Virus record (IMG/VR): IMGVR_UViG_3300032516_000001
Coordinates: 1-64,000 of that record
Length of the DNA stretch: 64,000 bases
Strand: one strand, 5' to 3'
Shown here: in pieces, positions 1-64,000 of the stretch
Layout: every line of letters starts with the position of its first letter
How positions within the stretch are numbered: the first letter of the stretch is position 1
Notes under the pieces: generated by a model
Database searches by the model: none
What the model saw: only the letters and a program-made list of their open reading frames with translations
Told to the model about the DNA's origin: nothing
Made by a program: the position numbers and the translations under genes

Positions 1-202
1 TCTTCCTTAAATTTCTACCTAATCTCTTTTCTAGACAATCGAAGCACAGTAAGACGTGGGGTTTATTGAAACCAGGAGCTATCGGTAACTTGGATTTTAC
101 TTCCCGATAATTAGGAAATGAAACAGATATTCTTTTATGCATAGGTCATTCCAATTCACATACAGTCATCGTCGGTTAACGAAAGAAGAATAGTGGGCAA
201 AG

Positions 203-646
203 TTATGACTGATAATATAGCCTTGCGGCTATTCTTTTACTAACCACCCAACGACAACGTGAACAAATTCGAGTACCCGGAATCAGATTCTCCTTGGTTT
301 CTTTTCCACACTTCGGGCAAGGATATCGAGGAGACACGAATTTACCAGTACCTCTAGAGCTAGTGGTGATCGTGTTGACATATACTGGCCCCTTATGACT
401 CGCATCGTGAACCGCTATTACTAACTCCCGCATCTTCTTGAGAGTACGAGGCATGCGACTATGGATATCGCATAAGTGGATTGGCCAATTGGCTATTTCT
501 TTCTTATTCGATGCCGCATGTCCACATACACAGCATCCATGCATTCTACAGTATTCTCCATTCCCAATAGCATCTGCTGGACATTCGTGGATGACTGTCC
601 TATCAAGTCCGTCTTCCCATGATTTTTCATATTGACATTTACTCAT
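203..646 (-). CDS. Hypothetical Cys-rich protein with C-terminal Zn ribbon
   Basis: CxxC pairs; module PRYPCPKCGKETKE..I.GTRICS.CR also found in 50306..50563. Confidence 0.6.
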   Translation of the reverse strand: MSKCQYEKSWEDGLDRTVIHECPADAIGNGEYCRMHGCCVCGHAASNKKEIANWPIHLCDIHSRMPRTLKKMRELVIAVHDASHKGPVYVNTITTSSRGTGKFVSPRYPCPKCGKETKENLIPGTRICSRCRWVVSKRIAARLYYQS

Positions 647-810
647 TGTCGTCCCTTTAGTTTTTCCAGTAGCTCGTGTTCTTCACAAATGGCATCCCCG
701 ACAGCATCTTTAGCATTCAACGCTGCGACCCCACTAATTTTTCACTGAATTCAAACCGTCCCATATAACAGTACATTCGAAAATTTGCCGTTTCTGGTGT
801 ATTTATCATC

Positions 811-1380
811 ATGGGACTACATCTTAGGACTCCTAACAGGCCTCATTCAGCTAGAGTATCCAGTGTGGTGATATATGCCCAGGATGGGGGAATATACGAT
901 TTTGGTCGCGGTAAAAATAAATTTCATATTCAGAGTCAAAGGTTTATCATTTTCTCAGTAAGCTGTGAAGGTGTAATGCTGCAATGTGAATTTTCCATTG
1001 AAGAAAGGTGGACAGACTATAAGAGACGACAGAAGGACCTCAGCTGCCGCCCCAGTGCATTCGGGCCTCCTATGGATCACACCATCTGTCTAGCACGAAA
1101 GGAATTTCATCATAATAACGTATTCGGGAATAGCAATGTCAAATATGAGACATGCATGTTAATCAAAGCATTTGATACTGCTTCAAAAGATGTGGCTATG
1201 GATATCTTCCAAATTATATTCCATGAATTGATTCTTAATCCGGAAATCGAGGATTATTTTGAAAATCCGAATCACGAGCCAGGATTCATCGAAACCTGGG
1301 TTCCAGAGTATTTCAAGTCTCGGATTAGGTTAATCATGCAGGAACGGGAGCGAAAGGTCGAGGAAGTTCACAAAGCCTGA
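811..1380 (+). CDS. Hypothetical protein, C-terminal tag family
   Basis: 189 aa ORF ending KVEEVHKA. Confidence 0.6.
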   Translation: MGLHLRTPNRPHSARVSSVVIYAQDGGIYDFGRGKNKFHIQSQRFIIFSVSCEGVMLQCEFSIEERWTDYKRRQKDLSCRPSAFGPPMDHTICLARKEFHHNNVFGNSNVKYETCMLIKAFDTASKDVAMDIFQIIFHELILNPEIEDYFENPNHEPGFIETWVPEYFKSRIRLIMQERERKVEEVHKA

Positions 1381-1411
1381 AAATTTAGCATATTGTTGTG
1401 TACGATAATTT

Positions 1412-1735
1412 ATGAATTTCCTACTGATTCTCTTCCTGATAGTGCTTCCAACTCTCGATGTTTTTAATCAGGGGCCTGAGAGGCTACAGGCGTCTGTCCA
1501 ACCACAGGTAGCACCTGTCAAGGCACAAATCGATTGCTCTGGACTCTTGTCCCAACGAGAATTTGGGCAGATTGATGGTCATCGGATCATGGTGAATGGC
1601 CAGTATGCCGTAGGTCAGTTTATCGGTAAAAGCTTTGTTCCGGTGTTGTACTTTAACACACTGGATGAGGCGACTTCTTGTGCTCCAGATATGGAAGTAG
1701 CTAAGTGGCATAACGGGACTTGGGTACACCCTTAG
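1412..1735 (+). CDS. Hypothetical secreted or membrane-anchored protein
   Basis: Hydrophobic N-terminus MNFLLILFLIVL; TACGAT-N5-ATG upstream. Confidence 0.65.
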   Translation: MNFLLILFLIVLPTLDVFNQGPERLQASVQPQVAPVKAQIDCSGLLSQREFGQIDGHRIMVNGQYAVGQFIGKSFVPVLYFNTLDEATSCAPDMEVAKWHNGTWVHP

Positions 1736-1782
1736 TGTCTAAAAGAAACAACAGCACCAAAAGGAGACGTCAGGTTGAATTA

Positions 1783-2235
1783 ATGAAAGTTAAAAATATA
1801 TATAAAATGCTTGGCATAGCTGGACCGATAGGTCCGATGCCGCAGGTATACAATGGTATTGAATGCGTCGTATCACACTTCAAATCATGCCTTCCGAAAT
1901 TCGTTCAGAGAATTTATTTAATAAGCTTACCAACCGTGTCCATCTTTACATGGAAGGAAGTCATTTACGATGACTCGGAATGGCACGACACAAATGCTTT
2001 CCCGATCAAAATCTTTTGTATTATGCACAGAAGACTATCATGTTCATGTAAGAATTTATATATTTTACATATGTGTCTTGATCCTGATGAAGGCATAGCG
2101 ATTGCTATGGGCGGTAGGCGACAGCCTAATACTTGGCAATACAATCCTCATTCATGGTGTGTGCGCATATGCGCTAAAGAAGCCATGAAAAAGAAAATTG
2201 ATGAGTTTTCAGTTTATCATATACACGAAGCCTAG
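1783..2235 (+). CDS. Hypothetical protein, C-terminal tag family
   Basis: ATG at 1783 preferred; ends SVYHIHEA. Confidence 0.55.
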   Translation: MKVKNIYKMLGIAGPIGPMPQVYNGIECVVSHFKSCLPKFVQRIYLISLPTVSIFTWKEVIYDDSEWHDTNAFPIKIFCIMHRRLSCSCKNLYILHMCLDPDEGIAIAMGGRRQPNTWQYNPHSWCVRICAKEAMKKKIDEFSVYHIHEA

Positions 2236-2251
2236 AATGTAAGTTTTAAAG

Positions 2252-3676
2252 TTGGGTAAAAATTTCAAAGAATTCCCAGACCTGACCGGCGAGAAGTTTG
2301 GTAAATTCACAGTCATATCTTTAGTAAAAGTGGATCCTAATAATGGGCGAATTTGGCTAGTTAGATGCGATTGTGGACAGGAATCATACAAGTCTACTTG
2401 CAAAATTAACACATTAAAGAAAAATAAAACACCAACAGCATGTAATAAATGTCGTGTTAGAGGACGAGATATTACTGGTGAAAAATTTGGCAAATTCACA
2501 GTCATATCTTTGAAAGGCGTTGATGCGAAGAAAGGACGAATTTGGCTAGTTAGATGCGATTGTGGACGGGAATTCCATAAATTTGCGGGACAAATAACCT
2601 CATTAAAGAAACGTACTGCGTTTCCAATGTGCAGGAAGTGTCGTGTTAAACAACGAGATCTAACAGGAACGAAAATCGGTAAATTCACAGTCATCTCTTT
2701 TGACAGGATGGACGAAATCCGAGGTCAAATGTGGCTGATTAGATGTGACTGCGGAAATGAGATATATAAATCTACTGGTGATATTACCGATCTGTCGAAA
2801 CATACCGATCCGGCATGTATTGAATGTGCCAAAATCAGAAGAAAAACGTGGGCGTGTAAAGACATAACGGGACAGAAGTTTGACAAATTAATAGCAATTA
2901 AACCAATTGGCGGTAGCAAATATGGCCAAATGTGGCTAGTTAGATGCGATTGTGGTATTGAGACGCATCGTGTTGTCAGCCAATTGAATGCAGGACGTAA
3001 GGCTGAACGTGGCCAGATGTGTATTGAATGCAGAAATGCAAAATTCGCCGAGAGTAGAGATCGTGGGTCTAGCACTAGTTACAGATTAGATAGAATAAGA
3101 TTAAGAAAGATGGCTGGACCATTAATATTGGAGATGGATCCACTCATAGATCAAAATCTAGGATCGCATGAAGCATTTCGGAATGAGCTAATGTATGATT
3201 TGGAACAGGAAATCTGTCCTCGCCGTGGTTGGCTGGATGAAAGAGAAATTCCCGGGTTGAGTGCAGATTTTGATGACACTATTACAGCTAGCAATTTTCC
3301 GGAATATGTCGATGTAAATATAGAAAGACCGGAAGTACAAATTGAGAACGAATTAGATGAGGATGATGACGAGATGATATACAGAGTTAGGCCAGACGGA
3401 ACTATCGAAACCGACAATGTCGAAGAAGCTTTACGTCTATCTCGTATATTAAGCAATGCTCCTGAGCGGACAAGAGCTACGGAACAAGAAATCATTGATA
3501 CCGTCCAGAGATTCTTTGCAAATCAACAATTCACATCTAAACAGTTGTCCGATAAGTTGGGATTCGATTCGGGTACTGCCGTTAGAGAGGGACTGAGACT
3601 TCTTCACATCAAGAAGTGGATTAAGAAACACAGAAGCAGCGATGGCACATGCTTCGTATGGGAGCTAGTTAAATGA
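2252..3676 (+). CDS. Protein with four DxTGxKFGK..W.xRCDCG repeats and probable C-terminal winged HTH
   Basis: Four ~70-aa repeats of the type found N-terminal to phage HNH/AP2 endonucleases; C-terminus FTSKQLSDKLG..VREGLRLL looks like a wHTH; no nuclease motif seen. Confidence 0.7.
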   Translation: MGKNFKEFPDLTGEKFGKFTVISLVKVDPNNGRIWLVRCDCGQESYKSTCKINTLKKNKTPTACNKCRVRGRDITGEKFGKFTVISLKGVDAKKGRIWLVRCDCGREFHKFAGQITSLKKRTAFPMCRKCRVKQRDLTGTKIGKFTVISFDRMDEIRGQMWLIRCDCGNEIYKSTGDITDLSKHTDPACIECAKIRRKTWACKDITGQKFDKLIAIKPIGGSKYGQMWLVRCDCGIETHRVVSQLNAGRKAERGQMCIECRNAKFAESRDRGSSTSYRLDRIRLRKMAGPLILEMDPLIDQNLGSHEAFRNELMYDLEQEICPRRGWLDEREIPGLSADFDDTITASNFPEYVDVNIERPEVQIENELDEDDDEMIYRVRPDGTIETDNVEEALRLSRILSNAPERTRATEQEIIDTVQRFFANQQFTSKQLSDKLGFDSGTAVREGLRLLHIKKWIKKHRSSDGTCFVWELVK

Positions 3677-4284
3677 AGCGTTCGATATTCGATGAATACC
3701 TAAAGACTGTCGATTTCGAATGTCTGAAAATTGAGTTATCGCGCAGGCAGAAAAATTGCAAAGGAAACACCATTAGAGTAACCCCAAGTAACATGACTAT
3801 GGAGTATACTGACGAAAAGCGTAAGTATACTCAATCCTTTACTCCATCGGTTTGTTTTCTCGTGGATTATTGGGAAAATGGATATCATTTGTTTTTTGGT
3901 TTCCGTGACACTGTGTTGGGGAAGCGATACCTTGGTTCTGACGGAAGAAGTTGTAGAATCACCAAAAAATTCAATGACCAAGTATGTTTCAATGTCGTAA
4001 TGATGGCTCTTTTCATCGCTTTTGATGAATCCGGTGACTCAAAGTTATCCGATATTAAGAAATTTCCTGATTTACGATTAGTTACGGAATTTCTACCAAA
4101 GAAATTTTGGAAGATATTCGATTTAATTAAGAAAGAGTTCCCATTAGCACTGGATCAAAAGATCGCGCAATCACTTTATAGAATCCGCGAAGAATTTAAG
4201 ATCCTTCATAAATATGATGTTGATTTCAAACGAGTAACTCAAACATGGAATGAATCAATGGTTTCGAATGTGATGGACGGATAA
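3673..4284 (+). CDS. Hypothetical protein, C-terminal tag family
   Basis: ATGA overlap with previous gene; ends MVSNVMDG. Confidence 0.65.
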   Translation: MKRSIFDEYLKTVDFECLKIELSRRQKNCKGNTIRVTPSNMTMEYTDEKRKYTQSFTPSVCFLVDYWENGYHLFFGFRDTVLGKRYLGSDGRSCRITKKFNDQVCFNVVMMALFIAFDESGDSKLSDIKKFPDLRLVTEFLPKKFWKIFDLIKKEFPLALDQKIAQSLYRIREEFKILHKYDVDFKRVTQTWNESMVSNVMDG

Positions 4285-4482
4285 CTACGCTCCGTATATA
4301 ACTAGATGGGATACGAGTTTGATAATGTCCATGCGATCCATTTCCATCAGTTTAATAAATCTTCCTGTATCCTTTTGTACATATTTAGCCAAGGCATCAA
4401 TCTGAACCAGTGATAACCTCAAATCTTTATCCCAATGGATCGCCATCGCCATCGCCATCGATAGGTTGTGCGGTTGATCCAT
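4285..4482 (-). CDS. Hypothetical protein
   Basis: 65 aa ORF filling the gap between + strand genes. Confidence 0.4.
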   Translation of the reverse strand: MDQPHNLSMAMAMAIHWDKDLRLSLVQIDALAKYVQKDTGRFIKLMEMDRMDIIKLVSHLVIYGA

Positions 4483-4504
4483 ATCTCAAGCGGCCAATAA
4501 AATT

Positions 4505-4891
4505 ATGAAGATACTTGTAACAGGAAGCAGGACTTGGACCGATGAACTCATTATTATCCGGGAATTATCAAAATTCCCGCCAGGTACGATAGTGGTCCAC
4601 GGTGCGGCTCGGGGACTCGATTCGTTGGCTGATAAAATCGCTAGATCCTTTGGACTTATTCCACGTTCTTACCCAATAACAACAGAAGATTGGAATAGAC
4701 TAGGTCCGAGGGCAGGCGGGCTTCGAAATTCGGCCATGCTAAAATATGAGAACCCCGACAAAGATGGCGTAGGCATCGATTTATGCTTAGCATTCACAGA
4801 TGATTATTTAGAGAACAGCAGGGGGACCAATGACATGGTTAAAAAAGCTATGCGTGCCGGCATCAAAACTAAGATTGTGGAAACAGTATGA
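4505..4891 (+). CDS. SLOG superfamily (YspA/DUF2493-like) protein
   Basis: ILVTGSR..VVHGAARGLD..AGGLRNSAML..SRGTNDMV motifs. Confidence 0.85.
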   Translation: MKILVTGSRTWTDELIIIRELSKFPPGTIVVHGAARGLDSLADKIARSFGLIPRSYPITTEDWNRLGPRAGGLRNSAMLKYENPDKDGVGIDLCLAFTDDYLENSRGTNDMVKKAMRAGIKTKIVETV

Positions 4892-5178
4892 GAGAAATTA
4901 GGAGCCGATCATGGTCTATGACAGGTAGTATCGAGCACATTGATCATATAAGATGCTGGCATTTTGATGCGGATACGGGTAATGACTGTAAGAACATGTC
5001 ATTGGTGGCATGGTGGACATTTGCCAAACAGGGCGAAGAACATAACGGGTCACACATACTAGGATATTGTGAAAAGCACAAGGATGAGATCCCGAGCCTT
5101 AGAGATTTCGCAGTCGGAGTTACTTGTAAACGTGTTTCAGAAGAAGACTCTGCGTTGTATACTGTCATGGCATCCTAA
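4888..5178 (+). CDS. Small Cys/His protein, C-terminal tag family
   Basis: C..C..CEKH pattern; ends LYTVMAS. Confidence 0.6.
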   Translation: MREIRSRSWSMTGSIEHIDHIRCWHFDADTGNDCKNMSLVAWWTFAKQGEEHNGSHILGYCEKHKDEIPSLRDFAVGVTCKRVSEEDSALYTVMAS

Positions 5179-5190
5179 ATCTGAGGTAGT

Positions 5191-5487
5191 ATGACTAAAG
5201 ACAAAGTGCTCGAAGTTTTGAAACTCTATAAAGAGCAACTCCAAACCCATTACAAGCCAATCCGTTTGACAGATCAGAAATGGCGTACCATCAGTCCTTT
5301 TAGTAGCTCCGTTAGTGGAGAATGGTTTGGGGAAGTGCTAGATCATGTTCTATGGATGTGCGATGAAATACCAAAATTCGATGATTTAGAAAAGATCATG
5401 CGTTGGCTCGGTTACATACAAGGTGTTCTACATGTGACTGGGCATTATACCTTAGATGAATTAAGGGAGCAGTGTCGGACTAAATGA
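5191..5487 (+). CDS. Conserved phage hypothetical protein
   Basis: SD GAGGT; EKIMRWLGYIQGVL motif recalled from phage proteins. Confidence 0.7.
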   Translation: MTKDKVLEVLKLYKEQLQTHYKPIRLTDQKWRTISPFSSSVSGEWFGEVLDHVLWMCDEIPKFDDLEKIMRWLGYIQGVLHVTGHYTLDELREQCRTK

Positions 5488-5663
5488 AGACTGTAACAAA
5501 AGGAGCTAGTAGAGCTAAACGTCTTGTAAAAGGAGGAGATTTAGAATACCTGAAGAAGTCAGCCCATCGAAAGTCACGAAGACAAACTAAGCAACAGGTA
5601 AAAGATGGTAAAGACGAAGAGGTGTTTGAGAAACCTCTCGTGACTGGATGGGATGTAGCATAG
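5484..5663 (+). CDS. Small basic protein (59 aa, not in ORF track)
   Basis: ATGA overlap; MKTVTKGASRAKRL...KPLVTGWDVA. Confidence 0.6.
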   Translation: MKTVTKGASRAKRLVKGGDLEYLKKSAHRKSRRQTKQQVKDGKDEEVFEKPLVTGWDVA

Positions 5664-5665
5664 AG

Positions 5666-6313
5666 CTAAGATTGCGGGAACAGTTTTAGCTGCTTTCCGT
5701 GTTGCTCGATTCTAATACCTTTGATGATTCCTTTGAACAACCAAACAGATAGGCTTTGCCTTGCAGATGCGTTAGTTGCATAATGATGACTGAGTTGCTT
5801 GATAGCGTCATCAAGAGCGATCCCCGGTTTAGATCCGACTAAATACCTAAGAGCATCGCACGTAGACTGAAAAGGAGTCCATCTTTGTCCGAATCTCGAT
5901 CCGGCTTTACAATAGGTCTTATGTTCTGGTCGTAATGAATTAAGAATCTTGGTAGCCTCTGATTTTCTGTGTAATGGAGCATTTTCTTGCTCACGCACAC
6001 TCATCGTTTTCTTGTTTACCAATAATACTCCGAATCCGTAGTCTCGGCATATTCTATACGCGAAATGTCTGGCACTATCATGTGAATATGGGACCGCAAT
6101 ATATATGTAGTTTGCCAATCTTTTCCATCCATAAGCCTGGTGCAGTAAGCTGATGGTTAGTGATGTTTTAACTTCGACGACAGTAACAATTTTACCTAAA
6201 ACAGCGATAATGTCAGCGCATCCTCCGCAGATTTTGACTTCCTGATATACATCATATTTTTGATCTTCAAAATACGCTATGACTGGTTCAGCCAGTTCAA
6301 CTTCACTTGGCAT
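5666..6313 (-). CDS. PD-(D/E)XK nuclease-like protein
   Basis: YQEV..ADIIA..VVEVKTSL...QA motif. Confidence 0.75.
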   Translation of the reverse strand: MPSEVELAEPVIAYFEDQKYDVYQEVKICGGCADIIAVLGKIVTVVEVKTSLTISLLHQAYGWKRLANYIYIAVPYSHDSARHFAYRICRDYGFGVLLVNKKTMSVREQENAPLHRKSEATKILNSLRPEHKTYCKAGSRFGQRWTPFQSTCDALRYLVGSKPGIALDDAIKQLSHHYATNASARQSLSVWLFKGIIKGIRIEQHGKQLKLFPQS

Positions 6314-6357
6314 GTTTCACCGTACGATGAGATAAACGATTAAATGTATGATATCAT

Positions 6358-6726
6358 ATGCAAACTAAATTTTACTACATAAGAGACAAAAAATTGTTTC
6401 CTATTGCCTGTATCGCGTTCTCTCGAGAAAATCGCGATAGCCTATCAATTAAATACGGATGGTCAGTATATCATCCGAATGATACCTTCGATAAGAAACG
6501 GGCGAGAGCAATTGCTGAAGCCCGTATGAATAAACTACAGTATTCGACACAAGCTGCCGAGCCGAAGGTTAACGCAGTACTTGATGCTATTTTTGCCGAC
6601 TTGTTCAAGATTAACGAACTACAAACAGTATGCGGATCTGACGGGCCTGATCTCCCATATCTTCCATCCCGCATGCTTAAACAATTAAAACGAAATATTG
6701 ACAAGAAACGTGCGGCCGTTGTATAA
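6358..6726 (+). CDS. Hypothetical phage protein
   Basis: HPNDTFDKKRARAIA motif; TATGAT-N5-ATG upstream. Confidence 0.7.
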   Translation: MQTKFYYIRDKKLFPIACIAFSRENRDSLSIKYGWSVYHPNDTFDKKRARAIAEARMNKLQYSTQAAEPKVNAVLDAIFADLFKINELQTVCGSDGPDLPYLPSRMLKQLKRNIDKKRAAVV

Positions 6727-6800
6727 TATCTTATAGGTGCGATGTTGCACCTAATCCCAGGCTTCGCGCCCGGGATAAACTCACTAACGGCGAAGGCCAA

Positions 6801-8006
6801 ATGGTGGGACGAAAAGATCCAGAAGCCACTGTAAGTGGCATGCCACGCGGAACGGCGAACTCTAAGTTGCGCAAGAAGATTCTATTCGAACTTCTTCGCA
6901 AAATTGGAGCAAACAAATGCCGACATTGCGGGTTGGACATCGTACTATCTGAGGACCTAGCCATAGAGCATTTACAGGATTGGAAGGACAATCAAGACCT
7001 GTTTTGGATGCTCAACAATATTGCCTTCAGTCATCTGGATTGTAGTTCAGGTGCAGCACGGCAAGAGGGTAAGTCAATGATAGCTGATATCAGAATCACG
7101 GGCGAGAATGGCGAACAATTTCCGACCTTCTATCATGAAGGCAAGATTTATGTCGCTGCTCGCAAAGACGAACGTTATAGTGTTCACATTCGAAACAAGA
7201 TAAGTGAAAGAATTGAAGTCGTAATCTCGGTTGATGGGCGAGATGCGATTTCTGGAGAAGTCGGGGATGCGACTAGAACTGGATATGCTATTCCCGCATA
7301 CGGAACGGCAGTCATTCGGGGATTCCGGCAGAGTAATGAAAAGGTAGCGGCATTCAGATTTGCCGATAAACCTGAGAGCTACAGCGCTAAGCTCGGCACT
7401 CCACAAAACGTTGGAGTCATCGGGGTAGCCGTCTATCGAGAAAAACAAGAGCCTTGGTACTGGCCAGTTGTTGTATCCCCGCCTTGCGTACAACCGTATC
7501 CATGGCGTTGTCGGCCTGGGGTAACATGGTTTTCAGCCAATGCTGACAAGTGGGAAGGAGCCATGGGCTCCTCTGAAGTCAAGACAAGCGACGTTTTACG
7601 ATCGGTGAGCATGCCGGCCAGTAATGGCGGTGGGGGAACATATTCATGCAATACGATGAGTATGAATGGCCCCGGTGAACCAGTAGGTGCCGCCTCTGCC
7701 TCTGCTGTGGATTCGGACGAACTGTGCTTTAATGAAGAGCGGAGTTATGAGCCGACACAGCAACGCCAAACGCTCGGAACCGAGTATGGCGAGAGCATTC
7801 GTGATAGAGTGTCATCCACCATGTTCATTCGCGCATCTTCGGATCCGGCTGAAGTCTGGCAAGTGTTTTATGATACTATGTCCGCTCTCCGTAAAAAGGG
7901 CATCCCGACTCATAAATGGCGTAGACAGGATAAGCCAGTTACGCCGGATCCATTCCCGGCCAATCCTTATATAGCACCAGGCTACGCTAAGCCACCGCCA
8001 CGCTAG
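6801..8006 (+). CDS. HNH-like N-terminal domain in frame with an uncharacterised domain (probable second start at 7077)
   Basis: GMPRGTA..LRKKILF..CRHC..IEH..NIAFSH..C; SD GAGGGT before ATG 7077; downstream RYSVHIRN..EVVISVDGRDAISG..GVIGVAVYRE. Confidence 0.7.
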   Translation: MVGRKDPEATVSGMPRGTANSKLRKKILFELLRKIGANKCRHCGLDIVLSEDLAIEHLQDWKDNQDLFWMLNNIAFSHLDCSSGAARQEGKSMIADIRITGENGEQFPTFYHEGKIYVAARKDERYSVHIRNKISERIEVVISVDGRDAISGEVGDATRTGYAIPAYGTAVIRGFRQSNEKVAAFRFADKPESYSAKLGTPQNVGVIGVAVYREKQEPWYWPVVVSPPCVQPYPWRCRPGVTWFSANADKWEGAMGSSEVKTSDVLRSVSMPASNGGGGTYSCNTMSMNGPGEPVGAASASAVDSDELCFNEERSYEPTQQRQTLGTEYGESIRDRVSSTMFIRASSDPAEVWQVFYDTMSALRKKGIPTHKWRRQDKPVTPDPFPANPYIAPGYAKPPPR

Positions 8007-8019
8007 ATATGAGGTCGTC

Positions 8020-8193
8020 ATGCAATGCTCAATGATTTCAACCAACGGGGCATCGATTTCGTGCTGCACGTGTCCGATGCGATATTGTTGCCCGGCAATG
8101 CGAATGGTAAATCCACCGTATCCGTGGGTAAATCCACCGTATCCGTGGGTATACCCGCCGCAACCGTGGGATCCATATTGGATATCTAGATAG
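8020..8193 (+). CDS. Small Cys- and Pro/Trp-rich peptide (57 aa, not in ORF track)
   Basis: SD GAGGT; ...CCTCPMRYCC..VNPPYPWVNPPYPWVYPPQPW; explains the 21-bp tandem repeat. Confidence 0.55.
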   Translation: MQCSMISTNGASISCCTCPMRYCCPAMRMVNPPYPWVNPPYPWVYPPQPWDPYWISR

Positions 8194-8202
8194 TGAAACA
8201 AT

Positions 8203-8232
8203 CAATGAGGGCCCCGTACGGGGCCCTCATTG
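8203..8232. terminator. Perfect 30-bp palindrome, probable terminator or operator
   Basis: CAATGAGGGCCCCGTACGGGGCCCTCATTG is its own reverse complement. Confidence 0.7.
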
Positions 8233-8243
8233 TAATTTGTGAT

Positions 8244-8480
8244 ATGAAGATAATAAAACTAGGGAGTTGGTTTGTTTCAAATCCTCAAGTTTTGCAAAGA
8301 CCTAATCGTTCAGATATAATATTCTTAAATTTACCAAATACTCCGTCGCCGTTTCCAAAAATCGGGCTTACAGCAACGATACATATTGAAGCCCAAGCTG
8401 GTTATGGGAAGGACTGGCTTATTCAAAATTTTGGATTTGAAGAATCTGATATTGAATTCTGTAAATCCAATATCCATTAA
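8244..8480 (+). CDS. Hypothetical protein
   Basis: TAATTT-N5-ATG at 8244. Confidence 0.6.
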   Translation: MKIIKLGSWFVSNPQVLQRPNRSDIIFLNLPNTPSPFPKIGLTATIHIEAQAGYGKDWLIQNFGFEESDIEFCKSNIH

Positions 8481-8559
8481 TGTACGCTAAAACGTGGCTG
8501 AAATAGATAAGAAATTGCGAATTAAAGAAACTCCTTGACGAGGCTAAGGATTTTACTAA

Positions 8560-8874
8560 ATGAAAAAAATGATTTTTGCATTTGAAAGTGGAGATGTGAT
8601 CTCCCATTGGTGTGCGGAAGCCTATTTTCAGCAAAGTCGGCCAAATTTAATGAACGGTATTACCATCAACTTCGTAGGTGGGTCCCTAGGTATTCCTGAT
8701 CAACTCGGGAAAATGGTGGGAATGGCGGTCCACGAATATGGCAACAGTGGTAAGAATATCATGTATCAAGAACTTCAAAGAGTCATTGAACACAGCATAC
8801 AATGTGGGATAAATCGGAATGAAATATTGTGTCTAGTTGATGAGATTATCGTAGCTGGAATAATGACTTCATAG
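8560..8874 (+). CDS. Hypothetical protein, C-terminal tag family
   Basis: Ends DEIIVAGIMTS. Confidence 0.6.
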   Translation: MKKMIFAFESGDVISHWCAEAYFQQSRPNLMNGITINFVGGSLGIPDQLGKMVGMAVHEYGNSGKNIMYQELQRVIEHSIQCGINRNEILCLVDEIIVAGIMTS

Positions 8875-9061
8875 ATGGTGGTTTACTTGGTGGAGTTAAT
8901 GGCTCATAGTGATGTTCGATTTGGTCTGAATAAGATAACTGACACGATCCATCGTCAAATTGAATCTCCCACAATATATCATCCTTACATACTCTTTTAA
9001 GTATACCGATCCTTCCGGTTATTCTATTCCTGACTTTTATGTCTTCTTTGATCCAGTTCAT
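8846..9061 (-). CDS. Small hypothetical protein, possibly SH3-like
   Basis: KVRNRITGRIGIL..WEIQFDDG. Confidence 0.5.
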   Translation of the reverse strand: MNWIKEDIKVRNRITGRIGILKRVCKDDILWEIQFDDGSCQLSYSDQIEHHYEPLTPPSKPPSMKSLFQLR

Positions 9062-9196
9062 ATAAGGAAGAGATTTTAGAATGGGATTTATTGGTTATTT
9101 CATATTATACACGTCAATCTTCGTATTGACTATAATTGGGTCATTGTTTCTTATTTATAGATCGCCTGATTAAACCCATTATTGAATGTATTCAAT

Positions 9197-9520
9197 ATGA
9201 AGTTGGACAGGATTGCCAACCGTATTATATCTAAGATAGACATACCAAAGGATACCGTTATTAAATTTGATAAAGGATTGTTTGACGCATCCATCGTTGC
9301 CCTAAAGAATAGAAATTTTAAAGATGGTCTCAGTACCCTAAACGATGGATTGCAAAGTATTATAAATATGATGCATAAATTGAGTAAATACTCCGATAAT
9401 GAGATGAATAAGGCAAGACGCGGAAGAAATATCAGAAAAGACATTGATGAAGCGGCTTTGGCATTAACTAAAGCGTCAGAAATTATTAATCGCATTAAAG
9501 ATAACCTCGGTGAAGTTTGA
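9197..9520 (+). CDS. Hypothetical helical protein
   Basis: MKLDRIANRII N-terminus. Confidence 0.6.
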   Translation: MKLDRIANRIISKIDIPKDTVIKFDKGLFDASIVALKNRNFKDGLSTLNDGLQSIINMMHKLSKYSDNEMNKARRGRNIRKDIDEAALALTKASEIINRIKDNLGEV

Positions 9521-9543
9521 CAAGTGTAATATCCTTTATACCT

Positions 9544-18277: not shown

Positions 18278-18515
18278 TTGTATAGCATGTCACGATATAT
18301 TATCTGTGACAAATACTTGGAGACGTTGTGTTTGTGGAAAATCAGCTAGTAGGTATCTGAGAGACACAACCGCTATTTCAATAGCGGGATGCGCGAGAAT
18401 CATAGAAGTTAATGATGATGATTATAAATGCCTGGTTCAAAACTCGAGAGCTAAATTAGATTGCAAATTTACAACTATAGACGGGCTTAGAATCCAACGA
18501 ATGAAACGATTTTAA
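18264..18515 (+). CDS. Small Zn-binding protein
   Basis: CIACHD..CVCG. Confidence 0.6.
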   Translation: MKLHNCIACHDILSVTNTWRRCVCGKSASRYLRDTTAISIAGCARIIEVNDDDYKCLVQNSRAKLDCKFTTIDGLRIQRMKRF

Positions 18516-18540
18516 AGTTTGTATTGGAAGTATTACTGTC

Positions 18541-19086
18541 ATGGAGCCAAACAACCCGCTCAAAAATCCCAAGGACGAGCTACATGACAGTGCAGTCCGA
18601 GTATTTAACAGAGATAGGAAGCCTCTTCCATATAATCATATAACATTTGATTGTAGATACCCAACTTTTTCAAGGGTGCTGGACAATTTATGGATCGGGG
18701 GCGCTCCGCCGCCCCAAGCCAAAGTTGGGGATTTCTTTGATTGTTTAATATTGTGCGCGCATGAATACCAGCCAGATTGTTTTTCAGATATTCAAATTGC
18801 TTTCGCTCCCATGCGAGATGACGGATTGATGATTAGTAAAGAGGATGCTATACAGGCGGTCAAAGCCGCTGGCAAAGCAATTAGATGGACGAATAGTGGA
18901 CTGAAAGTCCTAATCACTTGTTATGCTGGACGGAATAGATCTGGATTGGTAACCGCATTAACTTTGTGTAAAGGCCCGGCAGCAATGTCACCGGTTGAAG
19001 CTGTCGCAAAAATAAAATCGGTTAGAGGACCTGATGCTTTAGCAAATCTAGGATTTGTGAGAATGCTTTTCGATCTGTGTAGATAG
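18541..19086 (+). CDS. Dual-specificity/tyrosine phosphatase
   Basis: Catalytic loop TCYAGRNRSG (CX5R). Confidence 0.9.
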   Translation: MEPNNPLKNPKDELHDSAVRVFNRDRKPLPYNHITFDCRYPTFSRVLDNLWIGGAPPPQAKVGDFFDCLILCAHEYQPDCFSDIQIAFAPMRDDGLMISKEDAIQAVKAAGKAIRWTNSGLKVLITCYAGRNRSGLVTALTLCKGPAAMSPVEAVAKIKSVRGPDALANLGFVRMLFDLCR

Positions 19087-19494
19087 TTCTTGTTGTTTGG
19101 GCAAAACTATTTGATCCAGTGGTATTTTTGGGTCGAATGAGACATGACCCTCATTGGGGTTATCCCAGTCCCATCTCCAATCGCCATTCAAATGATCGTT
19201 TCTATAGCACCATTCGATTAAGAAGAACTGACCAATTTTTCCAATTATTGGATTTTGTTTTATTATATTTAGATGCGATATTAAATGATCTAGCATATTA
19301 TCTGATAACCGTCTCATGAGTTCACGAGGTTCCTCATCCCCGATGGGCATCATCCCCATAACGCAAATTTGCATTAGCGCATCGACTTCAACATCCGGTA
19401 GTGTAGTATCCTTAGGCACCAGCTTAGCTATCATGGCTTTTAATACATTAATTATGGAATTCTGTAGTAACGTAACATTTTGAGCGGTGATCAT
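19048..19494 (-). CDS. Hypothetical protein
   Basis: TAAAGT-N6-ATG upstream. Confidence 0.6.
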   Translation of the reverse strand: MITAQNVTLLQNSIINVLKAMIAKLVPKDTTLPDVEVDALMQICVMGMMPIGDEEPRELMRRLSDNMLDHLISHLNIIKQNPIIGKIGQFFLIEWCYRNDHLNGDWRWDWDNPNEGHVSFDPKIPLDQIVLPKQQELSTQIEKHSHKS

Positions 19495-19840
19495 AATGAA
19501 ACTTTACAACAATGAGTATCTGATACTGAAATCATTTGGATATGGAGTGTATTTGGCGGAGTATATGTGCCCCGTCAGGAATAATGAAATATCCAATATT
19601 CAAATGAGAAACACAATACTAGATCTGGTTGGTTTAAATATAAAAGAAATAGTCATAGATTTGAACGTATCGAACCGGGCTTTTATTTTGACTACTGATG
19701 GCTCACCCACTTGTACTTTGGAAAAGAATCAGATGTCATCTATTGAGCTAGCTTACTTAGATGGAATCGCACAAATTTCGAGTCAAGAGTTCATTGATCG
19801 AGTTAAACTCGTTAAAAAAGTATTTTATTCAACCGAATAA
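19487..19840 (+). CDS. Hypothetical protein (start uncertain)
   Basis: ORF only. Confidence 0.45.
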   Translation: MIIMKLYNNEYLILKSFGYGVYLAEYMCPVRNNEISNIQMRNTILDLVGLNIKEIVIDLNVSNRAFILTTDGSPTCTLEKNQMSSIELAYLDGIAQISSQEFIDRVKLVKKVFYSTE

Positions 19841-20000
19841 ACTATTGTTCGTAAATCAATCATCAATAAAGACAAGAGCTTTGAGAGAAGCCAACAAGGC
19901 CTTTAGGGTATATGAAGAAAATGAAATCAATAACATAATCAAAGATGCAATCATCATTGTAACTGTAATTCTAATGTTTAGTGTGTGTATAATACTATAG

Positions 20001-20282
20001 ATGCCCAAGAACAAAGGCAAAGAATTAGTATATTTAGGCCCTGAAATTGGTAATTCTCGAGTCATATTCAAGCCAACTGAAGAACAGCTTGAAATTGGCA
20101 TTGTCTGTAAAATTGAAGACGGCAGAGATATTTCTAGCTATGATTTAATCAGTCTCGAGCCGTGTAAAAAGGGGCCAGGATATTATATGCGATATTTGTA
20201 TAAAGGCCCGGCTAAAGGCCCGGCTAAAATATCAACTGAAGCCTACAGATCCGGTTGGGACCGCACTTTCAGTCTAAATTAG
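20001..20282 (+). CDS. Hypothetical protein
   Basis: TATAAT-N7-ATG; 12-bp duplication encoding KGPAKGPAK; ends YRSGWDRTF. Confidence 0.7.
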   Translation: MPKNKGKELVYLGPEIGNSRVIFKPTEEQLEIGIVCKIEDGRDISSYDLISLEPCKKGPGYYMRYLYKGPAKGPAKISTEAYRSGWDRTFSLN

Positions 20283-20327
20283 ATACTCTTAATTGTAATT
20301 TTAAACGTTAAACTGAGGCCCAAAAAA

Positions 20328-20915
20328 ATGCAACAAAGCAAAATCATAAACAAACGTGCAGATCTACTTCTAAACAACGTCAGGCAGTTAGTCCAAAACG
20401 GAATCAGGGCTAACCTAGATCTCTGCCGGATGCTGCATGAGTCATTCGTTACTGTCACTCCGAAGGGCTCGAATTGGCAATTTGCATGGGAATACTGGGG
20501 GTACAAATCTTGGTTTGATTTCGTTGAAATTGAAATGGGCATGCATGAGTTGACGGCCAACACTTGCAAGAAAGTCTGGCAAGTGTTCGGTGTTGAACTC
20601 AATGGAGCATGGAGCATACACGACGCGCTTCCCATCACCAAGATGAAGATCTTGGCAGCGTCGGACAAATTGAGTAAACAGAATGTCGCCTCCTGGTTAA
20701 AGAAAGCCAAGAAGATGACATGTTGCGATCTTCAACACGAGATTTACGGGGAAAGCTCGTACCGTACGTTCTCCGTAACATTAGCAAATCCCGAATACAG
20801 GATGCTGAATAGGCTGATTGAGGCTGCACGGAAAGAGCACGGCGAAGAGAAGACCAAAGGCGAATTGCTCATCGAGCTTCTGCGCCCGCTTTACGCCTTA
20901 AGGAAGGCGAGTTAA
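20328..20915 (+). CDS. Hypothetical protein, possibly DNA-binding
   Basis: WGYKSWFDFVEIE motif; ends ALRKAS. Confidence 0.7.
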   Translation: MQQSKIINKRADLLLNNVRQLVQNGIRANLDLCRMLHESFVTVTPKGSNWQFAWEYWGYKSWFDFVEIEMGMHELTANTCKKVWQVFGVELNGAWSIHDALPITKMKILAASDKLSKQNVASWLKKAKKMTCCDLQHEIYGESSYRTFSVTLANPEYRMLNRLIEAARKEHGEEKTKGELLIELLRPLYALRKAS

Positions 20916-21116
20916 GCAGCCTTCAGTATTCCGCCAATTCGGCGTTGCTCATCGCTGCTGAATAATTGGCGGTGAGGGTTATGACTATAAAACGAATCTA
21001 TATAATCTAAGAATGGTTCAGCCATGGCCAATGCGATTGGACAGACCTGTTCATAATTATTTACTGCAATCCCGGATTCCAACTTCCTGCGTGCATGATA
21101 ACCCGGAAATTCGCAT

Positions 21117-22100
21117 ATGGTCGTTGTATTAGATGATATGGAGCACAGCGAACTCAATGTCGTCAGCGAGCAATCGGATCGTGCTTTGCGACCTGTTACA
21201 TTTGACGATTTCATCGGCCAACCGAATACGGTAGCTAATCTTCGAGTATTTGTCAGTGGTGCCAAAGAGCGTGGCGAACCATTAGACCACTTGCTCTTAG
21301 CTTGCGCTCCGGGACTCGGCAAAACTACCTTGGCCAATATCCTGGCTAACGAGATGGGTGCTCGACTGGTTGTAGTGAACACGCCTTCAATCAAGACTAA
21401 GGGCGAGCTGGCGAGCCTACTCGTCAGTCTCAAGAAGGGTGACATCCTCTTCCTAGATGAGATTCACAGTCTGCACCCGAAGATCGAAGAGGTGCTTTAT
21501 CCGGCTATGGAGGACTACCGGCTTGTAATCATGGCCGGGAATAACGCATTAAACATTCATCTCGAGCCCTTCACGCTCATCGGTGCAACCACTCGAGAGG
21601 GGATGCTCCAGCGACCGCTGCGTGATAGATTTGGCGAAATCATCCGGATGCAGCTTTACAGCGAAGACGAGCTGACTATCATTGTGAAGAATAGTGCAGC
21701 CAAGTTACACCTAGTGTGTAGTGATGATGCTGCTATGGAACTGGCACGCCGGGCTCGTGGTACCCCCCGAATTGCTAATCGGCTGCTGCGAAGGGTCCGT
21801 GACTTCGCCCAGTATCAGGGCACCAATGTGATCACGGCAGATATCGTAAACACGACCTGTGATCACTTGGGTGTAGATTCCCTGGGGTTGGATGAAACCT
21901 CCCAGCGATACCTGAAAATCCTGCTCGAAAAGGGCGCGGCAGTTGGATTTAATGTGATGGTGTCATTGCTCGGTGAATCCAAGGATACTGTCGAGGATGT
22001 GATTGAGCCTCATCTGATGAGGCTTGATCTCATCGAGCGCACCAGCAAGGGCCGCGTTGCAACGGTCAAGGCCCGTCGTCACCTCTATCCGGAGCACTAG
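21117..22100 (+). CDS. ruvB: Holliday junction branch migration ATPase RuvB
   Basis: LRP.TFDDFIGQ, PGLGKTTLA, LFLDEIH, GATTR, RDRFG, RGTPRIANRLLRRVRDFA. Confidence 0.97.
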   Translation: MVVVLDDMEHSELNVVSEQSDRALRPVTFDDFIGQPNTVANLRVFVSGAKERGEPLDHLLLACAPGLGKTTLANILANEMGARLVVVNTPSIKTKGELASLLVSLKKGDILFLDEIHSLHPKIEEVLYPAMEDYRLVIMAGNNALNIHLEPFTLIGATTREGMLQRPLRDRFGEIIRMQLYSEDELTIIVKNSAAKLHLVCSDDAAMELARRARGTPRIANRLLRRVRDFAQYQGTNVITADIVNTTCDHLGVDSLGLDETSQRYLKILLEKGAAVGFNVMVSLLGESKDTVEDVIEPHLMRLDLIERTSKGRVATVKARRHLYPEH

Positions 22101-22101
22101 A

Positions 22102-22308
22102 ATGGAGAATGTAACCCTAGAATTCAAATTCACAGCACCAGTGGGTCTAAATGAAAATGATAATAAACACTGTAATAATTTATGCCCGCAGATGACAATA
22201 GATTGTACCTGCGATCTATTCAGAATGGAATTGAAATGGGATAGACGACGAAAATATGATGGGTATCTGCGATGTAATAAATGTTTGGCTGGAAAATTTC
22301 CGAGGTAA
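22102..22308 (+). CDS. Small Cys-rich hypothetical protein
   Basis: HCNNLCP..C..F..LRC..C. Confidence 0.5.
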   Translation: MENVTLEFKFTAPVGLNENDNKHCNNLCPQMTIDCTCDLFRMELKWDRRRKYDGYLRCNKCLAGKFPR

Positions 22309-22503
22309 ACGACTAAAGATCAAGTTTCAAGGCAAGTAACAAAACAAGAAGTAAATCGACCGTTACCAAGAAAGAAGGATCACTAAAATGGAAAAACTAA
22401 CAAAAGACATGATCGAGAGAATTACAAAATTTCTTATTAGCATCCCGCCATATCATCCATAACAATACTCAATGTAAGATTTCATGCTGTATAGGAGTCC
22501 GTC

Positions 22504-22884
22504 ATGTCCGAAATAACCCGCGAACAAGCTATCGAGTATCTTTCCGGTCTTCCGCCCGTGCAAACGGCCGAACTCAGAGAAGAATTGGAAAATAAATGGG
22601 GCGTCAAAGCTGCCCCGTCTACCACTACCATCGTCAATCCAGAAGTACCTGTGATTGTCGAGGTCGAGGAAAAATCTGAATTCAATGTGATTCTTAAGGA
22701 CATTGGCGCAAATAAGATTCAAGTGATTAAGGTGGTGCGTGAAATCACTGGGCTCGGTCTCAAAGAGTCCAAAGAATTAGTTGAATCTGTCCCAAAGCCG
22801 ATTAAGGAAGCTATCTCTAAAGAGGAAGCGGAAGATATCAAGAAGAGACTAGAAGGAGCCGGGGCAACTGTCGATCTTGAGTAA
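22504..22884 (+). CDS. rplL: Ribosomal protein bL12 (L7/L12)
   Basis: [52 protein letters not shown]. Confidence 0.97.
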
Positions 22885-22919
22885 CCGTAAATTCCGATAT
22901 CCAGCAAGTAAAAACCGAG

Positions 22920-24332
22920 ATGAGCACTTCCTATAAATACGTCACTCAGCGCCTAGGCGATAATCACTATATCTTGTCGGCGCGAGATGACATGAAAGTT
23001 GATGTTCACGCATATTTGTCTGATGAACTCTTTGCGAAGTCAGAAGACGAAATGTGGAATCAGGCGGCCAATGGCGCTTCCTATGAAGGCGTCACTGGTG
23101 CTTATCTGATGCCCGATTGTCATTCTGGCTTCGGCGTTCCCATAGGTTCTGTCATTGTAACTGAAAATACGCTAATTCAAGCCAGCGTCGGTTTCGATAT
23201 CAGCTGCGGCATCTTGCACATGCGCGTTACTGGATTGTCGGCTTCTGGAGTAAGAGGTCGATATAATCGAGAGCGCTGGATTCATGAAGTTGAGAAGCGC
23301 GTGGCTCTTGGCGTCGGTTCGCACCGCCCTGAACTCATGCCAGAGTTCACAAAGGACAAGCTCGAAGAGATTTTGCGTTTCGGTGGTAAGCCGATCGGAG
23401 TCGATCCGAATGTTTGTGAACGGTTATTTATTCCGGTGTCAGAAGATGCAAATCTGAAGAGAATTCCGGAGGCTTACGACAGGGCTCTACCTCAGCTTGG
23501 GAGCCTCGGTGGCGGCAACCACTTCTGTGAATTGCAAGTCGATAAGGATGATGGCTCTGTATGGGTCATGATTCATTGCGGTAGCCGTGGTTATGGATAC
23601 CAAACTGCGGAACATTACTTCTACGAAGGAGCGAATGCACGCGGAATTGTTAGTAATCGTCGGGGTCTGTCATGGCTTCGTGAAGATGAGGATCTCGGGA
23701 AGGAGTACTGGGATCATCACAATAGCGCTGCTAATTACGCCATAGCCAATCGACACATCATAGCCAATAGTGTACGCGAAGCTTTGCAAGAGGTATTCAA
23801 TGCTGACGGTGAAGTTTACTACGAAATCAGTCACAATCTCGTTCAAAAAGAGACCTTGGTTATGCCTGATGGTACGACTAAGGCCGGGTACGTTCACCGT
23901 AAAGGCGCAACCCGCGCCATGCCGGCAAATCACCCGGATTTAGTTGGATCAGCGTGGAGTAAAATTGGAAATCCATGTCTTATTCCGGGGTCCATGTTCG
24001 AGGGAGCAGCAATTTTGATGCCTAACGCTGGGGCTCACCAGACCGCTTGCTCTGTAAATCATGGATCAGGGCGAGTTATGGCTCGTGGAGCGGCCAAGCG
24101 TAAGCTCGAGCACAAGCAAGAACGAATTGACAAGGAAATGCACGATATTTCCCGTCAATTCAATGGCGTCACGATTGAGGGCATCGTAACGAATGCTAAG
24201 CACATTCCTCTCGATGAATGCAATGCAGTATACAAAGATCTTGATACGGTTGTTAAGGTGCTGCAAGATTCCGATATTGCAACTAGGAATCGTAGGTTGT
24301 ACCCTGTGGCTGTAATCAAGGGAACTGATTAA
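22920..24332 (+). CDS. rtcB: RNA ligase RtcB
   Basis: MPDCH.G.G.PIG, VGFDISCG, LGSLGGGNHF.E, HCGSRG, HN, HRKGAT, PGSM, HGSGR, DE....YK. Confidence 0.95.
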   Translation: MSTSYKYVTQRLGDNHYILSARDDMKVDVHAYLSDELFAKSEDEMWNQAANGASYEGVTGAYLMPDCHSGFGVPIGSVIVTENTLIQASVGFDISCGILHMRVTGLSASGVRGRYNRERWIHEVEKRVALGVGSHRPELMPEFTKDKLEEILRFGGKPIGVDPNVCERLFIPVSEDANLKRIPEAYDRALPQLGSLGGGNHFCELQVDKDDGSVWVMIHCGSRGYGYQTAEHYFYEGANARGIVSNRRGLSWLREDEDLGKEYWDHHNSAANYAIANRHIIANSVREALQEVFNADGEVYYEISHNLVQKETLVMPDGTTKAGYVHRKGATRAMPANHPDLVGSAWSKIGNPCLIPGSMFEGAAILMPNAGAHQTACSVNHGSGRVMARGAAKRKLEHKQERIDKEMHDISRQFNGVTIEGIVTNAKHIPLDECNAVYKDLDTVVKVLQDSDIATRNRRLYPVAVIKGTD

Positions 24333-24850
24333 TGTGGTCTAAATTCGATACTATAATGTCTTACACGGCAGTTGTTCTATTTGGTGTTTGGATCGTTGTG
24401 GCTTTTCCACGTAGCGAAGTTCGCCAAATGCTCCAGAAGCAATACACAGCCGTTCAGGCTGAGAAGCCTGCCCAGGCAGCCCCTGTTGCACCCCGAATCA
24501 CCGCCCCGATTCCGACCTCAACAGAAGTTCCTATTCCGCCAGATGCTCCGAAATACGTTGAGGGAGGCGGTGTTCTCCAATTAGCTGTCGGCCCTACTCG
24601 CAAAGGCTTGAAGGATTGTAAGAGCACGCTCTGGTATATTCTCGATTATTACAAAGGGCAAGATTGGGCTCCTCACATTGCGACCGTCAAATGGTTTGGT
24701 GACCAATGGACCATCGTATTGAATTGGGTCCACCCGGAATCTGCTGAGAATATGTGTGCTTGGTTGGAGCGTCTTGGCTGGGGAAGCGGTGACTATCGAT
24801 GTCACCGAATGTGCGTCTATCGATCGGATTGGTTTGCTTCGAAGCCATGA
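24332..24850 (+). CDS. Membrane-anchored hypothetical protein
   Basis: N-terminal TM helix and Pro/Ala linker. Confidence 0.7.
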   Translation: MWSKFDTIMSYTAVVLFGVWIVVAFPRSEVRQMLQKQYTAVQAEKPAQAAPVAPRITAPIPTSTEVPIPPDAPKYVEGGGVLQLAVGPTRKGLKDCKSTLWYILDYYKGQDWAPHIATVKWFGDQWTIVLNWVHPESAENMCAWLERLGWGSGDYRCHRMCVYRSDWFASKP

Positions 24851-25167
24851 AACCATCAGAAATCGCTGATGCATTACGAAAAATTGCTACCGGATCCAAA
24901 GTCTTTGAAACTATACTCGCGGATGCAAAATTAGATTCGCCATTATGCATAGCATGCCCATCGCCAACTCCTGCTACTAAATTTTATACTATGACAGAGC
25001 GTGCTGGATTCTATGGAGAGTATTTAGCTGATTTTGTATTGATGTTATGTGATGAGCATGATTATGTTGTCATAGCAACTAAAAAATTGCGGGCAGCGGG
25101 TGGTGAAGATCCAATACGAAGTGTAACGCTAGAAGAACTAAAAGTGATGAAGGTGATGAATGAATAA
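24847..25167 (+). CDS. Small C..C..CxxH protein, C-terminal tag family
   Basis: ATGA overlap; ends LEELKVMKVMNE. Confidence 0.7.
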   Translation: MKPSEIADALRKIATGSKVFETILADAKLDSPLCIACPSPTPATKFYTMTERAGFYGEYLADFVLMLCDEHDYVVIATKKLRAAGGEDPIRSVTLEELKVMKVMNE

Positions 25168-25462
25168 GATAATTAAATTCAAAGATAAGACAGTTAGAAT
25201 TCATGGAGCCATTGGACTTGAAGGTTATGAATGGGTGTCAAAATTCGATTTATGCTCTCCATGTTTTTGTACGAGATTGACATCGGAGACTAAAAGTGGG
25301 CTTTGTGAACACCCGGCGATTTACTTCTTTATTGATTCTATGAATCATGTTCTGGCCCGGTGTAAAAGACATAAACCACCGAGCGGAACAGATTTACGCA
25401 ATGAACCGTATCGTAGAATTACTAGACAGGAATTAGAAGTCTTACGGGTAATGAGCGAATGA
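25160..25462 (+). CDS. Small C..C..CxxH protein, C-terminal tag family
   Basis: ARCKRH; ends QELEVLRVMSE. Confidence 0.7.
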   Translation: MNKIIKFKDKTVRIHGAIGLEGYEWVSKFDLCSPCFCTRLTSETKSGLCEHPAIYFFIDSMNHVLARCKRHKPPSGTDLRNEPYRRITRQELEVLRVMSE

Positions 25463-26187
25463 AAATCGCAGTAATGTCAGATTTGCATTTCGAATTCCAT
25501 AAAGATTGGGGTTTTAGCTTCATATCTTCGCTAGATTCGACCAATGTTGATGTTTTAGTTTTGGCCGGTGATATTGGAGCTTCTCCGGTTATGGACACAG
25601 CCCTTGATGAATTATGCAAAAAGTATCCACAGGTAATTTTTGTCCCTGGCAATCATGACCATTGGTCGTATTCACCGAAAGAAGTCGAAAAACAAATCCG
25701 GCAAATATGCAAGCGTAACTCAAATCTTCATTGGATTGAACAATCTACTGTCACCATAGATGATATCAGATTTATTGGAGCAACACTTTGGTTCCCGCAA
25801 CCATCTCCATTAATGAATAAATTCTCATACCCTGATTTTCAAAGAATTCAAGGATTCGAGCCATGGGTCTATGGACAAAATACTGCATCCATCAAGTTTT
25901 TGGACAAAGAACTACAATGTGAAGATGTCTTCGTTTCACATTTCTATCCATTTAGGAAATCGGTTCATCCGATGTACGAGGGAGAACCGATAAATTGTTT
26001 CTTCTATGCGGGGCACGAGGTGGAATCCGTTTTGAGAGATAAACGTCCACGTTTAGTTATTCACGGACACACGCATAGCTCTTTTGACTACAAATTAGAC
26101 GGTATGCGAGTTGTATGTAATCCATTCGGTTATGTTAGACAGGGAGAAAACCACGAATTCATTGAGCGTAAAATCATAACAATATGA
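25459..26187 (+). CDS. Calcineurin-like metallophosphoesterase
   Basis: SDLH, LAGDI, PGNHD, HGHTH, NPFGY. Confidence 0.95.
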   Translation: MKIAVMSDLHFEFHKDWGFSFISSLDSTNVDVLVLAGDIGASPVMDTALDELCKKYPQVIFVPGNHDHWSYSPKEVEKQIRQICKRNSNLHWIEQSTVTIDDIRFIGATLWFPQPSPLMNKFSYPDFQRIQGFEPWVYGQNTASIKFLDKELQCEDVFVSHFYPFRKSVHPMYEGEPINCFFYAGHEVESVLRDKRPRLVIHGHTHSSFDYKLDGMRVVCNPFGYVRQGENHEFIERKIITI

Positions 26188-26528
26188 ATTCAAAAGAAAT
26201 AGATGTATTAGCGGCTGCCGTCACTAAAACTTTTCAGGAAGTGACTGATGCCATAAATTCGATAATGAAGAGTATTTCGGTAATGACTGCGCCTATGACA
26301 CAGTTAGTACAAATGTTTGATGGGAGGATTCCGCTCGTAAGAATTGCTGATCCGGAAGTTTTGCTCTGTACACATTCAACATGCGGGAAGTCGGCGGAAT
26401 TCTTCTTTGTTGAATATGATGTGTTTATTCTTCCCCGATGTTACGAGCATCGAAAGGATGGTTATAATGCCATAGCTCGTCGCATAACCATCGATGAATT
26501 GAAAGTCATGCAGGTTATGGCAGCATGA
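26184..26528 (+). CDS. Small C..C..CxxH protein, C-terminal tag family
   Basis: LPRCYEH; ends DELKVMQVMAA. Confidence 0.7.
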   Translation: MNSKEIDVLAAAVTKTFQEVTDAINSIMKSISVMTAPMTQLVQMFDGRIPLVRIADPEVLLCTHSTCGKSAEFFFVEYDVFILPRCYEHRKDGYNAIARRITIDELKVMQVMAA

Positions 26529-26818
26529 AATCTTGGCATAGAGGTCTGGGATTTAGAGGGATCGTTCACCTTGACGATCTCGATATAAAACAAGCATATT
26601 GCACAATTCATTGTGAGCGTGGAGGCAGGAGTGGTTGCTGCGGGGACCCGGTTAGTCATTTCTACGTTGCATATGCAGATGTGGCGCTCGATTCTAAAGG
26701 ATCTGTAGTAATGCCTAGGTGTGAACATCATAATGGGATTTATGATGACAATTGGACTGAAATTTCTCGTGAGGATTTAGAGACTCTGAAAATGATGGAA
26801 GAAATTATGAACGAATGA
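26525..26818 (+). CDS. Small C..C..CxxH protein, C-terminal tag family
   Basis: MPRCEHH; ends MMEEIMNE. Confidence 0.7.
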   Translation: MKSWHRGLGFRGIVHLDDLDIKQAYCTIHCERGGRSGCCGDPVSHFYVAYADVALDSKGSVVMPRCEHHNGIYDDNWTEISREDLETLKMMEEIMNE

Positions 26819-26845
26819 CCTCTCAATGTATAGTTGCCTGTCATT

Positions 26846-27703
26846 ATGCCATTTAGTAAAGAAAAGTTGGATGAGATATTAGACGAAATCGCTAAATATC
26901 AAGTTGACCTAGTCGAGGATCCCACCCTTCCTGAGCATGGCGTTAAGTATTTACAAAGGATTGTTGCTCAATGTCGCAATTATCTGAATAGGACGCAGTT
27001 CTATATTCAATCTGTTGGTAAGGATGAAAAGATACTACGGGTCGATGTCCAACATAAAGAAATGGACATGGATCTGAAATTGAACGGATTATTGGCTGAG
27101 AATCCGATGGTGAGAAAACAGCCATCGATCTCCGATAGACGGGCACTGGCCGCTACGATGCTCAAAGAAGATAACGATGAATTAACTAATTTAAAATTAA
27201 AATTACTGGATGTCCAGGAAACTCTGAAATTGATTAAGATGAAATATGGGGACTTGCAACGAACGAATAATGATATAAAGATGCAGCGCCAATTAGTAAA
27301 AGATGATAAGGAAGGTTGGTTTGGAGAAGGTGGTGGGTACACACCGCCGACGGCTAATGGTGCGGTTCCGGGCGGATTACCGCCCCCAGTGGTAGACCAA
27401 CCTGTAAATCCCACTGACATTTTAGATCCTAGTAGACGTCCGGAAGACTTACCGGAACCACGGGATGCAGTTCACGCTGGGCAAATAGCATCTTTCTTTA
27501 ATTCTCCGCTCAGATCCCATTCGGAATTGCCCAAAAAATATAACGGACTCTTCTGTCCCGAATGTAACGAGCCTCAATTCTACACTCTATCAGGGGTAGT
27601 GTGTAGTAAAGGGCACGGCGGATTCGAGGGTGTACAACGAAAGGAAGACCCACCTGTACCGGCGGCCAGTACTGTCTCATACGAAGATCTACTAAAACTC
27701 TAG
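26846..27703 (+). CDS. Coiled-coil protein with Pro-rich linker and Zn ribbon (possible recombination mediator)
   Basis: Helical N-half, CPEC..C..GH, ends YEDLLKL; upstream of the SSB-like gene and recA. Confidence 0.6.
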   Translation: MPFSKEKLDEILDEIAKYQVDLVEDPTLPEHGVKYLQRIVAQCRNYLNRTQFYIQSVGKDEKILRVDVQHKEMDMDLKLNGLLAENPMVRKQPSISDRRALAATMLKEDNDELTNLKLKLLDVQETLKLIKMKYGDLQRTNNDIKMQRQLVKDDKEGWFGEGGGYTPPTANGAVPGGLPPPVVDQPVNPTDILDPSRRPEDLPEPRDAVHAGQIASFFNSPLRSHSELPKKYNGLFCPECNEPQFYTLSGVVCSKGHGGFEGVQRKEDPPVPAASTVSYEDLLKL

Positions 27704-27726
27704 AACCTTTATAGAACATACCTAGT

Positions 27727-28599
27727 GTGGAACAAAAGCATTGGACGATCTATTGTCACATTCACATTGAATCAAGACGTCGCTACATCGGATTAACATC
27801 CCGTTCAGTGGAACGACGCTGGAGTCAGCATGTGACTCAAGCTAGGTTTTCCAAAAATGGACGATGGCATTTTCCAAATGCCATCCGGAAATACGGAAAA
27901 GATGCGTTTACTCATGAAATATTGGAGATTTGTTACACATTAGAAAAAGCTAATGCTGCTGAAGAGAAGTGGATTGAATTTTATGATACAAGGAATATCG
28001 AGAGAGGATTCAATTTAGCTAAAGGTGGTGAACATATACCGCATCCAATCCGGAAAAACCCCTGGGATGATCCGGAGTATCGAGCCAAAATGGTTGAAGT
28101 GATCAAGACAAGATGGCAGGATCCTGAATATCGTGCAGCTAACTTGGCCATTAGTAGAACTAGACTGGCAAAAGCGACTGAAATCGCGTCATTAAATAAA
28201 GTGCAAAGCAGATCAGAAGTGAGACAGCGATTATCTGAGATTATGAAGCATACAGCCAACACTCCCGAAGGCCGTGCTCAGCGTAAAGCATCGGCCCATC
28301 CTGGTAAAACCTTAAGTCCTGAACATCGCGCCAAAATATCGGCGAATAACGCTATGAAACGTCCAGAAGTTCAGGCAAAAGTGGGCGCCATGTGGCACGA
28401 TGCCGTGAAAAAAGAACGAATCAGGGCTAAAATATCGACTGGTGTCAAAGCTGCATGGAACGACCCTGTAAAAAGTAGACGGATGATGGATGGGATTGCA
28501 GTTGCATGGGCCAAATCACATCCACTAGAGTATGATCAGGATCAAAATCCCAAGTGTAATTTGTTCGAGTTCAAAGCAACGCAAACCGTAAAACCGTAA
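27727..28599 (+). mobile_element. Free-standing GIY-YIG endonuclease, copy 1
   Basis: WTIYCH..RRYIGLT..R..H..AIRKYG..E..GFN plus NUMOD3-like repeats. Confidence 0.9.
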
Positions 28600-28618
28600 A
28601 TGCAAGGATTAAAGTCAA

Positions 28619-29491
28619 ATGAACACCAACATCGCTGAGTTTAGTTTCGACGAAAGCAAAATCGTCAAAACCAACGAAATCGAAATTTTCAAGCAAGATA
28701 AGGGCAAAAAAGATCGAGTATCGGTGGTCGTATTCAAGAAATTCCATGACATGGTCTTGACCAACAAGGCCCAAGAAGCTGGTCGGCCTCTCACCGATCA
28801 GGAAAAAGCTGAAATCATCGCCAAGGTCGATGCAAAGCTAGCTGAACAGCTCAAGAAGAAGCCAGAAGAACTAACCGAAGTCGATAGACTTGATATCAAG
28901 CGTCCCAAATTCTCTGTTGCATACGTGCATTACCGTGATGGTTTAGGATCCGTGCGCTGTCTCAGCACGTATGAAAATGGCCAATTAAGCAAACCCGAAG
29001 TCTGTTGCAAAGAAATGGGTGATGCAACTCAGACTGTTGGAACAATTATTTTGATTTATCCAGTTGACGAACATTTGCAAGCGGACATGGATTTACTCAA
29101 GCAGCATAAATATACAAGCATCCGCATGTGGAGGATGACAGCGAAGAAATTCAAGCAGACCGAGAGCACTTACGTCGGTGCCCGAGCTGAAGGCGTCCAT
29201 GTTCTCGATCTCAAGGTCTCCCTTGAGGGTGATCCGAAATTCCAGAATCAGAAAATTGAAAGTGGGAGTACGGCAGTTTGGGCTCGAGAGGGCGTAGACC
29301 CCGAGATTCGACAGTGGGCCCTGGAGCAGGGGCTCAGAAACTTCAAGCACATCTCGAAGAATCTTGGATATGAAATGGCGCGAGAAAAGCTTATCGAACG
29401 GCTCAATGCGACACCGGCTCAGGTGTCCGCAGAAGCTTCCGCGGAAACTCCACAGCTTAGCACAAATTACGACGAGCTACTTCGCGTATAG
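28619..29491 (+). CDS. Probable single-stranded DNA-binding protein
   Basis: HY....VRC..CC Zn-like motif; tail YDELLRV; next to resolvase and recA (inferred from context). Confidence 0.55.
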   Translation: MNTNIAEFSFDESKIVKTNEIEIFKQDKGKKDRVSVVVFKKFHDMVLTNKAQEAGRPLTDQEKAEIIAKVDAKLAEQLKKKPEELTEVDRLDIKRPKFSVAYVHYRDGLGSVRCLSTYENGQLSKPEVCCKEMGDATQTVGTIILIYPVDEHLQADMDLLKQHKYTSIRMWRMTAKKFKQTESTYVGARAEGVHVLDLKVSLEGDPKFQNQKIESGSTAVWAREGVDPEIRQWALEQGLRNFKHISKNLGYEMAREKLIERLNATPAQVSAEASAETPQLSTNYDELLRV

Positions 29492-29514
29492 CGGCTTCAT
29501 AGGACCGATTCAGT

Positions 29515-30465
29515 GTGAATAAATACTGGACGATCTATTGTCATACGCACATTGAATCGGGACGTCGTTACATAGGTTTGACTGCACAGACGTGGCAGAA
29601 GCGCTGGAAAAACCACGTCTGTGCAGCTAATTCCGCTAGGGGTGGGCGTTGGCATTTTCCTAACGCCATTCGTAAATATGGAAAAGATGCATTTAGTCAT
29701 GAAATACTAGAAGTTTGTACAATATTGGAAAAAGCAAACGCAGCTGAAATCAAGTGGATTGAATTTTATAAGACTCGGGATCCTCAATTTGGATTTAACT
29801 TAGCAAAAGGTGGGGATCACATACCGTCCGAAATTCGGAAGAATCCTTGGAATGATCCTGAATTTCGAGCTAGAGCCTGTTTAGCGGCCAAAGCTAAGTG
29901 GCAGGATCCTAAATATCGTGCAGCTAACTTGGCCATTAGTAGAGCTAGGCTAGCAAAAGCGACTAAGATTGCGTCGTTGAATAAGGTACAAAGTAGACCG
30001 GAGGTAAAACAGCAATTATCCGAGATTATGAAACGTGTGGCTGCCACGCCAGAAGGCCACGCTCAACGAATCGCAGCGGCGCACCCTGGCAAAATTTTAA
30101 CTGCTGAACATCGCGCAAAAATATCAGCTAATGATGCTTCAAAAAGACCAGAAGTAGCAGCAAAGATATCTATCAGTAGTAAAGCGGCGTGGTCTGATTC
30201 TGAAAAACGCAAGCGTATGACGTTAGCATAGGTTGGTAAGAAACTAAGTCCTGAAACTATAGCCAAAATGATTGCTGCAAATACCGGACGTAAATTATCT
30301 GATGAAGCAAAACTTAAGATTTCCGAGGCGTTGACAGGGAGACCGAGACAAACGCATTGTCAAAGAGGGCATGCCATGGAAGGAAATAACATTCTCATTA
30401 CAGGTAATAGACACAGGTGTAGAATGTGCAGGAACATGAGACAAAGACATAGACGAATTAAATAA
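29515..30465 (+). mobile_element. Free-standing GIY-YIG endonuclease, copy 2, with in-frame TAG at 30229-30231
   Basis: Same N-terminal domain; after TAG the frame continues VGKKLSPETIAKMIAANTGRKLS..CQRGH..CRMC, like the C-terminus of copy 3. Confidence 0.85.
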
Positions 30466-30477
30466 TATTAGTTTAAT

Positions 30478-31182
30478 ATGATATCAATTGGTTTCGATCC
30501 GAGTTTACGCTCTTATGGTTGGGCTGTCATAAATACTGACGCTATACGTCCATCAGATAAATTGATAGCGTCGGGTCATGAAGGTACACTGGCATCTATT
30601 GTTCCTGTTGTTCGGTTTATCCATTTTCGCACTTTGGTTGCGTCATTACTCAAACGATTCAATGTAGATGTAGTAGGAATTGAGAGCCCGGCATATGGCG
30701 GCGGGGCTTTTTCAGAACGACATTATGGCCTCATGCTCTATTCACTTGAAGCCATATTCGAAGCACGGAAAGACTGCGTGTTATTTGATCCAGCGACATT
30801 AAAATTTCTTGTTGGGAAAGGATCAGCCACAAAGACAGATGTGCAACGCTATGTTCAACTCGATACTATGAATACCAAAGTCATTAATAATGATGAAGCT
30901 GATAGCTATTGTATTGCGAAGTTTGCCTCTAGATTTGTGGATACTAAAATTGGTAGAATTCGACCAGAAGATTTAACCGCTAGTGAACGACGTGTCTTCG
31001 TGGAACGCACGAGGAAGATTAAGACAACCAGCGGAGAAAAGATAACAAAACGCATCGCTCACATATTTCGAGAAAACAATAGATATTTCGAATTCAGTCG
31101 GGTTCCAATAGGTAACATAGACCTGCCCGAAAAAGCCAAGATCAATGCTGAGCTACTCAGCTGGTTAGAGTCCACTGATTGA
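30478..31182 (+). CDS. RuvC-like Holliday junction resolvase
   Basis: IGFDPSL..GWAV..GIESP..LKFLVGKGSATK..NNDEADS. Confidence 0.85.
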   Translation: MISIGFDPSLRSYGWAVINTDAIRPSDKLIASGHEGTLASIVPVVRFIHFRTLVASLLKRFNVDVVGIESPAYGGGAFSERHYGLMLYSLEAIFEARKDCVLFDPATLKFLVGKGSATKTDVQRYVQLDTMNTKVINNDEADSYCIAKFASRFVDTKIGRIRPEDLTASERRVFVERTRKIKTTSGEKITKRIAHIFRENNRYFEFSRVPIGNIDLPEKAKINAELLSWLESTD

Positions 31183-31205
31183 GTGTACTATTGAACGGGT
31201 GAACA

Positions 31206-32504
31206 ATGGCAAGTGAAACTGGGTATCATCCAAAACTCCAGAGATTCCGTTCTTCCATTGATGGTCGGAGTAATATACGAGACGTCTTCGTCACTCCTTC
31301 TTTGCATCAAGAGTGCATTAATACTGGTAGCACCGTATTAAATATGCTCATTGGCGGGTCGCGTTTGCCATCGGGCGAATTTGTTTGCCCTGGGTGGCCG
31401 CGAGGAAAAATTATTGAAATATTCGGCCGAGAAAGTTCTGGTAAATCCACTATCGCGCTTACGGCAATGGGTCAAGCTCTATTTAATGGCGGAGCAGAAG
31501 ATGGCTGTGGATTATATGTAGATCTAGAGTGCGCGGTTCAGGATTTTTACTCTATCAAATTAGGAACCGATTTCAGGTCACCTGAAACTGGTGGACATGG
31601 AAGAGCGGTGCGTGCTCAACCTCATACATTTGAAGAGACCGAAACCCTGGTGATGACAGCAGCATTGAATGGAGTCGATCTCGTAGTTATCGATTCTGTG
31701 GCTGGATTGATATCTGGGCGTGAGATTAAACGCGACTTATCAGATGCCGAGCAGAAGCAAGCTGTAGCGGAAGTCCCGAGGTTGATGTCGAATTGGATGC
31801 CCAAATTACAGAGTGTGATATCGCGAACTAAAAGCACGGTTATATTTCTGAATCAAACTCGAGATAAAATTGGGGCCAAGGGTTATACTGAGGAAACTCT
31901 CAAAAGCACAACTGGGGGTAATGCGCTAAAGTTTTGGGCTGCTATTCGCATAATATTGAAACCTAGATCTTCAACTAAGGCTAAGATTTTCAATCCGATA
32001 ACTCGTCAGCAGGAAGACGTTCAGATTGCAACTGAAATCGAGTGCAAGATCATCAAGAATAAGATTGATGCTAAGCAGGGTCACTCAGGGCTGATTACTG
32101 TTAGGTATGGAGTTGGAATCGACGAACTCCGTACTATGCTGAATGTGGGAGAAGCATACAAAGTCATTAAGAAGACCGGCAGTTGGTATGTATTCGAATC
32201 TCCAAATACAGGAGGGGTAATCAAAGCGGCTGGCATGGAAAAATTCAGACTAATGCTTCAAAAAGATGAAGCAATGCTAGCCGACTTCTTATCTATTTGC
32301 ACCGATCATGTTGTTCAGGGATATCGATTGATTGATGAAGATACTCTATCAAATTTAGCTGAACATGCTGTAACTAAACATGAAAAAGACGATGAAGATG
32401 AGGAGGATAGTAGTTCACCTGAAGAAAGAGATGCGACTCAAGAGGAAATAGAGGAGGCTGGTGTAGCGGTTTCAACCCCGAACATTGACGCGTCGGACGT
32501 GTGA
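31206..32504 (+). CDS. recA: RecA/UvsX-like recombinase
   Basis: GWPRGKIIEIFGRESSGKST, VIDSVA, FLNQ.R, TTGGNALKF, IKNK. Confidence 0.95.
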   Translation: MASETGYHPKLQRFRSSIDGRSNIRDVFVTPSLHQECINTGSTVLNMLIGGSRLPSGEFVCPGWPRGKIIEIFGRESSGKSTIALTAMGQALFNGGAEDGCGLYVDLECAVQDFYSIKLGTDFRSPETGGHGRAVRAQPHTFEETETLVMTAALNGVDLVVIDSVAGLISGREIKRDLSDAEQKQAVAEVPRLMSNWMPKLQSVISRTKSTVIFLNQTRDKIGAKGYTEETLKSTTGGNALKFWAAIRIILKPRSSTKAKIFNPITRQQEDVQIATEIECKIIKNKIDAKQGHSGLITVRYGVGIDELRTMLNVGEAYKVIKKTGSWYVFESPNTGGVIKAAGMEKFRLMLQKDEAMLADFLSICTDHVVQGYRLIDEDTLSNLAEHAVTKHEKDDEDEEDSSSPEERDATQEEIEEAGVAVSTPNIDASDV

Positions 32505-32568
32505 ACCATCAATTGGTTTCATAATCATAACTGGGGTAATTAATATAACTTTTATACACCATTTTAAT

Positions 32569-34338
32569 ATGGTATCATTCGGCGAAAAATTTTGGGGACT
32601 TCAACTAATTTCAAAAGTTGAAGTTACAAATGGGTCACATCAAAAACTAGTATGGGTTTGTAATTGTGGAAGGGAAACAAATATAGAAGTAAAAAGGGTA
32701 ACACATGGAGGTGCTAAATCGTGTGGAAGATGTAATGAAATATCAAAAGAGGAGATGACTGGACGTAAATTTGGGCATTTACAAATGAAGAATCCAGAAG
32801 CAATACTTCCTGGATCAGGGAAAAATATAACATGGATTTGTGATTGCGGTAGAGAAACAGAAACTAAAATATGTTTAGTAATTAACGGTAATACTAAATC
32901 GTGTGGAAGATGTAATGAAATATCAAAAGAGGAGATGACTGGACGTAAGTTCGGCAAACTTCAAATAAAAGTTCCTGAAACGATAAAACCAGGTTCCCAT
33001 ACAAGAACAACTTGGATCTGTGATTGTGGTAGAGAAACAATTGTTGAAATAAAACTGGTAACATCCGGAAATACTAAATCATGTGGTAGGTGTAACGAAG
33101 TATCAAAAGAGGAGATGTCTAAAAGGAAATTTGGACATCTCAGAATGAAAGATCCAGACACAGTTCTTCTTGGGTCAAATAAAAAGAAAATTTGGATTTG
33201 TGATTGTGGGCAAGAAATAAAAAGAGGAATTTTTAGTGTTACTTCTGGTAACACTAAATCATGTGGTTTTTGTTATTCCAAGGCCTTTTCATGGTGGGAT
33301 GAAAATAGAGAAATTATAAGATCCCTAAGGTGCCCAATCGATCCGGCCAATGTGCCAGATGGTTTTATTGTTCTCCAAACTATTAAGAATACGAAATCGA
33401 GATTTCTGTCTATATGCCCAGCATGTGGTGACAAACATTCATCAAAATGGGGGGATATAAGACAAGGTAGAGGTATTACGTGCGGATGTACTTATAATGG
33501 GTCTTCTCTAAATTCCGGAATAGTATCCTTTATTCGTTCCTTTGGGTTATCTGTAGTTACAGAATATAAGGTTGATGGGTTAAAGTATGATGTTTTTGTT
33601 CCGGATAAAAATTTATTGATAGAGATGAATGGTTTAAAATGGCACTCTGCTGATGGAGCAAAACAAAGAGATACTCAAAAATTTAAGAATGCGATCGAAT
33701 CTGGATATCAATTCATGATGATATTTGAAGATGAATGGAAAACAGGACGAATTAAAAATACGATAGTGAAATCCATTGGGGTAGATTGTTCAATTTCGAC
33801 TCGCCCCTCGAAATGTCTTTTAAAACAGATAAACACTATTGAAGCGAATCGATTTTACGATAAATTTCATTACATAGGTAAATGTAATCCGACTAATAAT
33901 TATGGGGCATTTTTCAATGATAAGTTAATTGCATGTATATCATTTGGAAGACCAACAAGACAAAATTCAAAATTTGAATATGAATTGCTTAGAATGGCAT
34001 CCGACCCAATTTGTAGAATACACGGAATCTGGACAAAGTTATTATCAGTATTCATAAAAGATAAATCTCCATTTTCCATAGTTTCTTTCTCGGATAATCG
34101 CCTATTTTCAGGTGATGTTTATACAAAAATGGGTTTTATTTTAAATGGTCTGGTAAAACCAGATTACTATTGGACTAACGGGTATAAAAGATTTCATAAA
34201 TCAACCATGAGGAAAAAAGAGAGCGAAAAGAACACCGGTATGACGGAAACAGAAATTAGAAAGTTACAAGGATACGATAAGATATGGGATTTAGGAAAAA
34301 AACGGTGGGCGTATGGCTCTTTCTCCGATCAAAATTAG
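32569..34338 (+). CDS. Multidomain endonuclease: CDCG repeats, PD-(D/E)XK (DUF559/Vsr-like) domain, GNAT/Mom-like C-terminal domain
   Basis: Four W.CDCG..TKSCG repeats; YDVFVPDKNLLIEMNGLKWH..EDEW; HYIG..ELLR..IVSFSD..G.VY..MGF. Confidence 0.75.
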   Translation: MVSFGEKFWGLQLISKVEVTNGSHQKLVWVCNCGRETNIEVKRVTHGGAKSCGRCNEISKEEMTGRKFGHLQMKNPEAILPGSGKNITWICDCGRETETKICLVINGNTKSCGRCNEISKEEMTGRKFGKLQIKVPETIKPGSHTRTTWICDCGRETIVEIKLVTSGNTKSCGRCNEVSKEEMSKRKFGHLRMKDPDTVLLGSNKKKIWICDCGQEIKRGIFSVTSGNTKSCGFCYSKAFSWWDENREIIRSLRCPIDPANVPDGFIVLQTIKNTKSRFLSICPACGDKHSSKWGDIRQGRGITCGCTYNGSSLNSGIVSFIRSFGLSVVTEYKVDGLKYDVFVPDKNLLIEMNGLKWHSADGAKQRDTQKFKNAIESGYQFMMIFEDEWKTGRIKNTIVKSIGVDCSISTRPSKCLLKQINTIEANRFYDKFHYIGKCNPTNNYGAFFNDKLIACISFGRPTRQNSKFEYELLRMASDPICRIHGIWTKLLSVFIKDKSPFSIVSFSDNRLFSGDVYTKMGFILNGLVKPDYYWTNGYKRFHKSTMRKKESEKNTGMTETEIRKLQGYDKIWDLGKKRWAYGSFSDQN

Positions 34339-35491
34339 GATTTCCAGTTTCCAATCAATTGACGAAGTGGAGTTTGATATCTATGGTTTTACTTGTATTA
34401 CTGGAATTACAAACATAGGCAAATCGAGTATCATCAGAGCCATATCTGGAGCACTAACGAATGTTCCTGTAGGTGCCCTAGTTAGAAAAGGAGCAAAATA
34501 CTGTTCAGTAACGATAGATACTAAGGATTGGGGTATCACATGGGAAAAGGGAGAACGTGGCGTAAATAGATACCACATCAGAGGGAAGGATGCTCCTCTT
34601 GACAAAGTCGGCGGCGGTCAGATTGAAGAAATATCAAATTACGGATTTAACTCCATAAAGGTTGGATCGGACCAAGTATACCCGTGGCTAGCGTCCCAAT
34701 TCAAACCACTGTTCTTATTAGACCAATCCGGTCCAGCAATTACTGATTTTATTTCTGAAGTATCCCATCTACAAGTTCTCCAAAATGCGATATCAATCAA
34801 CATCAAGAGTCGCAAAAAATCATTGGATGAGGCCAAAGTCAGGACTGAAAATGTTCAAAAATTGCAAATAAAAGAACAATCACTGGCTAAATGTGATGTC
34901 ATAATCCAGATCCGGAATGAATTAGAAGAACAGGCAGCATCTATCAAAAAATATGAAGAAAGGATATCAACTGGTGAACAAATCGATGATGCATTACATC
35001 AAACGAATACTAGATTGAACCGGATTGAAGGCATCGAAAGACTTGAAATTCCAAACTCCGTATCCACAGAAGAATATTCAACCATCATCAACATGTATAA
35101 TCATTGGCTCGCCCTTGAACAAGCGGCTCGCCGAGTTATTACGCTACGTGAAGTATCATCGGTGTCCATACCATCAGACACCTCAAGCGAGGAAATCGAA
35201 TCGTTGATTGCTATTGAAATACTGGCAATTCGTATTCATGAACTCAATAGGTTGGTTTCGATATTATCCAAGCACATATCAATCCCCAGGTTCAGGGAGA
35301 CCTTTCCTGAGGTTTTGAAGATGGAAAGCATACTCACCCGTCTGAATACTATCAAGGCCGAGGAAAAGGCCTTCTCGAGCCAGCTCGGGGTTATTTCTGA
35401 TGAGTTGTCTGAAGTGGAAGACGAAATATCGCAAATTCCGCTCTGCCCGTCCTGTTCAAGACCGGCAGTTCCATCCCACACTCACGCATAA
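34313..35491 (+). CDS. SbcC/Rad50-like ATPase, N-terminal half only
   Basis: FQS..ITGITNIGKSSIIRAI Walker A, Q-loop-like SQF..FLL, coiled coil, ends at Zn hook CPSC. Confidence 0.8.
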   Translation: MALSPIKIRISSFQSIDEVEFDIYGFTCITGITNIGKSSIIRAISGALTNVPVGALVRKGAKYCSVTIDTKDWGITWEKGERGVNRYHIRGKDAPLDKVGGGQIEEISNYGFNSIKVGSDQVYPWLASQFKPLFLLDQSGPAITDFISEVSHLQVLQNAISINIKSRKKSLDEAKVRTENVQKLQIKEQSLAKCDVIIQIRNELEEQAASIKKYEERISTGEQIDDALHQTNTRLNRIEGIERLEIPNSVSTEEYSTIINMYNHWLALEQAARRVITLREVSSVSIPSDTSSEEIESLIAIEILAIRIHELNRLVSILSKHISIPRFRETFPEVLKMESILTRLNTIKAEEKAFSSQLGVISDELSEVEDEISQIPLCPSCSRPAVPSHTHA

Positions 35492-35495
35492 TATC

Positions 35496-35978
35496 CTACT
35501 TATCGTCAGCTTTTTCGGCTGGTTCTTCAACCGGTTTCTCTTCAGCTGGTTCTTTAGGCTCTGTGTCCTTTTTGGGTTCAACTGGGCTCGCGCTTGCGCT
35601 CGCGCTCAACTCATCCTCGCTGCCACCCATGAATTTCTTGGCCAACTTGTAAACAAACCCAGACGCCCAACCAACTATAGCGCCATAGAATATTCCACCC
35701 AATCTCGTCGGAGCAAATTCGGGCCAGAAGGTTTTTTCTGCAAAAGCCCCGATCATGGCGCCAAGAACGATAGGAAAGACGTAGAGAATGATGTCATTCC
35801 ACCATTCAGCAAATTTATTTGCATAGACTGCTTTGTCCGTAGTTTTGATTCGCTTTTTCAGACTTGGAAAAATCTTTTCGACAATTAACCTAAGAACATA
35901 GACGAATACGCCAATGCTCAATGCAAAGAAAACGGTCTTCAGATTCCATAACTGCTGGAGTACTTGATCAATATTCAT
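35496..35978 (-). CDS. Membrane protein, holin-like
   Basis: Three hydrophobic helices and a charged C-terminal tail. Confidence 0.6.
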   Translation of the reverse strand: MNIDQVLQQLWNLKTVFFALSIGVFVYVLRLIVEKIFPSLKKRIKTTDKAVYANKFAEWWNDIILYVFPIVLGAMIGAFAEKTFWPEFAPTRLGGIFYGAIVGWASGFVYKLAKKFMGGSEDELSASASASPVEPKKDTEPKEPAEEKPVEEPAEKADDK

Positions 35979-35996
35979 CTTGTTTCCTCTACTGAA

Positions 35997-36590
35997 TTAA
36001 GAGTTTAGTTTTTGGAATTTCCTCCTGATGAGGGCAGACACCATAGTGGATTCCTTATTTATTTCTTCTCGAACTTCTCGTATCATATTATTATACCAGG
36101 TTTCAATCGATTTTCGGAAAGGCCAACACCAAAAATAAGATGACGATGTGAACTGTCTTATGATATGCTCTTTGTATTCATTATTCACATATTTATCGCC
36201 CAATAATTCAAGTGCGGCTTTTGTCCCTTCTCTATATCCGGCCTTTTCGAATTTCATTCTGAAATATGCTAATCCAATCGGGAAAAATACAAATAGGTAT
36301 AAAAATATATAAAGAGGGAAAGTATATTTTTTGAACTGTCTTATGTGAACAACTTCGTGTCTAATAGTTATGATTCTTGAGTTATCTGATTTAGTTTCCC
36401 ACGAATCCGGAACACATATCTTCGATCCTATTGTCGTAGTATAATTATCCATGAACTCTTTTATTTGTCCGAAGCTGATGATTTTAAGTATGACGTCAAT
36501 AACCTTCATCAGCCAACTATCACGTTTCCTTATGACAGCGAAAGATGGAATCTCTTCTCGGACCTTTTCGATGTATTCATCGTAATTCAT
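35997..36590 (-). CDS. Zincin-like metallopeptidase with TM segment
   Basis: TTIG..IRHEVVHIRQ..FEKAGY. Confidence 0.7.
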   Translation of the reverse strand: MNYDEYIEKVREEIPSFAVIRKRDSWLMKVIDVILKIISFGQIKEFMDNYTTTIGSKICVPDSWETKSDNSRIITIRHEVVHIRQFKKYTFPLYIFLYLFVFFPIGLAYFRMKFEKAGYREGTKAALELLGDKYVNNEYKEHIIRQFTSSSYFWCWPFRKSIETWYNNMIREVREEINKESTMVSALIRRKFQKLNS

Positions 36591-36621
36591 ATAATAATGC
36601 AGCATTAATATTGTAATCAAT

Positions 36622-36936
36622 ATGCAACCGATTGATTGGAATTTGGTACCTGACGATGGGACGATGATTCTATTGACTATTCCTGACTTATTAGATGATA
36701 TTTCATTACAAATGGCAGATTTCAAAGATGACTATGCACTGGTTTTTAAGAAGACAGGCAGCTATTTGGGACTAACTTTATCTCGGGGGGTCAGACTGGG
36801 CAAAGGGCCGGCTAGAATGATTAATGGAATCTGGTATATAGACGAAGATCCGTATTTGCAGAAAGTATATACCGACATAGACCTCGATCCAGAACTCGTT
36901 GATCTAAAGCTAATTAAATTAAATGAAATGAAATGA
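36622..36936 (+). CDS. Hypothetical protein
   Basis: ORF only. Confidence 0.55.
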   Translation: MQPIDWNLVPDDGTMILLTIPDLLDDISLQMADFKDDYALVFKKTGSYLGLTLSRGVRLGKGPARMINGIWYIDEDPYLQKVYTDIDLDPELVDLKLIKLNEMK

Positions 36937-37031
36937 AGTTATGATGTCTTAATATATCAAGAGTTTAATTAAAAAGCGTGATGTTAAACTACACGAGGTG
37001 AACTCTGTCATGAATGACATCGGAGGGTGAA

Positions 37032-37415
37032 ATGGCTGATATTGATGGACTCCACTTATTAGTTGATGGACAAGTTGAAGATACTTCAGTCTTTGCCCAA
37101 GACAATATAGACCAGTTACTAAGACGTTTAGTCATCGACTTAGATATGGAGTTACTTCTTGAACCTCAGTTTAAAGAAGTGGCATTGAATCCGGCAGAAC
37201 TTGAGAAGGATGGGTTCTCCGATGATGGTGGCCTTTCAGCATTTTGCATGATTTCAACTAGCCACATATCAATTCATGTATGGCCATTACGAGCTGTATT
37301 TATGGCCGATATTTTTAGCTGCAAGAAGTTCGATGCTCCAAAGGCTCAAAGAACCGTCATAGAGTTCCTGCACCCAACTAGCCTAAAAATTCAGTCTATA
37401 TCTCGTTCCCCGTAA
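37032..37415 (+). CDS. speD: SpeD/AdoMetDC-like pyruvoyl-dependent decarboxylase
   Basis: GLHLLVD..GGLS..ISTSHISIHVWP..DIFSCK.FD. Confidence 0.85.
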   Translation: MADIDGLHLLVDGQVEDTSVFAQDNIDQLLRRLVIDLDMELLLEPQFKEVALNPAELEKDGFSDDGGLSAFCMISTSHISIHVWPLRAVFMADIFSCKKFDAPKAQRTVIEFLHPTSLKIQSISRSP

Positions 37416-37444
37416 ATCTATCCATTGTTCACGTATTCCGGGGT

Positions 37445-38155
37445 ATGAGAACCCCGGAACCAACGGAATCGATCCTACAACCGAGTCACCCGTCGTACGG
37501 ATGTACTCAGGCTTGGTTCGTATTCGGTGTCTTGAACCCGGCAGGGGATATCACCAGGGTCTTGATCGTCGAAGCCAAGAACATCTGGGCTGTTCAAACG
37601 CTGGAGCGAGTGTCCAACAAGGATAACAGGGTCAATGACCACTGCGAACTCATGACCGTCGGTAGGCAGTGCGCCAGCCTTGGCACTCGCTCAGATAGAG
37701 CAGTCGAAGTGTCATATGTCGACTTCCTCATCGATATCGTCGAACCTCACCGGCTTGTCGAAGATCATTACATCGCAACGACATTCGATCGGTCCCTGAC
37801 TGATGCCGATCGAGCATATGCAGCTAAAAAACTGGAAGCATTGGAGAAGCAATCCCGGGTACCGGAGCAGGTACCGGAGCAATCTATCCCTGACCTGACC
37901 GAGGCTGAGTTGGAAGCGCTCTACGATGAAGATGCCAAGCAGCAGGCCGAGCAGTCAGCCGCACCGGTAATGAATAAGTTCCTCAGTGATCATTATTCGA
38001 TTCAGACGTCGTCTACTCATCATAGAGTGACTGCGGCTCTGCTCGACTTGGGCTTCAAGAAGCAGCAAATCGGCCAAGTCATGGGTGAAATTGATGCTAG
38101 CGGAACAGTAGAGAATACAGTCAAATTGGCACTACAGCAACTCAACGTGAGGTAG
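37445..38155 (+). CDS. Hypothetical protein with C-terminal RuvA domain III-like module
   Basis: Ends VTAALLDLGFKKQQI...TVENTVKLALQQL. Confidence 0.7.
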   Translation: MRTPEPTESILQPSHPSYGCTQAWFVFGVLNPAGDITRVLIVEAKNIWAVQTLERVSNKDNRVNDHCELMTVGRQCASLGTRSDRAVEVSYVDFLIDIVEPHRLVEDHYIATTFDRSLTDADRAYAAKKLEALEKQSRVPEQVPEQSIPDLTEAELEALYDEDAKQQAEQSAAPVMNKFLSDHYSIQTSSTHHRVTAALLDLGFKKQQIGQVMGEIDASGTVENTVKLALQQLNVR

Positions 38156-38157
38156 AT

Positions 38158-38502
38158 ATGGTTTGGGTATGCTCAGCATGTGGACTCGAGAATTCCATCG
38201 ACACGTTCCGGTGTAAGGAATGTGGAATGGAATACGGAAAGCATCAAAATAGTAGAATTAGCATCAAACTCCAATCCATGCGCAAGGTTGGCCAACAAGA
38301 AATCCACTATGGCATGCCAGAAGTTCATTACGATATGCCAGAGCCAATTGATATTTCCAAAATCAATTGGGACCGTCCAGTCGAACCGGCTATTGGACAG
38401 GTATCCCCAATTAAAATGACTTTATTTCCGCTTCCGATCAAAATTGCATCATTGGTTGCCTTTGCGTGTATGATTTTTAGTATCTTATTGATGCTAGTGT
38501 AG
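38158..38502 (+). CDS. Zn-finger membrane protein
   Basis: WVCSACG.EN....CKECG (RanBP2-like) and C-terminal TM helix. Confidence 0.65.
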   Translation: MVWVCSACGLENSIDTFRCKECGMEYGKHQNSRISIKLQSMRKVGQQEIHYGMPEVHYDMPEPIDISKINWDRPVEPAIGQVSPIKMTLFPLPIKIASLVAFACMIFSILLMLV

Positions 38503-38503
38503 T

Positions 38504-38992
38504 ATGACGACCGTAATCATAGGATATGGCCCTCTTTCGGAGGTACACCCGTATATTCCAGAATTTATAATTCTGCAAACCGACGATAATATCATTAAAC
38601 TTGGACAAGATCAACAGAGAGTCAATTTAACTCCGAAGACCCTGGATGACTTGATAGCAAGCAAACAAGTGAAGTTATTTGACGGAAGTGCAGAATATTA
38701 CTCAGATCAATGGATAGCTATTGAATGCGATGCACCAATTATACTGGCTAGATTCCCACTAGCTGAGAATCAAAAATGGGCAGTCGGGCGGGCTTCTAAG
38801 TTAATTGAAGAATCTTTTGCATTTAGCCACAAGGAGCCACTAAAAGCCATATCAGTCCTACAGATTGCCGCTGGACTGTGTAAGATAGAATTGTCTAAAT
38901 TAGTTCAAGCTTTAGAAGCTAAACGTAAGGATCCCTCGGAAAAATTAGAAACCATCTTGCTAAGAATCAAATCAGAACTATCGAAGAACTAG
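38504..38992 (+). CDS. Hypothetical protein
   Basis: ORF only. Confidence 0.6.
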   Translation: MTTVIIGYGPLSEVHPYIPEFIILQTDDNIIKLGQDQQRVNLTPKTLDDLIASKQVKLFDGSAEYYSDQWIAIECDAPIILARFPLAENQKWAVGRASKLIEESFAFSHKEPLKAISVLQIAAGLCKIELSKLVQALEAKRKDPSEKLETILLRIKSELSKN

Positions 38993-39049
38993 AGGGTGAA
39001 ATGAAGGTTCACGAACTCGTATCTCAATTGTCAAAATTTGATTCTTCGG

Positions 39050-40256
39050 TGAAGCGGTGAGTACCATATGTGTGTGCGCAGCAGGGCACGCTTTCGACGG
39101 CGAGAAAGGTGGTTGCCCGATGTGTGTTGATAGCAAGACGGAGCCGCGGGAGGGATAGGCGATGGACGACAAGGGACGTATTCACCAGTTGACTGAGGAA
39201 GAACACGCCGCGCTGATAGCCAAAATCGAGGCCGGCTCCAAGCCGCGCATGGTTCCAGTGCCGAGCGAATCGGTGGGCAAGATCATGGCGCAGAGTCGGC
39301 ACGAACTCCAGGCACTACACGGACCCGTGACATGCCCGGAGTGCGCTCGAATCGGTTTCGACTCCTGTATGCCGATGGGTCGTGGGTGTCTATGCCCAGA
39401 GTGCGAAGAGGAGCAGCCATGAGCGAGCAGAACGGAAGGACGAGTGCAGACCCACGAGAGGTAGCCGCCCTGCGCGCCGAGGTCGAGCGGCTGCGCATGA
39501 AGGCCGGGCGACTACAGGCCCGCGTCTCCGTGTTCATGCAGGCGATGGGCTGGCTCGCCCGCAACGGGCACCAGGTACGAGCCCAGCGCTGGATTGCGCG
39601 CGCCGACGAGTCTGCGGCTGACGTGCGGCCCGAGGACTTCGTTGTGGCGAAGCCATGTGCCCTCGCCACGCCCAAGGCGCCGGCCGAACTCGTCCGCCAG
39701 TCGCCGCCCGCTGCGGTGCGCGATGAGAAAGGCGGTGCGCGATGACGCCGCCGAGCAACGAAGTCTGGCTATTCCCGACACGACCCGGTGAGCAAGAGGA
39801 CAGGATGGGGCGCAAGGGGTGGACAGCCCTTTGGGTGTCGTATGGAAAGCCGCGCGCACAGTGCAGTTTCACGCAACTGGCCAAACTGCAATCGCAGACC
39901 GGGTGGTCCGGTAAGAAGGTGATCGTGCTCGACAAGGACCCAACATGAAGACGACGGCGAAGACGCAGCGCATCGATGCCGCAATCAGAAGGCTATGCAG
40001 ACGTGACGCGCGGCTCACCAAGCTGGAGCCAGAGTTGGAGCGCGCCTTCCTCGTACGCGAGGAGCTGGCCAGCCTACACAAGGCCGCCGCTTTGGTGCTG
40101 CTGAGGTATCGAAAGGAACGAAACCTAGCTACGGCCATGGCTGCGCTGGACGAAGCGGACGAGGCAGCAGGCGCCACGCTCGCCCGCCAGTCGCCGCCCG
40201 CTGTGCCGACCACGAAAGGAGCCGCAAAGTGAAAGTCTACGTAGCGAGCAGTTGGA
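39050..40256 (+). mobile_element. High-GC foreign insertion carrying five small phage-like genes
   Basis: Abrupt switch to GC-rich sequence; overlapping ORFs 39057..39158, 39162..39422, 39419..39745, 39742..39948, 39945..40232; truncated ORFs at both edges. Confidence 0.8.
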
Positions 40257-40473
40257 GTACTATATTGAACATATACAGTATAAAGGCAATGAACGCTACT
40301 ATTCGATGATAACGCTTCTTGGTGTCTCCGGCCTCTAGTAACACAGCCGCTACACATATCAACTGTGCAATCCAATAAATAACCGACTCGTATTTGAAGT
40401 TATTCTTAATATGGGTAATGGCGATTAACGTTGACATCCATACCAAAACGATCAAGTCCTTCATATTTATCAA
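40237..40473 (-). CDS. Small membrane protein
   Basis: Hydrophobic segments. Confidence 0.5.
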   Translation of the reverse strand: MINMKDLIVLVWMSTLIAITHIKNNFKYESVIYWIAQLICVAAVLLEAGDTKKRYHRIVAFIAFILYMFNIVLQLLAT

Positions 40474-40889
40474 TTCTTTGTCATATCAGAATCTGGCTCA
40501 ACATTTTTCTCAATAGAGCCAGTATTTGGGATACCAAAAAGGGTGATGAATGCCTCCTTATTCTCGCCACTCAGGACACTAAGAAACTTCTGGGCAAGTT
40601 CCGGATTTGAACGAATTTGGCGAGCATATCTACCAATCCGCGGATTGTTGTTGAACACAATACGACATCTCTTACATGCGCCGTAAATCAGGTCATGATG
40701 AACTTCACTACAAAGTGAGCATTTCCCAGTATATACGGTCCCCATAGATTCCTCCGGAGGAGGAGGATTCTTGGCAAAAGACTTCTTATATTCTTGAAAT
40801 AACTCCTTGGTTGCCGCCCTGCATTTTTCACATTCACCATCGGTCAGAGGACCTGTTACCCCACATTTGCATTCACCGTGTGTCGTCAT
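40470..40889 (-). CDS. Cys-rich hypothetical protein
   Basis: Several CxxC; TATAAT-N5-ATG. Confidence 0.7.
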   Translation of the reverse strand: MTTHGECKCGVTGPLTDGECEKCRAATKELFQEYKKSFAKNPPPPEESMGTVYTGKCSLCSEVHHDLIYGACKRCRIVFNNNPRIGRYARQIRSNPELAQKFLSVLSGENKEAFITLFGIPNTGSIEKNVEPDSDMTKN

Positions 40890-40924
40890 AATATATTATA
40901 CGTGCTTATATTTTTAATTTACGC

Positions 40925-41182
40925 TTGAAGCGCGTTATGGTAGAGTTATCCCCACTCATGAATGGTGCATCAAAATCCGAGTCCGAAATTAAACTATTCT
41001 ATAGTATAGAATACTATGATGAAGAAGGACCAAATATTAAACATGCGTTTATGACAGAATCTGAAATGATGCAGTTATTGGATAAATTTGTGCAAAATGG
41101 AGTGAAAGCCAAAATTTATAGATTATCTACATTACCCTCTGATGTACAATCGGAGAGTGAAAAAGTCAAAGAAATCAGTTGA
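40925..41182 (+). CDS. Hypothetical protein
   Basis: ORF only. Confidence 0.5.
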   Translation: MKRVMVELSPLMNGASKSESEIKLFYSIEYYDEEGPNIKHAFMTESEMMQLLDKFVQNGVKAKIYRLSTLPSDVQSESEKVKEIS

Positions 41183-42074
41183 AACGATTACTAGAGAAAT
41201 TGCTGATTGGCGTCGATTTATTAATACGTCGTCTAGTAATATCCGCAGACTTAGCGCCGTCCAATTTACCTTCACGACGCCATCTAGTTATTCGTTTCCT
41301 GTTATTGATTAAATCTAACTCCATTCTGCTTAATGATCGAAATTTTTTCATCTTATGACTAACGCAATTATCACAATACTTTGCATATCTTTGACTTGCG
41401 AATCGATCAGATAGTGGCCCACCACACTTTTTACACAATGGTGGAACCCAAGGGTCAGCCGGCGCTTTATACTCGAAGCATGGAACCATTAATGGCCTGA
41501 TCATGTCGAGAAATCTTGCTGCATTTTTATGTTGTAAAACTAATATAGGCTGACCACGCCAGTGATTGATAAAGTTATGAATACCTATATCATCAAATTT
41601 GTCCGACAATAATTGTACATCTTTTTCAGTAAACCCATTCGTGTGTAATTTAACTTCTAGTCTTCCACGTGGGGTTGAAACATTACCATCACCCATATGC
41701 CAGTTAGCAAGTATAACTGGATCCGATAAATTTATATTCTCCGGTACAATCTTCTTTCCGTTAGGATACCATCTTTGTCTTTCTGACACAAATTCGATAT
41801 ATGAATAGGTCCATATTTTCACTTCATTCCTTTGATCATAAATTTTCATGTTGTTGCCAACATGTTCATCATCGAATAATTTCTTTAGCGAGTATATCCA
41901 ATCCGTATGGCCTACGCATTGTCCCAAAGAAAATGAAGCAGAGTGCATAGATTGCTGGATGTAAGATCCATCGCCAAGTAGACACCCATCCAATGCCGCC
42001 AGAAGTTTCGGACTGAGGGACACTGTCTTTAAACTCTTTCGTGGCCCATCGATATACCACCCAGGAGGCTTCAT
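41175..42074 (-). CDS. Free-standing two-motif LAGLIDADG endonuclease
   Basis: LDGCLLGDGS..WYPNGKKIVP..LANWHMGDG..LHTNGFT..YK. Confidence 0.9.
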   Translation of the reverse strand: MKPPGWYIDGPRKSLKTVSLSPKLLAALDGCLLGDGSYIQQSMHSASFSLGQCVGHTDWIYSLKKLFDDEHVGNNMKIYDQRNEVKIWTYSYIEFVSERQRWYPNGKKIVPENINLSDPVILANWHMGDGNVSTPRGRLEVKLHTNGFTEKDVQLLSDKFDDIGIHNFINHWRGQPILVLQHKNAARFLDMIRPLMVPCFEYKAPADPWVPPLCKKCGGPLSDRFASQRYAKYCDNCVSHKMKKFRSLSRMELDLINNRKRITRWRREGKLDGAKSADITRRRINKSTPISNFSSNRFN

Positions 42075-42767
42075 ATGGAAAAATTTTCAAAAAAATTCGA
42101 AAATATTATACAGGTTGCTAGCGGGGATGTGAGACGACTAGACAGTGTTGTCAGATTTAGTAGCATACCCATTGTAGTACAAGAATTAGTAAGTACACAT
42201 CAATATTGGGTGTGTTTATACTCTGCTTTAATTCATCATGAAGTACGACCGAACGATACACATCTTGTCGGTCAACTTCTGACGTCTGCTATGACACATG
42301 ATCTGATCGAAGGTTGGACTGGCGACTTAGTTCGTCCGTTTAAATACTCTTCTGAGAATCTAAGATCAACAATAGAGGAAGCTGAGAAAAACATCTTTAA
42401 AACTATCCCAAAATTACTAAGGGAGTTGATGACTCCGGATCCGAAGATTTCTAAATTAGATCACGCATATATCAAAGTTGTAATTAAATCCGCCGACTTC
42501 TTAAGTTTATTCCAATATATGCGCCGTGAGGCTATGCGGGGTAATTTAGAAATTGAACCATTTTATAATAGAATGATTAATGATATTAAAAACATGATAG
42601 CTATTGAACCGGTTTCAAATTTCGACGCACCTTGTTTTTACCGTCATCTCTATAAAGCTAGCATCTCCGTGTATCAGCTATGCTTTGATAAAGCATACGA
42701 ATCACGTACTGGTTTTGCTTTTACAAAGAAAAAAGGCCCCAGTGTAGGATGGTGTAAAATCCCGTGA
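42075..42767 (+). CDS. HD-domain 5'-deoxynucleotidase (YfbR-like)
   Basis: RL..V.RF..E.VSTH..HDL.E..TGD...PFK..IKSAD. Confidence 0.85.
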   Translation: MEKFSKKFENIIQVASGDVRRLDSVVRFSSIPIVVQELVSTHQYWVCLYSALIHHEVRPNDTHLVGQLLTSAMTHDLIEGWTGDLVRPFKYSSENLRSTIEEAEKNIFKTIPKLLRELMTPDPKISKLDHAYIKVVIKSADFLSLFQYMRREAMRGNLEIEPFYNRMINDIKNMIAIEPVSNFDAPCFYRHLYKASISVYQLCFDKAYESRTGFAFTKKKGPSVGWCKIP

Positions 42768-42777
42768 GTGAAATTTT

Positions 42778-43308
42778 ATGAGCGAAACAAAATCCGAGAT
42801 CCGAGCCCGTATTAATGAACTTGAAACTATAGCTGTCCCACTAAGCAGACTATTGGGCGATAATACCGCAGTAAATGCTTTGATCACTACGATTGATGCT
42901 CGTATTACCAAATTAAAGAAAGACGAATCTGAAGCTCAAGAAGATTTATTCCTGTCAGTGATGAAATCACATGAAGTCATATGTGCTGTAAAGCAGATGG
43001 ATGAAAAGGCTGCCTACGGGCAGGATCCATATCTTTATTACGGGGCAGGCATTGCCGCCGAGGCCGGAGAATTGCTCAATAAAATAATCAAGACTATTAG
43101 AAAATTACCTGCTATTACACCAGATGAATATCATGATGAAATGAAGAGGGCCGTCATCTCAGAACTTCCCGATGTAATAGTTTATAGTGCTGTATTGGCA
43201 CAAGTCTCAGATGTAGATATAACCAAAGAAGTGAATGATAAAGTCAAGGTAGTGATCCAAAGAGCTTTAAGCGGACACTACGGCCCGCCATTACTTAAGA
43301 AAGAATAA
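42778..43308 (+). CDS. MazG-like NTP pyrophosphohydrolase
   Basis: GIAAEAGELLNKIIK..SELPDVIVY. Confidence 0.75.
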   Translation: MSETKSEIRARINELETIAVPLSRLLGDNTAVNALITTIDARITKLKKDESEAQEDLFLSVMKSHEVICAVKQMDEKAAYGQDPYLYYGAGIAAEAGELLNKIIKTIRKLPAITPDEYHDEMKRAVISELPDVIVYSAVLAQVSDVDITKEVNDKVKVVIQRALSGHYGPPLLKKE

Positions 43309-43614
43309 TTAAACACCATAATCCATCCGCTTACCTCGATATTTTCTTTGTAATTTCATTTTGCAGTTATCGCAGACCGAGCCTTCTGGTCCGAAACCGC
43401 TCAATTCTCTAATTGGCGTCTCCTGACCACATTTATCACATGGTTTGGTTTCAGGTCCCGATTCTTCTTCTGGCTCTTCTGAAACAGCAACTTCTTCTAA
43501 CATTATAGCAATTCGTTTCAAATCTTGTAATACTAAGTCCTGCCTGGGACTCTTGGAATTTTCCAGAGCAGTAGCGATCTGGCGTAATTCATATGTAATT
43601 TGTTCAGGTTTCAT
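43309..43614 (-). CDS. Hypothetical protein with Zn ribbon
   Basis: MKPEQITYELRQIA; CDKC..CDNC. Confidence 0.65.
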   Translation of the reverse strand: MKPEQITYELRQIATALENSKSPRQDLVLQDLKRIAIMLEEVAVSEEPEEESGPETKPCDKCGQETPIRELSGFGPEGSVCDNCKMKLQRKYRGKRMDYGV

Positions 43615-43640
43615 ACTTAAAGTCAAATACCAAAAATTTA

Positions 43641-44093
43641 TTAATTACCTTGAAAATTTAAAGCTTTGTATATATCTTCTGCCTTAGCTTGATCTGGATC
43701 AACAGTAACAACTTCATCTCCTGGATAAGCAAAAATTGCATAGTTATCCCACCATATTTTTCCAATATCTTTGTTTGGATCTATAGGGATGACTTTTGAT
43801 GTGTCTTCGATCTCCCATCCATCATCCATAGCGGCATCGAAGTCAAAGTCGTCCGGTACTTCAACGACAAGAGAGAAATCTTCGTCCGTGTCGTATCCTA
43901 AAACATATGGCGCAAGTTTGTCGTACATATTATATACTTGATCTAACATATCTTGAACAAACCCGGGGTCTGACCAGTTATCGTGTGGATGATAAGTATC
44001 GGTAAAGAAACCAAAGAATTTATGCCCAGGACTGGGTTTAATTTTCCTGGGATGATTCAGCAATAAAGCTATCTTCAATAAATTTGGTTTCAT
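43641..44093 (-). CDS. Hypothetical acidic protein
   Basis: Probable start MKPNLLKIA at 44093, overlapped by the end of GIY-YIG copy 3. Confidence 0.6.
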   Translation of the reverse strand: MKPNLLKIALLLNHPRKIKPSPGHKFFGFFTDTYHPHDNWSDPGFVQDMLDQVYNMYDKLAPYVLGYDTDEDFSLVVEVPDDFDFDAAMDDGWEIEDTSKVIPIDPNKDIGKIWWDNYAIFAYPGDEVVTVDPDQAKAEDIYKALNFQGN

Positions 44094-45102
44094 ATTTACC
44101 AACATTCTTTTGTTGCGTACGATATTGTTTTCTACGCAAACTGTGACAAGTTCTACAAATTCTTGTGCCATTAACAGTATACGCATTTTCTAATAGATGT
44201 CCCCTTTTGCAATATACCTGCTTCGGCCTGTTTTTGAGCGCCATTGCAACTTTGGCTATATGTTCTGGACTGTGTCTTTTACCTCTATGCGCATCGCCTA
44301 TTTTAGCCCGATGTTCTGGACTAAATTTTATGCCTTTTCTGGATGCTGCCGATTTAGCAATAGAATCCGCGTTTCTGGGTTTGCCTTTTTGAGATAGAGA
44401 TAATTTTTTTCTAGTTTCAGGGCTTGCCGATTTTCCTTTTCCTGCAACCGAAAGTTTAGCACAGTGATCCGGTTTCAAAGGAATGCCCTTAAGGACGGCG
44501 GAAGCGTGCTCACGAAATCCCGGTTTATCCCACTTGGCTTTTGCTGCTAAACAACACTTAGTCCTGTATTCAGAATTTTGCCATTCGGTCTTGGAAATAG
44601 CACTGCGTTTTTCCTTCGACTCCATGGTATTCATAGCTGCTCTTAAACACGCTCTAGCCTCGGGGGTTTGACCCGCATCAATAAATCTTTGTAAATTATT
44701 GGCTCGATATTCAGGATCTTGCCACTTAGCTTTGGCTGCTAAACATGCTTTTTCTCGATATTCAGGACGATTCCAAGGGTTTGTATTTTGGTGCGGTGTG
44801 TGCTCGCCACCTTTTGCTAAGTTAAATCCAAATTGTGGGTTTCTCGTGTTATGAAATTTAATCCATTTCTCTTCAGCTAAATTTGCTGATTCTAATGTAT
44901 CGCACACTTCTAAAATTTCATGAGAAAATGCGTCCCTACCATACTTACGGATGGCATTTGGGAAGTGCCAACGTCCGTTTTTTGAATACTTAGCCGCATA
45001 GACATGATCATTCCATCGTTGCATCATAGTCCGTTTAGTTAGACCGATGTAACGACGTCCAGATTCTGTATGAATATGACAATAGATCGTCCAATGATTC
45101 AC
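44038..45102 (-). mobile_element. Free-standing GIY-YIG endonuclease, copy 3
   Basis: WTIYCH..RRYIGLT; NUMOD3-like repeats; CKRGH..CRTC. Confidence 0.9.
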
Positions 45103-45125
45103 ATTAGAACAATCGTATAAAAGCG

Positions 45126-45542
45126 CTAACGAGTTCGACCCGGAGTCCCATCAAAATTTCCATGAAGAACGTAATACATGGGCAACGAATTGGCCTCGAG
45201 TCTCTTCATCACTCGAGCTGAATCATCCCAATCGGATTCCACTACGGGAGTGGTATTCGCCAAAGCAATAAGATTTGGATCATCAGTTATTCTCAATAGA
45301 TCTTTCTTAGCTTGTGATGTTCTAGTCAATACAGCATAAACCTGGCCATATGTCATAAGATCAAGTTTGCATTTACCCGGGTATCCAGGAGCTGCTATCT
45401 CCCAGAACATATTGTTATTAGAATGATCTCCAGTACATTTTGTACAACAGTTGTGATCCGGATTTACCGGAGCATCCATACAGATTTCAGGTATCTGACA
45501 GGGATTGCATTGACAGGGATTACAATTGCATGTACAGGCCAT
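45126..45542 (-). CDS. Protein with metallothionein-like Cys-rich N-terminus
   Basis: MACTCNCNPCQCNPCQ..CCTKC. Confidence 0.65.
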   Translation of the reverse strand: MACTCNCNPCQCNPCQIPEICMDAPVNPDHNCCTKCTGDHSNNNMFWEIAAPGYPGKCKLDLMTYGQVYAVLTRTSQAKKDLLRITDDPNLIALANTTPVVESDWDDSARVMKRLEANSLPMYYVLHGNFDGTPGRTR

Positions 45543-45544
45543 GG

Positions 45545-45880
45545 TTATTTACCAACAACAATAACAGTCTTAGAAGACTGTTCGTTCTCCAATTGAATTT
45601 GAGCCACCTTGGCCTTAAACCGTTCCGTATGATATTCAATAGATTTAATTGCTAATTGAACATTCTTAAATTTTTGCTCTGCGTCATGATTACTAGGATT
45701 AACATCAGGATGGTATTTAGCGGATAATTTCTTGGCTATTTTACGGGCTCGAATTAATATTTTATCTGCAACTTTAACCCGTTCATCAAGTGACGGGTAA
45801 TTCATGATAATACGCATTATTTGTCTGGCATCTCTTCCTAGGACCTCCCATGCCTGACCTATAGTATATATATCAGACAT
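45545..45880 (-). CDS. J-domain protein
   Basis: AWEVLG..KKLSAKYHPDVNP..AEQKFK. Confidence 0.8.
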   Translation of the reverse strand: MSDIYTIGQAWEVLGRDARQIMRIIMNYPSLDERVKVADKILIRARKIAKKLSAKYHPDVNPSNHDAEQKFKNVQLAIKSIEYHTERFKAKVAQIQLENEQSSKTVIVVGK

Positions 45881-45936
45881 ACCCTATACTATATTTAGCC
45901 AACATTTCATACACAATTGTTTAGTATATGGCAGAA

Positions 45937-46107
45937 TCAAAACCCGAGTCCCTTTAGGGATGTCAGATTATTTCTTTTGCCAAATCTCACTTGCCGTTCC
46001 ATGATATACTTCTCAAGCTCCATAACGGTCTCTAGCGGTTTTCCGTATTTCTTTTCATATTCTGATTTTATTTCTCGTATTTTATTGAGCAATTCATCAT
46101 AGCTCAT
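45937..46107 (-). CDS. Small hypothetical protein (56 aa, not in ORF track)
   Basis: MSYDELLNKIREIK...LKGLGF. Confidence 0.45.
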   Translation of the reverse strand: MSYDELLNKIREIKSEYEKKYGKPLETVMELEKYIMERQVRFGKRNNLTSLKGLGF

Positions 46108-46110
46108 CAA

Positions 46111-46365
46111 TTGTTACCTTCTGTTACTGTACGGTGGATCATCATGGTGTATCGAACTCAGGCTGCACGGATTACTGTCAGATCTAACTGGAATGAATTA
46201 TGGAAAAGATTACGTGACATATATTACGTAGCTGAAAAACCGCGGCATGCCGCGGTTCTTGAAAACTTCAAGAATAATAAGGAAAGTATATGTAGAAGAA
46301 TGGGGATAATATCTGACGCTGATATTGTCAGGGTAGTCGCCAAATTAAGACCCAAGGAAGGTTAA
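46111..46365 (+). CDS. Hypothetical protein (start uncertain)
   Basis: ORF only. Confidence 0.45.
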   Translation: MLPSVTVRWIIMVYRTQAARITVRSNWNELWKRLRDIYYVAEKPRHAAVLENFKNNKESICRRMGIISDADIVRVVAKLRPKEG

Positions 46366-46404
46366 AATTTTAAATGTAAAATTTAATACAATCGGAGAAA
46401 CGAT

Positions 46405-47007
46405 ATGACTACGGAAACTAAACTCACCACAAAACAAGCAACCATAAAAATCGGCAAACTTCTAAAGGGAATTGACAATTCAACAGCTCAAATTCAAAAG
46501 CATCAATCTGTCATCGAAGGCTCAGTCCCTGAATTGCAGAAATTGGTAGGTGGTCTAGCCAACCAGATTAGTCAAACGCCGGCTAAGCCGGTCAAGGCTC
46601 CCGCCAAGGCGGTCGAGGCAAAAACTACAATGAAGGCGCCAGCCAAGGCAAAGGCGCCAGCCAAGGCAAAGGCGCCAGCCAAGGCAAAGGCGCCAGCCAA
46701 GGTCAAGCCCAAGGTCAAGTCTCCCGTTGCTGGAAGACCATCTCTTAAACAGGCAGTCCAATCCGTCATGATACCAGCCACCGGACCTATGACAGCGGCT
46801 GATATTTGGAAGACAACCGTTGGCCAGTATGGATATTGGTCCCGTCAATCATTATACAATGCTCTCAAAGACGAAAAACTCTTCGTCCGTACTGATGATG
46901 ACAAATTCCTACTGACTGTAGCTGGGAAGAAGCTAAAGACCGATGACAAGGCTGATGCTTTCGTGGCAGGAGTGGCCGCGGATCCAGCCACTGCCAAAAT
47001 GATCTGA
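46405..47007 (+). CDS. Histone H1-like basic DNA-binding protein with probable HTH
   Basis: 18-bp tandem repeat encoding (KAPAKA)x4; MTAADIW..SRQSLYNAL. Confidence 0.75.
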   Translation: MTTETKLTTKQATIKIGKLLKGIDNSTAQIQKHQSVIEGSVPELQKLVGGLANQISQTPAKPVKAPAKAVEAKTTMKAPAKAKAPAKAKAPAKAKAPAKVKPKVKSPVAGRPSLKQAVQSVMIPATGPMTAADIWKTTVGQYGYWSRQSLYNALKDEKLFVRTDDDKFLLTVAGKKLKTDDKADAFVAGVAADPATAKMI

Positions 47008-47013
47008 CCAGCG

Positions 47014-47056
47014 TACGCATGAGCCCGGAAGTCGCTTAACCCCGGGCTCATGCGTA
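47014..47056. terminator. 15-bp inverted repeat hairpin
   Basis: TACGCATGAGCCCGG ... CCGGGCTCATGCGTA immediately after the stop codon. Confidence 0.7.
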
Positions 47057-47068
47057 TTGTGAATATGG

Positions 47069-47677
47069 ATGTCAATTCAACTTAAACTGCCCCAAATATT
47101 GGAGCCTGTTAAATTATCTTTGATGGATATTGCTGTCCAATCATCGATGCGGCAGATCAAATCCAAGACCAAGATATCGTGTAAACCGGCTTGCGCTGGA
47201 TGCTGTAGTAGATATACACAAATATCATTAGCAGAAAGCATTATCATATATGATCATTTGCGTAAAAAGAAAGAATGGCCTGAAGTACAAAAGAAATCAA
47301 AAGAACAATTAGACATAATCAAGGCTGTTGAACCATTATCGTGGTTCAAATTGAATATTAAGTGCCCAATTTTGAATTTGGACACTAAATTATGTAGGGC
47401 GTATAGAGTCAGACCTGCTATCTGTTCGACTCATTTCGTAACTTCTGATTCAAAATTATGCGATCCGTGGTCCCACGGATCTGGAAGATTTGAAACATGT
47501 GATATGAATGACTTATACTTCAAATTCAAATCTAGATTGGAGAATGCGGTTGATGGATTTGGGGTATTTGGAATGTATTTCCCAGTCCCATCGGCTCTAT
47601 TACTCGCAGAAAAAATCTCAGTCCAATCCGGATTGGACTTATTACAGGTAATTTCTATGATCAGGGCCGAATTATAA
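47069..47677 (+). CDS. YkgJ/CxxxCxxCC family cysteine-cluster protein
   Basis: CKPACAGCC..CPIL..CRAY..RPAIC. Confidence 0.9.
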   Translation: MSIQLKLPQILEPVKLSLMDIAVQSSMRQIKSKTKISCKPACAGCCSRYTQISLAESIIIYDHLRKKKEWPEVQKKSKEQLDIIKAVEPLSWFKLNIKCPILNLDTKLCRAYRVRPAICSTHFVTSDSKLCDPWSHGSGRFETCDMNDLYFKFKSRLENAVDGFGVFGMYFPVPSALLLAEKISVQSGLDLLQVISMIRAEL

Positions 47678-47745
47678 ACTGTCAATCTAGTGACTTGTAT
47701 CTGAAATATGAGTTTCCTCAGATTCCGATACGATGGGCTGGTTTT

Positions 47746-47994
47746 ATGAACAACGAATGTGAATATTGCAACAAGCCTGGAGAACTCAGAGTCTCCAAAG
47801 GTGAAGGCGGAATTGATAGGGATGTATATGTATGCAATTCCTGTTGGAAGTTATTGAAAGATCCAAGGACGGCTCTTCCCTTACTTAGAGGCCATCTGAC
47901 ATTGAGTCAACGCGGAATAGCGAACCCTGAACAAAATGAAAAATCATTAAATAAATTCATGGGAATCATATCTACCTGGAAACCTCAAAATTAA
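47746..47994 (+). CDS. Small Zn-finger protein
   Basis: CEYC..CNSC. Confidence 0.6.
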   Translation: MNNECEYCNKPGELRVSKGEGGIDRDVYVCNSCWKLLKDPRTALPLLRGHLTLSQRGIANPEQNEKSLNKFMGIISTWKPQN

Positions 47995-48629
47995 CTTATC
48001 GCAGGGGCATAATCGATCATTTGACTACGCATGTCTCTAATAACCTTTGTGGTAATCTTTCGTCCACCCCAACTCATAGCTTCGCGAATTACATCTGGTG
48101 GAGCACCACTTCTAGTTGCTCTGATGTACCGTGCAATATCCCACATTCCGATATTTCTGAAATGTCCCTCGATATCCTCTAGATGAGCATGAAAATCATC
48201 TCTATCTTCCTCAATATCAACAGTATCTAATAGAGTTCGATCATCGTCTTGCCCCACGGGAGCATCTATTGATTCTTTTTCCTTTTCAAATCTCTTTTTC
48301 TTATGCACTAAATTGATACACACATTATTGGCAACCATAAATACATAGTGCCCAAAACTGGATTTCTTAGGATTATGGGCAGATCTTGTGTAATTTTTAT
48401 GTAATATTGCTACAAATACCTCTTGCAATAATTCATTCATCGATATTTCAGGAACTTTAAAGTGTTTGTATACTATCTTAATAATATCTTTACGTTTAGC
48501 TTCAACATCAATTCCTAATGATGTACCATCTTCAGCACACCTCGGCCATTGTAATTTTTCACCAGGATCTATAATGGGCTCATTTAAAATTTTAACCTTT
48601 TTGATACCTTTAAATCTTCGGATGTTCAT
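47991..48629 (-). CDS. Sigma-70 family (ECF-like) phage sigma factor
   Basis: Region 2-like ELLQEVFVAI..NPKKSSFGHYVFMVANN..INL; SIDAPV. Confidence 0.75.
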   Translation of the reverse strand: MNIRRFKGIKKVKILNEPIIDPGEKLQWPRCAEDGTSLGIDVEAKRKDIIKIVYKHFKVPEISMNELLQEVFVAILHKNYTRSAHNPKKSSFGHYVFMVANNVCINLVHKKKRFEKEKESIDAPVGQDDDRTLLDTVDIEEDRDDFHAHLEDIEGHFRNIGMWDIARYIRATRSGAPPDVIREAMSWGGRKITTKVIRDMRSQMIDYAPAIS

Positions 48630-48662
48630 GCTTGCCCCTGCACTACATGTAGCCCCAAAGCC

Positions 48663-48920
48663 ATGGTAAAGTCAACCGGAAACTTAATTTTACCACAATT
48701 TCAGATTCAATGCAAGGAGAAAGTAAGCGTGAACGGTTTGAATGACCATTGTGATAGGGTGTTAGCGGTTATTAAACAGGGGATTTACAGACAGTCCCAA
48801 ATAATCAAAAAAACCTGTTTGGGTCCAGATCAGGTATCGGCAGCATTGCGTATGCTTAGAAAGAGTAAAATTATTGAAAAGATTGATGGGGAACATAGGC
48901 CATTACAGCATGAACTCTAA
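48663..48920 (+). CDS. Small winged-HTH protein
   Basis: SQIIKKTCL..DQVSAALRMLRK..II. Confidence 0.55.
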   Translation: MVKSTGNLILPQFQIQCKEKVSVNGLNDHCDRVLAVIKQGIYRQSQIIKKTCLGPDQVSAALRMLRKSKIIEKIDGEHRPLQHEL

Positions 48921-49500
48921 AACTGATTTTTTGAAAGAATGTATATCTGACGTTAGTAGCAAACTACACAGAATGGTTCCTATTGATGATTTCAATAGAA
49001 CATTCTGTGTAGTTTGCGTAAATCGAGATTGTGCACGTAGCAAATCCAACAATTTGAAATTTGAATCTCGAGTTAATAACTGGGAGGATTTATATTTCAA
49101 TAAAGTGAAACGAGCGGATAATCAAGATCCTCAATTCGAAAGCATAAGAATTAAGAGATTCGTATCTCCAGAGGATAGAAGTACATACATAATTAAAGAA
49201 CCGGAACTGGAGCCAAAACCTGAACCTAAAACGAATCCAGATCCGGAACCAGTATTGGAGCCAGTAATACAAGCTCCTGAGAAGGAACTTCAACCCATGG
49301 ATGCACCAGAATTGAACGTACCTAAACCTAAAGAGTCAATACCTGATCCAATTCCACAAGCTGTTGATCAAGTGACAAACACCCCATTCGTTCAAGGAAC
49401 GATGCTCCCTGGTTCGAAGCAGGCAACCGTACTCGAATCAAGTCAAGTATTCGTATTCGATGATGACAATGAAGAGCAAGCAAAACCCGGAGTGGGGTGA
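48910..49500 (+). CDS. Hypothetical protein with Pro/Glu-rich linker
   Basis: FCVVC.N..C.RS; PEPK repeats. Confidence 0.65.
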   Translation: MNSKTDFLKECISDVSSKLHRMVPIDDFNRTFCVVCVNRDCARSKSNNLKFESRVNNWEDLYFNKVKRADNQDPQFESIRIKRFVSPEDRSTYIIKEPELEPKPEPKTNPDPEPVLEPVIQAPEKELQPMDAPELNVPKPKESIPDPIPQAVDQVTNTPFVQGTMLPGSKQATVLESSQVFVFDDDNEEQAKPGVG

Positions 49501-50296
49501 TAATTTAGCAATCGTTCTTGCGAAAGGTGGGGAACTAGCTGAACAAGCTGAAAAGAAGTTACTAGCGGAGTATCTAATACTAATTCGAACACAACTAGAA
49601 ACTAGCGTTAAATTACAAAAAGCGGTAACTGATTCTGATCCGGCGACTGAGGCTAGAGGAAAAGTAACTCAATATTTATCGAAGCATATTAGACCTGGGA
49701 CGATAGAAGTCTTTCGTAAAGCTGTAGAACAGATTCTCTCGGAGCTAGACCAACTTCGGACTAAAAAGCCTAGCTTGTATCTAGTGAATCAAGCTACTGG
49801 CGAACTGGTGATGCCTATAAATAAGGATCTCATTTTTACACCACCGGATTATATTGGAGCAGACGGGCAGCTGCATAAATCAAATCCCATTGTTCACCCA
49901 GGGGTGACATCTTCTCTGGCATTAGCTATTCACAAGCAAGCCAAAACGAATAAAGCGATCGCGAAATCTAAGAAGAACAAAGCTACTGAACAAGCGTATG
50001 CACATATATCCGACCCAAATAAAATAATTGAATTGACTAAAGAAAAACTTCAAACTGCTGGTATTGAAATAGACAACGACTTAGATTCTGACAGTCAAAT
50101 AATTGAATTTGGACGAGAACAATCGGATGGAATATTTCAATCGTCCAATCTTCACTTTCACAGAATTCAGGTATTTTCTTCAACTCTGGCTCATAAAATA
50201 GTAAAGCTAAATCCTAGAAAATGTGCATTTGGTAAACTAGAGATGAAACATAATTCAAAACAGCAGTGGTATACTGTTGAGGTGCGACTAATGTAA
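49460..50296 (+). CDS. Hypothetical protein
   Basis: 278 aa ORF. Confidence 0.7.
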   Translation: MMTMKSKQNPEWGDNLAIVLAKGGELAEQAEKKLLAEYLILIRTQLETSVKLQKAVTDSDPATEARGKVTQYLSKHIRPGTIEVFRKAVEQILSELDQLRTKKPSLYLVNQATGELVMPINKDLIFTPPDYIGADGQLHKSNPIVHPGVTSSLALAIHKQAKTNKAIAKSKKNKATEQAYAHISDPNKIIELTKEKLQTAGIEIDNDLDSDSQIIEFGREQSDGIFQSSNLHFHRIQVFSSTLAHKIVKLNPRKCAFGKLEMKHNSKQQWYTVEVRLM

Positions 50297-50305
50297 ATTG
50301 CCTAT

Positions 50306-50563
50306 ATGTTTATCATAAGATATATTAAAACATGCATTTTAAGAATTAGGAACTCTATTGAAGATATTCTCAATGGAGGACAAGCATTTGGTGATGAATA
50401 TGACGATCTTATTGACCTCGATGATGGTGATATCGATGGTGAACCGACGCCTCCTAGGTATCCATGTCCAAAATGTGGTAAGGAAACCAAAGAGCACCAA
50501 ATTTCAGGTACTCGAATTTGTTCATGTTGTCGTCAAATATCTGTTCATGTTGTCGTCAAATAG
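50306..50563 (+). CDS. Small Zn-ribbon protein
   Basis: Shares PRYPCPKCGKETKE module with 203..646; TAAATT-N6-ATG. Confidence 0.6.
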   Translation: MFIIRYIKTCILRIRNSIEDILNGGQAFGDEYDDLIDLDDGDIDGEPTPPRYPCPKCGKETKEHQISGTRICSCCRQISVHVVVK

Positions 50564-50565
50564 TT

Positions 50566-51078
50566 TCAGGAGATTAAATTAAGAATTCTGGCCAATACTG
50601 CAGCTAATGCATATCTGAATTCAGGGACTCCTGGTAATTCGCTGTCATTCAATCCTAATAGAATTTTTGCCATATCATCGATTTTACTTCTAAATTGAAA
50701 TACCACATACGTTCCTAATGGTAACATTGCAGTTAAATCTGTCGGAAGATTAGTTGCTTTCGATATTTCAAAGAATAAATTAAGAATCTCTTGTAGTTTT
50801 TCCTTGATTTGAGTATTTGCTTCATTTGGTAGTCTTGGATATTGATCTACCAAAGCAGTATTGAATCTATCAGGCGCAAGAGTTGGCATCCAAATCGCAA
50901 TCGGATTTTTTACAGAATAATCATTTACTATTCCAATACCGGATATTGTGGGAAGTATTGTCTGCATTATGTAGCATGGAATGCATATTTTCAATGCTAC
51001 TTCTCGTTCTTCCTTATCATAGTTAACTATTGATATTCCACCAAATTCAAATAGCGGAAAATTATCTTGGGGATCCAT
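50566..51078 (-). CDS. Hypothetical protein
   Basis: TACGAT box upstream; LPLGT..F motif weakly ThyX-like but unconvincing. Confidence 0.6.
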   Translation of the reverse strand: MDPQDNFPLFEFGGISIVNYDKEEREVALKICIPCYIMQTILPTISGIGIVNDYSVKNPIAIWMPTLAPDRFNTALVDQYPRLPNEANTQIKEKLQEILNLFFEISKATNLPTDLTAMLPLGTYVVFQFRSKIDDMAKILLGLNDSELPGVPEFRYALAAVLARILNLIS

Positions 51079-51084
51079 ACTCTA

Positions 51085-52161
51085 TTATCGTACACCCATA
51101 GCTTGCAGCATGTTTTGCCGAAATTCTGGATCCGCCCAGCGAGCCTTCATAGCTTCTGATATCTTCATCTTGGTTTCCGGATCATGTTTTTTCATTTTTG
51201 CCCAATAAGCTTTCGAAGCTTTCAGTATTTTGGCCCTAATTTCTGGGCTATGCGGTTTCGCTTTCATTTTATTGACGGTGGCGATTTTGTCTCGATAACT
51301 TGGGTCGGACATTCTCTTTTCCAAAGAATTCATAATCTTCTGCCGAAATTCTGGATTTGTCCAACGAATTTTCATGGCTTCCGATATCTTCATCTTAGTT
51401 TCCGGATCATGTGGTTTTGCTTTAATTTTATTAGAAGCCGCTATTCTCTCCCTGACATCAGGACTATTTAGTTTTTTCTTAATTAAATCTGAAGTTTTTT
51501 GTCGAAATTCAGGATCAGACCACGATTTCTTTAAGGCTTCCGATACCTTTGCAATATGCTCTGGAGAATGCATCTTCCCTTTCCTGGCTTTGGACATTCT
51601 TGCGCAAAATTCTGGGGTTCGTATTTTTCCTTTGTTTCCATTGGATATTTTTTCTTTGACCTCTGATCTAGCATTGACTTGTTTAGAGATCATGGACATC
51701 TTAGCTACAAATTGCGGATCGCTCCACATCTCTTGACTAGCCTTGGACCTTCGAGCCTGAACTAAGGGATCTTTGAGCGATGCATTGACCGAAGCTGTAA
51801 CTCTAGCTCTAAAATCTGGGTTATTCCACGGATTCTTCCTAATCGGATGCGGTTTATGTTCACCTCCCCTTGCCAAATTAAACCCAAATTGCGGATCTCT
51901 AGTTTTATAAAATTCAATCCATTTTTCTTCGGCTAAATTGGCCGCTTCTAATGTGTTACATACTTCCAAAACTCCATGTGAAAATGCATCTCTACCGTAT
52001 TTACGGATGGCGTTAGGAAAATGCCAGCGACCTCCTTTAGTTGATTTGGCAGCACATATATGGTTCCGCCATCTCTTCTCCATAGTCTGAGAAGTCATCC
52101 CAATATAACGGCGCCCAGAATCAATATGTGTATGATAATAGATCGTCCAGTGTTTATTCAC
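51085..52161 (-). mobile_element. Free-standing GIY-YIG endonuclease, copy 4
   Basis: WTIYYH..RRYIGMT; duplicated HDPETKMKISEAMK.RW..PEFRQ repeats. Confidence 0.9.
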
Positions 52162-52184
52162 ACTGGAAACGTCCTATAAAAGTT

Positions 52185-54992
52185 TCAAAGCCCCAGTAGA
52201 TCTACCAATACTCTAAAACGATCAGGGTCCACCATCACTCCTTCAGATTCTGATAAAATAATCTTACCATCATGCCCCAGAATCCTTAAAGCATGAGATC
52301 CTTCAGCTAGAATACAGATAGCATACAATTTCTTCATCGAATTTTCGGTCAAAACGGTTCTGATAGTCCATCTTAATACAGAACCACCACCGTTTCCATT
52401 GCCGGGAACGGGCTTTACTTCTTGAGCTTGAACCGCGGATTCAGTCGGTATCTTTTCTTCCGATTTTGGTTCAGATTCCGATACAGGTTCAGGTTTCGGG
52501 GCTAATTCTATAGGTCCGATATCGATATCCAAATCACCATTAACTGGAAGTATGGCCTCCGTTGATTCTAACTCGACATTGGTGTCTAATTTAGACTCGG
52601 GATCAAGTTCAGATTGAGGCTCCGGTTCAGGTGTCGGTGTAACCTCTGTCTGAGGATTTGATGACTTAGGTCCCCCATCAATCTTTCGCCATATATATGC
52701 CTGCAAGAAATCGGGAATTTTCTGGTACACTCTTCCATTATCAAAATATTGGTTGCCTTTCAGCTTACCAGCATAATTTCCTTTTTCGTCTAGGTCTTTA
52801 GGTCTGGGAACAGCTCCGTCGACCATATGGAAGAAATCAAACCTAGCACGCCAGTGAACATCAACTCCGGGCTCTGTATCGAGCGGCACCACCCATTGAC
52901 GCCCATGAGCTTTATGCATCGCCCCTGGGAGAACCATCCACTCATGGAGTTTCGGAACGATTTCCATCAAGAATTGGGGTCTAATTTCATAGACAACTTC
53001 ATCGTGTACCGTTAGCACGTAGCGAACTCTGTCCTCCCATTTATTCAATCGTATTTGTTTATCCACATAACACATTGCTAATTTCAAGACATCTGCTGAT
53101 GTGGATTGAATAGTGTAATTGATAGCACAACGTTCAGCCTTTGCCCTAACGGCTTTAATCGGTGAATCAATCGTCGGAATCGGGATTCTACGACCAAATG
53201 CCGTATAAATGCACTTATGTTTCTTGGTAAATTGCTTTTGATAATCAACATATCCCATCAAAACTGGGACATCATTTCGCAAGTTATTCATGTGACGTTG
53301 AGCATCCTCGATTGAACACCCAACATTGCGCATTATGGCGCCAGCTCCACCACCATATATGAATGCGAAATTGCAGCGCTTGCCGCGATTTCGTTCATCT
53401 TTACTAATATTTTTCTTCCCGAATAGTGTACGCGATGTGATTGCGTGTACGTCTCCATCACCATGTAAGAAGGATTCCGTCCAAACCGGATCCCCGGACA
53501 TATTAGTTACTACACGTAATTCCTCACCAGCATAATCAATTTTGACTAGGATATACCCAGGTCTAGCCGATATGCAACTCCGTATCTGCTTAAATAATTC
53601 TGGTTTATCATCATCAGAATCGCGAGGGATCCCTTGAAAATTGACTCCTGAAAATCCATCTTTTATATCACCAGCAGTAGCCGAAAGACGAGTTGTGTCA
53701 GTACCGAGCTGATTGAAATTCGGTCTAACATCGCCATATATATCATGTGATTTGAGGAATTTCTCGATGAATGATCCTCCCATCTTTTCATAATGACGGT
53801 ATTCGAGGAGAAATTCGAATATGCTAGCAGTCTTGGATCTATGCGTTATCTTAGTCTTCTCTCCATAGTCTCTATGGAGAGTTTTGACCATTTCGTCTTT
53901 TAAGGAGTACTGCTTCGGTTTTCCGTCTTCACCGATTTCAACTTCATGCGGCTCATCGTCGCCATCTGAATCATCATTATTGTGGCTATAATAATCCCCA
54001 CCAGGGTTTAGCATTTCTTTGGTGGGTTTTAATTTCATACCTTCCGGATCTGTATGGAAGGCTTTCGATAGTTGTGTTACAGAACCAACATTCAATGTCA
54101 ACCACTTACCGGTATTACCAGTTCTTGATTCAATAAATCGCCGGATCAAATCGCCGGTCTCTTGCATGGCCTCCTTACATTCAGCATGAAGTTGATTGAC
54201 TCTATCAACATCTATATGAACGCGATTACGCTCCATTTTCCGGAGCACATTACAGAAGGCTCTTTCCAAATCATAGATTGTTGGATCGAATCCTTGTAAT
54301 TTATCTTTCAGAGTATGATATAATTTATAAGTAAAAATGCCATCAGAACAGCCGTACTCGAGGCCTTCCTTAGGATGCAATAATGCAAAGTTGTATCTCT
54401 GCTTTGCTCGTTTTAATTGTTCTTTTTTCTCTGCTGTAAACAACTCATCAAGTTCCACCATGTCGATACCATAGTGAATCTTGGTGAGAGGCTTCAATCC
54501 CGCCGGGGATGTCTTAATTGGGTTAATGATTTTAGCTAAGAAATATGTATCTTCATATTGATCTATCTTCCAATATTCTTTACCGGTGACTGGATATAAG
54601 AATTCACAATCGAATTTTGAGTTATGGAAGATGGCTCTTGCATTACTATTTATTAATTTGGCTAATAGCTCCCAAGCTTCATCCCATGGTAAATTCCCAG
54701 AATCTTCCGGCTCATGAGAGAGTGGAACATAATACCCATGCTGTCCATCAAATGAAATGCATACGCCGACTATTCTATCTATGGTTCTAATTCCAAATTT
54801 GGTTTTCTTTCCATCTTCAAAATGGCTATCTGAATAAATTCTATTGTCGACACCAGTGGTTTCTGTATCGATCGAGTACAACCCTCTTTTTATACAGGTA
54901 TCTACGAGTTGACCAAGTTGATCGAGAGTCTGTACTAAATGGAAGCTATAATATTGAAACCAGTCGCGCTGTATAGTTATTCTATCATCCAT
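52185..54992 (-). CDS. polA: Family A DNA polymerase (3'-5' exonuclease plus polymerase; no 5' nuclease)
   Basis: DTETTG, FHNSKFD, YGCSD; motif A DYAGEELR, motif B RGKRCNFAFIYG, motif C VHDE. Confidence 0.95.
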   Translation of the reverse strand: MDDRITIQRDWFQYYSFHLVQTLDQLGQLVDTCIKRGLYSIDTETTGVDNRIYSDSHFEDGKKTKFGIRTIDRIVGVCISFDGQHGYYVPLSHEPEDSGNLPWDEAWELLAKLINSNARAIFHNSKFDCEFLYPVTGKEYWKIDQYEDTYFLAKIINPIKTSPAGLKPLTKIHYGIDMVELDELFTAEKKEQLKRAKQRYNFALLHPKEGLEYGCSDGIFTYKLYHTLKDKLQGFDPTIYDLERAFCNVLRKMERNRVHIDVDRVNQLHAECKEAMQETGDLIRRFIESRTGNTGKWLTLNVGSVTQLSKAFHTDPEGMKLKPTKEMLNPGGDYYSHNNDDSDGDDEPHEVEIGEDGKPKQYSLKDEMVKTLHRDYGEKTKITHRSKTASIFEFLLEYRHYEKMGGSFIEKFLKSHDIYGDVRPNFNQLGTDTTRLSATAGDIKDGFSGVNFQGIPRDSDDDKPELFKQIRSCISARPGYILVKIDYAGEELRVVTNMSGDPVWTESFLHGDGDVHAITSRTLFGKKNISKDERNRGKRCNFAFIYGGGAGAIMRNVGCSIEDAQRHMNNLRNDVPVLMGYVDYQKQFTKKHKCIYTAFGRRIPIPTIDSPIKAVRAKAERCAINYTIQSTSADVLKLAMCYVDKQIRLNKWEDRVRYVLTVHDEVVYEIRPQFLMEIVPKLHEWMVLPGAMHKAHGRQWVVPLDTEPGVDVHWRARFDFFHMVDGAVPRPKDLDEKGNYAGKLKGNQYFDNGRVYQKIPDFLQAYIWRKIDGGPKSSNPQTEVTPTPEPEPQSELDPESKLDTNVELESTEAILPVNGDLDIDIGPIELAPKPEPVSESEPKSEEKIPTESAVQAQEVKPVPGNGNGGGSVLRWTIRTVLTENSMKKLYAICILAEGSHALRILGHDGKIILSESEGVMVDPDRFRVLVDLLGL

Positions 54993-55013
54993 TTGTTGAA
55001 GGAGCACTAGAAA

Positions 55014-56528
55014 TTGTACACTCAGCAAAATCCGAAAATTGTTGTTAAATGCACAGAATGTTTAAAAGAGTTACAAATATCAAAAATTGCCTTGGCTAGA
55101 GCATTAAAGAAAAGAGGTAAATATGTATGTTTACAATGCGTTATGTCATCAAATGAGGTTAGACATAAAATAAAGTTATTTAATAAAAATATGAGTAAAG
55201 AAACTAGAAATAAAATTCGTGAATCTTTAAAAAAGAAATATGCTGATGCTAGTGATGCTGAAATTGAAGTAATAAGACAAAAGTCACTTCAGATTTGGGA
55301 AGATTCGGAATTCACACGTAAACAGAAGTCAATGAGGGATAGCTCAGAATTTCGTTCTAAATTAAGTGAATCTGTTAAATTAGCATTCTCCAAATGCGAT
55401 TGGCCTGCGAGACAACCAGTCGTAGCTAAAAAGCTATGGCAAGATAAAGATTATAGGCGTAAACAGTTATTGTTTAAAGCATCTGATTCATATAGAGAGA
55501 AACAAAGTCGTATAACAAAAGCAAAATGGGGCACAGTCGAGTATAGAAAATCTCAGTCAAAAGGATTATCGGAAGCTTTTAAAAAAGGAGTTGATTCATA
55601 TATTGAGCGTGCTGTTCATAATATCTTGACTGATATGAATATGTCGTACATTCGGCATCATGTTATTGGCTGGTATGAATTTGATGTTTACATACCAGAC
55701 CATAAATTATTGATCGAATGCCAGGGAGAATATTGGCACTCGCTAGACAAACATAAAGCAAACGATATTAGAAAATATAATTATGTCAATGATTATTTCC
55801 CGGATCATAAAATTCTTTATCTATATGAGAGAGATTTTCTAAATCCACAAATCGTAAAACAAAAACTCATAAGTTCTTTAGTAGACAATTCTAATCGATT
55901 AATTGAATTGTCCCAGACATGTTTTCAACTTAATAATATTGTGACAAAAGTTCTGGCTACCAAACTAAAACAGAAGCATTCACATTATTCAGAACCAGAA
56001 GAATTCATGCAAGCATACCATTATGCTGGATACGGGAGAACTGCTAAGAAACTATACGGAGCATACTTGGATGAGAAGTTAATTGCGGTATGCAAATTTG
56101 CAGGCGTTATCAGGAAAGAGGTTGCAACTTCGATGAATTTTGAACCAAATCAAGTGTTAGAACTTGATCGTTTCTGCATCCACCCGCAGTACCATAAGAA
56201 AAATTTTGGTTCTTGGTTCATATCACGTTGTTCAAAATTATTATTAAATGAATGTACGAAAATCGACTGTCTGGTGTCTTTTGCTGATACTACATTTGGC
56301 CACCATGGAACAATATACTCAGCCGCTGGGTGGAAAATGATCCACACAGTTAAACCGGATTACCATTATGTAAGTGAGGATGGATTCGTATTACATAAGA
56401 AGACTTTATATAATCATGCCCGGAGAATGGGAAAGACAGAATCAAAATATGCAAATGAATTTAGATACACGAAAATATTCGGAAAAGAAAAGATAAAATT
56501 CGCATTATATCGAAGATGTATAGTCTAA
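55014..56528 (+). CDS. Endonuclease (DUF559/Vsr-like) fused to a Mom-like GNAT domain
   Basis: YEFDVYIPDHKLLIECQGEYWH; HYAG..ELDRFC..NFGSWFISR..LVSFADTTFGHHGTIYSAAGW. Confidence 0.8.
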   Translation: MYTQQNPKIVVKCTECLKELQISKIALARALKKRGKYVCLQCVMSSNEVRHKIKLFNKNMSKETRNKIRESLKKKYADASDAEIEVIRQKSLQIWEDSEFTRKQKSMRDSSEFRSKLSESVKLAFSKCDWPARQPVVAKKLWQDKDYRRKQLLFKASDSYREKQSRITKAKWGTVEYRKSQSKGLSEAFKKGVDSYIERAVHNILTDMNMSYIRHHVIGWYEFDVYIPDHKLLIECQGEYWHSLDKHKANDIRKYNYVNDYFPDHKILYLYERDFLNPQIVKQKLISSLVDNSNRLIELSQTCFQLNNIVTKVLATKLKQKHSHYSEPEEFMQAYHYAGYGRTAKKLYGAYLDEKLIAVCKFAGVIRKEVATSMNFEPNQVLELDRFCIHPQYHKKNFGSWFISRCSKLLLNECTKIDCLVSFADTTFGHHGTIYSAAGWKMIHTVKPDYHYVSEDGFVLHKKTLYNHARRMGKTESKYANEFRYTKIFGKEKIKFALYRRCIV

Positions 56529-56535
56529 GTAGATC

Positions 56536-57600
56536 ATGACTGATTATTATTCAGTTCTTGGTGTCTCACGGGATGCTAGCGATGCAGATATCAAAAAAGC
56601 ATATAGAAAAATGGCCTTAGAATTGCATCCAGACAGGAATAAGAATAGCGAAGCTACTGAACAATTCAAGAAAGTCACAGAAGCATACAAAATATTGTCA
56701 GATACTAAGAGTAGACAAAAATACGATACACTACGTGACCCTCAATTTTTCGATCCATTTAACAATATTAACGATGTTTTATCGAGTTTCTTTAGAAAAC
56801 GAGATGATGACCTCTTCAGAAGACGGACTGCTAACTTTCATATTTATGATCAGCCGTTAGAAGTAAATGGAACGGATGTTGAATTAGCAATAGAGATTAG
56901 TCTAAAAGAAGCAGCATTCGGATGTCAGAAAACAATAGATTCAGTACCGGATACTCGAACTGTTTGTCCAGCATGTAGTGGGTCTAGATGCAAGTCAGGG
57001 TCACGGAGGATTATTTGTGCAGTTTGTGCTGGAAGAGGAAAAATACTCAATGAATTACGAAATGGCCCAAGAATTATTAAATGCACTAATTGTAAAGGGC
57101 ACGGTGATAGACCGATATCCCCTTGTCCTGTATGCAAAGGAACTGGAGAAGGAATTCAAAACAAAAGTGTTACTGTAAAAATCCCGTCTGGTGTAGACAC
57201 AGGCACAAGACTTAGATTGGTAAGAATGGGAGCCCCAGGAATTAACAGACCTCCAGGAGATCTTTATGTTGAAATTAAGGTGCTAGATGACCCAAGATTT
57301 CAGCGAATCGGCCTGAATCTGGCCACTTCTCATGCTGTTTCTTTGTACAAAGCTTTGAAAGGCGGAGAAGATCAAATCATATCATTAGATGATACGACTA
57401 GACTATTCAGTATCCCGAAACCCATGGAACCTGGTGTTTCGATGGTTACTGTCCATGGAGCCGGGATAAAGGATGTAATAAATAATAGAGTCGGTAATTT
57501 GCTTATTTTATTGCAGGTAAAATTGCCAAAAGTTATGTCAGCTCGAGCATTAAAACTCCTCGAAGAATTGGAAATTGAGAAATCCATCAGCACTCAATAA
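56536..57600 (+). CDS. dnaJ: DnaJ co-chaperone
   Basis: [11 protein letters not shown]; four CxxCxGxG-type repeats; [14 protein letters not shown]. Confidence 0.95.
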
Positions 57601-58171
57601 TTAATACATACTGTCCGGCACGCCAAGCCTGGACAATGTGGTTTGCCAAATCCCTTGCTACTGTCAAATCGTCATTCGAAAGCTTTTCCTCAATACCGTA
57701 TTCCCAACAAACCGGAAATTTAGATTTCCTCGAAATATTGCTTGTTATGCATTCTTTGGTGCTAGACATTGGACAGTTATCTATTAATGAACATAGTCTA
57801 TCGAGTTTAATCAAAGCGCCGATCGGAGCAGTTCGTAATAAATTCTCTAGTTTTTTAGAATAATGTTTTTTGGCCTCTTCCACGGATACTCTTGTTACAT
57901 ATGAACAATGCTCTAGAATTGGTGATAATGCTGACCCCACCGCGATATCCTTAAGTATGGTTTCACGTTCTGGGTCTAATTCTAGAATTTCAATTGCCTC
58001 ATCAGTATTCAACTGCAGACAATATCGGATTGGTTCTATTAGTCGCATATGACATCGGTAATTGGGTTGTCCATCATGTTCCGTAATTTGATAAGAACAT
58101 CGATCATCGGTGGAGTTGAAATATGGCCATTGTGATCGAAGTCCCATTTTACTGTATCTAGAACGCGACAA
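57587..58171 (-). CDS. Hypothetical protein (true start probably near 58050)
   Basis: The long version overlaps the adjacent gene. Confidence 0.55.
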
Positions 58172-58644
58172 AATCTTATAAAATCAATCAATGCAACTTT
58201 ATCGCGCAACCGCATAAGCTTCTTCTCGAGCAACTCGAGAACACGTGAGACGTCTTTCCAAGCTTCAGATTCATAATGAGAGCTTTTCTCAACAGGCTCT
58301 CTGATCGCATCTTCGGGCATGCGCGGAGTCTTAATATGGAATCTTCTTTCTAACTGGGTAAGAGCCTCGTTGAACTTAATGTTTTTGAATTTAGCATATA
58401 ATCCAACTGCACTCTCATGTACTTTGCATGTAAAACAGTGGAAATGCTCTTTCCCGGTAGTTCCATAATATCTGGCCGAGGGACGCCGATCAGCACCATG
58501 GAACGGGCATGCGACTTGCTGGTTAGTTCCTCTCTCCGGAATCTCAACCCCATGTTCGGTTAGAACATCATAGGCTCCGTACACTTTCTCAATAGCAGCT
58601 ACTCTACGCTGCATCCATTCCTGGAGTGCTGGGCTAATGGTCAT
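58039..58644 (-). CDS. Stand-alone CHC2 zinc-finger (DnaG primase Zn-binding domain) protein
   Basis: CPFH.AD..PS....FHCFTC....F.EAL..L; no TOPRIM domain. Confidence 0.85.
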   Translation of the reverse strand: MTISPALQEWMQRRVAAIEKVYGAYDVLTEHGVEIPERGTNQQVACPFHGADRRPSARYYGTTGKEHFHCFTCKVHESAVGLYAKFKNIKFNEALTQLERRFHIKTPRMPEDAIREPVEKSSHYESEAWKDVSRVLELLEKKLMRLRDKVALIDFIRFCRVLDTVKWDFDHNGHISTPPMIDVLIKLRNMMDNPITDVICD

Positions 58645-58673
58645 TATCAATTTCAATTGTACATTTACTATAT

Positions 58674-58928
58674 ATGTTCAAAACATTATCGCAGGAAGAA
58701 CAACATGATTATTTATCAATAAGTGTTAGAATCGGACATCTAAGAGGCTTGGCTAGGAAATGCGGAATAAATCCTGATGATGTTATATATACTAAGAAAG
58801 TGAATGGGATTGTACGTGTTTTCCCAGGTAGATTATTACTGGAAAAATCTCTCCCGAAAATTCCAGAGAATTTAGCAACTCTTCGTGCAAAGTTATTCAA
58901 TTTGCTTGTTGATAGGATGGGGCAGTGA
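58674..58928 (+). CDS. Hypothetical protein
   Basis: ORF only. Confidence 0.55.
   Translation: MFKTLSQEEQHDYLSISVRIGHLRGLARKCGINPDDVIYTKKVNGIVRVFPGRLLLEKSLPKIPENLATLRAKLFNLLVDRMGQ

Positions 58929-64000: not shown

What the first reader, a model, noticed from the sequence alone, without database searches (positions are those of the whole stretch)
1399..51095. Widespread leaderless-type architecture: G-TAnnnT 5-6 nt before the start codon
Seen: TACGAT-N5-ATG (1412), TAAGTT-N6-TTG (2252), TACGGT-N5-ATG (6313 minus), TATGAT-N5-ATG (6358), TAATTT-N5-ATG (8244 and 10343), TAAGCT-N5-ATG (14272), TAAAAT-N5-GTG (14868 minus), TACTGT-N5-ATG (15716), TAAAGT-N6-ATG (19494 minus), TATAAT-N5-ATG (40889 minus), TAAATT-N6-ATG (50306). 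All are preceded by G, mostly TG or CG, and lack an obvious SD. Known: a -10 box this close puts the transcription start at the start codon. Inference: many genes are self-contained leaderless units, easing gene shuffling and perhaps resisting host shut-off of SD-led translation.
Basis: partly seen in the sequence, partly recalled or inferred. Interest (0 to 1): 0.6.

Follow-up and report, generated by a model that had tools for sequence, protein, structure and literature searches.

The report
Leaderless-type promoters of a megaphage
About one gene in six of this giant uncultured phage, and of its relatives, has a short promoter-like box (aaTGTAnnnT) exactly 5-6 bases before the ATG. Transcripts should therefore begin on the start codon with no ribosome-binding leader; this layout is known from some bacteria and one Thermus phage, but here the box resembles those read by phage-encoded sigma factors.

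Summary
All 12 sites exist. GTAnnnT-N5-ATG occurs 20 times in the window against 9.0±2.9 in shuffles. In an unbiased scan of about 42,000 word/offset pairs it is the strongest upstream signal of the 241.6-kb genome (29 of 253 starts against 0.8 expected).

The same holds in two complete relatives (377 and 427 kb) and in 12 further related loci with GC from 34 to 63%.

The signal applies to ATG, weakly to GTG, and not to TTG. A pyrimidine precedes the start in 85% of cases. The motif is rare at tight operon junctions, is kept at orthologous genes, and also sits 10 nt before a tRNA and a tmRNA gene. It is therefore a promoter element, not a ribosome signal.

It is not a generic TAnnnT box: without the G there is no enrichment. 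The core aaTGTA matches the AATGTA promoters of phiEco32's own sigma (gp36) and the GT(C/A) -10 core of ECF sigmas. The window's 212-aa protein models as a two-domain ECF-like sigma and has a canonical sigma-70 promoter upstream.

No RNA data were listed, so leaderless starts are inferred. About 16% of genes are affected, and roughly a third of those are single-gene blocks. Verdict: a new variant of a known kind.

The parts
1400..1414 (+). GTACGAT-N5-ATG; start of ORF 1412-1735 (107 aa)
   Evidence: class LL5
2239..2254 (+). GTAAGTT-N6-TTG; start of the HNH endonuclease ORF 2252-3676. Doubtful member, because the TTG class is not enriched
6311..6325 (-). GTACGGT-N5-ATG; start of ORF 5666-6313 (215 aa). 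Back-to-back with the 6358 promoter; the two start codons are 44 nt apart
6346..6360 (+). GTATGAT-N5-ATG; start of ORF 6358-6726 (122 aa)
8203..8232 (.). 13-bp GC-rich hairpin (terminator-like on both strands) that ends where the 8232 box starts. It leaves no room for a -35 element
8232..8246 (+). GTAATTT-N5-ATG; start of ORF 8244-8480 (78 aa)
10309..10345 (+). Bipartite form: CGTAAAT (10309-10315), a 15-nt gap, GTAATTT-N5-ATG (10331-10345); ORF 10343-10591
14260..14274 (+). GTAAGCT-N5-ATG; ORF 14272-14688 (138 aa); only 13 nt after the upstream gene
14866..14880 (-). GTAAAAT-N5-GTG; 61-aa ORF 14683-14868. It is divergent from 14900(+), which has the same box at a spacing of 9
15586..15603 (+). 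TGTACAGT followed by 10 nt before the mature 5' end of tRNA-Sup(tta) at 15604-15679: the box in front of a non-coding gene
15704..15718 (+). GTACTGT-N5-ATG; ORF 15716-16549 (277 aa)
16901..16915 (-). GTATGAT-N5-ATG; ORF 16538-16903. The box lies inside the 3' end of the upstream gene
19492..19507 (-). GTAAAGT-N6-ATG; ORF 19048-19494 (148 aa). Its ortholog in relative G002 has the box at N5
22886..22922 (+). Relaxed bipartite form before RtcB (22920-24332): CGTAAAT, a 15-nt gap, GTAAAAA-N5-ATG. The last T is replaced by A
37411..37447 (+). Relaxed bipartite form: CGTAAAT, a 15-nt gap, GTATTCC-N5-ATG; ORF 37445-38155
40887..40923 (-). Bipartite form: CGTAAAT (40917-40923), a 15-nt gap, GTATAAT-N5-ATG (40887-40901); ORF 40470-40889
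50293..50308 (+). GTAAATT-N6-ATG; ORF 50306-50563 (85 aa)
55005..55019 (-). GTACAAT-N5-GTG; likely true start of DNA polymerase A (52185-55007). The protein aligns from residue 1 with the G002 ortholog, which has the box at N6 before ATG
47991..48629 (-). 212-aa two-domain (sigma2 + sigma4-like) ECF-like sigma factor, conserved in all relatives; the candidate reader of the box
48687..48715 (-). Canonical sigma-70-type promoter TTGCAT-N17-(TGg)TAAAAT, 57 nt upstream of the sigma gene's ATG. The G002 ortholog has TTGCGC-N17-(TGc)TAGAAT

Best explanation
The box (consensus aaTGTAnnnT) is a single-element, -10-type promoter placed so that RNA polymerase starts about 6 nt after its last T. That position is the A of the ATG (spacing N5, less often N6). 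The first cistron of about 16-19% of transcription blocks would then be made as a leaderless mRNA, translated without a Shine-Dalgarno site. Downstream cistrons use overlap coupling or SD sites. The same promoter drives the phage's suppressor tRNA and its tmRNA with a 4-5-nt leader.

The most likely reader is host core RNA polymerase carrying the phage's own ECF-like sigma (47991-48629). That gene is itself expressed from a canonical host-type promoter. A subset of promoters adds an upstream CGTAAAT box at -35-like distance.

Shown here: the motif, its spacing, its statistics, its conservation, its context, the sigma fold, and the absence of a recognisable phage RNA polymerase.

Inferred: that it is a promoter, that +1 falls on the AUG, and which sigma reads it. 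My odds are about 0.65-0.7 for 'promoter giving leaderless or near-leaderless mRNAs', and about 0.45 that the phage sigma rather than a host sigma reads it.
For: Positional enrichment:
- Window: 20 against 9.0 +/- 2.9.
- Genome: z 6.8.
- Top-ranked upstream word in three genomes: 29/253, 21/521 and 56/654 against 0.8-2.1 expected.
- The spacer distribution is one base sharp.

Properties expected of a leaderless start:
- Enriched for ATG, weakly for GTG, and not for TTG or CTG.
- A pyrimidine at -1 in 85%, 75% and 74% of cases, against 50-59% for other genes.

Properties of a promoter rather than a ribosome signal:
- Rare where genes abut: 4/47 against 88/206.
- Precedes the tRNA, the tmRNA and a tRNA of G002 at 10-11 nt.
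- Sits directly after terminator-like hairpins.

Under selection:
- Orthologs keep the box and its spacing while flanks differ, with odds ratios of 7-14.
- N-termini align from residue 1.
- Enriched in 12 more related loci with GC 34-63%: after removing a duplicate locus, N5 is 47 and N6 is 36, against a mean of 26.

Link to a phage sigma:
- G, T and A are each essential, whereas plain TAnnnT is not enriched.
- ECF sigma -10 cores are GTC or CGT, with a flipped 'master nucleotide' that can be A.
- phiEco32 gp36 reads a single element tAATGTAtA and starts 6-8 bp downstream. Phage 7-11 gp47 reads GTAAtg-N16-aCTA.
- The window's sigma models as sigma2 plus sigma4. Its best matches are ECF sigmas and the gp36 complex, with Z 5-7.6.
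- Canonical TTGACA/TATAAT promoters are not enriched in any of the three genomes, yet one stands before the sigma gene.
- No RNA polymerase beta subunit or single-subunit RNA polymerase was found in the two complete relatives.

Precedent:
- A TANNNT box 6-7 bp before ORFs is an experimentally validated leaderless promoter in Deinococcus.
Against: - No transcription start is mapped; no RNA run could be listed.
- In E. coli-type numbering, N5 puts +1 one base closer to the -10 element than the usual optimum.
- The first 40 nt of these genes are only marginally less structured than those of other genes.
- The sigma link is circumstantial. The fold Z-scores are below 8. hhalign to phiEco32 gp36 gives only 9% probability. 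Every related locus was found through the sigma gene, so there is no sigma-less control.
- The box stands before small early-looking genes, replication genes and large unannotated genes alike. If the phage sigma reads it, almost all transcription would have to wait for that sigma.
- The host is unknown, so a host sigma with this specificity cannot be excluded.
- The gene calls are home-made.
Confidence: 0.62

Rival explanations
1. The architecture is the same (a promoter on the start codon giving leaderless mRNAs), but the box is read by the host's own primary or alternative sigma, and the phage sigma serves another gene class.
For: - The box precedes early-looking small genes at both ends of the contig, as well as replication genes and large unannotated genes.
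- No other promoter-like word is enriched in non-coding DNA.
- Canonical promoters are scarce.
- phiYS40 leaderless promoters and the Deinococcus TANNNT boxes are read by host holoenzyme (and my own recollection of Sevostyanova 2007).
- A TAnnnT shape with A and T four bases apart fits group-1 sigma pockets.
Against: - The absolute need for G directly 5' of TA is not a described feature of housekeeping -10 elements.
- The extended -10 form TGnTAnnnT is not enriched.
- The few good sigma-70-type promoters in the genome look E. coli-like, and one stands before the sigma gene.
- The box is constant across relatives with GC 34-63%, which probably infect different hosts.
Confidence: 0.25
2. The box acts at the RNA level. 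It would be a non-SD translation signal, the binding site of a phage translational regulator, or a processing site that cuts polycistronic RNA just before the AUG.
For: - It is locked to the start codon at single-base resolution.
- It occupies the place of an SD site.
- Leadered copies are few.
Against: - It precedes tRNA and tmRNA genes, which are not translated from that point.
- It is depleted at operon-internal junctions, where a ribosome signal would be needed most.
- The GTAnnnT shape, with three free positions, resembles sigma -10 elements and is not complementary to the 16S 3' end.
- The -35-like partner at a fixed 15-nt gap (GTAAA-N16-GTA) makes sense only for DNA recognition.
- A processing site cannot be fully excluded.
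Confidence: 0.1
3. It is a chance or compositional effect of AT-rich intergenic DNA, or copies of one duplicated cassette.
For: - The genome is 41-42% GC.
- Two sites (148396 and 214354, outside the window) are identical duplicated copies.
Against: - No shuffle reaches the observed count.
- Other spacings serve as an internal control.
- The strongest relative enrichment is in 56-63% GC relatives.
- Flanks of the sites are unrelated to each other.
- Plain TAnnnT is not enriched.
Confidence: 0.02

Closest known systems
-10 motif adjacent to ORFs in Deinococcus-Thermus (Zhong et al. 2025, PMC12340547); also Actinobacteria, and GeneMarkS-2 'group C' genomes (the last two from my own knowledge)
   Same: - A -10-type box a few bp before the start codon, with no SD.
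- It coexists with a GGAG-type SD class.
- It covers a sizeable fraction of genes (about 30% there, about 16-19% here).
- It was validated there as the promoter of leaderless mRNAs.
   Different: - There the motif is TANNNT at 6-7 bp and is read by the host RpoD.
- Here plain TAnnnT is not enriched, GTA is obligatory, the modal spacing is 5, and the genome is a phage's.
Thermus phage phiYS40 middle/late transcripts
   Same: A large phage that makes most middle and late mRNAs without leaders (review PMC3594737).
   Different: - phiYS40 infects a host in which leaderless genes are common. It is reported to shift IF2 and IF3 levels.
- Here the host is unknown and no IF genes are encoded.
- The promoter sequences could not be compared because the primary paper is not held.
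- phiYS40 is not among the 15 listed polA matches; kinship was not otherwise tested.
phiEco32 gp36-dependent middle/late promoters, and phage 7-11 gp47 late promoters
   Same: - A phage-encoded, very divergent sigma of about 214 aa on host core polymerase.
- A single-element promoter tAATGTAtA (AATGTA centred at -11.5), with starts 6-8 bp downstream.
- Phage 7-11 uses the bipartite GTAAtg-N16-aCTA.
- Early genes, and in those phages the sigma cascade, depend on host sigma-70.
- Here the consensus is aaTGTAnnnT, the predicted +1 lies in the same range, and a CGTAAAT upstream box is optional.
   Different: - There is no detectable specific homology between the two sigmas: hhalign gives 9% probability and tblastn finds no hit.
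- Those promoters are not reported to sit on start codons.
- The spacer of the bipartite form differs by about 2 nt.
- Those are about 77-kb podophages of enterobacteria.
ECF (group 4) sigma promoters
   Same: - The -10 core is GTC or CGT(A), with a preferred C/G just upstream and a flipped master nucleotide that can be C, T, A or G.
- The sigma has two domains, sigma2 and sigma4.
- The model of the window's protein matches ECF sigma2 and sigma4 domains.
   Different: - Most sites have no AAC-type -35 element, and many promoters leave no room for a -35 box.
- Region 4 is not detectable by sequence.
- No anti-sigma factor was identified.
Jumbo phages phiKZ and AR9
   Same: Giant phages with their own transcription programme.
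   Different: - They carry their own multisubunit RNA polymerases.
- Their 5' UTRs are 26-491 nt (AR9), and no leaderless transcript was found in phiKZ.
- Here no RNA polymerase genes were found, and start-codon-adjacent promoters dominate.

Membership tests
Leaderless gene architecture (-10 element adjacent to ORF) | A -10-type motif at a fixed short distance (about 5-7 nt) from the start codon, enriched over background | tested here: met
Leaderless gene architecture (-10 element adjacent to ORF) | Primary transcript 5' end on, or within a few nt of, the start codon | not testable with these tools
   No RNA run was listed. Inferred only from geometry and from the pyrimidine at -1 followed by a purine at +1
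Leaderless gene architecture (-10 element adjacent to ORF) | Start codon AUG (or GUG), as needed for 5'-terminal start recognition | tested here: met
   Enrichment for ATG, weakly GTG, and none for TTG or CTG. ATG makes up 81-96% of the class
Leaderless gene architecture (-10 element adjacent to ORF) | The motif is the housekeeping TANNNT box | tested here: not met
   [^G]TAnnnT at N5 or N6 is at expectation in all three genomes
ECF-type sigma / promoter pair | A -10 core of the GT(C/A)/CGT type, with a specific base directly 5' of it | tested here: met
   G, T and A are each essential, and T or C precedes G. Compared
ECF-type sigma / promoter pair | A conserved -35 element (AAC-type) at 16-17 bp | tested here: not met
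   No -35 signal in the class as a whole. Only a subset has CGTAAAT (GTAAA-N16-GTA: 10 against about 1.6)
ECF-type sigma / promoter pair | A sigma with sigma2 and sigma4 domains only | tested here: inconclusive
   All 14 family members match Pfam Sigma70_r2 and none matches region 4. In the AF2 model, residues 26-120 match ECF sigma2 (Z 6.3-7.6) and residues 140-212 match sigma4 domains (Z 5.4-6.3). All Z values are below 8
ECF-type sigma / promoter pair | The sigma actually directs transcription from the box | not testable with these tools
   Needs in vitro transcription or genetics
phiEco32 gp36-like phage sigma system | A single-element promoter containing AATGTA, with the start 6-8 bp downstream | tested here: met
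   The consensus is aaTGTAnnnT. The predicted +1 leaves the A of GTA at -10 or -11, against -9 to -11 in phiEco32. The start itself is inferred
phiEco32 gp36-like phage sigma system | The sigma is homologous to gp36 | tested here: not met
   hhalign probability 9%. No tblastn hit to Kuravirus genomes. Only a shared sigma fold (9m7y_F, Z 6.4)
Jumbo-phage own-RNA-polymerase transcription (phiKZ/AR9 type) | Phage-encoded beta/beta'-like or single-subunit RNA polymerase | tested here: not met
   PF00562 and PF00940 are absent from G000. PF00562 is absent from the complete relatives G001 and G002. The one DFDGD motif found is not conserved. Very divergent polymerases could still be missed

The most novel reading that the evidence does not exclude
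A whole clade of 0.36-0.43-Mb phages (spanning GC 34-63%) runs most of its gene expression through a private channel. Its own two-domain sigma would read aaTGTAnnnT and place +1 on the AUG. Phage messages would then need neither host sigma-70 promoters nor Shine-Dalgarno pairing. That would be an expression system orthogonal to the host's in both transcription and translation initiation, and portable with each gene, including homing endonucleases.
Probability: 0.33. Interest if true: 0.75.

Novelty: new variant of a known kind. Interest (0 to 1): 0.55.

Why it matters
- **Annotation.** In these huge uncultured phages the box pins the true start codon of about one gene in six. An example is DNA polymerase at GTG 55007 rather than the longest ORF. 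SD-based gene callers will misplace such starts.
- **Biology.** Leaderless expression has been documented for bacteria of a few phyla and for phiYS40, while the studied jumbo phages phiKZ and AR9 show none. A megaphage clade that uses it systematically, with a box resembling phage-sigma promoters, gives a testable case of a virus coupling its own promoter specificity to SD-independent translation.
- **Tools.** A 10-nt element that supplies both transcription start and translation start, together with a 212-aa sigma, would be a compact orthogonal expression part.
- **Ecology.** The motif is conserved across GC 34-63% and could serve as a signature for recognising this clade.

Tried and rejected
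- **RNA evidence.** The look-up of sequencing runs listed no RNA run.
- **Close relatives.** There are none in the phage collection by DNA. The DNA polymerase finds only distant hits.
- **Host.** The RpoD-like sigma of G002 finds only 29-37% matches in genome contigs. The Atlas taxa are uninformative. The tmRNA tags (ANDNAVRVAA, ANDNASLAIAA) are not decisive. The host stays unknown.
- **Own RNA polymerase.** PF00940 and PF00562 are absent. A DFDGD motif in one 1770-aa protein of G001 is not conserved in its orthologs. Six giant proteins have no PHROG match, and two are collagen-like tail fibres.
- **Translation factors.** No IF1, IF2 or IF3 genes were found.
- **Canonical promoters.** TTGACA-N16-18-TATAAT and TGnTAnnnT are not enriched.
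- **Unsupervised motif search.** The EM search timed out once and then drifted to diffuse solutions that still contained GTA at -12. I relied on the exhaustive word/offset scan instead.
- **5' RNA structure.** The difference is only marginal.
- **Homology to phiEco32 gp36.** Not supported.
- **Solved structures.** A sequence-profile search found nothing.
- **Literature.** No paper mentions a GTANNNT promoter. The phiYS40 primary paper is not held.
- **Not used.** The large protein searches were not needed.

Full report
**What the window is.** The 64-kb window is the first quarter of a single 241,648-bp viral contig. IMG/VR classes it as linear and CheckV estimates it as 57% complete. It encodes a family-A DNA polymerase, a UvsX-like recombinase, a DnaB-like helicase, RtcB and many HNH and GIY-YIG homing endonucleases. 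It also encodes collagen-like tail fibres of up to 3960 aa. GC is 38-47% along the window. No close relative is in the phage collection. Two complete relatives with terminal repeats were found in IMG/VR: G001 (376,674 bp, 51% GC) and G002 (426,960 bp, 40% GC). Their DNA polymerases are 58-61% identical to the window's. I fetched both in full.

- All twelve sites are as described.
- In the window, GTANNNT-N5-ATG occurs 20 times against 9.03 +/- 2.94 in dinucleotide-preserving shuffles; no shuffle reached 20.
- In the genome, the count at N5 is 69 against 30.6 +/- 5.6 at other spacings.
- I called genes with a simple self-trained codon-usage caller, giving 253 genes. I then scanned every 4-mer and every XYZnnnW word at every offset from -60 to -1, about 42,000 tests. 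GTAnnnT at -12 ranks first, with 29 genes against 0.8 expected (p 2e-35). This is ahead of AGGA at -11 (12 against 1.0). GTAnnnT at -13 (N6) has 9 against 0.8.
- The same word ranks first in G001 (21 and 14 of 521) and in G002 (56 and 35 of 654).
- The raw spacing spectra agree: G001 has 62 and 43 against about 21, and G002 has 107 and 72 against about 51.
- The enrichment is therefore real and not a product of AT-rich DNA. It is relatively strongest in relatives with 56-63% GC.

Two limits apply. N6 is not enriched as a raw count in this window. 'Widespread' means 17 of about 105 genes in the window and 47 of 253 in the genome.

**What the motif is.**
- Aligned sites give aaTGTAnnnT.
- Each of G, T and A is indispensable. 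[^G]TAnnnT, G[^T]AnnnT and GT[^A]nnnT at the same place are at chance level. The last T can be replaced at reduced enrichment. It is therefore not the generic TANNNT box of leaderless genes in bacteria.
- About ten sites in the genome add an upstream CGTAAAT box at a fixed distance (GTAAA-N16-GTA: 10 against about 1.6). In the window these are 10343 and 40889, with relaxed forms at 22920 and 37445. Most sites have no -35 signal. At 8232 a terminator-like hairpin occupies that space.

**Promoter or ribosome signal?** Several independent lines favour a promoter.
1. The box is rare where genes abut or overlap (4/47 against 88/206). It is common after gaps of 11-40 nt and between divergent genes.
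2. The only two non-coding RNA genes of the genome each have TGTAnnnT 10 nt before the mature 5' end. These are tRNA-Sup(tta) at 15604 and a full-length tmRNA at 82453-82791(-). A tRNA of G002 has it at 11 nt.
3. A partner box at a fixed DNA distance makes sense only for a DNA-binding reader.
4. No complementarity to the 16S 3' end is apparent, whereas the SD class of these phages is the ordinary GGAGGTGA.

**Leaderless?** The spacing to the start codon is sharp to a single base. For TGTAnnnT in G000 the counts are 24 at N5, 4 at N6 and 0-4 elsewhere, against about 0.25 per position of background. Leadered copies are few. Such locking is expected only if the start codon must coincide with the 5' end.
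- The enrichment holds for ATG (z 6.8-8.9), weakly for GTG (z up to 2.6), and not for TTG or CTG. This fits both a purine-initiating polymerase and the AUG dependence of leaderless translation.
- The base before the start codon is a pyrimidine in 40/47, 38/51 and 90/122 class members, against 50-59% of other genes (p 7e-4, 2e-3, 2e-6).
- Orthologous genes keep the box and its spacing while the surrounding bases differ. The LL/LL excess has odds ratios of 13, 7 and 14. The proteins align from their first residues.
- Divergent pairs have start codons only 20-44 nt apart, for example 6313/6358. In G002 some are as little as 13 nt apart, which leaves no room for leaders.
- None of this is a mapped 5' end. 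No RNA run was listed.

**Who reads it?**
- No multisubunit or T7-like RNA polymerase was found in this contig. No beta-subunit domain (PF00562) was found in the two complete relatives. The one DFDGD motif seen is not conserved.
- Canonical TTGACA/TATAAT and extended -10 promoters are not enriched in any of the three genomes. No other promoter-like word is enriched in non-coding DNA.
- The 212-aa protein at 47991-48629 is conserved in all relatives (55-62% identity across 14 members). All 14 members hit Pfam Sigma70_r2 and none hits region 4.
- Its AlphaFold model has pLDDT 76 and two helical domains. Residues 26-120 match the sigma2 domains of ECF sigmas: Bartonella RpoE (Z 7.6), E. coli sigmaE region 2 (Z 7.0; Foldseek probability 0.95-0.97 for the complex with its -10 DNA), and SigK, SigC, SigW and SigR. 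Residues 140-212 match sigma4 domains (Z 5.4-6.3). The phiEco32 gp36 open complex also appears (Z 6.4). All Z values are below 8, but the list is almost purely sigma factors.
- ECF sigmas read -10 cores such as GTC. They prefer C-G directly upstream and flip a 'master nucleotide' that can be C, T, A or G. An engineered sigmaE region 2 was solved bound to GTAAAA.
- Most tellingly, phiEco32's own sigma gp36 reads a single element tAATGTAtA, with AATGTA centred at -11.5 and starts 6-8 bp downstream. Phage 7-11's sigma reads GTAAtg-N16-aCTA. With +1 on the A of the ATG, the present box puts the A of GTA at -10 (N5) or -11 (N6), inside the phiEco32 range.
- The sigma gene itself lacks the box. It has a good host-type promoter, TTGCAT-N17-TGgTAAAAT at 48687-48715, 57 nt upstream. 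The G002 ortholog has TTGCGC-N17-TGcTAGAAT 70 nt upstream. This suggests a cascade from host sigma to phage sigma to the GTA promoters.
- Against this: the two sigmas are not detectably homologous beyond the family fold. All related loci were found through the sigma gene, so there is no sigma-less control. The box serves early-looking, replication and large unannotated genes alike. I put the phage-sigma reading at about 0.45 and a host sigma at about 0.25.

- About a third of motif genes are single-gene blocks. The rest head blocks of 2-12 genes whose later cistrons overlap or use SD sites.
- Six of the 47 motif genes are free-standing homing endonucleases. This fits 'portable units' but does not prove it.
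- Nothing supports or refutes a link to shut-off of SD-led translation. The phage encodes no IF1, IF2 or IF3, and many of its own genes, including most of the largest ones, use SD sites.

**Comparison with what is known.**
- A -10 box 6-7 bp before ORFs is a validated leaderless promoter in Deinococcus-Thermus, covering about 30% of genes.
- phiYS40 makes leaderless middle and late mRNAs.
- The studied jumbo phages AR9 and phiKZ have long leaders and none of this.
- No paper in the library mentions a GTANNNT promoter.
- The finding is thus a new variant of a known architecture. It has a different obligatory core, a modal spacing of 5, probable reading by a phage sigma, and clade-wide use in 0.36-0.43-Mb phages.

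**Limits.**
- The gene calls are my own.
- The host is unknown.
- No RNA data were available.
- The structure matches are of middling strength.
- The sum counted one duplicated locus twice, and I corrected it by hand (N5 47, N6 36, mean of other spacings about 26).

Noticed in passing
window 15604-15679 (+): A suppressor tRNA with anticodon tta, which reads UAA. Relative G001 also has a tRNA(tta), and G002 has a tRNA(tca). ORFs are long under code 11, so there is no sign of genome-wide recoding. Its role is open.
   Followed up: partly
G000 82453-82791 (-), outside the window (L048:2453-2791): A full-length phage-encoded tmRNA (Rfam RF00023, 106 bits) with the tag ANDNAVRVAA. G002 has one with the tag ANDNASLAIAA. 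Both complete relatives carry about 37-38 tRNA genes.
   Followed up: partly
window upstream of 27727, 29515 and 52161(-); also G000 220560(-) and 224974(+): A paralogous family of about 240-360-aa GIY-YIG homing endonucleases shares a conserved 5' flank, TTATAGGAC followed by 8-10 nt and GTG. This is a second repeated upstream element, either their own promoter or part of the mobile unit.
   Followed up: no
window 6698-6727 (+): The only perfect TTGACA-N18-TATAAT in the genome lies at the end of ORF 6358-6726, about 70 nt before the HNH gene at 6801. Good sigma-70-type promoters also lie at 10595-10623 (+) and at G000 234292-234300 (-).
   Followed up: partly
window 2252-3676, 32485-34338 and 55014-56528; G000 84564(-), 133741(+) and 164818(-): At least six large (474-617 aa) proteins match the HNH homing-endonuclease families. 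Five of the six (all but 2252-3676) also match phrog_1384 ('Mom-like DNA modification protein') in their C-terminal part. This is an unusually expanded family.
   Followed up: no
G000 148396(-) and 214354(-): Two GIY-YIG endonuclease genes share an identical 50-nt upstream region and N-terminus, which points to recent duplication or homing within the genome.
   Followed up: no
window 38992-40470 and 20282-21117: These stretches have no confident gene call but many overlapping ORFs on both strands. They may be non-coding RNA, a repeat region or mis-called genes.
   Followed up: no
G002 65859-67049 (-) (L028:5859-7049): Relative G002 also encodes a 396-aa RpoD/RpoS-like sigma (RpoD_Cterm, 205 bits), and G001 a 247-aa group-3-like sigma. 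Neither was seen in the 57%-complete G000.
   Followed up: partly
G000 199684-211566 (-) and 93222-98132 (-): Collagen-repeat tail-fibre proteins of 3960 and 1636 aa. Six further proteins of 1150-1800 aa have no PHROG match.
   Followed up: partly
window 19487 (+) / 19494 (-); G002 around 41955-41970: Divergent genes whose start codons overlap or lie about 13 nt apart. Each gene's box then lies inside the other gene's first codons, giving face-to-face overlapping promoters.
   Followed up: partly

What the first reader, a model, noticed from the sequence alone, without database searches (positions are those of the whole stretch)
27683..52202. Four GIY-YIG genes each start exactly 23 nt after another gene's stop codon, three of them after GAKCTACT-N7-stop
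Seen: the junctions are TAG-AACCTTTATAGAACATACCTAGT-GTG (27701-27729), TAG-CGGCTTCATAGGACCGATTCAGT-GTG (29489-29517), TAG-CGCTTTTATACGATTGTTCTAAT-GTG (45128-45100, minus) and TGA-AACTTTTATAGGACGTTTCCAGT-GTG (52187-52159, minus). All spacers are 23 nt, share YTTYATA at positions 4-10 and YART at the end, and precede a GTG start. Three unrelated upstream genes end GATCTACTAAAACTCTAG, GAGCTACTTCGCGTATAG and GATCTACTGGGGCTTTGA ([D/E]-L-L-x-hydrophobic-stop, always coded CTA-CTN); copy 3 lacks this. The 3' ends differ; copies 1 and 4 run into the next gene's promoter and copy 3 into its coding sequence. Known: free-standing GIY-YIG genes (T4 seg type) usually home to one cognate site. Inference: this is a multi-site element with a defined left end that lands just after stop codons or supplies the last codons of its host gene.
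Basis: partly seen in the sequence, partly recalled or inferred. Interest (0 to 1): 0.9.

Follow-up and report, generated by a model that had tools for sequence, protein, structure and literature searches.

The report
Homing-endonuclease cassettes that begin at stop codons
Four selfish nuclease genes in this giant-phage genome belong to a widespread family whose mobile unit starts with the stop codon of whichever gene lies upstream, followed by a fixed 23-base leader that hides the nuclease's own start codon in an RNA hairpin.

Summary
Four paralogous I-TevI-like GIY-YIG homing-endonuclease genes (HEGs) each start 23 nt after an upstream gene's stop.

It is a property of the whole family, not four coincidences. 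In about 110 related loci from uncultured jumbo phages, the conserved leader motif sits exactly 3 nt after a long ORF's stop in 48 of 1433 stops, against 0-3 at any other offset. That stop is TAG in 39 of 43 cases, against 24% background.

Empty sites and a recent intragenomic exchange show that the unit is stop + leader + nuclease domain, with a sharp left end at the stop codon.

The last 5-6 leader bases pair with the codons just before and at the conserved Trp (TGGAC), burying an SD-less ATG/GTG start in a covarying hairpin. This resembles T4 I-TevI/segB/mobE control.

The [D/E]-L-L tails are native to the host proteins, so the element does not supply them. They fit a family-wide bias for a hydrophobic residue at position -3, and more weakly -4, before the stop.

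No TIRs or TSDs were found. How the cassette lands on stop codons, why TAG is preferred, and what the YTTTATGG core does are unresolved.

Verdict: a real new variant of free-standing HEG architecture.

The parts
26834..27703 (+). Host gene upstream of copy 1 (289 aa, no family hit). Its native tail is ...SYEDLLKL, with stop TAG at 27701-27703.
   Evidence: The orthologue in L061 (46% id) ends ...SYDDLLS-TAG with no HEG after it.
27704..27726 (+). Copy 1 leader (23 nt, core CTTTATAGAAC). The hairpin with the Trp codon region is weak in this copy.
27727..28599 (+). Copy 1 GIY-YIG HEG (290 aa, GTG start).
28619..29491 (+). Host gene upstream of copy 2 (290 aa). Tail ...NYDELLRV, stop TAG.
   Evidence: Orthologues in L073, L049 and L061 also carry a HEG after them.
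29492..29514 (+). Copy 2 leader (23 nt). The start-burying hairpin spans about 29499-29538.
   Evidence: z = -2.35; inverted repeat I3
29515..30465 (+). Copy 2 GIY-YIG HEG, cut by an in-frame TAG at 30229-30231 where a near-identical contig has CAG. This gives 238 aa plus a C-terminal remnant running to 30465.
45126..45542 (-). Host gene upstream of copy 3 (138 aa). Stop TAG at 45126-45128; no DLL tail.
45103..45125 (-). Copy 3 leader (23 nt). Hairpin about 45085-45114.
44038..45102 (-). Copy 3 GIY-YIG + NUMOD3 HEG (354 aa).
52185..55028 (-). Family-A DNA polymerase, host gene upstream of copy 4. Native tail ...VLVDLLGL, native stop TGA at 52185-52187.
52162..52184 (-). Copy 4 leader (23 nt). 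Hairpin about 52138-52177, with the start codon on the 5' side of the stem at the edge of the loop.
   Evidence: z = -2.47
51085..52161 (-). Copy 4 GIY-YIG + NUMOD3 HEG (358 aa). Its last codons hold a TG-TACGAT box (51087-51094), 8 nt before the next gene's ATG.
50566..51078 (-). Conserved neighbour of PolA. It directly follows PolA in the HEG-less relatives L033 and L034.

Best explanation
The four genes are copies of a Seg-like, free-standing GIY-YIG homing-endonuclease cassette that has spread to many gene junctions in a 241.6-kb uncultured jumbo phage and its relatives.

Shown:
- The conserved unit begins at a stop codon, usually Y-TAG-A, which terminates whichever gene lies upstream.
- It continues with a fixed leader (N3, core YTTTATGG/YTTTATAGG, about 8 more nt) that lacks a Shine-Dalgarno sequence, and then an ATG/GTG start.
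- The last 5-6 leader bases pair with the codons just before and at the invariant Trp (TGGAC...), so the start codon sits inside a hairpin.
- The 23-nt distance is therefore the length of the cassette's own leader.
- The cassette fills the whole intergenic space, and signals for the next gene lie in its 3' end.
- The DLL tails belong to the host proteins.

Inferred:
- The HEG has no promoter or terminator of its own and is co-transcribed with the upstream gene.
- The hairpin, the missing SD and the frequent GTG start keep nuclease synthesis very low.
- The little translation that occurs depends on ribosomes that have just finished the upstream gene. This would put the position of that stop under selection.
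- A cassette that carries its own stop codon, and rebuilds the next gene's signals, can sit in a genome whose genes abut or overlap without damaging either neighbour. This would explain why only such junctions persist.
- New sites arise by rare ectopic repair or recombination. The nuclease domain with its leader is also exchanged between resident copies.
For: Gene identity:
- Pfam GIY-YIG and NUMOD3 hits.
- An AlphaFold model whose N-terminal domain matches the I-TevI catalytic domain (TM 0.79-0.80, rmsd 2.3 A).

Family-wide anchoring on the stop:
- In 45 of 67 unique leaders the longest upstream ORF ends exactly 3 nt before the core (41 TAG, 3 TGA, 1 TAA).
- 12 more end at back-up stops inside the leader (+2, +8, +11).
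- Offset enrichment is 48 against 0-3.
- TAG is used in 39/43 cases against 179/736 in the background, p = 8e-19. The window's own genes use TAG in 25 of 97.

Empty sites:
- PolA site: L033 and L034.
- Copy-1 site: L061.
- ...FTL* gene: three filled sites, all TAG; five empty sites, four TGA and one TAG, with an identical C-terminus.
- ...AQM[ED]D* gene: filled site TAG; empty sites TGA x3 and TAA.

Left end of the unit: L051 and L108, both from the window's genome, are about 100% identical from ATT-TAG to about +270 nt of the ORF, and about 50% identical on either side.

Hairpin:
- The only consensus structure found.
- 92.5% of cells are paired, against 15-45% with slid partners. 12 cells show double changes, reached by 0 of 500 shuffles.
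- Register-shifted perfect stems occur in other members.
- Mean unpaired probability around the start is 0.335, against 0.474 in 300 control genes (p = 2e-16).
- SD-like motifs occur in 15% of leaders against 31% of controls.

No sigma-70-like promoter or terminator lies in the leaders.

The HEG life cycle is visible: a nonsense allele of copy 2, a decayed HEG in L083, and a leader without a HEG at L058:4720.

The T4 paradigm of hairpin-controlled, promoter-less HEG cassettes with host promoters embedded in them is described in PMC2988022.
Against: - No transcript, ribosome or cleavage data exist; the phage is uncultured.
- The function of the most conserved part, the YTTTATGG core, is not explained by the hairpin.
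- Termination-reinitiation is almost abolished at about 20 nt in E. coli and H. volcanii (PMC10666635), so coupling to the annotated stop would be very weak.
- Selection alone does not obviously explain why the junction is exact in so many different genes, nor why TAG rather than TAA or TGA.
- A few non-HEG genes carry the same stop-N3-core arrangement (L029:2421, L081:322, L051, L093). The core may therefore be a native signal or recombination site rather than purely part of the cassette.
- Many loci are related, so the p-values overstate independence.
Confidence: 0.6

Rival explanations
1. Target-site model. The nuclease family recognises or cleaves a motif at gene ends, and inserts there. 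The motif would be GAKCTACT-N7-stop in this genome, or more generally NTN-NTN-N5-Y-stop. The conserved left flank would then be the retained half of the homing site.
For: The upstream flank carries a signal beyond the stop. Residue -3 is hydrophobic in 70% against 27% (p = 2e-8). Residue -4 is hydrophobic in 53% against 30%. The base at -1 is a pyrimidine in 81% against 49% (p = 3e-5). Three copies in this genome share GAKCTACT with CTA-CTN codons. Copies 2, 3 and 4 cluster in the nuclease-domain tree although they sit at different sites.
Against: The tails are native and functionally conserved in HEG-less orthologues, with different codons. No k-mer is enriched upstream of the stop across the family. 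Copies 3 and 7 lack the 8-mer. The hydrophobic bias may instead reflect the [V/I]-M-x-x-stop type of gene end that is common in these phages (13 of about 97 window genes). GIY-YIG specificity normally lies in the C-terminal domain, which differs between copies.
Confidence: 0.3
2. Promoter model. The core (TATG / TATAG) is a phage promoter. The HEG would be transcribed on its own, late, from just after the upstream stop. The constant distance would simply be promoter plus 5' UTR in a compact genome.
For: phiKZ late promoters are a bare TATG with the start at the G (PMC4666361). The window phage has TG-TAYRRT boxes 5-11 nt before many starts, including TATAGG before 22504. A second leader class (GGTAGAGTT-N5-ATG) looks like an extended -10 for a leaderless mRNA, and in L004, L013 and L048 it lies inside the hairpin loop, as in I-TevI. 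The core also precedes a conserved non-HEG gene in L029, L051 and L093.
Against: The motif occurs before no other gene in the 64-kb window. Common variants (TGTGG, CATGG, AATGG, TATCGG) fit neither TANNNT nor TATG. A transcript starting at the G of TATG would still contain the whole hairpin. A promoter does not explain the TAG bias or the in-frame use of the stop. No evidence was sought that this phage has a phiKZ-type RNA polymerase.
Confidence: 0.25
3. Read-through gate. TAG is a deliberately suppressible stop. When it is read through, by a phage suppressor tRNA or by near-cognate decoding, the ribosome translates eight leader codons and melts the hairpin. It then terminates at a TGA that overlaps the HEG start (ATGA/GTGA), the optimal geometry for reinitiation.
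For: In 22 of 27 unique 23-nt leaders, the upstream frame stays open after the stop and ends at a TGA overlapping the start. The 24-, 27- and 60-nt leaders are in frame with the HEG itself. The window encodes a bona fide tRNA with anticodon UUA (15604-15679; 64 bits). Copy 2 carries TAG where a sister contig has CAG. Stop-codon suppression is proposed to time late phage genes (bioRxiv 10.1101/2021.08.26.457843). Overlap is what reinitiation needs.
Against: Copy 1 (GTG-GAA) and the 26- and 35-nt leader classes lack the overlapping TGA. Copy 4 starts from TGA. A UUA anticodon prefers UAA, yet TAA is almost never the leading stop. No suppressor tRNA was found in the other loci. There is no sign of in-frame TAG/TAA recoding in the window. 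An A after the start (Lys/Asn second codon) is common for other reasons, and the sequences are related.
Confidence: 0.15
4. Recombination-motif model. Stop-N3-core is a short repeated junction sequence, analogous to PeSLs of T4-type phages. ORF cassettes, mostly HEGs, are shuffled between such junctions by homologous recombination.
For: L023 has the motif on both sides of the HEG. There the HEG's own TAG is followed by 23 nt and the next gene's ATG, and the HEG-less relatives keep one copy before that gene. Leader-only junctions exist (L058:4720, L081:322). c5 and c6 show an exchange with a breakpoint at the motif. PeSL precedent: PMC2839356, PMC4122927.
Against: The motif is only about 20 nt long. 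It is absent from the empty PolA, copy-1 and ...FTL* sites. It is almost exclusively HEG-associated in the sampled DNA: about 44 of 48 occurrences.
Confidence: 0.2

Closest known systems
Free-standing Seg-type GIY-YIG homing endonucleases of T4-like phages (segA-G)
   Same: An I-TevI-like N-terminal nuclease domain with a variable C-terminal NUMOD3-type DNA-binding region. The genes sit between host genes, are variably present among relatives, have no promoter of their own, and carry host signals in their 3' end (PMC2988022).
   Different: At most 32% identity to any cultured-phage protein, and none in 185,579 GTDB genomes. At least 7 copies occur in one genome. All share a conserved leader that starts at the upstream stop codon. 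T4 seg/mob genes have unrelated, idiosyncratic junctions, often overlapping the upstream ORF.
Hairpin translational control of I-TevI, I-TevII/III, segB and Aeh1 mobE
   Same: An RNA stem-loop occludes the translation-initiation region of a nuclease gene that is read through from upstream genes (PMC2988022).
   Different: Here there is no SD to sequester. The stem is formed by the leader and the gene's own codons just before and at the Trp, and the start codon itself is enclosed. An internal late promoter that would free the start is not demonstrated for the 23-nt class.
nrdA/mobE stop-start overlap (UAAUGA) and termination-reinitiation coupling
   Same: Nuclease expression is tied to termination of the upstream gene. 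After read-through of the first stop, 22 of 27 leaders give an ATGA/GTGA overlap.
   Different: The annotated stop is 23 nt away, a distance at which coupling is nearly lost in tested species (PMC10666635).
PeSL mobile regulatory cassettes of T4-type phages
   Same: A short conserved intergenic regulatory motif marks the boundaries of shuffled ORFs (PMC2839356).
   Different: PeSLs are sigma-70 promoter plus terminator units of about 50-100 bp flanking ORFans. This motif is about 26 nt, contains a stop codon, has no promoter or terminator consensus, and is tied to one nuclease family.

Membership tests
GIY-YIG homing endonuclease (I-TevI / Seg type) | GIY-YIG catalytic domain recognised by the curated profile | tested here: met
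   PF01541 scores 33-39 bits against a cut-off of 22.6 in all four copies.
GIY-YIG homing endonuclease (I-TevI / Seg type) | Catalytic-domain fold and conserved motif residues (Tyr of GIY and YIG, Arg, Glu, Asn) | tested here: met
   The model (pLDDT 86) matches 1MK0/1LN0 with TM 0.79-0.80. Invariant across 22 members: Y8, Y19, G21, R30, E78, N95. Residue-by-residue equivalence to I-TevI was not enumerated.
GIY-YIG homing endonuclease (I-TevI / Seg type) | Separate C-terminal DNA-binding module (NUMOD3, zinc finger or HTH) | tested here: met
   NUMOD3 is above cut-off in copies 3 and 4. Cys/His clusters occur in the tails of copies 2 and 3. Copy 1 has no hit. Copy 2 is truncated in this genome.
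GIY-YIG homing endonuclease (I-TevI / Seg type) | Free-standing position with presence/absence polymorphism among related genomes | tested here: met
   Empty sites in L033, L034 and L061, and at two further gene junctions.
GIY-YIG homing endonuclease (I-TevI / Seg type) | Site-specific cleavage of the HEG-less allele and biased inheritance | not testable with these tools
   Needs protein and synthetic empty-site DNA, or phage crosses.
T4-type hairpin-regulated HEG | Conserved RNA structure occluding the initiation region | tested here: met
T4-type hairpin-regulated HEG | Shine-Dalgarno sequence inside the stem | tested here: not met
   No SD in the four leaders. SD-like motifs occur in 9 of 59 family leaders.
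T4-type hairpin-regulated HEG | Late promoter placed so that late transcripts lack the 5' arm | tested here: inconclusive
   No sigma-70 match. An extended -10-like GGTAGAGT lies inside the loop, but only in the 35-nt leader class. No transcript data.
Transposon / IS-like multi-site element | Terminal inverted repeats and target-site duplications; a transposase | tested here: not met
   No shared TIR or TSD around the four cassettes. The only ORF is the nuclease.
Termination-reinitiation coupled gene pair | Stop and start overlap or lie within a few nt | tested here: not met
   The distance to the used stop is 23 nt. An overlap exists only with the next in-frame TGA, after hypothetical read-through.

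The most novel reading that the evidence does not exclude
The stop codon is a functional part of a portable left end. The cassette brings a suppressible TAG that closes any host gene. Synthesis of the nuclease is gated by occasional or late-phase read-through of that TAG, for example by a phage suppressor tRNA such as the tRNA(UUA) at 15604-15679. Read-through drives the ribosome through eight leader codons, opens the hairpin, and ends at a TGA overlapping the HEG start, where it reinitiates. The same stop+leader module lets the family colonise many gene ends in one genome.
Probability: 0.15. Interest if true: 0.85.

Novelty: new variant of a known kind. Interest (0 to 1): 0.62.

Why it matters
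Free-standing homing endonucleases are usually described as one gene at one site, with ad hoc junctions. Here a whole family shares a standard front end: a stop codon, an SD-less leader, and a hairpin built partly from its own first codons. The family occupies dozens of different gene junctions, with at least seven in one genome.

This suggests a general solution to how a selfish nuclease gene can enter a genome with almost no intergenic space, without harming its neighbours or over-expressing a toxic enzyme.

It also gives a sequence signature that finds the left boundary of such cassettes to the nucleotide in metagenomes. Finally, it offers a compact, testable translational control element, possibly linked to stop-codon suppression.

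Tried and rejected
- General phage promoter: the motif occurs nowhere else in the window.
- Canonical sigma-70 promoter or intrinsic terminator in the leaders: none.
- Tandem duplication of [gene + HEG] to explain copies 1 and 2: the two upstream proteins are not detectably homologous except for the last 8 residues, and L061 has both genes with no HEG between them.
- Leader as a copy of an internal HEG segment (the W-I-E-F-Y-D-T-R coding region looked similar): best matches are no better than shuffled leaders, 9.56 against 9.70 of 14.
- Leader coding in the HEG frame: many variants have TAG, TGA or TAA there.
- Family-wide k-mer upstream of the stop, such as CTAC or GATCTAC: not enriched.
- TIRs or TSDs: none shared.
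- Split-gene / split-intein arrangement: the neighbours are separate genes in HEG-less relatives.
- Genome-wide TAG/TAA recoding in the window: no signal.
- Single-sequence searches for diverged orthologues of the copy-1 and copy-2 host genes in IMG/VR found only identical contigs. Orthologues came instead from the flanks of the metagenome loci.
- Sequence search of PDB: no hit. The structural search did hit.

Full report
OBSERVATION

The four junctions read exactly as reported: stop, 23 nt, GTG. A strict pattern for stop-N3-YTTYATA-N9-YART-GTG finds only these four places in 64 kb. The ORFs are:
- 27727-28599 (+)
- 29515-30231 (+)
- 44038-45102 (-)
- 51085-52161 (-)

Each carries a GIY-YIG domain above Pfam's threshold, and copies 3 and 4 also carry NUMOD3. 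They are paralogues with a well conserved nuclease domain and divergent C-terminal halves. An AlphaFold model of copy 4 (pLDDT 86) superposes on the I-TevI catalytic domain with TM 0.79-0.80. DNA similarity between the copies starts at about the stop codon and not before.

CONTEXT

The window is the first 64 kb of a 241,648-bp IMG/VR contig. It has no close relative among cultured phages. It carries family-A PolA, UvsX-, RuvC- and DnaB-like genes and RtcB, and many other homing-endonuclease genes of HNH and LAGLIDADG types. The same contig has at least three more members of this GIY-YIG family outside the window. The family was not found in 185,579 bacterial and archaeal genomes. It has only distant Seg-like relatives in cultured phages, at most 32% identity.

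THE PATTERN IS FAMILY-WIDE

Scans of IMG/VR and of JGI/ENA metagenomes gave about 110 loci with 82 distinct HEG 5' ends. An alignment of the upstream regions shows one conserved leader: Y-TAG-A-N-C, then YTTTATGG(A/G)AC or YTTTATAGGAC, then about 8 nt ending in CCAGY, then ATG or GTG.

Of 67 unique leaders with a recognisable core:
- In 45, the longest upstream ORF ends exactly 3 nt before the core (41 TAG, 3 TGA, 1 TAA).
- 12 more end at stops inside the leader, such as the TAG of TATAGG, the TGA of TATGAC or the TAA of TTAATGG.
- Only about 7 end upstream of the motif.

The distance from core to start is 20 nt (= 23 nt from the stop) in 35 and 23 nt in 11. The distance from the core to the Trp codon is constant; the start codon moves by whole codons.

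Seen from the other side, among 1433 distinct stops of ORFs of at least 100 codons, the core occurs at offset +3 in 48, and 0-3 times at any other offset from -3 to +15. TAG is the stop in 39 of 43 unique cases, against 24% of background ORFs (p = 8e-19) and 25 of 97 in the window's own genes.

WHAT IS INSERT AND WHAT IS HOST

1. PolA site (copy 4). Two relatives with 58-61% identical polymerases (L033, L034) have PolA followed directly by the homologue of window 50566-51078, with no HEG and no leader-like sequence. Their polymerases end ...VLAELFGI-TGA and ...YLASLYGLG-TAA, against ...VLVDLLGL-TGA in the window. The tail and the stop are native. The insert runs from just after the stop to 6 nt before the next ATG.
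2. Copy-1 site. L061 carries the orthologue of 26834-27703 (46% identity). It ends ...TVSYDDLLS-TAG and is followed by a 78-nt spacer without the motif, then the orthologue of 28619-29491.
3. ...FTL* gene. This gene has a HEG after it in L058, L043 and L083 (decayed there), always with TAG. It has none in five other contigs, one of them from the window's genome. Those show the same C-terminus, with TGA four times and TAG once.
4. ...AQM[ED]D* gene. It is followed by a HEG in L023 (TAG), and by no HEG in L011, L029 and L025 (TGA) or L051 (TAA).
5. Two copies in the window's own genome (L051 and L108). They are practically identical from ATT-TAG through the leader and about 270 nt of the nuclease domain. 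They are unrelated upstream and only about 50% identical in the DNA-binding half.

Together these show that the conserved unit starts at the stop codon. Host C-termini are left intact, and the stop tends to become TAG.

ANATOMY OF THE LEADER

RNAalifold finds a single conserved helix. The 5-6 nt before the start pair with the codon before Trp, the Trp codon and the first base after it (GCTGGA and variants), so the start codon lies in the loop or at the stem edge.
- On 27 sequences, 92.5% of cells are paired, against 15-45% when partners are slid by 1-3 columns.
- Two pairs covary (CG/UA/UG and GC/GU/AU), and no shuffle reaches the observed score.
- Other members keep the hairpin in a shifted register with perfect 8-11 bp stems, or pair the leader with an N-terminal extension (L008, L053, L014, L111).
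- In the window, copies 2 and 4 fold significantly better than shuffles (z = -2.35 and -2.47). There the TATAGG of the core extends the stem by pairing with the Ile-Tyr codons.
- Copy 3 forms the stem, but its energy is not better than shuffles. The stem of copy 1 is weak.

Across the family, the region from -10 to +15 is less accessible than in control genes of the same loci (0.335 against 0.474, p = 2e-16), despite lower GC. SD-like motifs are rarer (15% against 31%), and 15 of 59 starts are GTG or TTG. There is no sigma-70-type promoter or terminator in or before the leaders.

The HEG 3' ends abut or overlap the next gene and carry its signals:
- A TG-TACGAT box 8 nt before the ATG at 51078.
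- An AAGGAG in the last codons of the L058 HEG.

THE DLL TAIL

The [D/E]-L-L tails are native (see above). The orthologues of the copy-2 host gene end ...YDDLIS (L073). The observation does generalise in weaker form. In genes followed by this cassette:
- Residue -3 is L/I/V/M/F in 70% (background 27%, p = 2e-8).
- Residue -4 is hydrophobic in 53% (background 30%).
- The base before the stop is a pyrimidine in 81% (background 49%).

Part of this may reflect a common native gene end in these phages, [V/I]-M-x-x-stop, seen in 13 of about 97 window genes and in several HEG host genes. The shared CTA-CTN codons of the three window copies (CTA is 14% of Leu codons) are not explained. No upstream k-mer is enriched family-wide.

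MECHANISM

Shown:
- The cassette boundary lies at the stop.
- A hairpin encloses the start codon.
- There is no SD.
- The HEG is co-oriented with the upstream gene in essentially all cases.
- No terminator lies between them.

Inferred: co-transcription with the upstream gene and very low translation.

The closest paradigm is T4. There, many seg/mob genes are promoter-less cassettes, hairpins block initiation on read-through transcripts, and host promoters become embedded in the HEG (PMC2988022).

Three points remain open.
1. Function of the YTTTATGG core. It contains the phiKZ-type late promoter tetranucleotide TATG (PMC4666361). In the window it reads TATAGG, like a -10-type box used elsewhere in this phage. 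But its variants fit no single promoter consensus.
2. Why TAG, and why 23 nt. In 22 of 27 23-nt leaders, the upstream reading frame stays open past the stop and ends at a TGA overlapping the HEG start (ATGA/GTGA). The 24-, 27- and 60-nt leaders are in frame with the HEG. The window also encodes a genuine tRNA with anticodon UUA. This makes a read-through gate conceivable. Reinitiation needs overlap and fails at about 20 nt (PMC10666635). However, copy 1, the 26- and 35-nt leaders, the TGA of copy 4, the rarity of TAA and the lack of recoding signals argue against it as a general rule.
3. How new sites are acquired. There are no TIRs or TSDs. Copies 2, 3 and 4, and separately L051 and L108, cluster within the genome although they sit at different sites, while the same site in different phages holds HEGs from different clades. 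A few non-HEG genes carry the same stop-N3-core. In L023 the motif flanks the HEG on both sides. Recombination at the motif, as with PeSLs (PMC2839356), is therefore possible.

VERDICT

The reading as a multi-site element with a defined left end at stop codons is supported. The idea that it supplies the DLL codons is refuted for these copies. This is a new variant of free-standing HEG architecture, with a T4-like logic of translational restraint.

Caveats:
- All evidence is comparative.
- Many loci are phylogenetically related, so significance values are upper bounds.
- Start codons were assigned by proximity to the conserved Trp.
- Background ORFs include some spurious ones.

Noticed in passing
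window 15604-15679 (+): A bona fide tRNA (Rfam 64 bits) with anticodon UUA, an ochre-type suppressor that could read UAA and, by wobble, UAG. The window shows no clear in-frame TAG/TAA recoding.
   Followed up: partly
window 30229-30231: Copy 2 is interrupted by an in-frame TAG where a near-identical contig from another sample (L001) has CAG, giving an intact 316-aa protein there. This is either a decaying HEG or a suppressible codon.
   Followed up: yes
window, e.g. 24799-25167, 25160-25462, 26184-26528, 14900-15244, 15246-15566, 58925-59191: 13 of about 97 ORFs end in [V/I]-M-x-x-stop (DNA GTN-ATG-N6-stop). The next gene's ATG often overlaps the stop. It looks like a signal for the downstream gene embedded in the upstream gene's end. 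The same tails occur on HEG host genes in other loci.
   Followed up: partly
window 1412, 6358, 16903(-), 40889(-), 22504, 56536, 51078(-): TG-TAYRRT boxes lie 5-11 nt before many start codons, and few genes have an SD. This suggests leaderless or very short-leader mRNAs in this phage.
   Followed up: partly
window 2252-3676, 6801-8006, 32485-34338, 55014-56528 (HNH); 41175-42074 (LAGLIDADG): The replication region holds at least five further homing-endonuclease-like genes of other families. One lies next to UvsX and one is divergent from PolA.
   Followed up: no
window 27680-27703, 29468-29491, 52185-52208: The two ~290-aa host proteins end in Y-[DE]-[DE]-L-L-x-x and PolA ends in V-D-L-L-G-L. 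From memory, this is reminiscent of the C-terminal clamp-binding peptides of T4 replication and transcription proteins. It was not tested.
   Followed up: no
L051:2962-3260 vs L108:2962-3254 (same genome, about 148 kb and 214 kb): Stop + leader + nuclease domain are about 100% identical, while the DNA-binding halves are about 50% identical. This is a recent domain-level exchange between two resident HEGs.
   Followed up: yes
L083:1236-1290; L058:4720-4790; L081:322-350: A decayed HEG (its Trp codon is now TAG, followed by an early stop), and complete leaders that now precede non-HEG genes. These are probably footprints of HEG loss.
   Followed up: partly
L014 and L015: Family members sit next to tRNA gene arrays, as segB does in T4.
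   Followed up: no
window 39001-40000: A 1-kb island of 62% GC, in a roughly 41% GC genome, with overlapping ORFs on both strands.
   Followed up: no

Follow-up and report, generated by a model that had tools for sequence, protein, structure and literature searches.

The RuvAB complex of bacteria is a branch-migration machine in which RuvA (e.g. from E. coli and T. thermophilus; PDB 1cuk, 1ixr, 7pbl) is the Holliday junction binding subunit. Canonical RuvA has three domains: domain I, an N-terminal OB fold (Pfam RuvA_N, PF01330); domain II, with two helix-hairpin-helix (HhH) motifs that bind junction DNA; and, on a flexible linker, domain III, a C-terminal three-helix domain that binds RuvB (Pfam RuvA_C, PF07499). 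RuvA forms a tetramer that binds Holliday junctions, and thus both recognizes the junction and regulates the motor through domain III. Domain III docks on a composite hydrophobic interface formed by helix alpha3 and the presensor-1 hairpin of RuvB, where it acts as a nucleotide-exchange factor (Wald et al., PMC9477746); this contact tethers the motor and drives nucleotide exchange and ATPase stimulation. Domain III alone is enough to bind RuvB in solved structures (PDB 1ixs and 7x7p), and cross-species RuvA-RuvB complementation is known (PMC9477746). A related logic is seen in the FtsK/SpoIIIE DNA translocases, in which an N-terminal anchor, normally a membrane anchor in FtsK, is joined by a linker to a hexameric alpha/beta motor, and in adaptors of other AAA+ machines, such as the UBX/UBA cofactors of p97 and ClpS for ClpA, in which a small conserved docking domain is attached to variable targeting parts.

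We analyzed a 64,000-nt stretch of DNA (hereafter, the window) that forms the first part of the 241,648-bp IMG/VR virus record IMGVR_UViG_3300032516_000001, which CheckV rates as 57% complete. A sequence-only reading had proposed that an ORF at positions 37445 to 38155 ends in RuvA domain III, joined by an acidic linker to an N-terminus without obvious RuvA motifs, in a window containing a complete ruvB some 15 kb away and a RuvC-like gene but no full ruvA. We found that this observation holds, except that the domain III had been described as grafted, which suggests a singular event, whereas the gene belongs to a conserved family.

The gene and its surroundings

The ORF at 37445..38155 on the + strand encodes 236 aa, starts at ATG and stops at TAG, and is tightly packed against the next gene, which starts 3 nt later. 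The same gene is called in independent JGI, ENA and Logan contigs, and it is single-copy in the 241-kb record. A complete RuvB gene (21117..22100, +; 327 aa) ends 15.3 kb upstream of the ORF, and contains RuvB_N (196 bits), AAA_lid_4 and RuvB_C. The encoded protein matches solved RuvBs at up to E 5.9e-93 and is about 50% identical to bacterial RuvBs. However, two features are atypical: residues 62-64 include Cys-Ala where the Walker A normally reads Gly-Pro (113 of 116 compared RuvBs have Gly and only 2 have the Cys), which could weaken its ATPase, and the tip of the presensor-1 hairpin (within residues 138-148) is 4 residues shorter than in bacterial RuvB, as in most RuvBs of this clade. Genes for a ribosomal protein L7/L12 homologue with both Pfam domains (22504-22884, +) and an RtcB RNA ligase (22920-24332, +) lie immediately downstream of RuvB, and RtcB is syntenic in a relative.

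The gene lies in a module of recombination genes. [quoted passage not shown] A RecA-like recombinase (31206..32504, +; Pfam RecA, E 2.5e-39) is syntenic in a Logan contig carrying a more distant family member (L006), in a contig of a close relative (L010) and in the P0060 contig, and an SbcC/Rad50-like ATPase (34313..35491, +; Pfam AAA_23, 30.6 bits; SbcC-like in PHROG) is syntenic in L006 and L010. Between these two genes is one of two genes (32485-34338 and 55014-56528, both +) whose products combine a restriction-endonuclease-like MTES_1575 region with a Mom-family domain; relatives have no such gene between RecA and the SbcC-like gene. Two flanking ORFs of unknown function, without Pfam or PHROG hits, are also conserved. 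The upstream 104-aa ORF (36622..36936, +) has blastp hits of 42-75% identity in L010, L006 and L112, a contig in which it lies next to a gene fusion described below, and is therefore a candidate functional partner of the N-terminal domain. The downstream 162-aa ORF (38504..38992, +) has 62% identity in L010 and 26% (E 6e-14) in L006. A homologue of pyruvoyl-type S-adenosylmethionine decarboxylase (37014-37415, +; Pfam AdoMet_dc, E 2.1e-16) lies directly upstream of the gene, and is present there in close relatives (L009, L010) but not in the more distant L006.

The window also encodes a family A DNA polymerase, a DnaB-like helicase and DnaJ. Four GIY-YIG homing-endonuclease-like genes, some with NUMOD3, are interspersed among the replication and recombination genes (27727-28599 and 29515-30231, +; 44038-45102 and 51085-52161, –), and next to two of them are 289-290-aa ORFs without family matches. 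A GC-rich island at about 39000-40400 (0.52 against about 0.40 in the flanks) holds four small, end-to-end coupled genes in the JGI calls and long overlapping ORFs on both strands; its origin is unexplained. A suppressor-type tRNA with anticodon TTA, which would read the TAA stop, was found at 15604-15679 (+) by ARAGORN and Rfam (64 bits). This prompted us to consider stop-codon recoding, which was rejected because all three stops are used, TAA is the commonest stop of long ORFs, and coding density under code 11 is 0.8-0.99.

The C-terminal domain is RuvA domain III

The tail (38009..38152, +; residues 189-236) was examined by sequence and structure. Pfam RuvA_C matched residues 195-233 (nt 38027-38143) at 31.4 bits against a gathering cut-off of 24 (E 2.7e-7). 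In a full-length AF2 model, the tail forms a compact bundle of three helices (191-201, 206-213 and 222-235), consistent with the UBA-like three-helix superfamily to which RuvA_C belongs, and its best structural matches were RuvA domain III chains (Z 6.4, rmsd 1.4 A over 46 residues, 24-28% identity). Unrelated three-helix domains followed at Z 5.3 and below and UBA domains at about 4-5, so the structural margin alone is modest. The sequence evidence is sharper: a profile of the C-terminal domains of 90 family members hit 12 distinct RuvA sequences in the PDB at E <= 1e-3 (best 1.4e-6), the only other hit at that level had no matched stretch, and UBA domains appeared only above E 0.1. The profile also aligned to residues 157-201 of a canonical RuvA. 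The sequence-only reading had named in advance a generic UBA-like helix bundle as the result that would overturn it; on the side of sequence and structure, this is not what was found, and the tail is specifically RuvA domain III. It is preceded by an acidic, variable and mostly disordered linker (37859..38008, +; residues 139-188), with pLDDT of 36-65 in the full-length model and with neither length nor sequence conserved across the family.

The N-terminal head domain has no recognizable fold or family

The head domain (37445..37858, +; residues 1-138) had no match in Pfam, PHROGs or a PDB sequence search. With an alignment of 88 sequences, AF2 folded it confidently (pLDDT 95.5, pTM 0.88) into an alpha/beta domain of five strands and five helices, ordered as two strands, a helix, three strands and four helices. 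No structure library gave a convincing match to this model: the best of 48,161 PDB chains in VIA-align was the ATfaRel2 antitoxin at Z 3.3, and the results were E > 0.4 in Foldseek PDB, TM < 0.4 in the ESM Atlas and E > 0.04 in BFVD, although this does not prove that the fold is new. Conserved positions in the family are H15, P16, S17, E54, R82 and F94. The domain is acidic (median pI 5.1 across the family, net charge –5) and has no recognizable DNA-binding motif, and what it binds is not indicated by these data.

We further analyzed the possibility that the head is a derived form of RuvA domains I and II. No RuvA_N hit was found in the protein, no RuvA chain matched the head model at Z >= 2, and hhalign against a canonical RuvA gave a probability of 0.06%. 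No HhH family was hit in Pfam at E <= 10, and the helices at 91-137 of the model gave no match to RuvA or to other HhH structures. These results reject a derived OB plus HhH unit. Two nuclease identities were also considered and rejected. A GIY-YIG/T5orf172 lead came from the Atlas's own low-confidence model (pLDDT 0.46, TM 0.33-0.36) and was not reproduced with the model at pLDDT 95.5; no Pfam hit supported it, and the GIY...YIG strands, catalytic Arg/Glu and fold of these nucleases were not recovered. A PD-(D/E)xK nuclease was suggested by a 'V-E-A-K' strand, but K45 and the upstream Asp are not conserved and no nuclease fold matched.

The head and tail define a family that co-occurs with a RuvB clade

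A profile of the head found 111 clusters at 50% identity among 1.84 billion representatives (E <= 1e-3), all from metagenomes and nearly all 170-240 aa long; the gene of the window scored E 4.4e-52. The C-termini of these proteins share an Ala-Leu..Leu-Gly-Phe/Tyr signature, and 64 of 94 full-length members hit RuvA_C at E <= 0.01. No relative was found in 50,697 deposited phage records, nor in one-per-species bacterial and archaeal genomes, although the latter scan used only two peptide patterns. There is no read, expression or habitat evidence.

To test whether the family is linked to RuvB, we retrieved 80 RuvB loci from IMG/VR and searched 37 records of at least about 30 kb; the records of loci L018, L061, L063 and L086 were not included in this search. 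The head family occurred in six (G001, G002, G003, G004, G005 and G025), which are exactly the records whose RuvB is 49-67% identical to that of the window. A search for ruvA beyond the window had been proposed beforehand as a check, and RuvA_N was found nowhere in the 241,648-bp record and in only one of the 37 records. Two of the six, G001 (427 kb) and G004 (393 kb), have terminal repeats and are rated complete; both have RuvB, the family gene and the RuvC-like gene, but no RuvA_N and no FtsK. Only these two complete genomes support the absence of RuvA, and a RuvA too divergent for Pfam RuvA_N cannot be excluded. The Logan contig L006, with a 37%-identical member, adds another pair and shows the same order of RuvB, RecA, SbcC-like ATPase and family gene. 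The family gene is 8-52 kb from ruvB, so that the two share a genome and often a module, but not an operon.

Other viral RuvBs were also compared. Six records (G012-G016 and G018; loci L106-L111) encode, directly upstream of their RuvB, a protein with a predicted N-terminal membrane helix, a basic low-complexity linker and a RuvA_C-like tail (17-25 bits, mostly below the Pfam cut-off), without RuvA_N, and their RuvBs share the short presensor-1 hairpin. A third, large group (IMG/VR loci L061, L063, L068, L081, L086 and L094) consists of RuvB-like genes 35-41% identical to that of the window, many in contigs of 90-185 kb, also with a short hairpin; those whose records were searched (L068, L081 and L094) had no head family, RuvA_N or RuvA_C match, and their partner, if any, is unknown. 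The short hairpin was not upheld as a strict marker of the head family, because G003 has the family and a long hairpin.

In a contig from JGI sample 3300032053, which also holds contigs carrying the gene of the window, a 533-aa protein (P0112; L112:1688-3289) has the head domain at residues 3-139 followed by FtsK_alpha and FtsK_SpoIIIE domains. Its gene sits at the syntenic position, after the ferritin gene and the conserved ~100-aa ORF. This fusion gives Rosetta-stone support to the idea that the head works with a hexameric duplex-DNA pump, and the head is used either with a RuvB recruited in trans or with an FtsK motor in cis. Another member (P0091, 317 aa) carries the head plus a hydrophobic C-terminal region.

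The tail is predicted to dock on the phage RuvB

A complex prediction with the phage RuvB was among the checks that had been named for the sequence-only reading. We folded RuvB (70-row alignment) with the tail (90-row alignment), and obtained an ipSAE of 0.63 (three runs, 0.62-0.66), whereas the best of three controls scored 0.00. The runs agreed in at least 98% of contacts and partner pLDDT was at least 81. The mark of the method was reached by 58 of 80 solved complexes and 2 of 110 mismatched pairs, although these counts hold only roughly because our own alignments were used. The predicted contacts are at RuvB residues 94-104 and 138-148, that is, helix alpha3 and the presensor-1 hairpin, which is the interface described for RuvA domain III (PMC9477746), and at tail residues 194-204 and 222-234, where the most conserved tail residues of the family (L199, L202, G203, F204 and L230) lie. 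Because RuvA-RuvB complexes are solved, the score might partly reflect the model's memory of them; it shows likeness, not binding, and neither binding nor ATPase stimulation was measured. The predicted site is the canonical one on the phage's own RuvB.

Interpretation

The most likely explanation, in which we have moderate confidence, is that the gene encodes a member of an uncharacterized family of huge-phage proteins that takes the place of RuvA as the docking and targeting subunit of the phage's own RuvB motor, and is thus probably a new kind of partner that tells the motor where to work. In this view, the head stands where RuvA has its junction-binding domains I and II and would supply the fixed point against which RuvB pumps duplex DNA. 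The most likely target would be the branched DNA made by the phage RecA during recombination-dependent replication and repair, which the phage RuvC-like nuclease would then cut. The present analysis shows the homology of the tail, the distinct modelled fold of the head, the co-occurrence with RuvB and the absence of RuvA, with the reservation on complete genomes given above; the contact between the tail and RuvB is a prediction only, and binding of junction DNA by the head is inferred from context alone. The acidic head, the distance from ruvB and the atypical Walker A of RuvB count against this explanation.

The interpretation offered in the sequence-only reading, an adaptor that redirects RuvB to another substrate or a decoy of host RuvAB, was supported only in part. 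Its adaptor half is supported, but redirection to another substrate is not shown, and since the gene sits in a RecA/RuvC-like/SbcC-like module, the ordinary substrate of recombination junctions is at least as likely.

A second, more doubtful explanation is that the protein is an anchor or adaptor that ties RuvB to something other than a DNA junction, such as a protein, a phage structure or the membrane, so that RuvB would work as a general, FtsK-like duplex-DNA pump rather than as a branch-migration motor. The FtsK fusion, in which the head takes the place of the membrane anchor, the hydrophobic region of P0091, the membrane-helix proteins upstream of RuvB in other viral lineages, and the acidic head without a known DNA-binding fold keep this possibility alive. 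However, the gene is embedded in a recombination context, a head-FtsK fusion would work equally well as a one-piece branch-migration motor, and no target protein has been identified.

A decoy or inhibitor, in which the tail occupies the RuvA site on host RuvB and blocks host RuvAB during infection, is unlikely. Binding to host RuvB is conceivable, given that domain III alone suffices for binding and that cross-species complementation is known, but among the records searched the family was found only with a phage RuvB clade, the large and strongly conserved head of about 135 aa would be needless for a decoy, and the fusion of the head to a motor is not explained; the decoy was not tested directly. 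The least likely reading, a generic UBA-like bundle in an unrelated phage protein, can draw on the commonness of such bundles, their alignment at Z 4-5.3 and the 30 of 94 members that miss RuvA_C at E 0.01, but is poorly supported against the Pfam score above the curated cut-off, the near-exclusive RuvA hits of the family profile, the first structural rank of RuvA domain III, the predicted complex at the canonical site with null controls and the strict co-occurrence with one RuvB clade.

Taken together, the head family, the membrane-helix proteins and the FtsK fusion raise the tentative possibility that RuvA domain III is a portable motor-recruiting handle in phages, with which unrelated heads (this alpha/beta domain or a membrane helix) harness a viral RuvB with a shortened presensor-1 hairpin, while the same head can instead be fused to an FtsK motor. 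The head would then be a previously unknown junction- or target-recognition domain, defining a RuvA-independent class of phage DNA-pump systems. In this natural family, recognition and motor docking are separated: the docking handle is kept and the recognition part is replaced by an unknown fold. If the head binds junctions, it is a new junction-recognition domain; if it binds something else, RuvB is being used as a general DNA pump, which would widen what this motor is thought to do. The clade has RuvB, a RuvC-like resolvase and a non-canonical partner, and the pair is small and soluble-looking, and so easy to test in vitro.

Comparison with known systems

Like bacterial RuvA, the protein has a C-terminal domain III on a flexible linker, predicted to dock on helix alpha3 and the presensor-1 hairpin, and is encoded together with RuvB and a RuvC-type resolvase. 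In contrast to RuvA, it lacks domains I and II, its head has a different, unmatched fold, its linker is longer (~50 aa) and acidic, and its gene is not in an operon with ruvB; its oligomeric state and DNA binding are unknown, and tetramer formation on junctions was not tested. With the FtsK/SpoIIIE translocases it shares the logic of a targeting or anchoring N-terminal part joined by a linker to a hexameric duplex-DNA pump, and P0112 is literally the head plus an FtsK alpha/beta motor. However, in the protein of the window the motor is recruited in trans through domain III and is an AAA+ RuvB rather than a RecA-fold FtsK, and no membrane segment is present. The uncharacterized membrane-helix proteins of G012-G016 and G018 likewise have a RuvA domain III-like tail without domains I and II and are paired with a viral RuvB with the short hairpin, but their N-terminal part is a predicted membrane helix rather than the globular head, and they lie immediately upstream of ruvB. 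The adaptors of p97 and ClpA, with which no test was made, share the attachment of a small conserved docking domain to variable targeting parts, but show no homology beyond the UBA-like fold class of the tail, and act with different motors and substrates.
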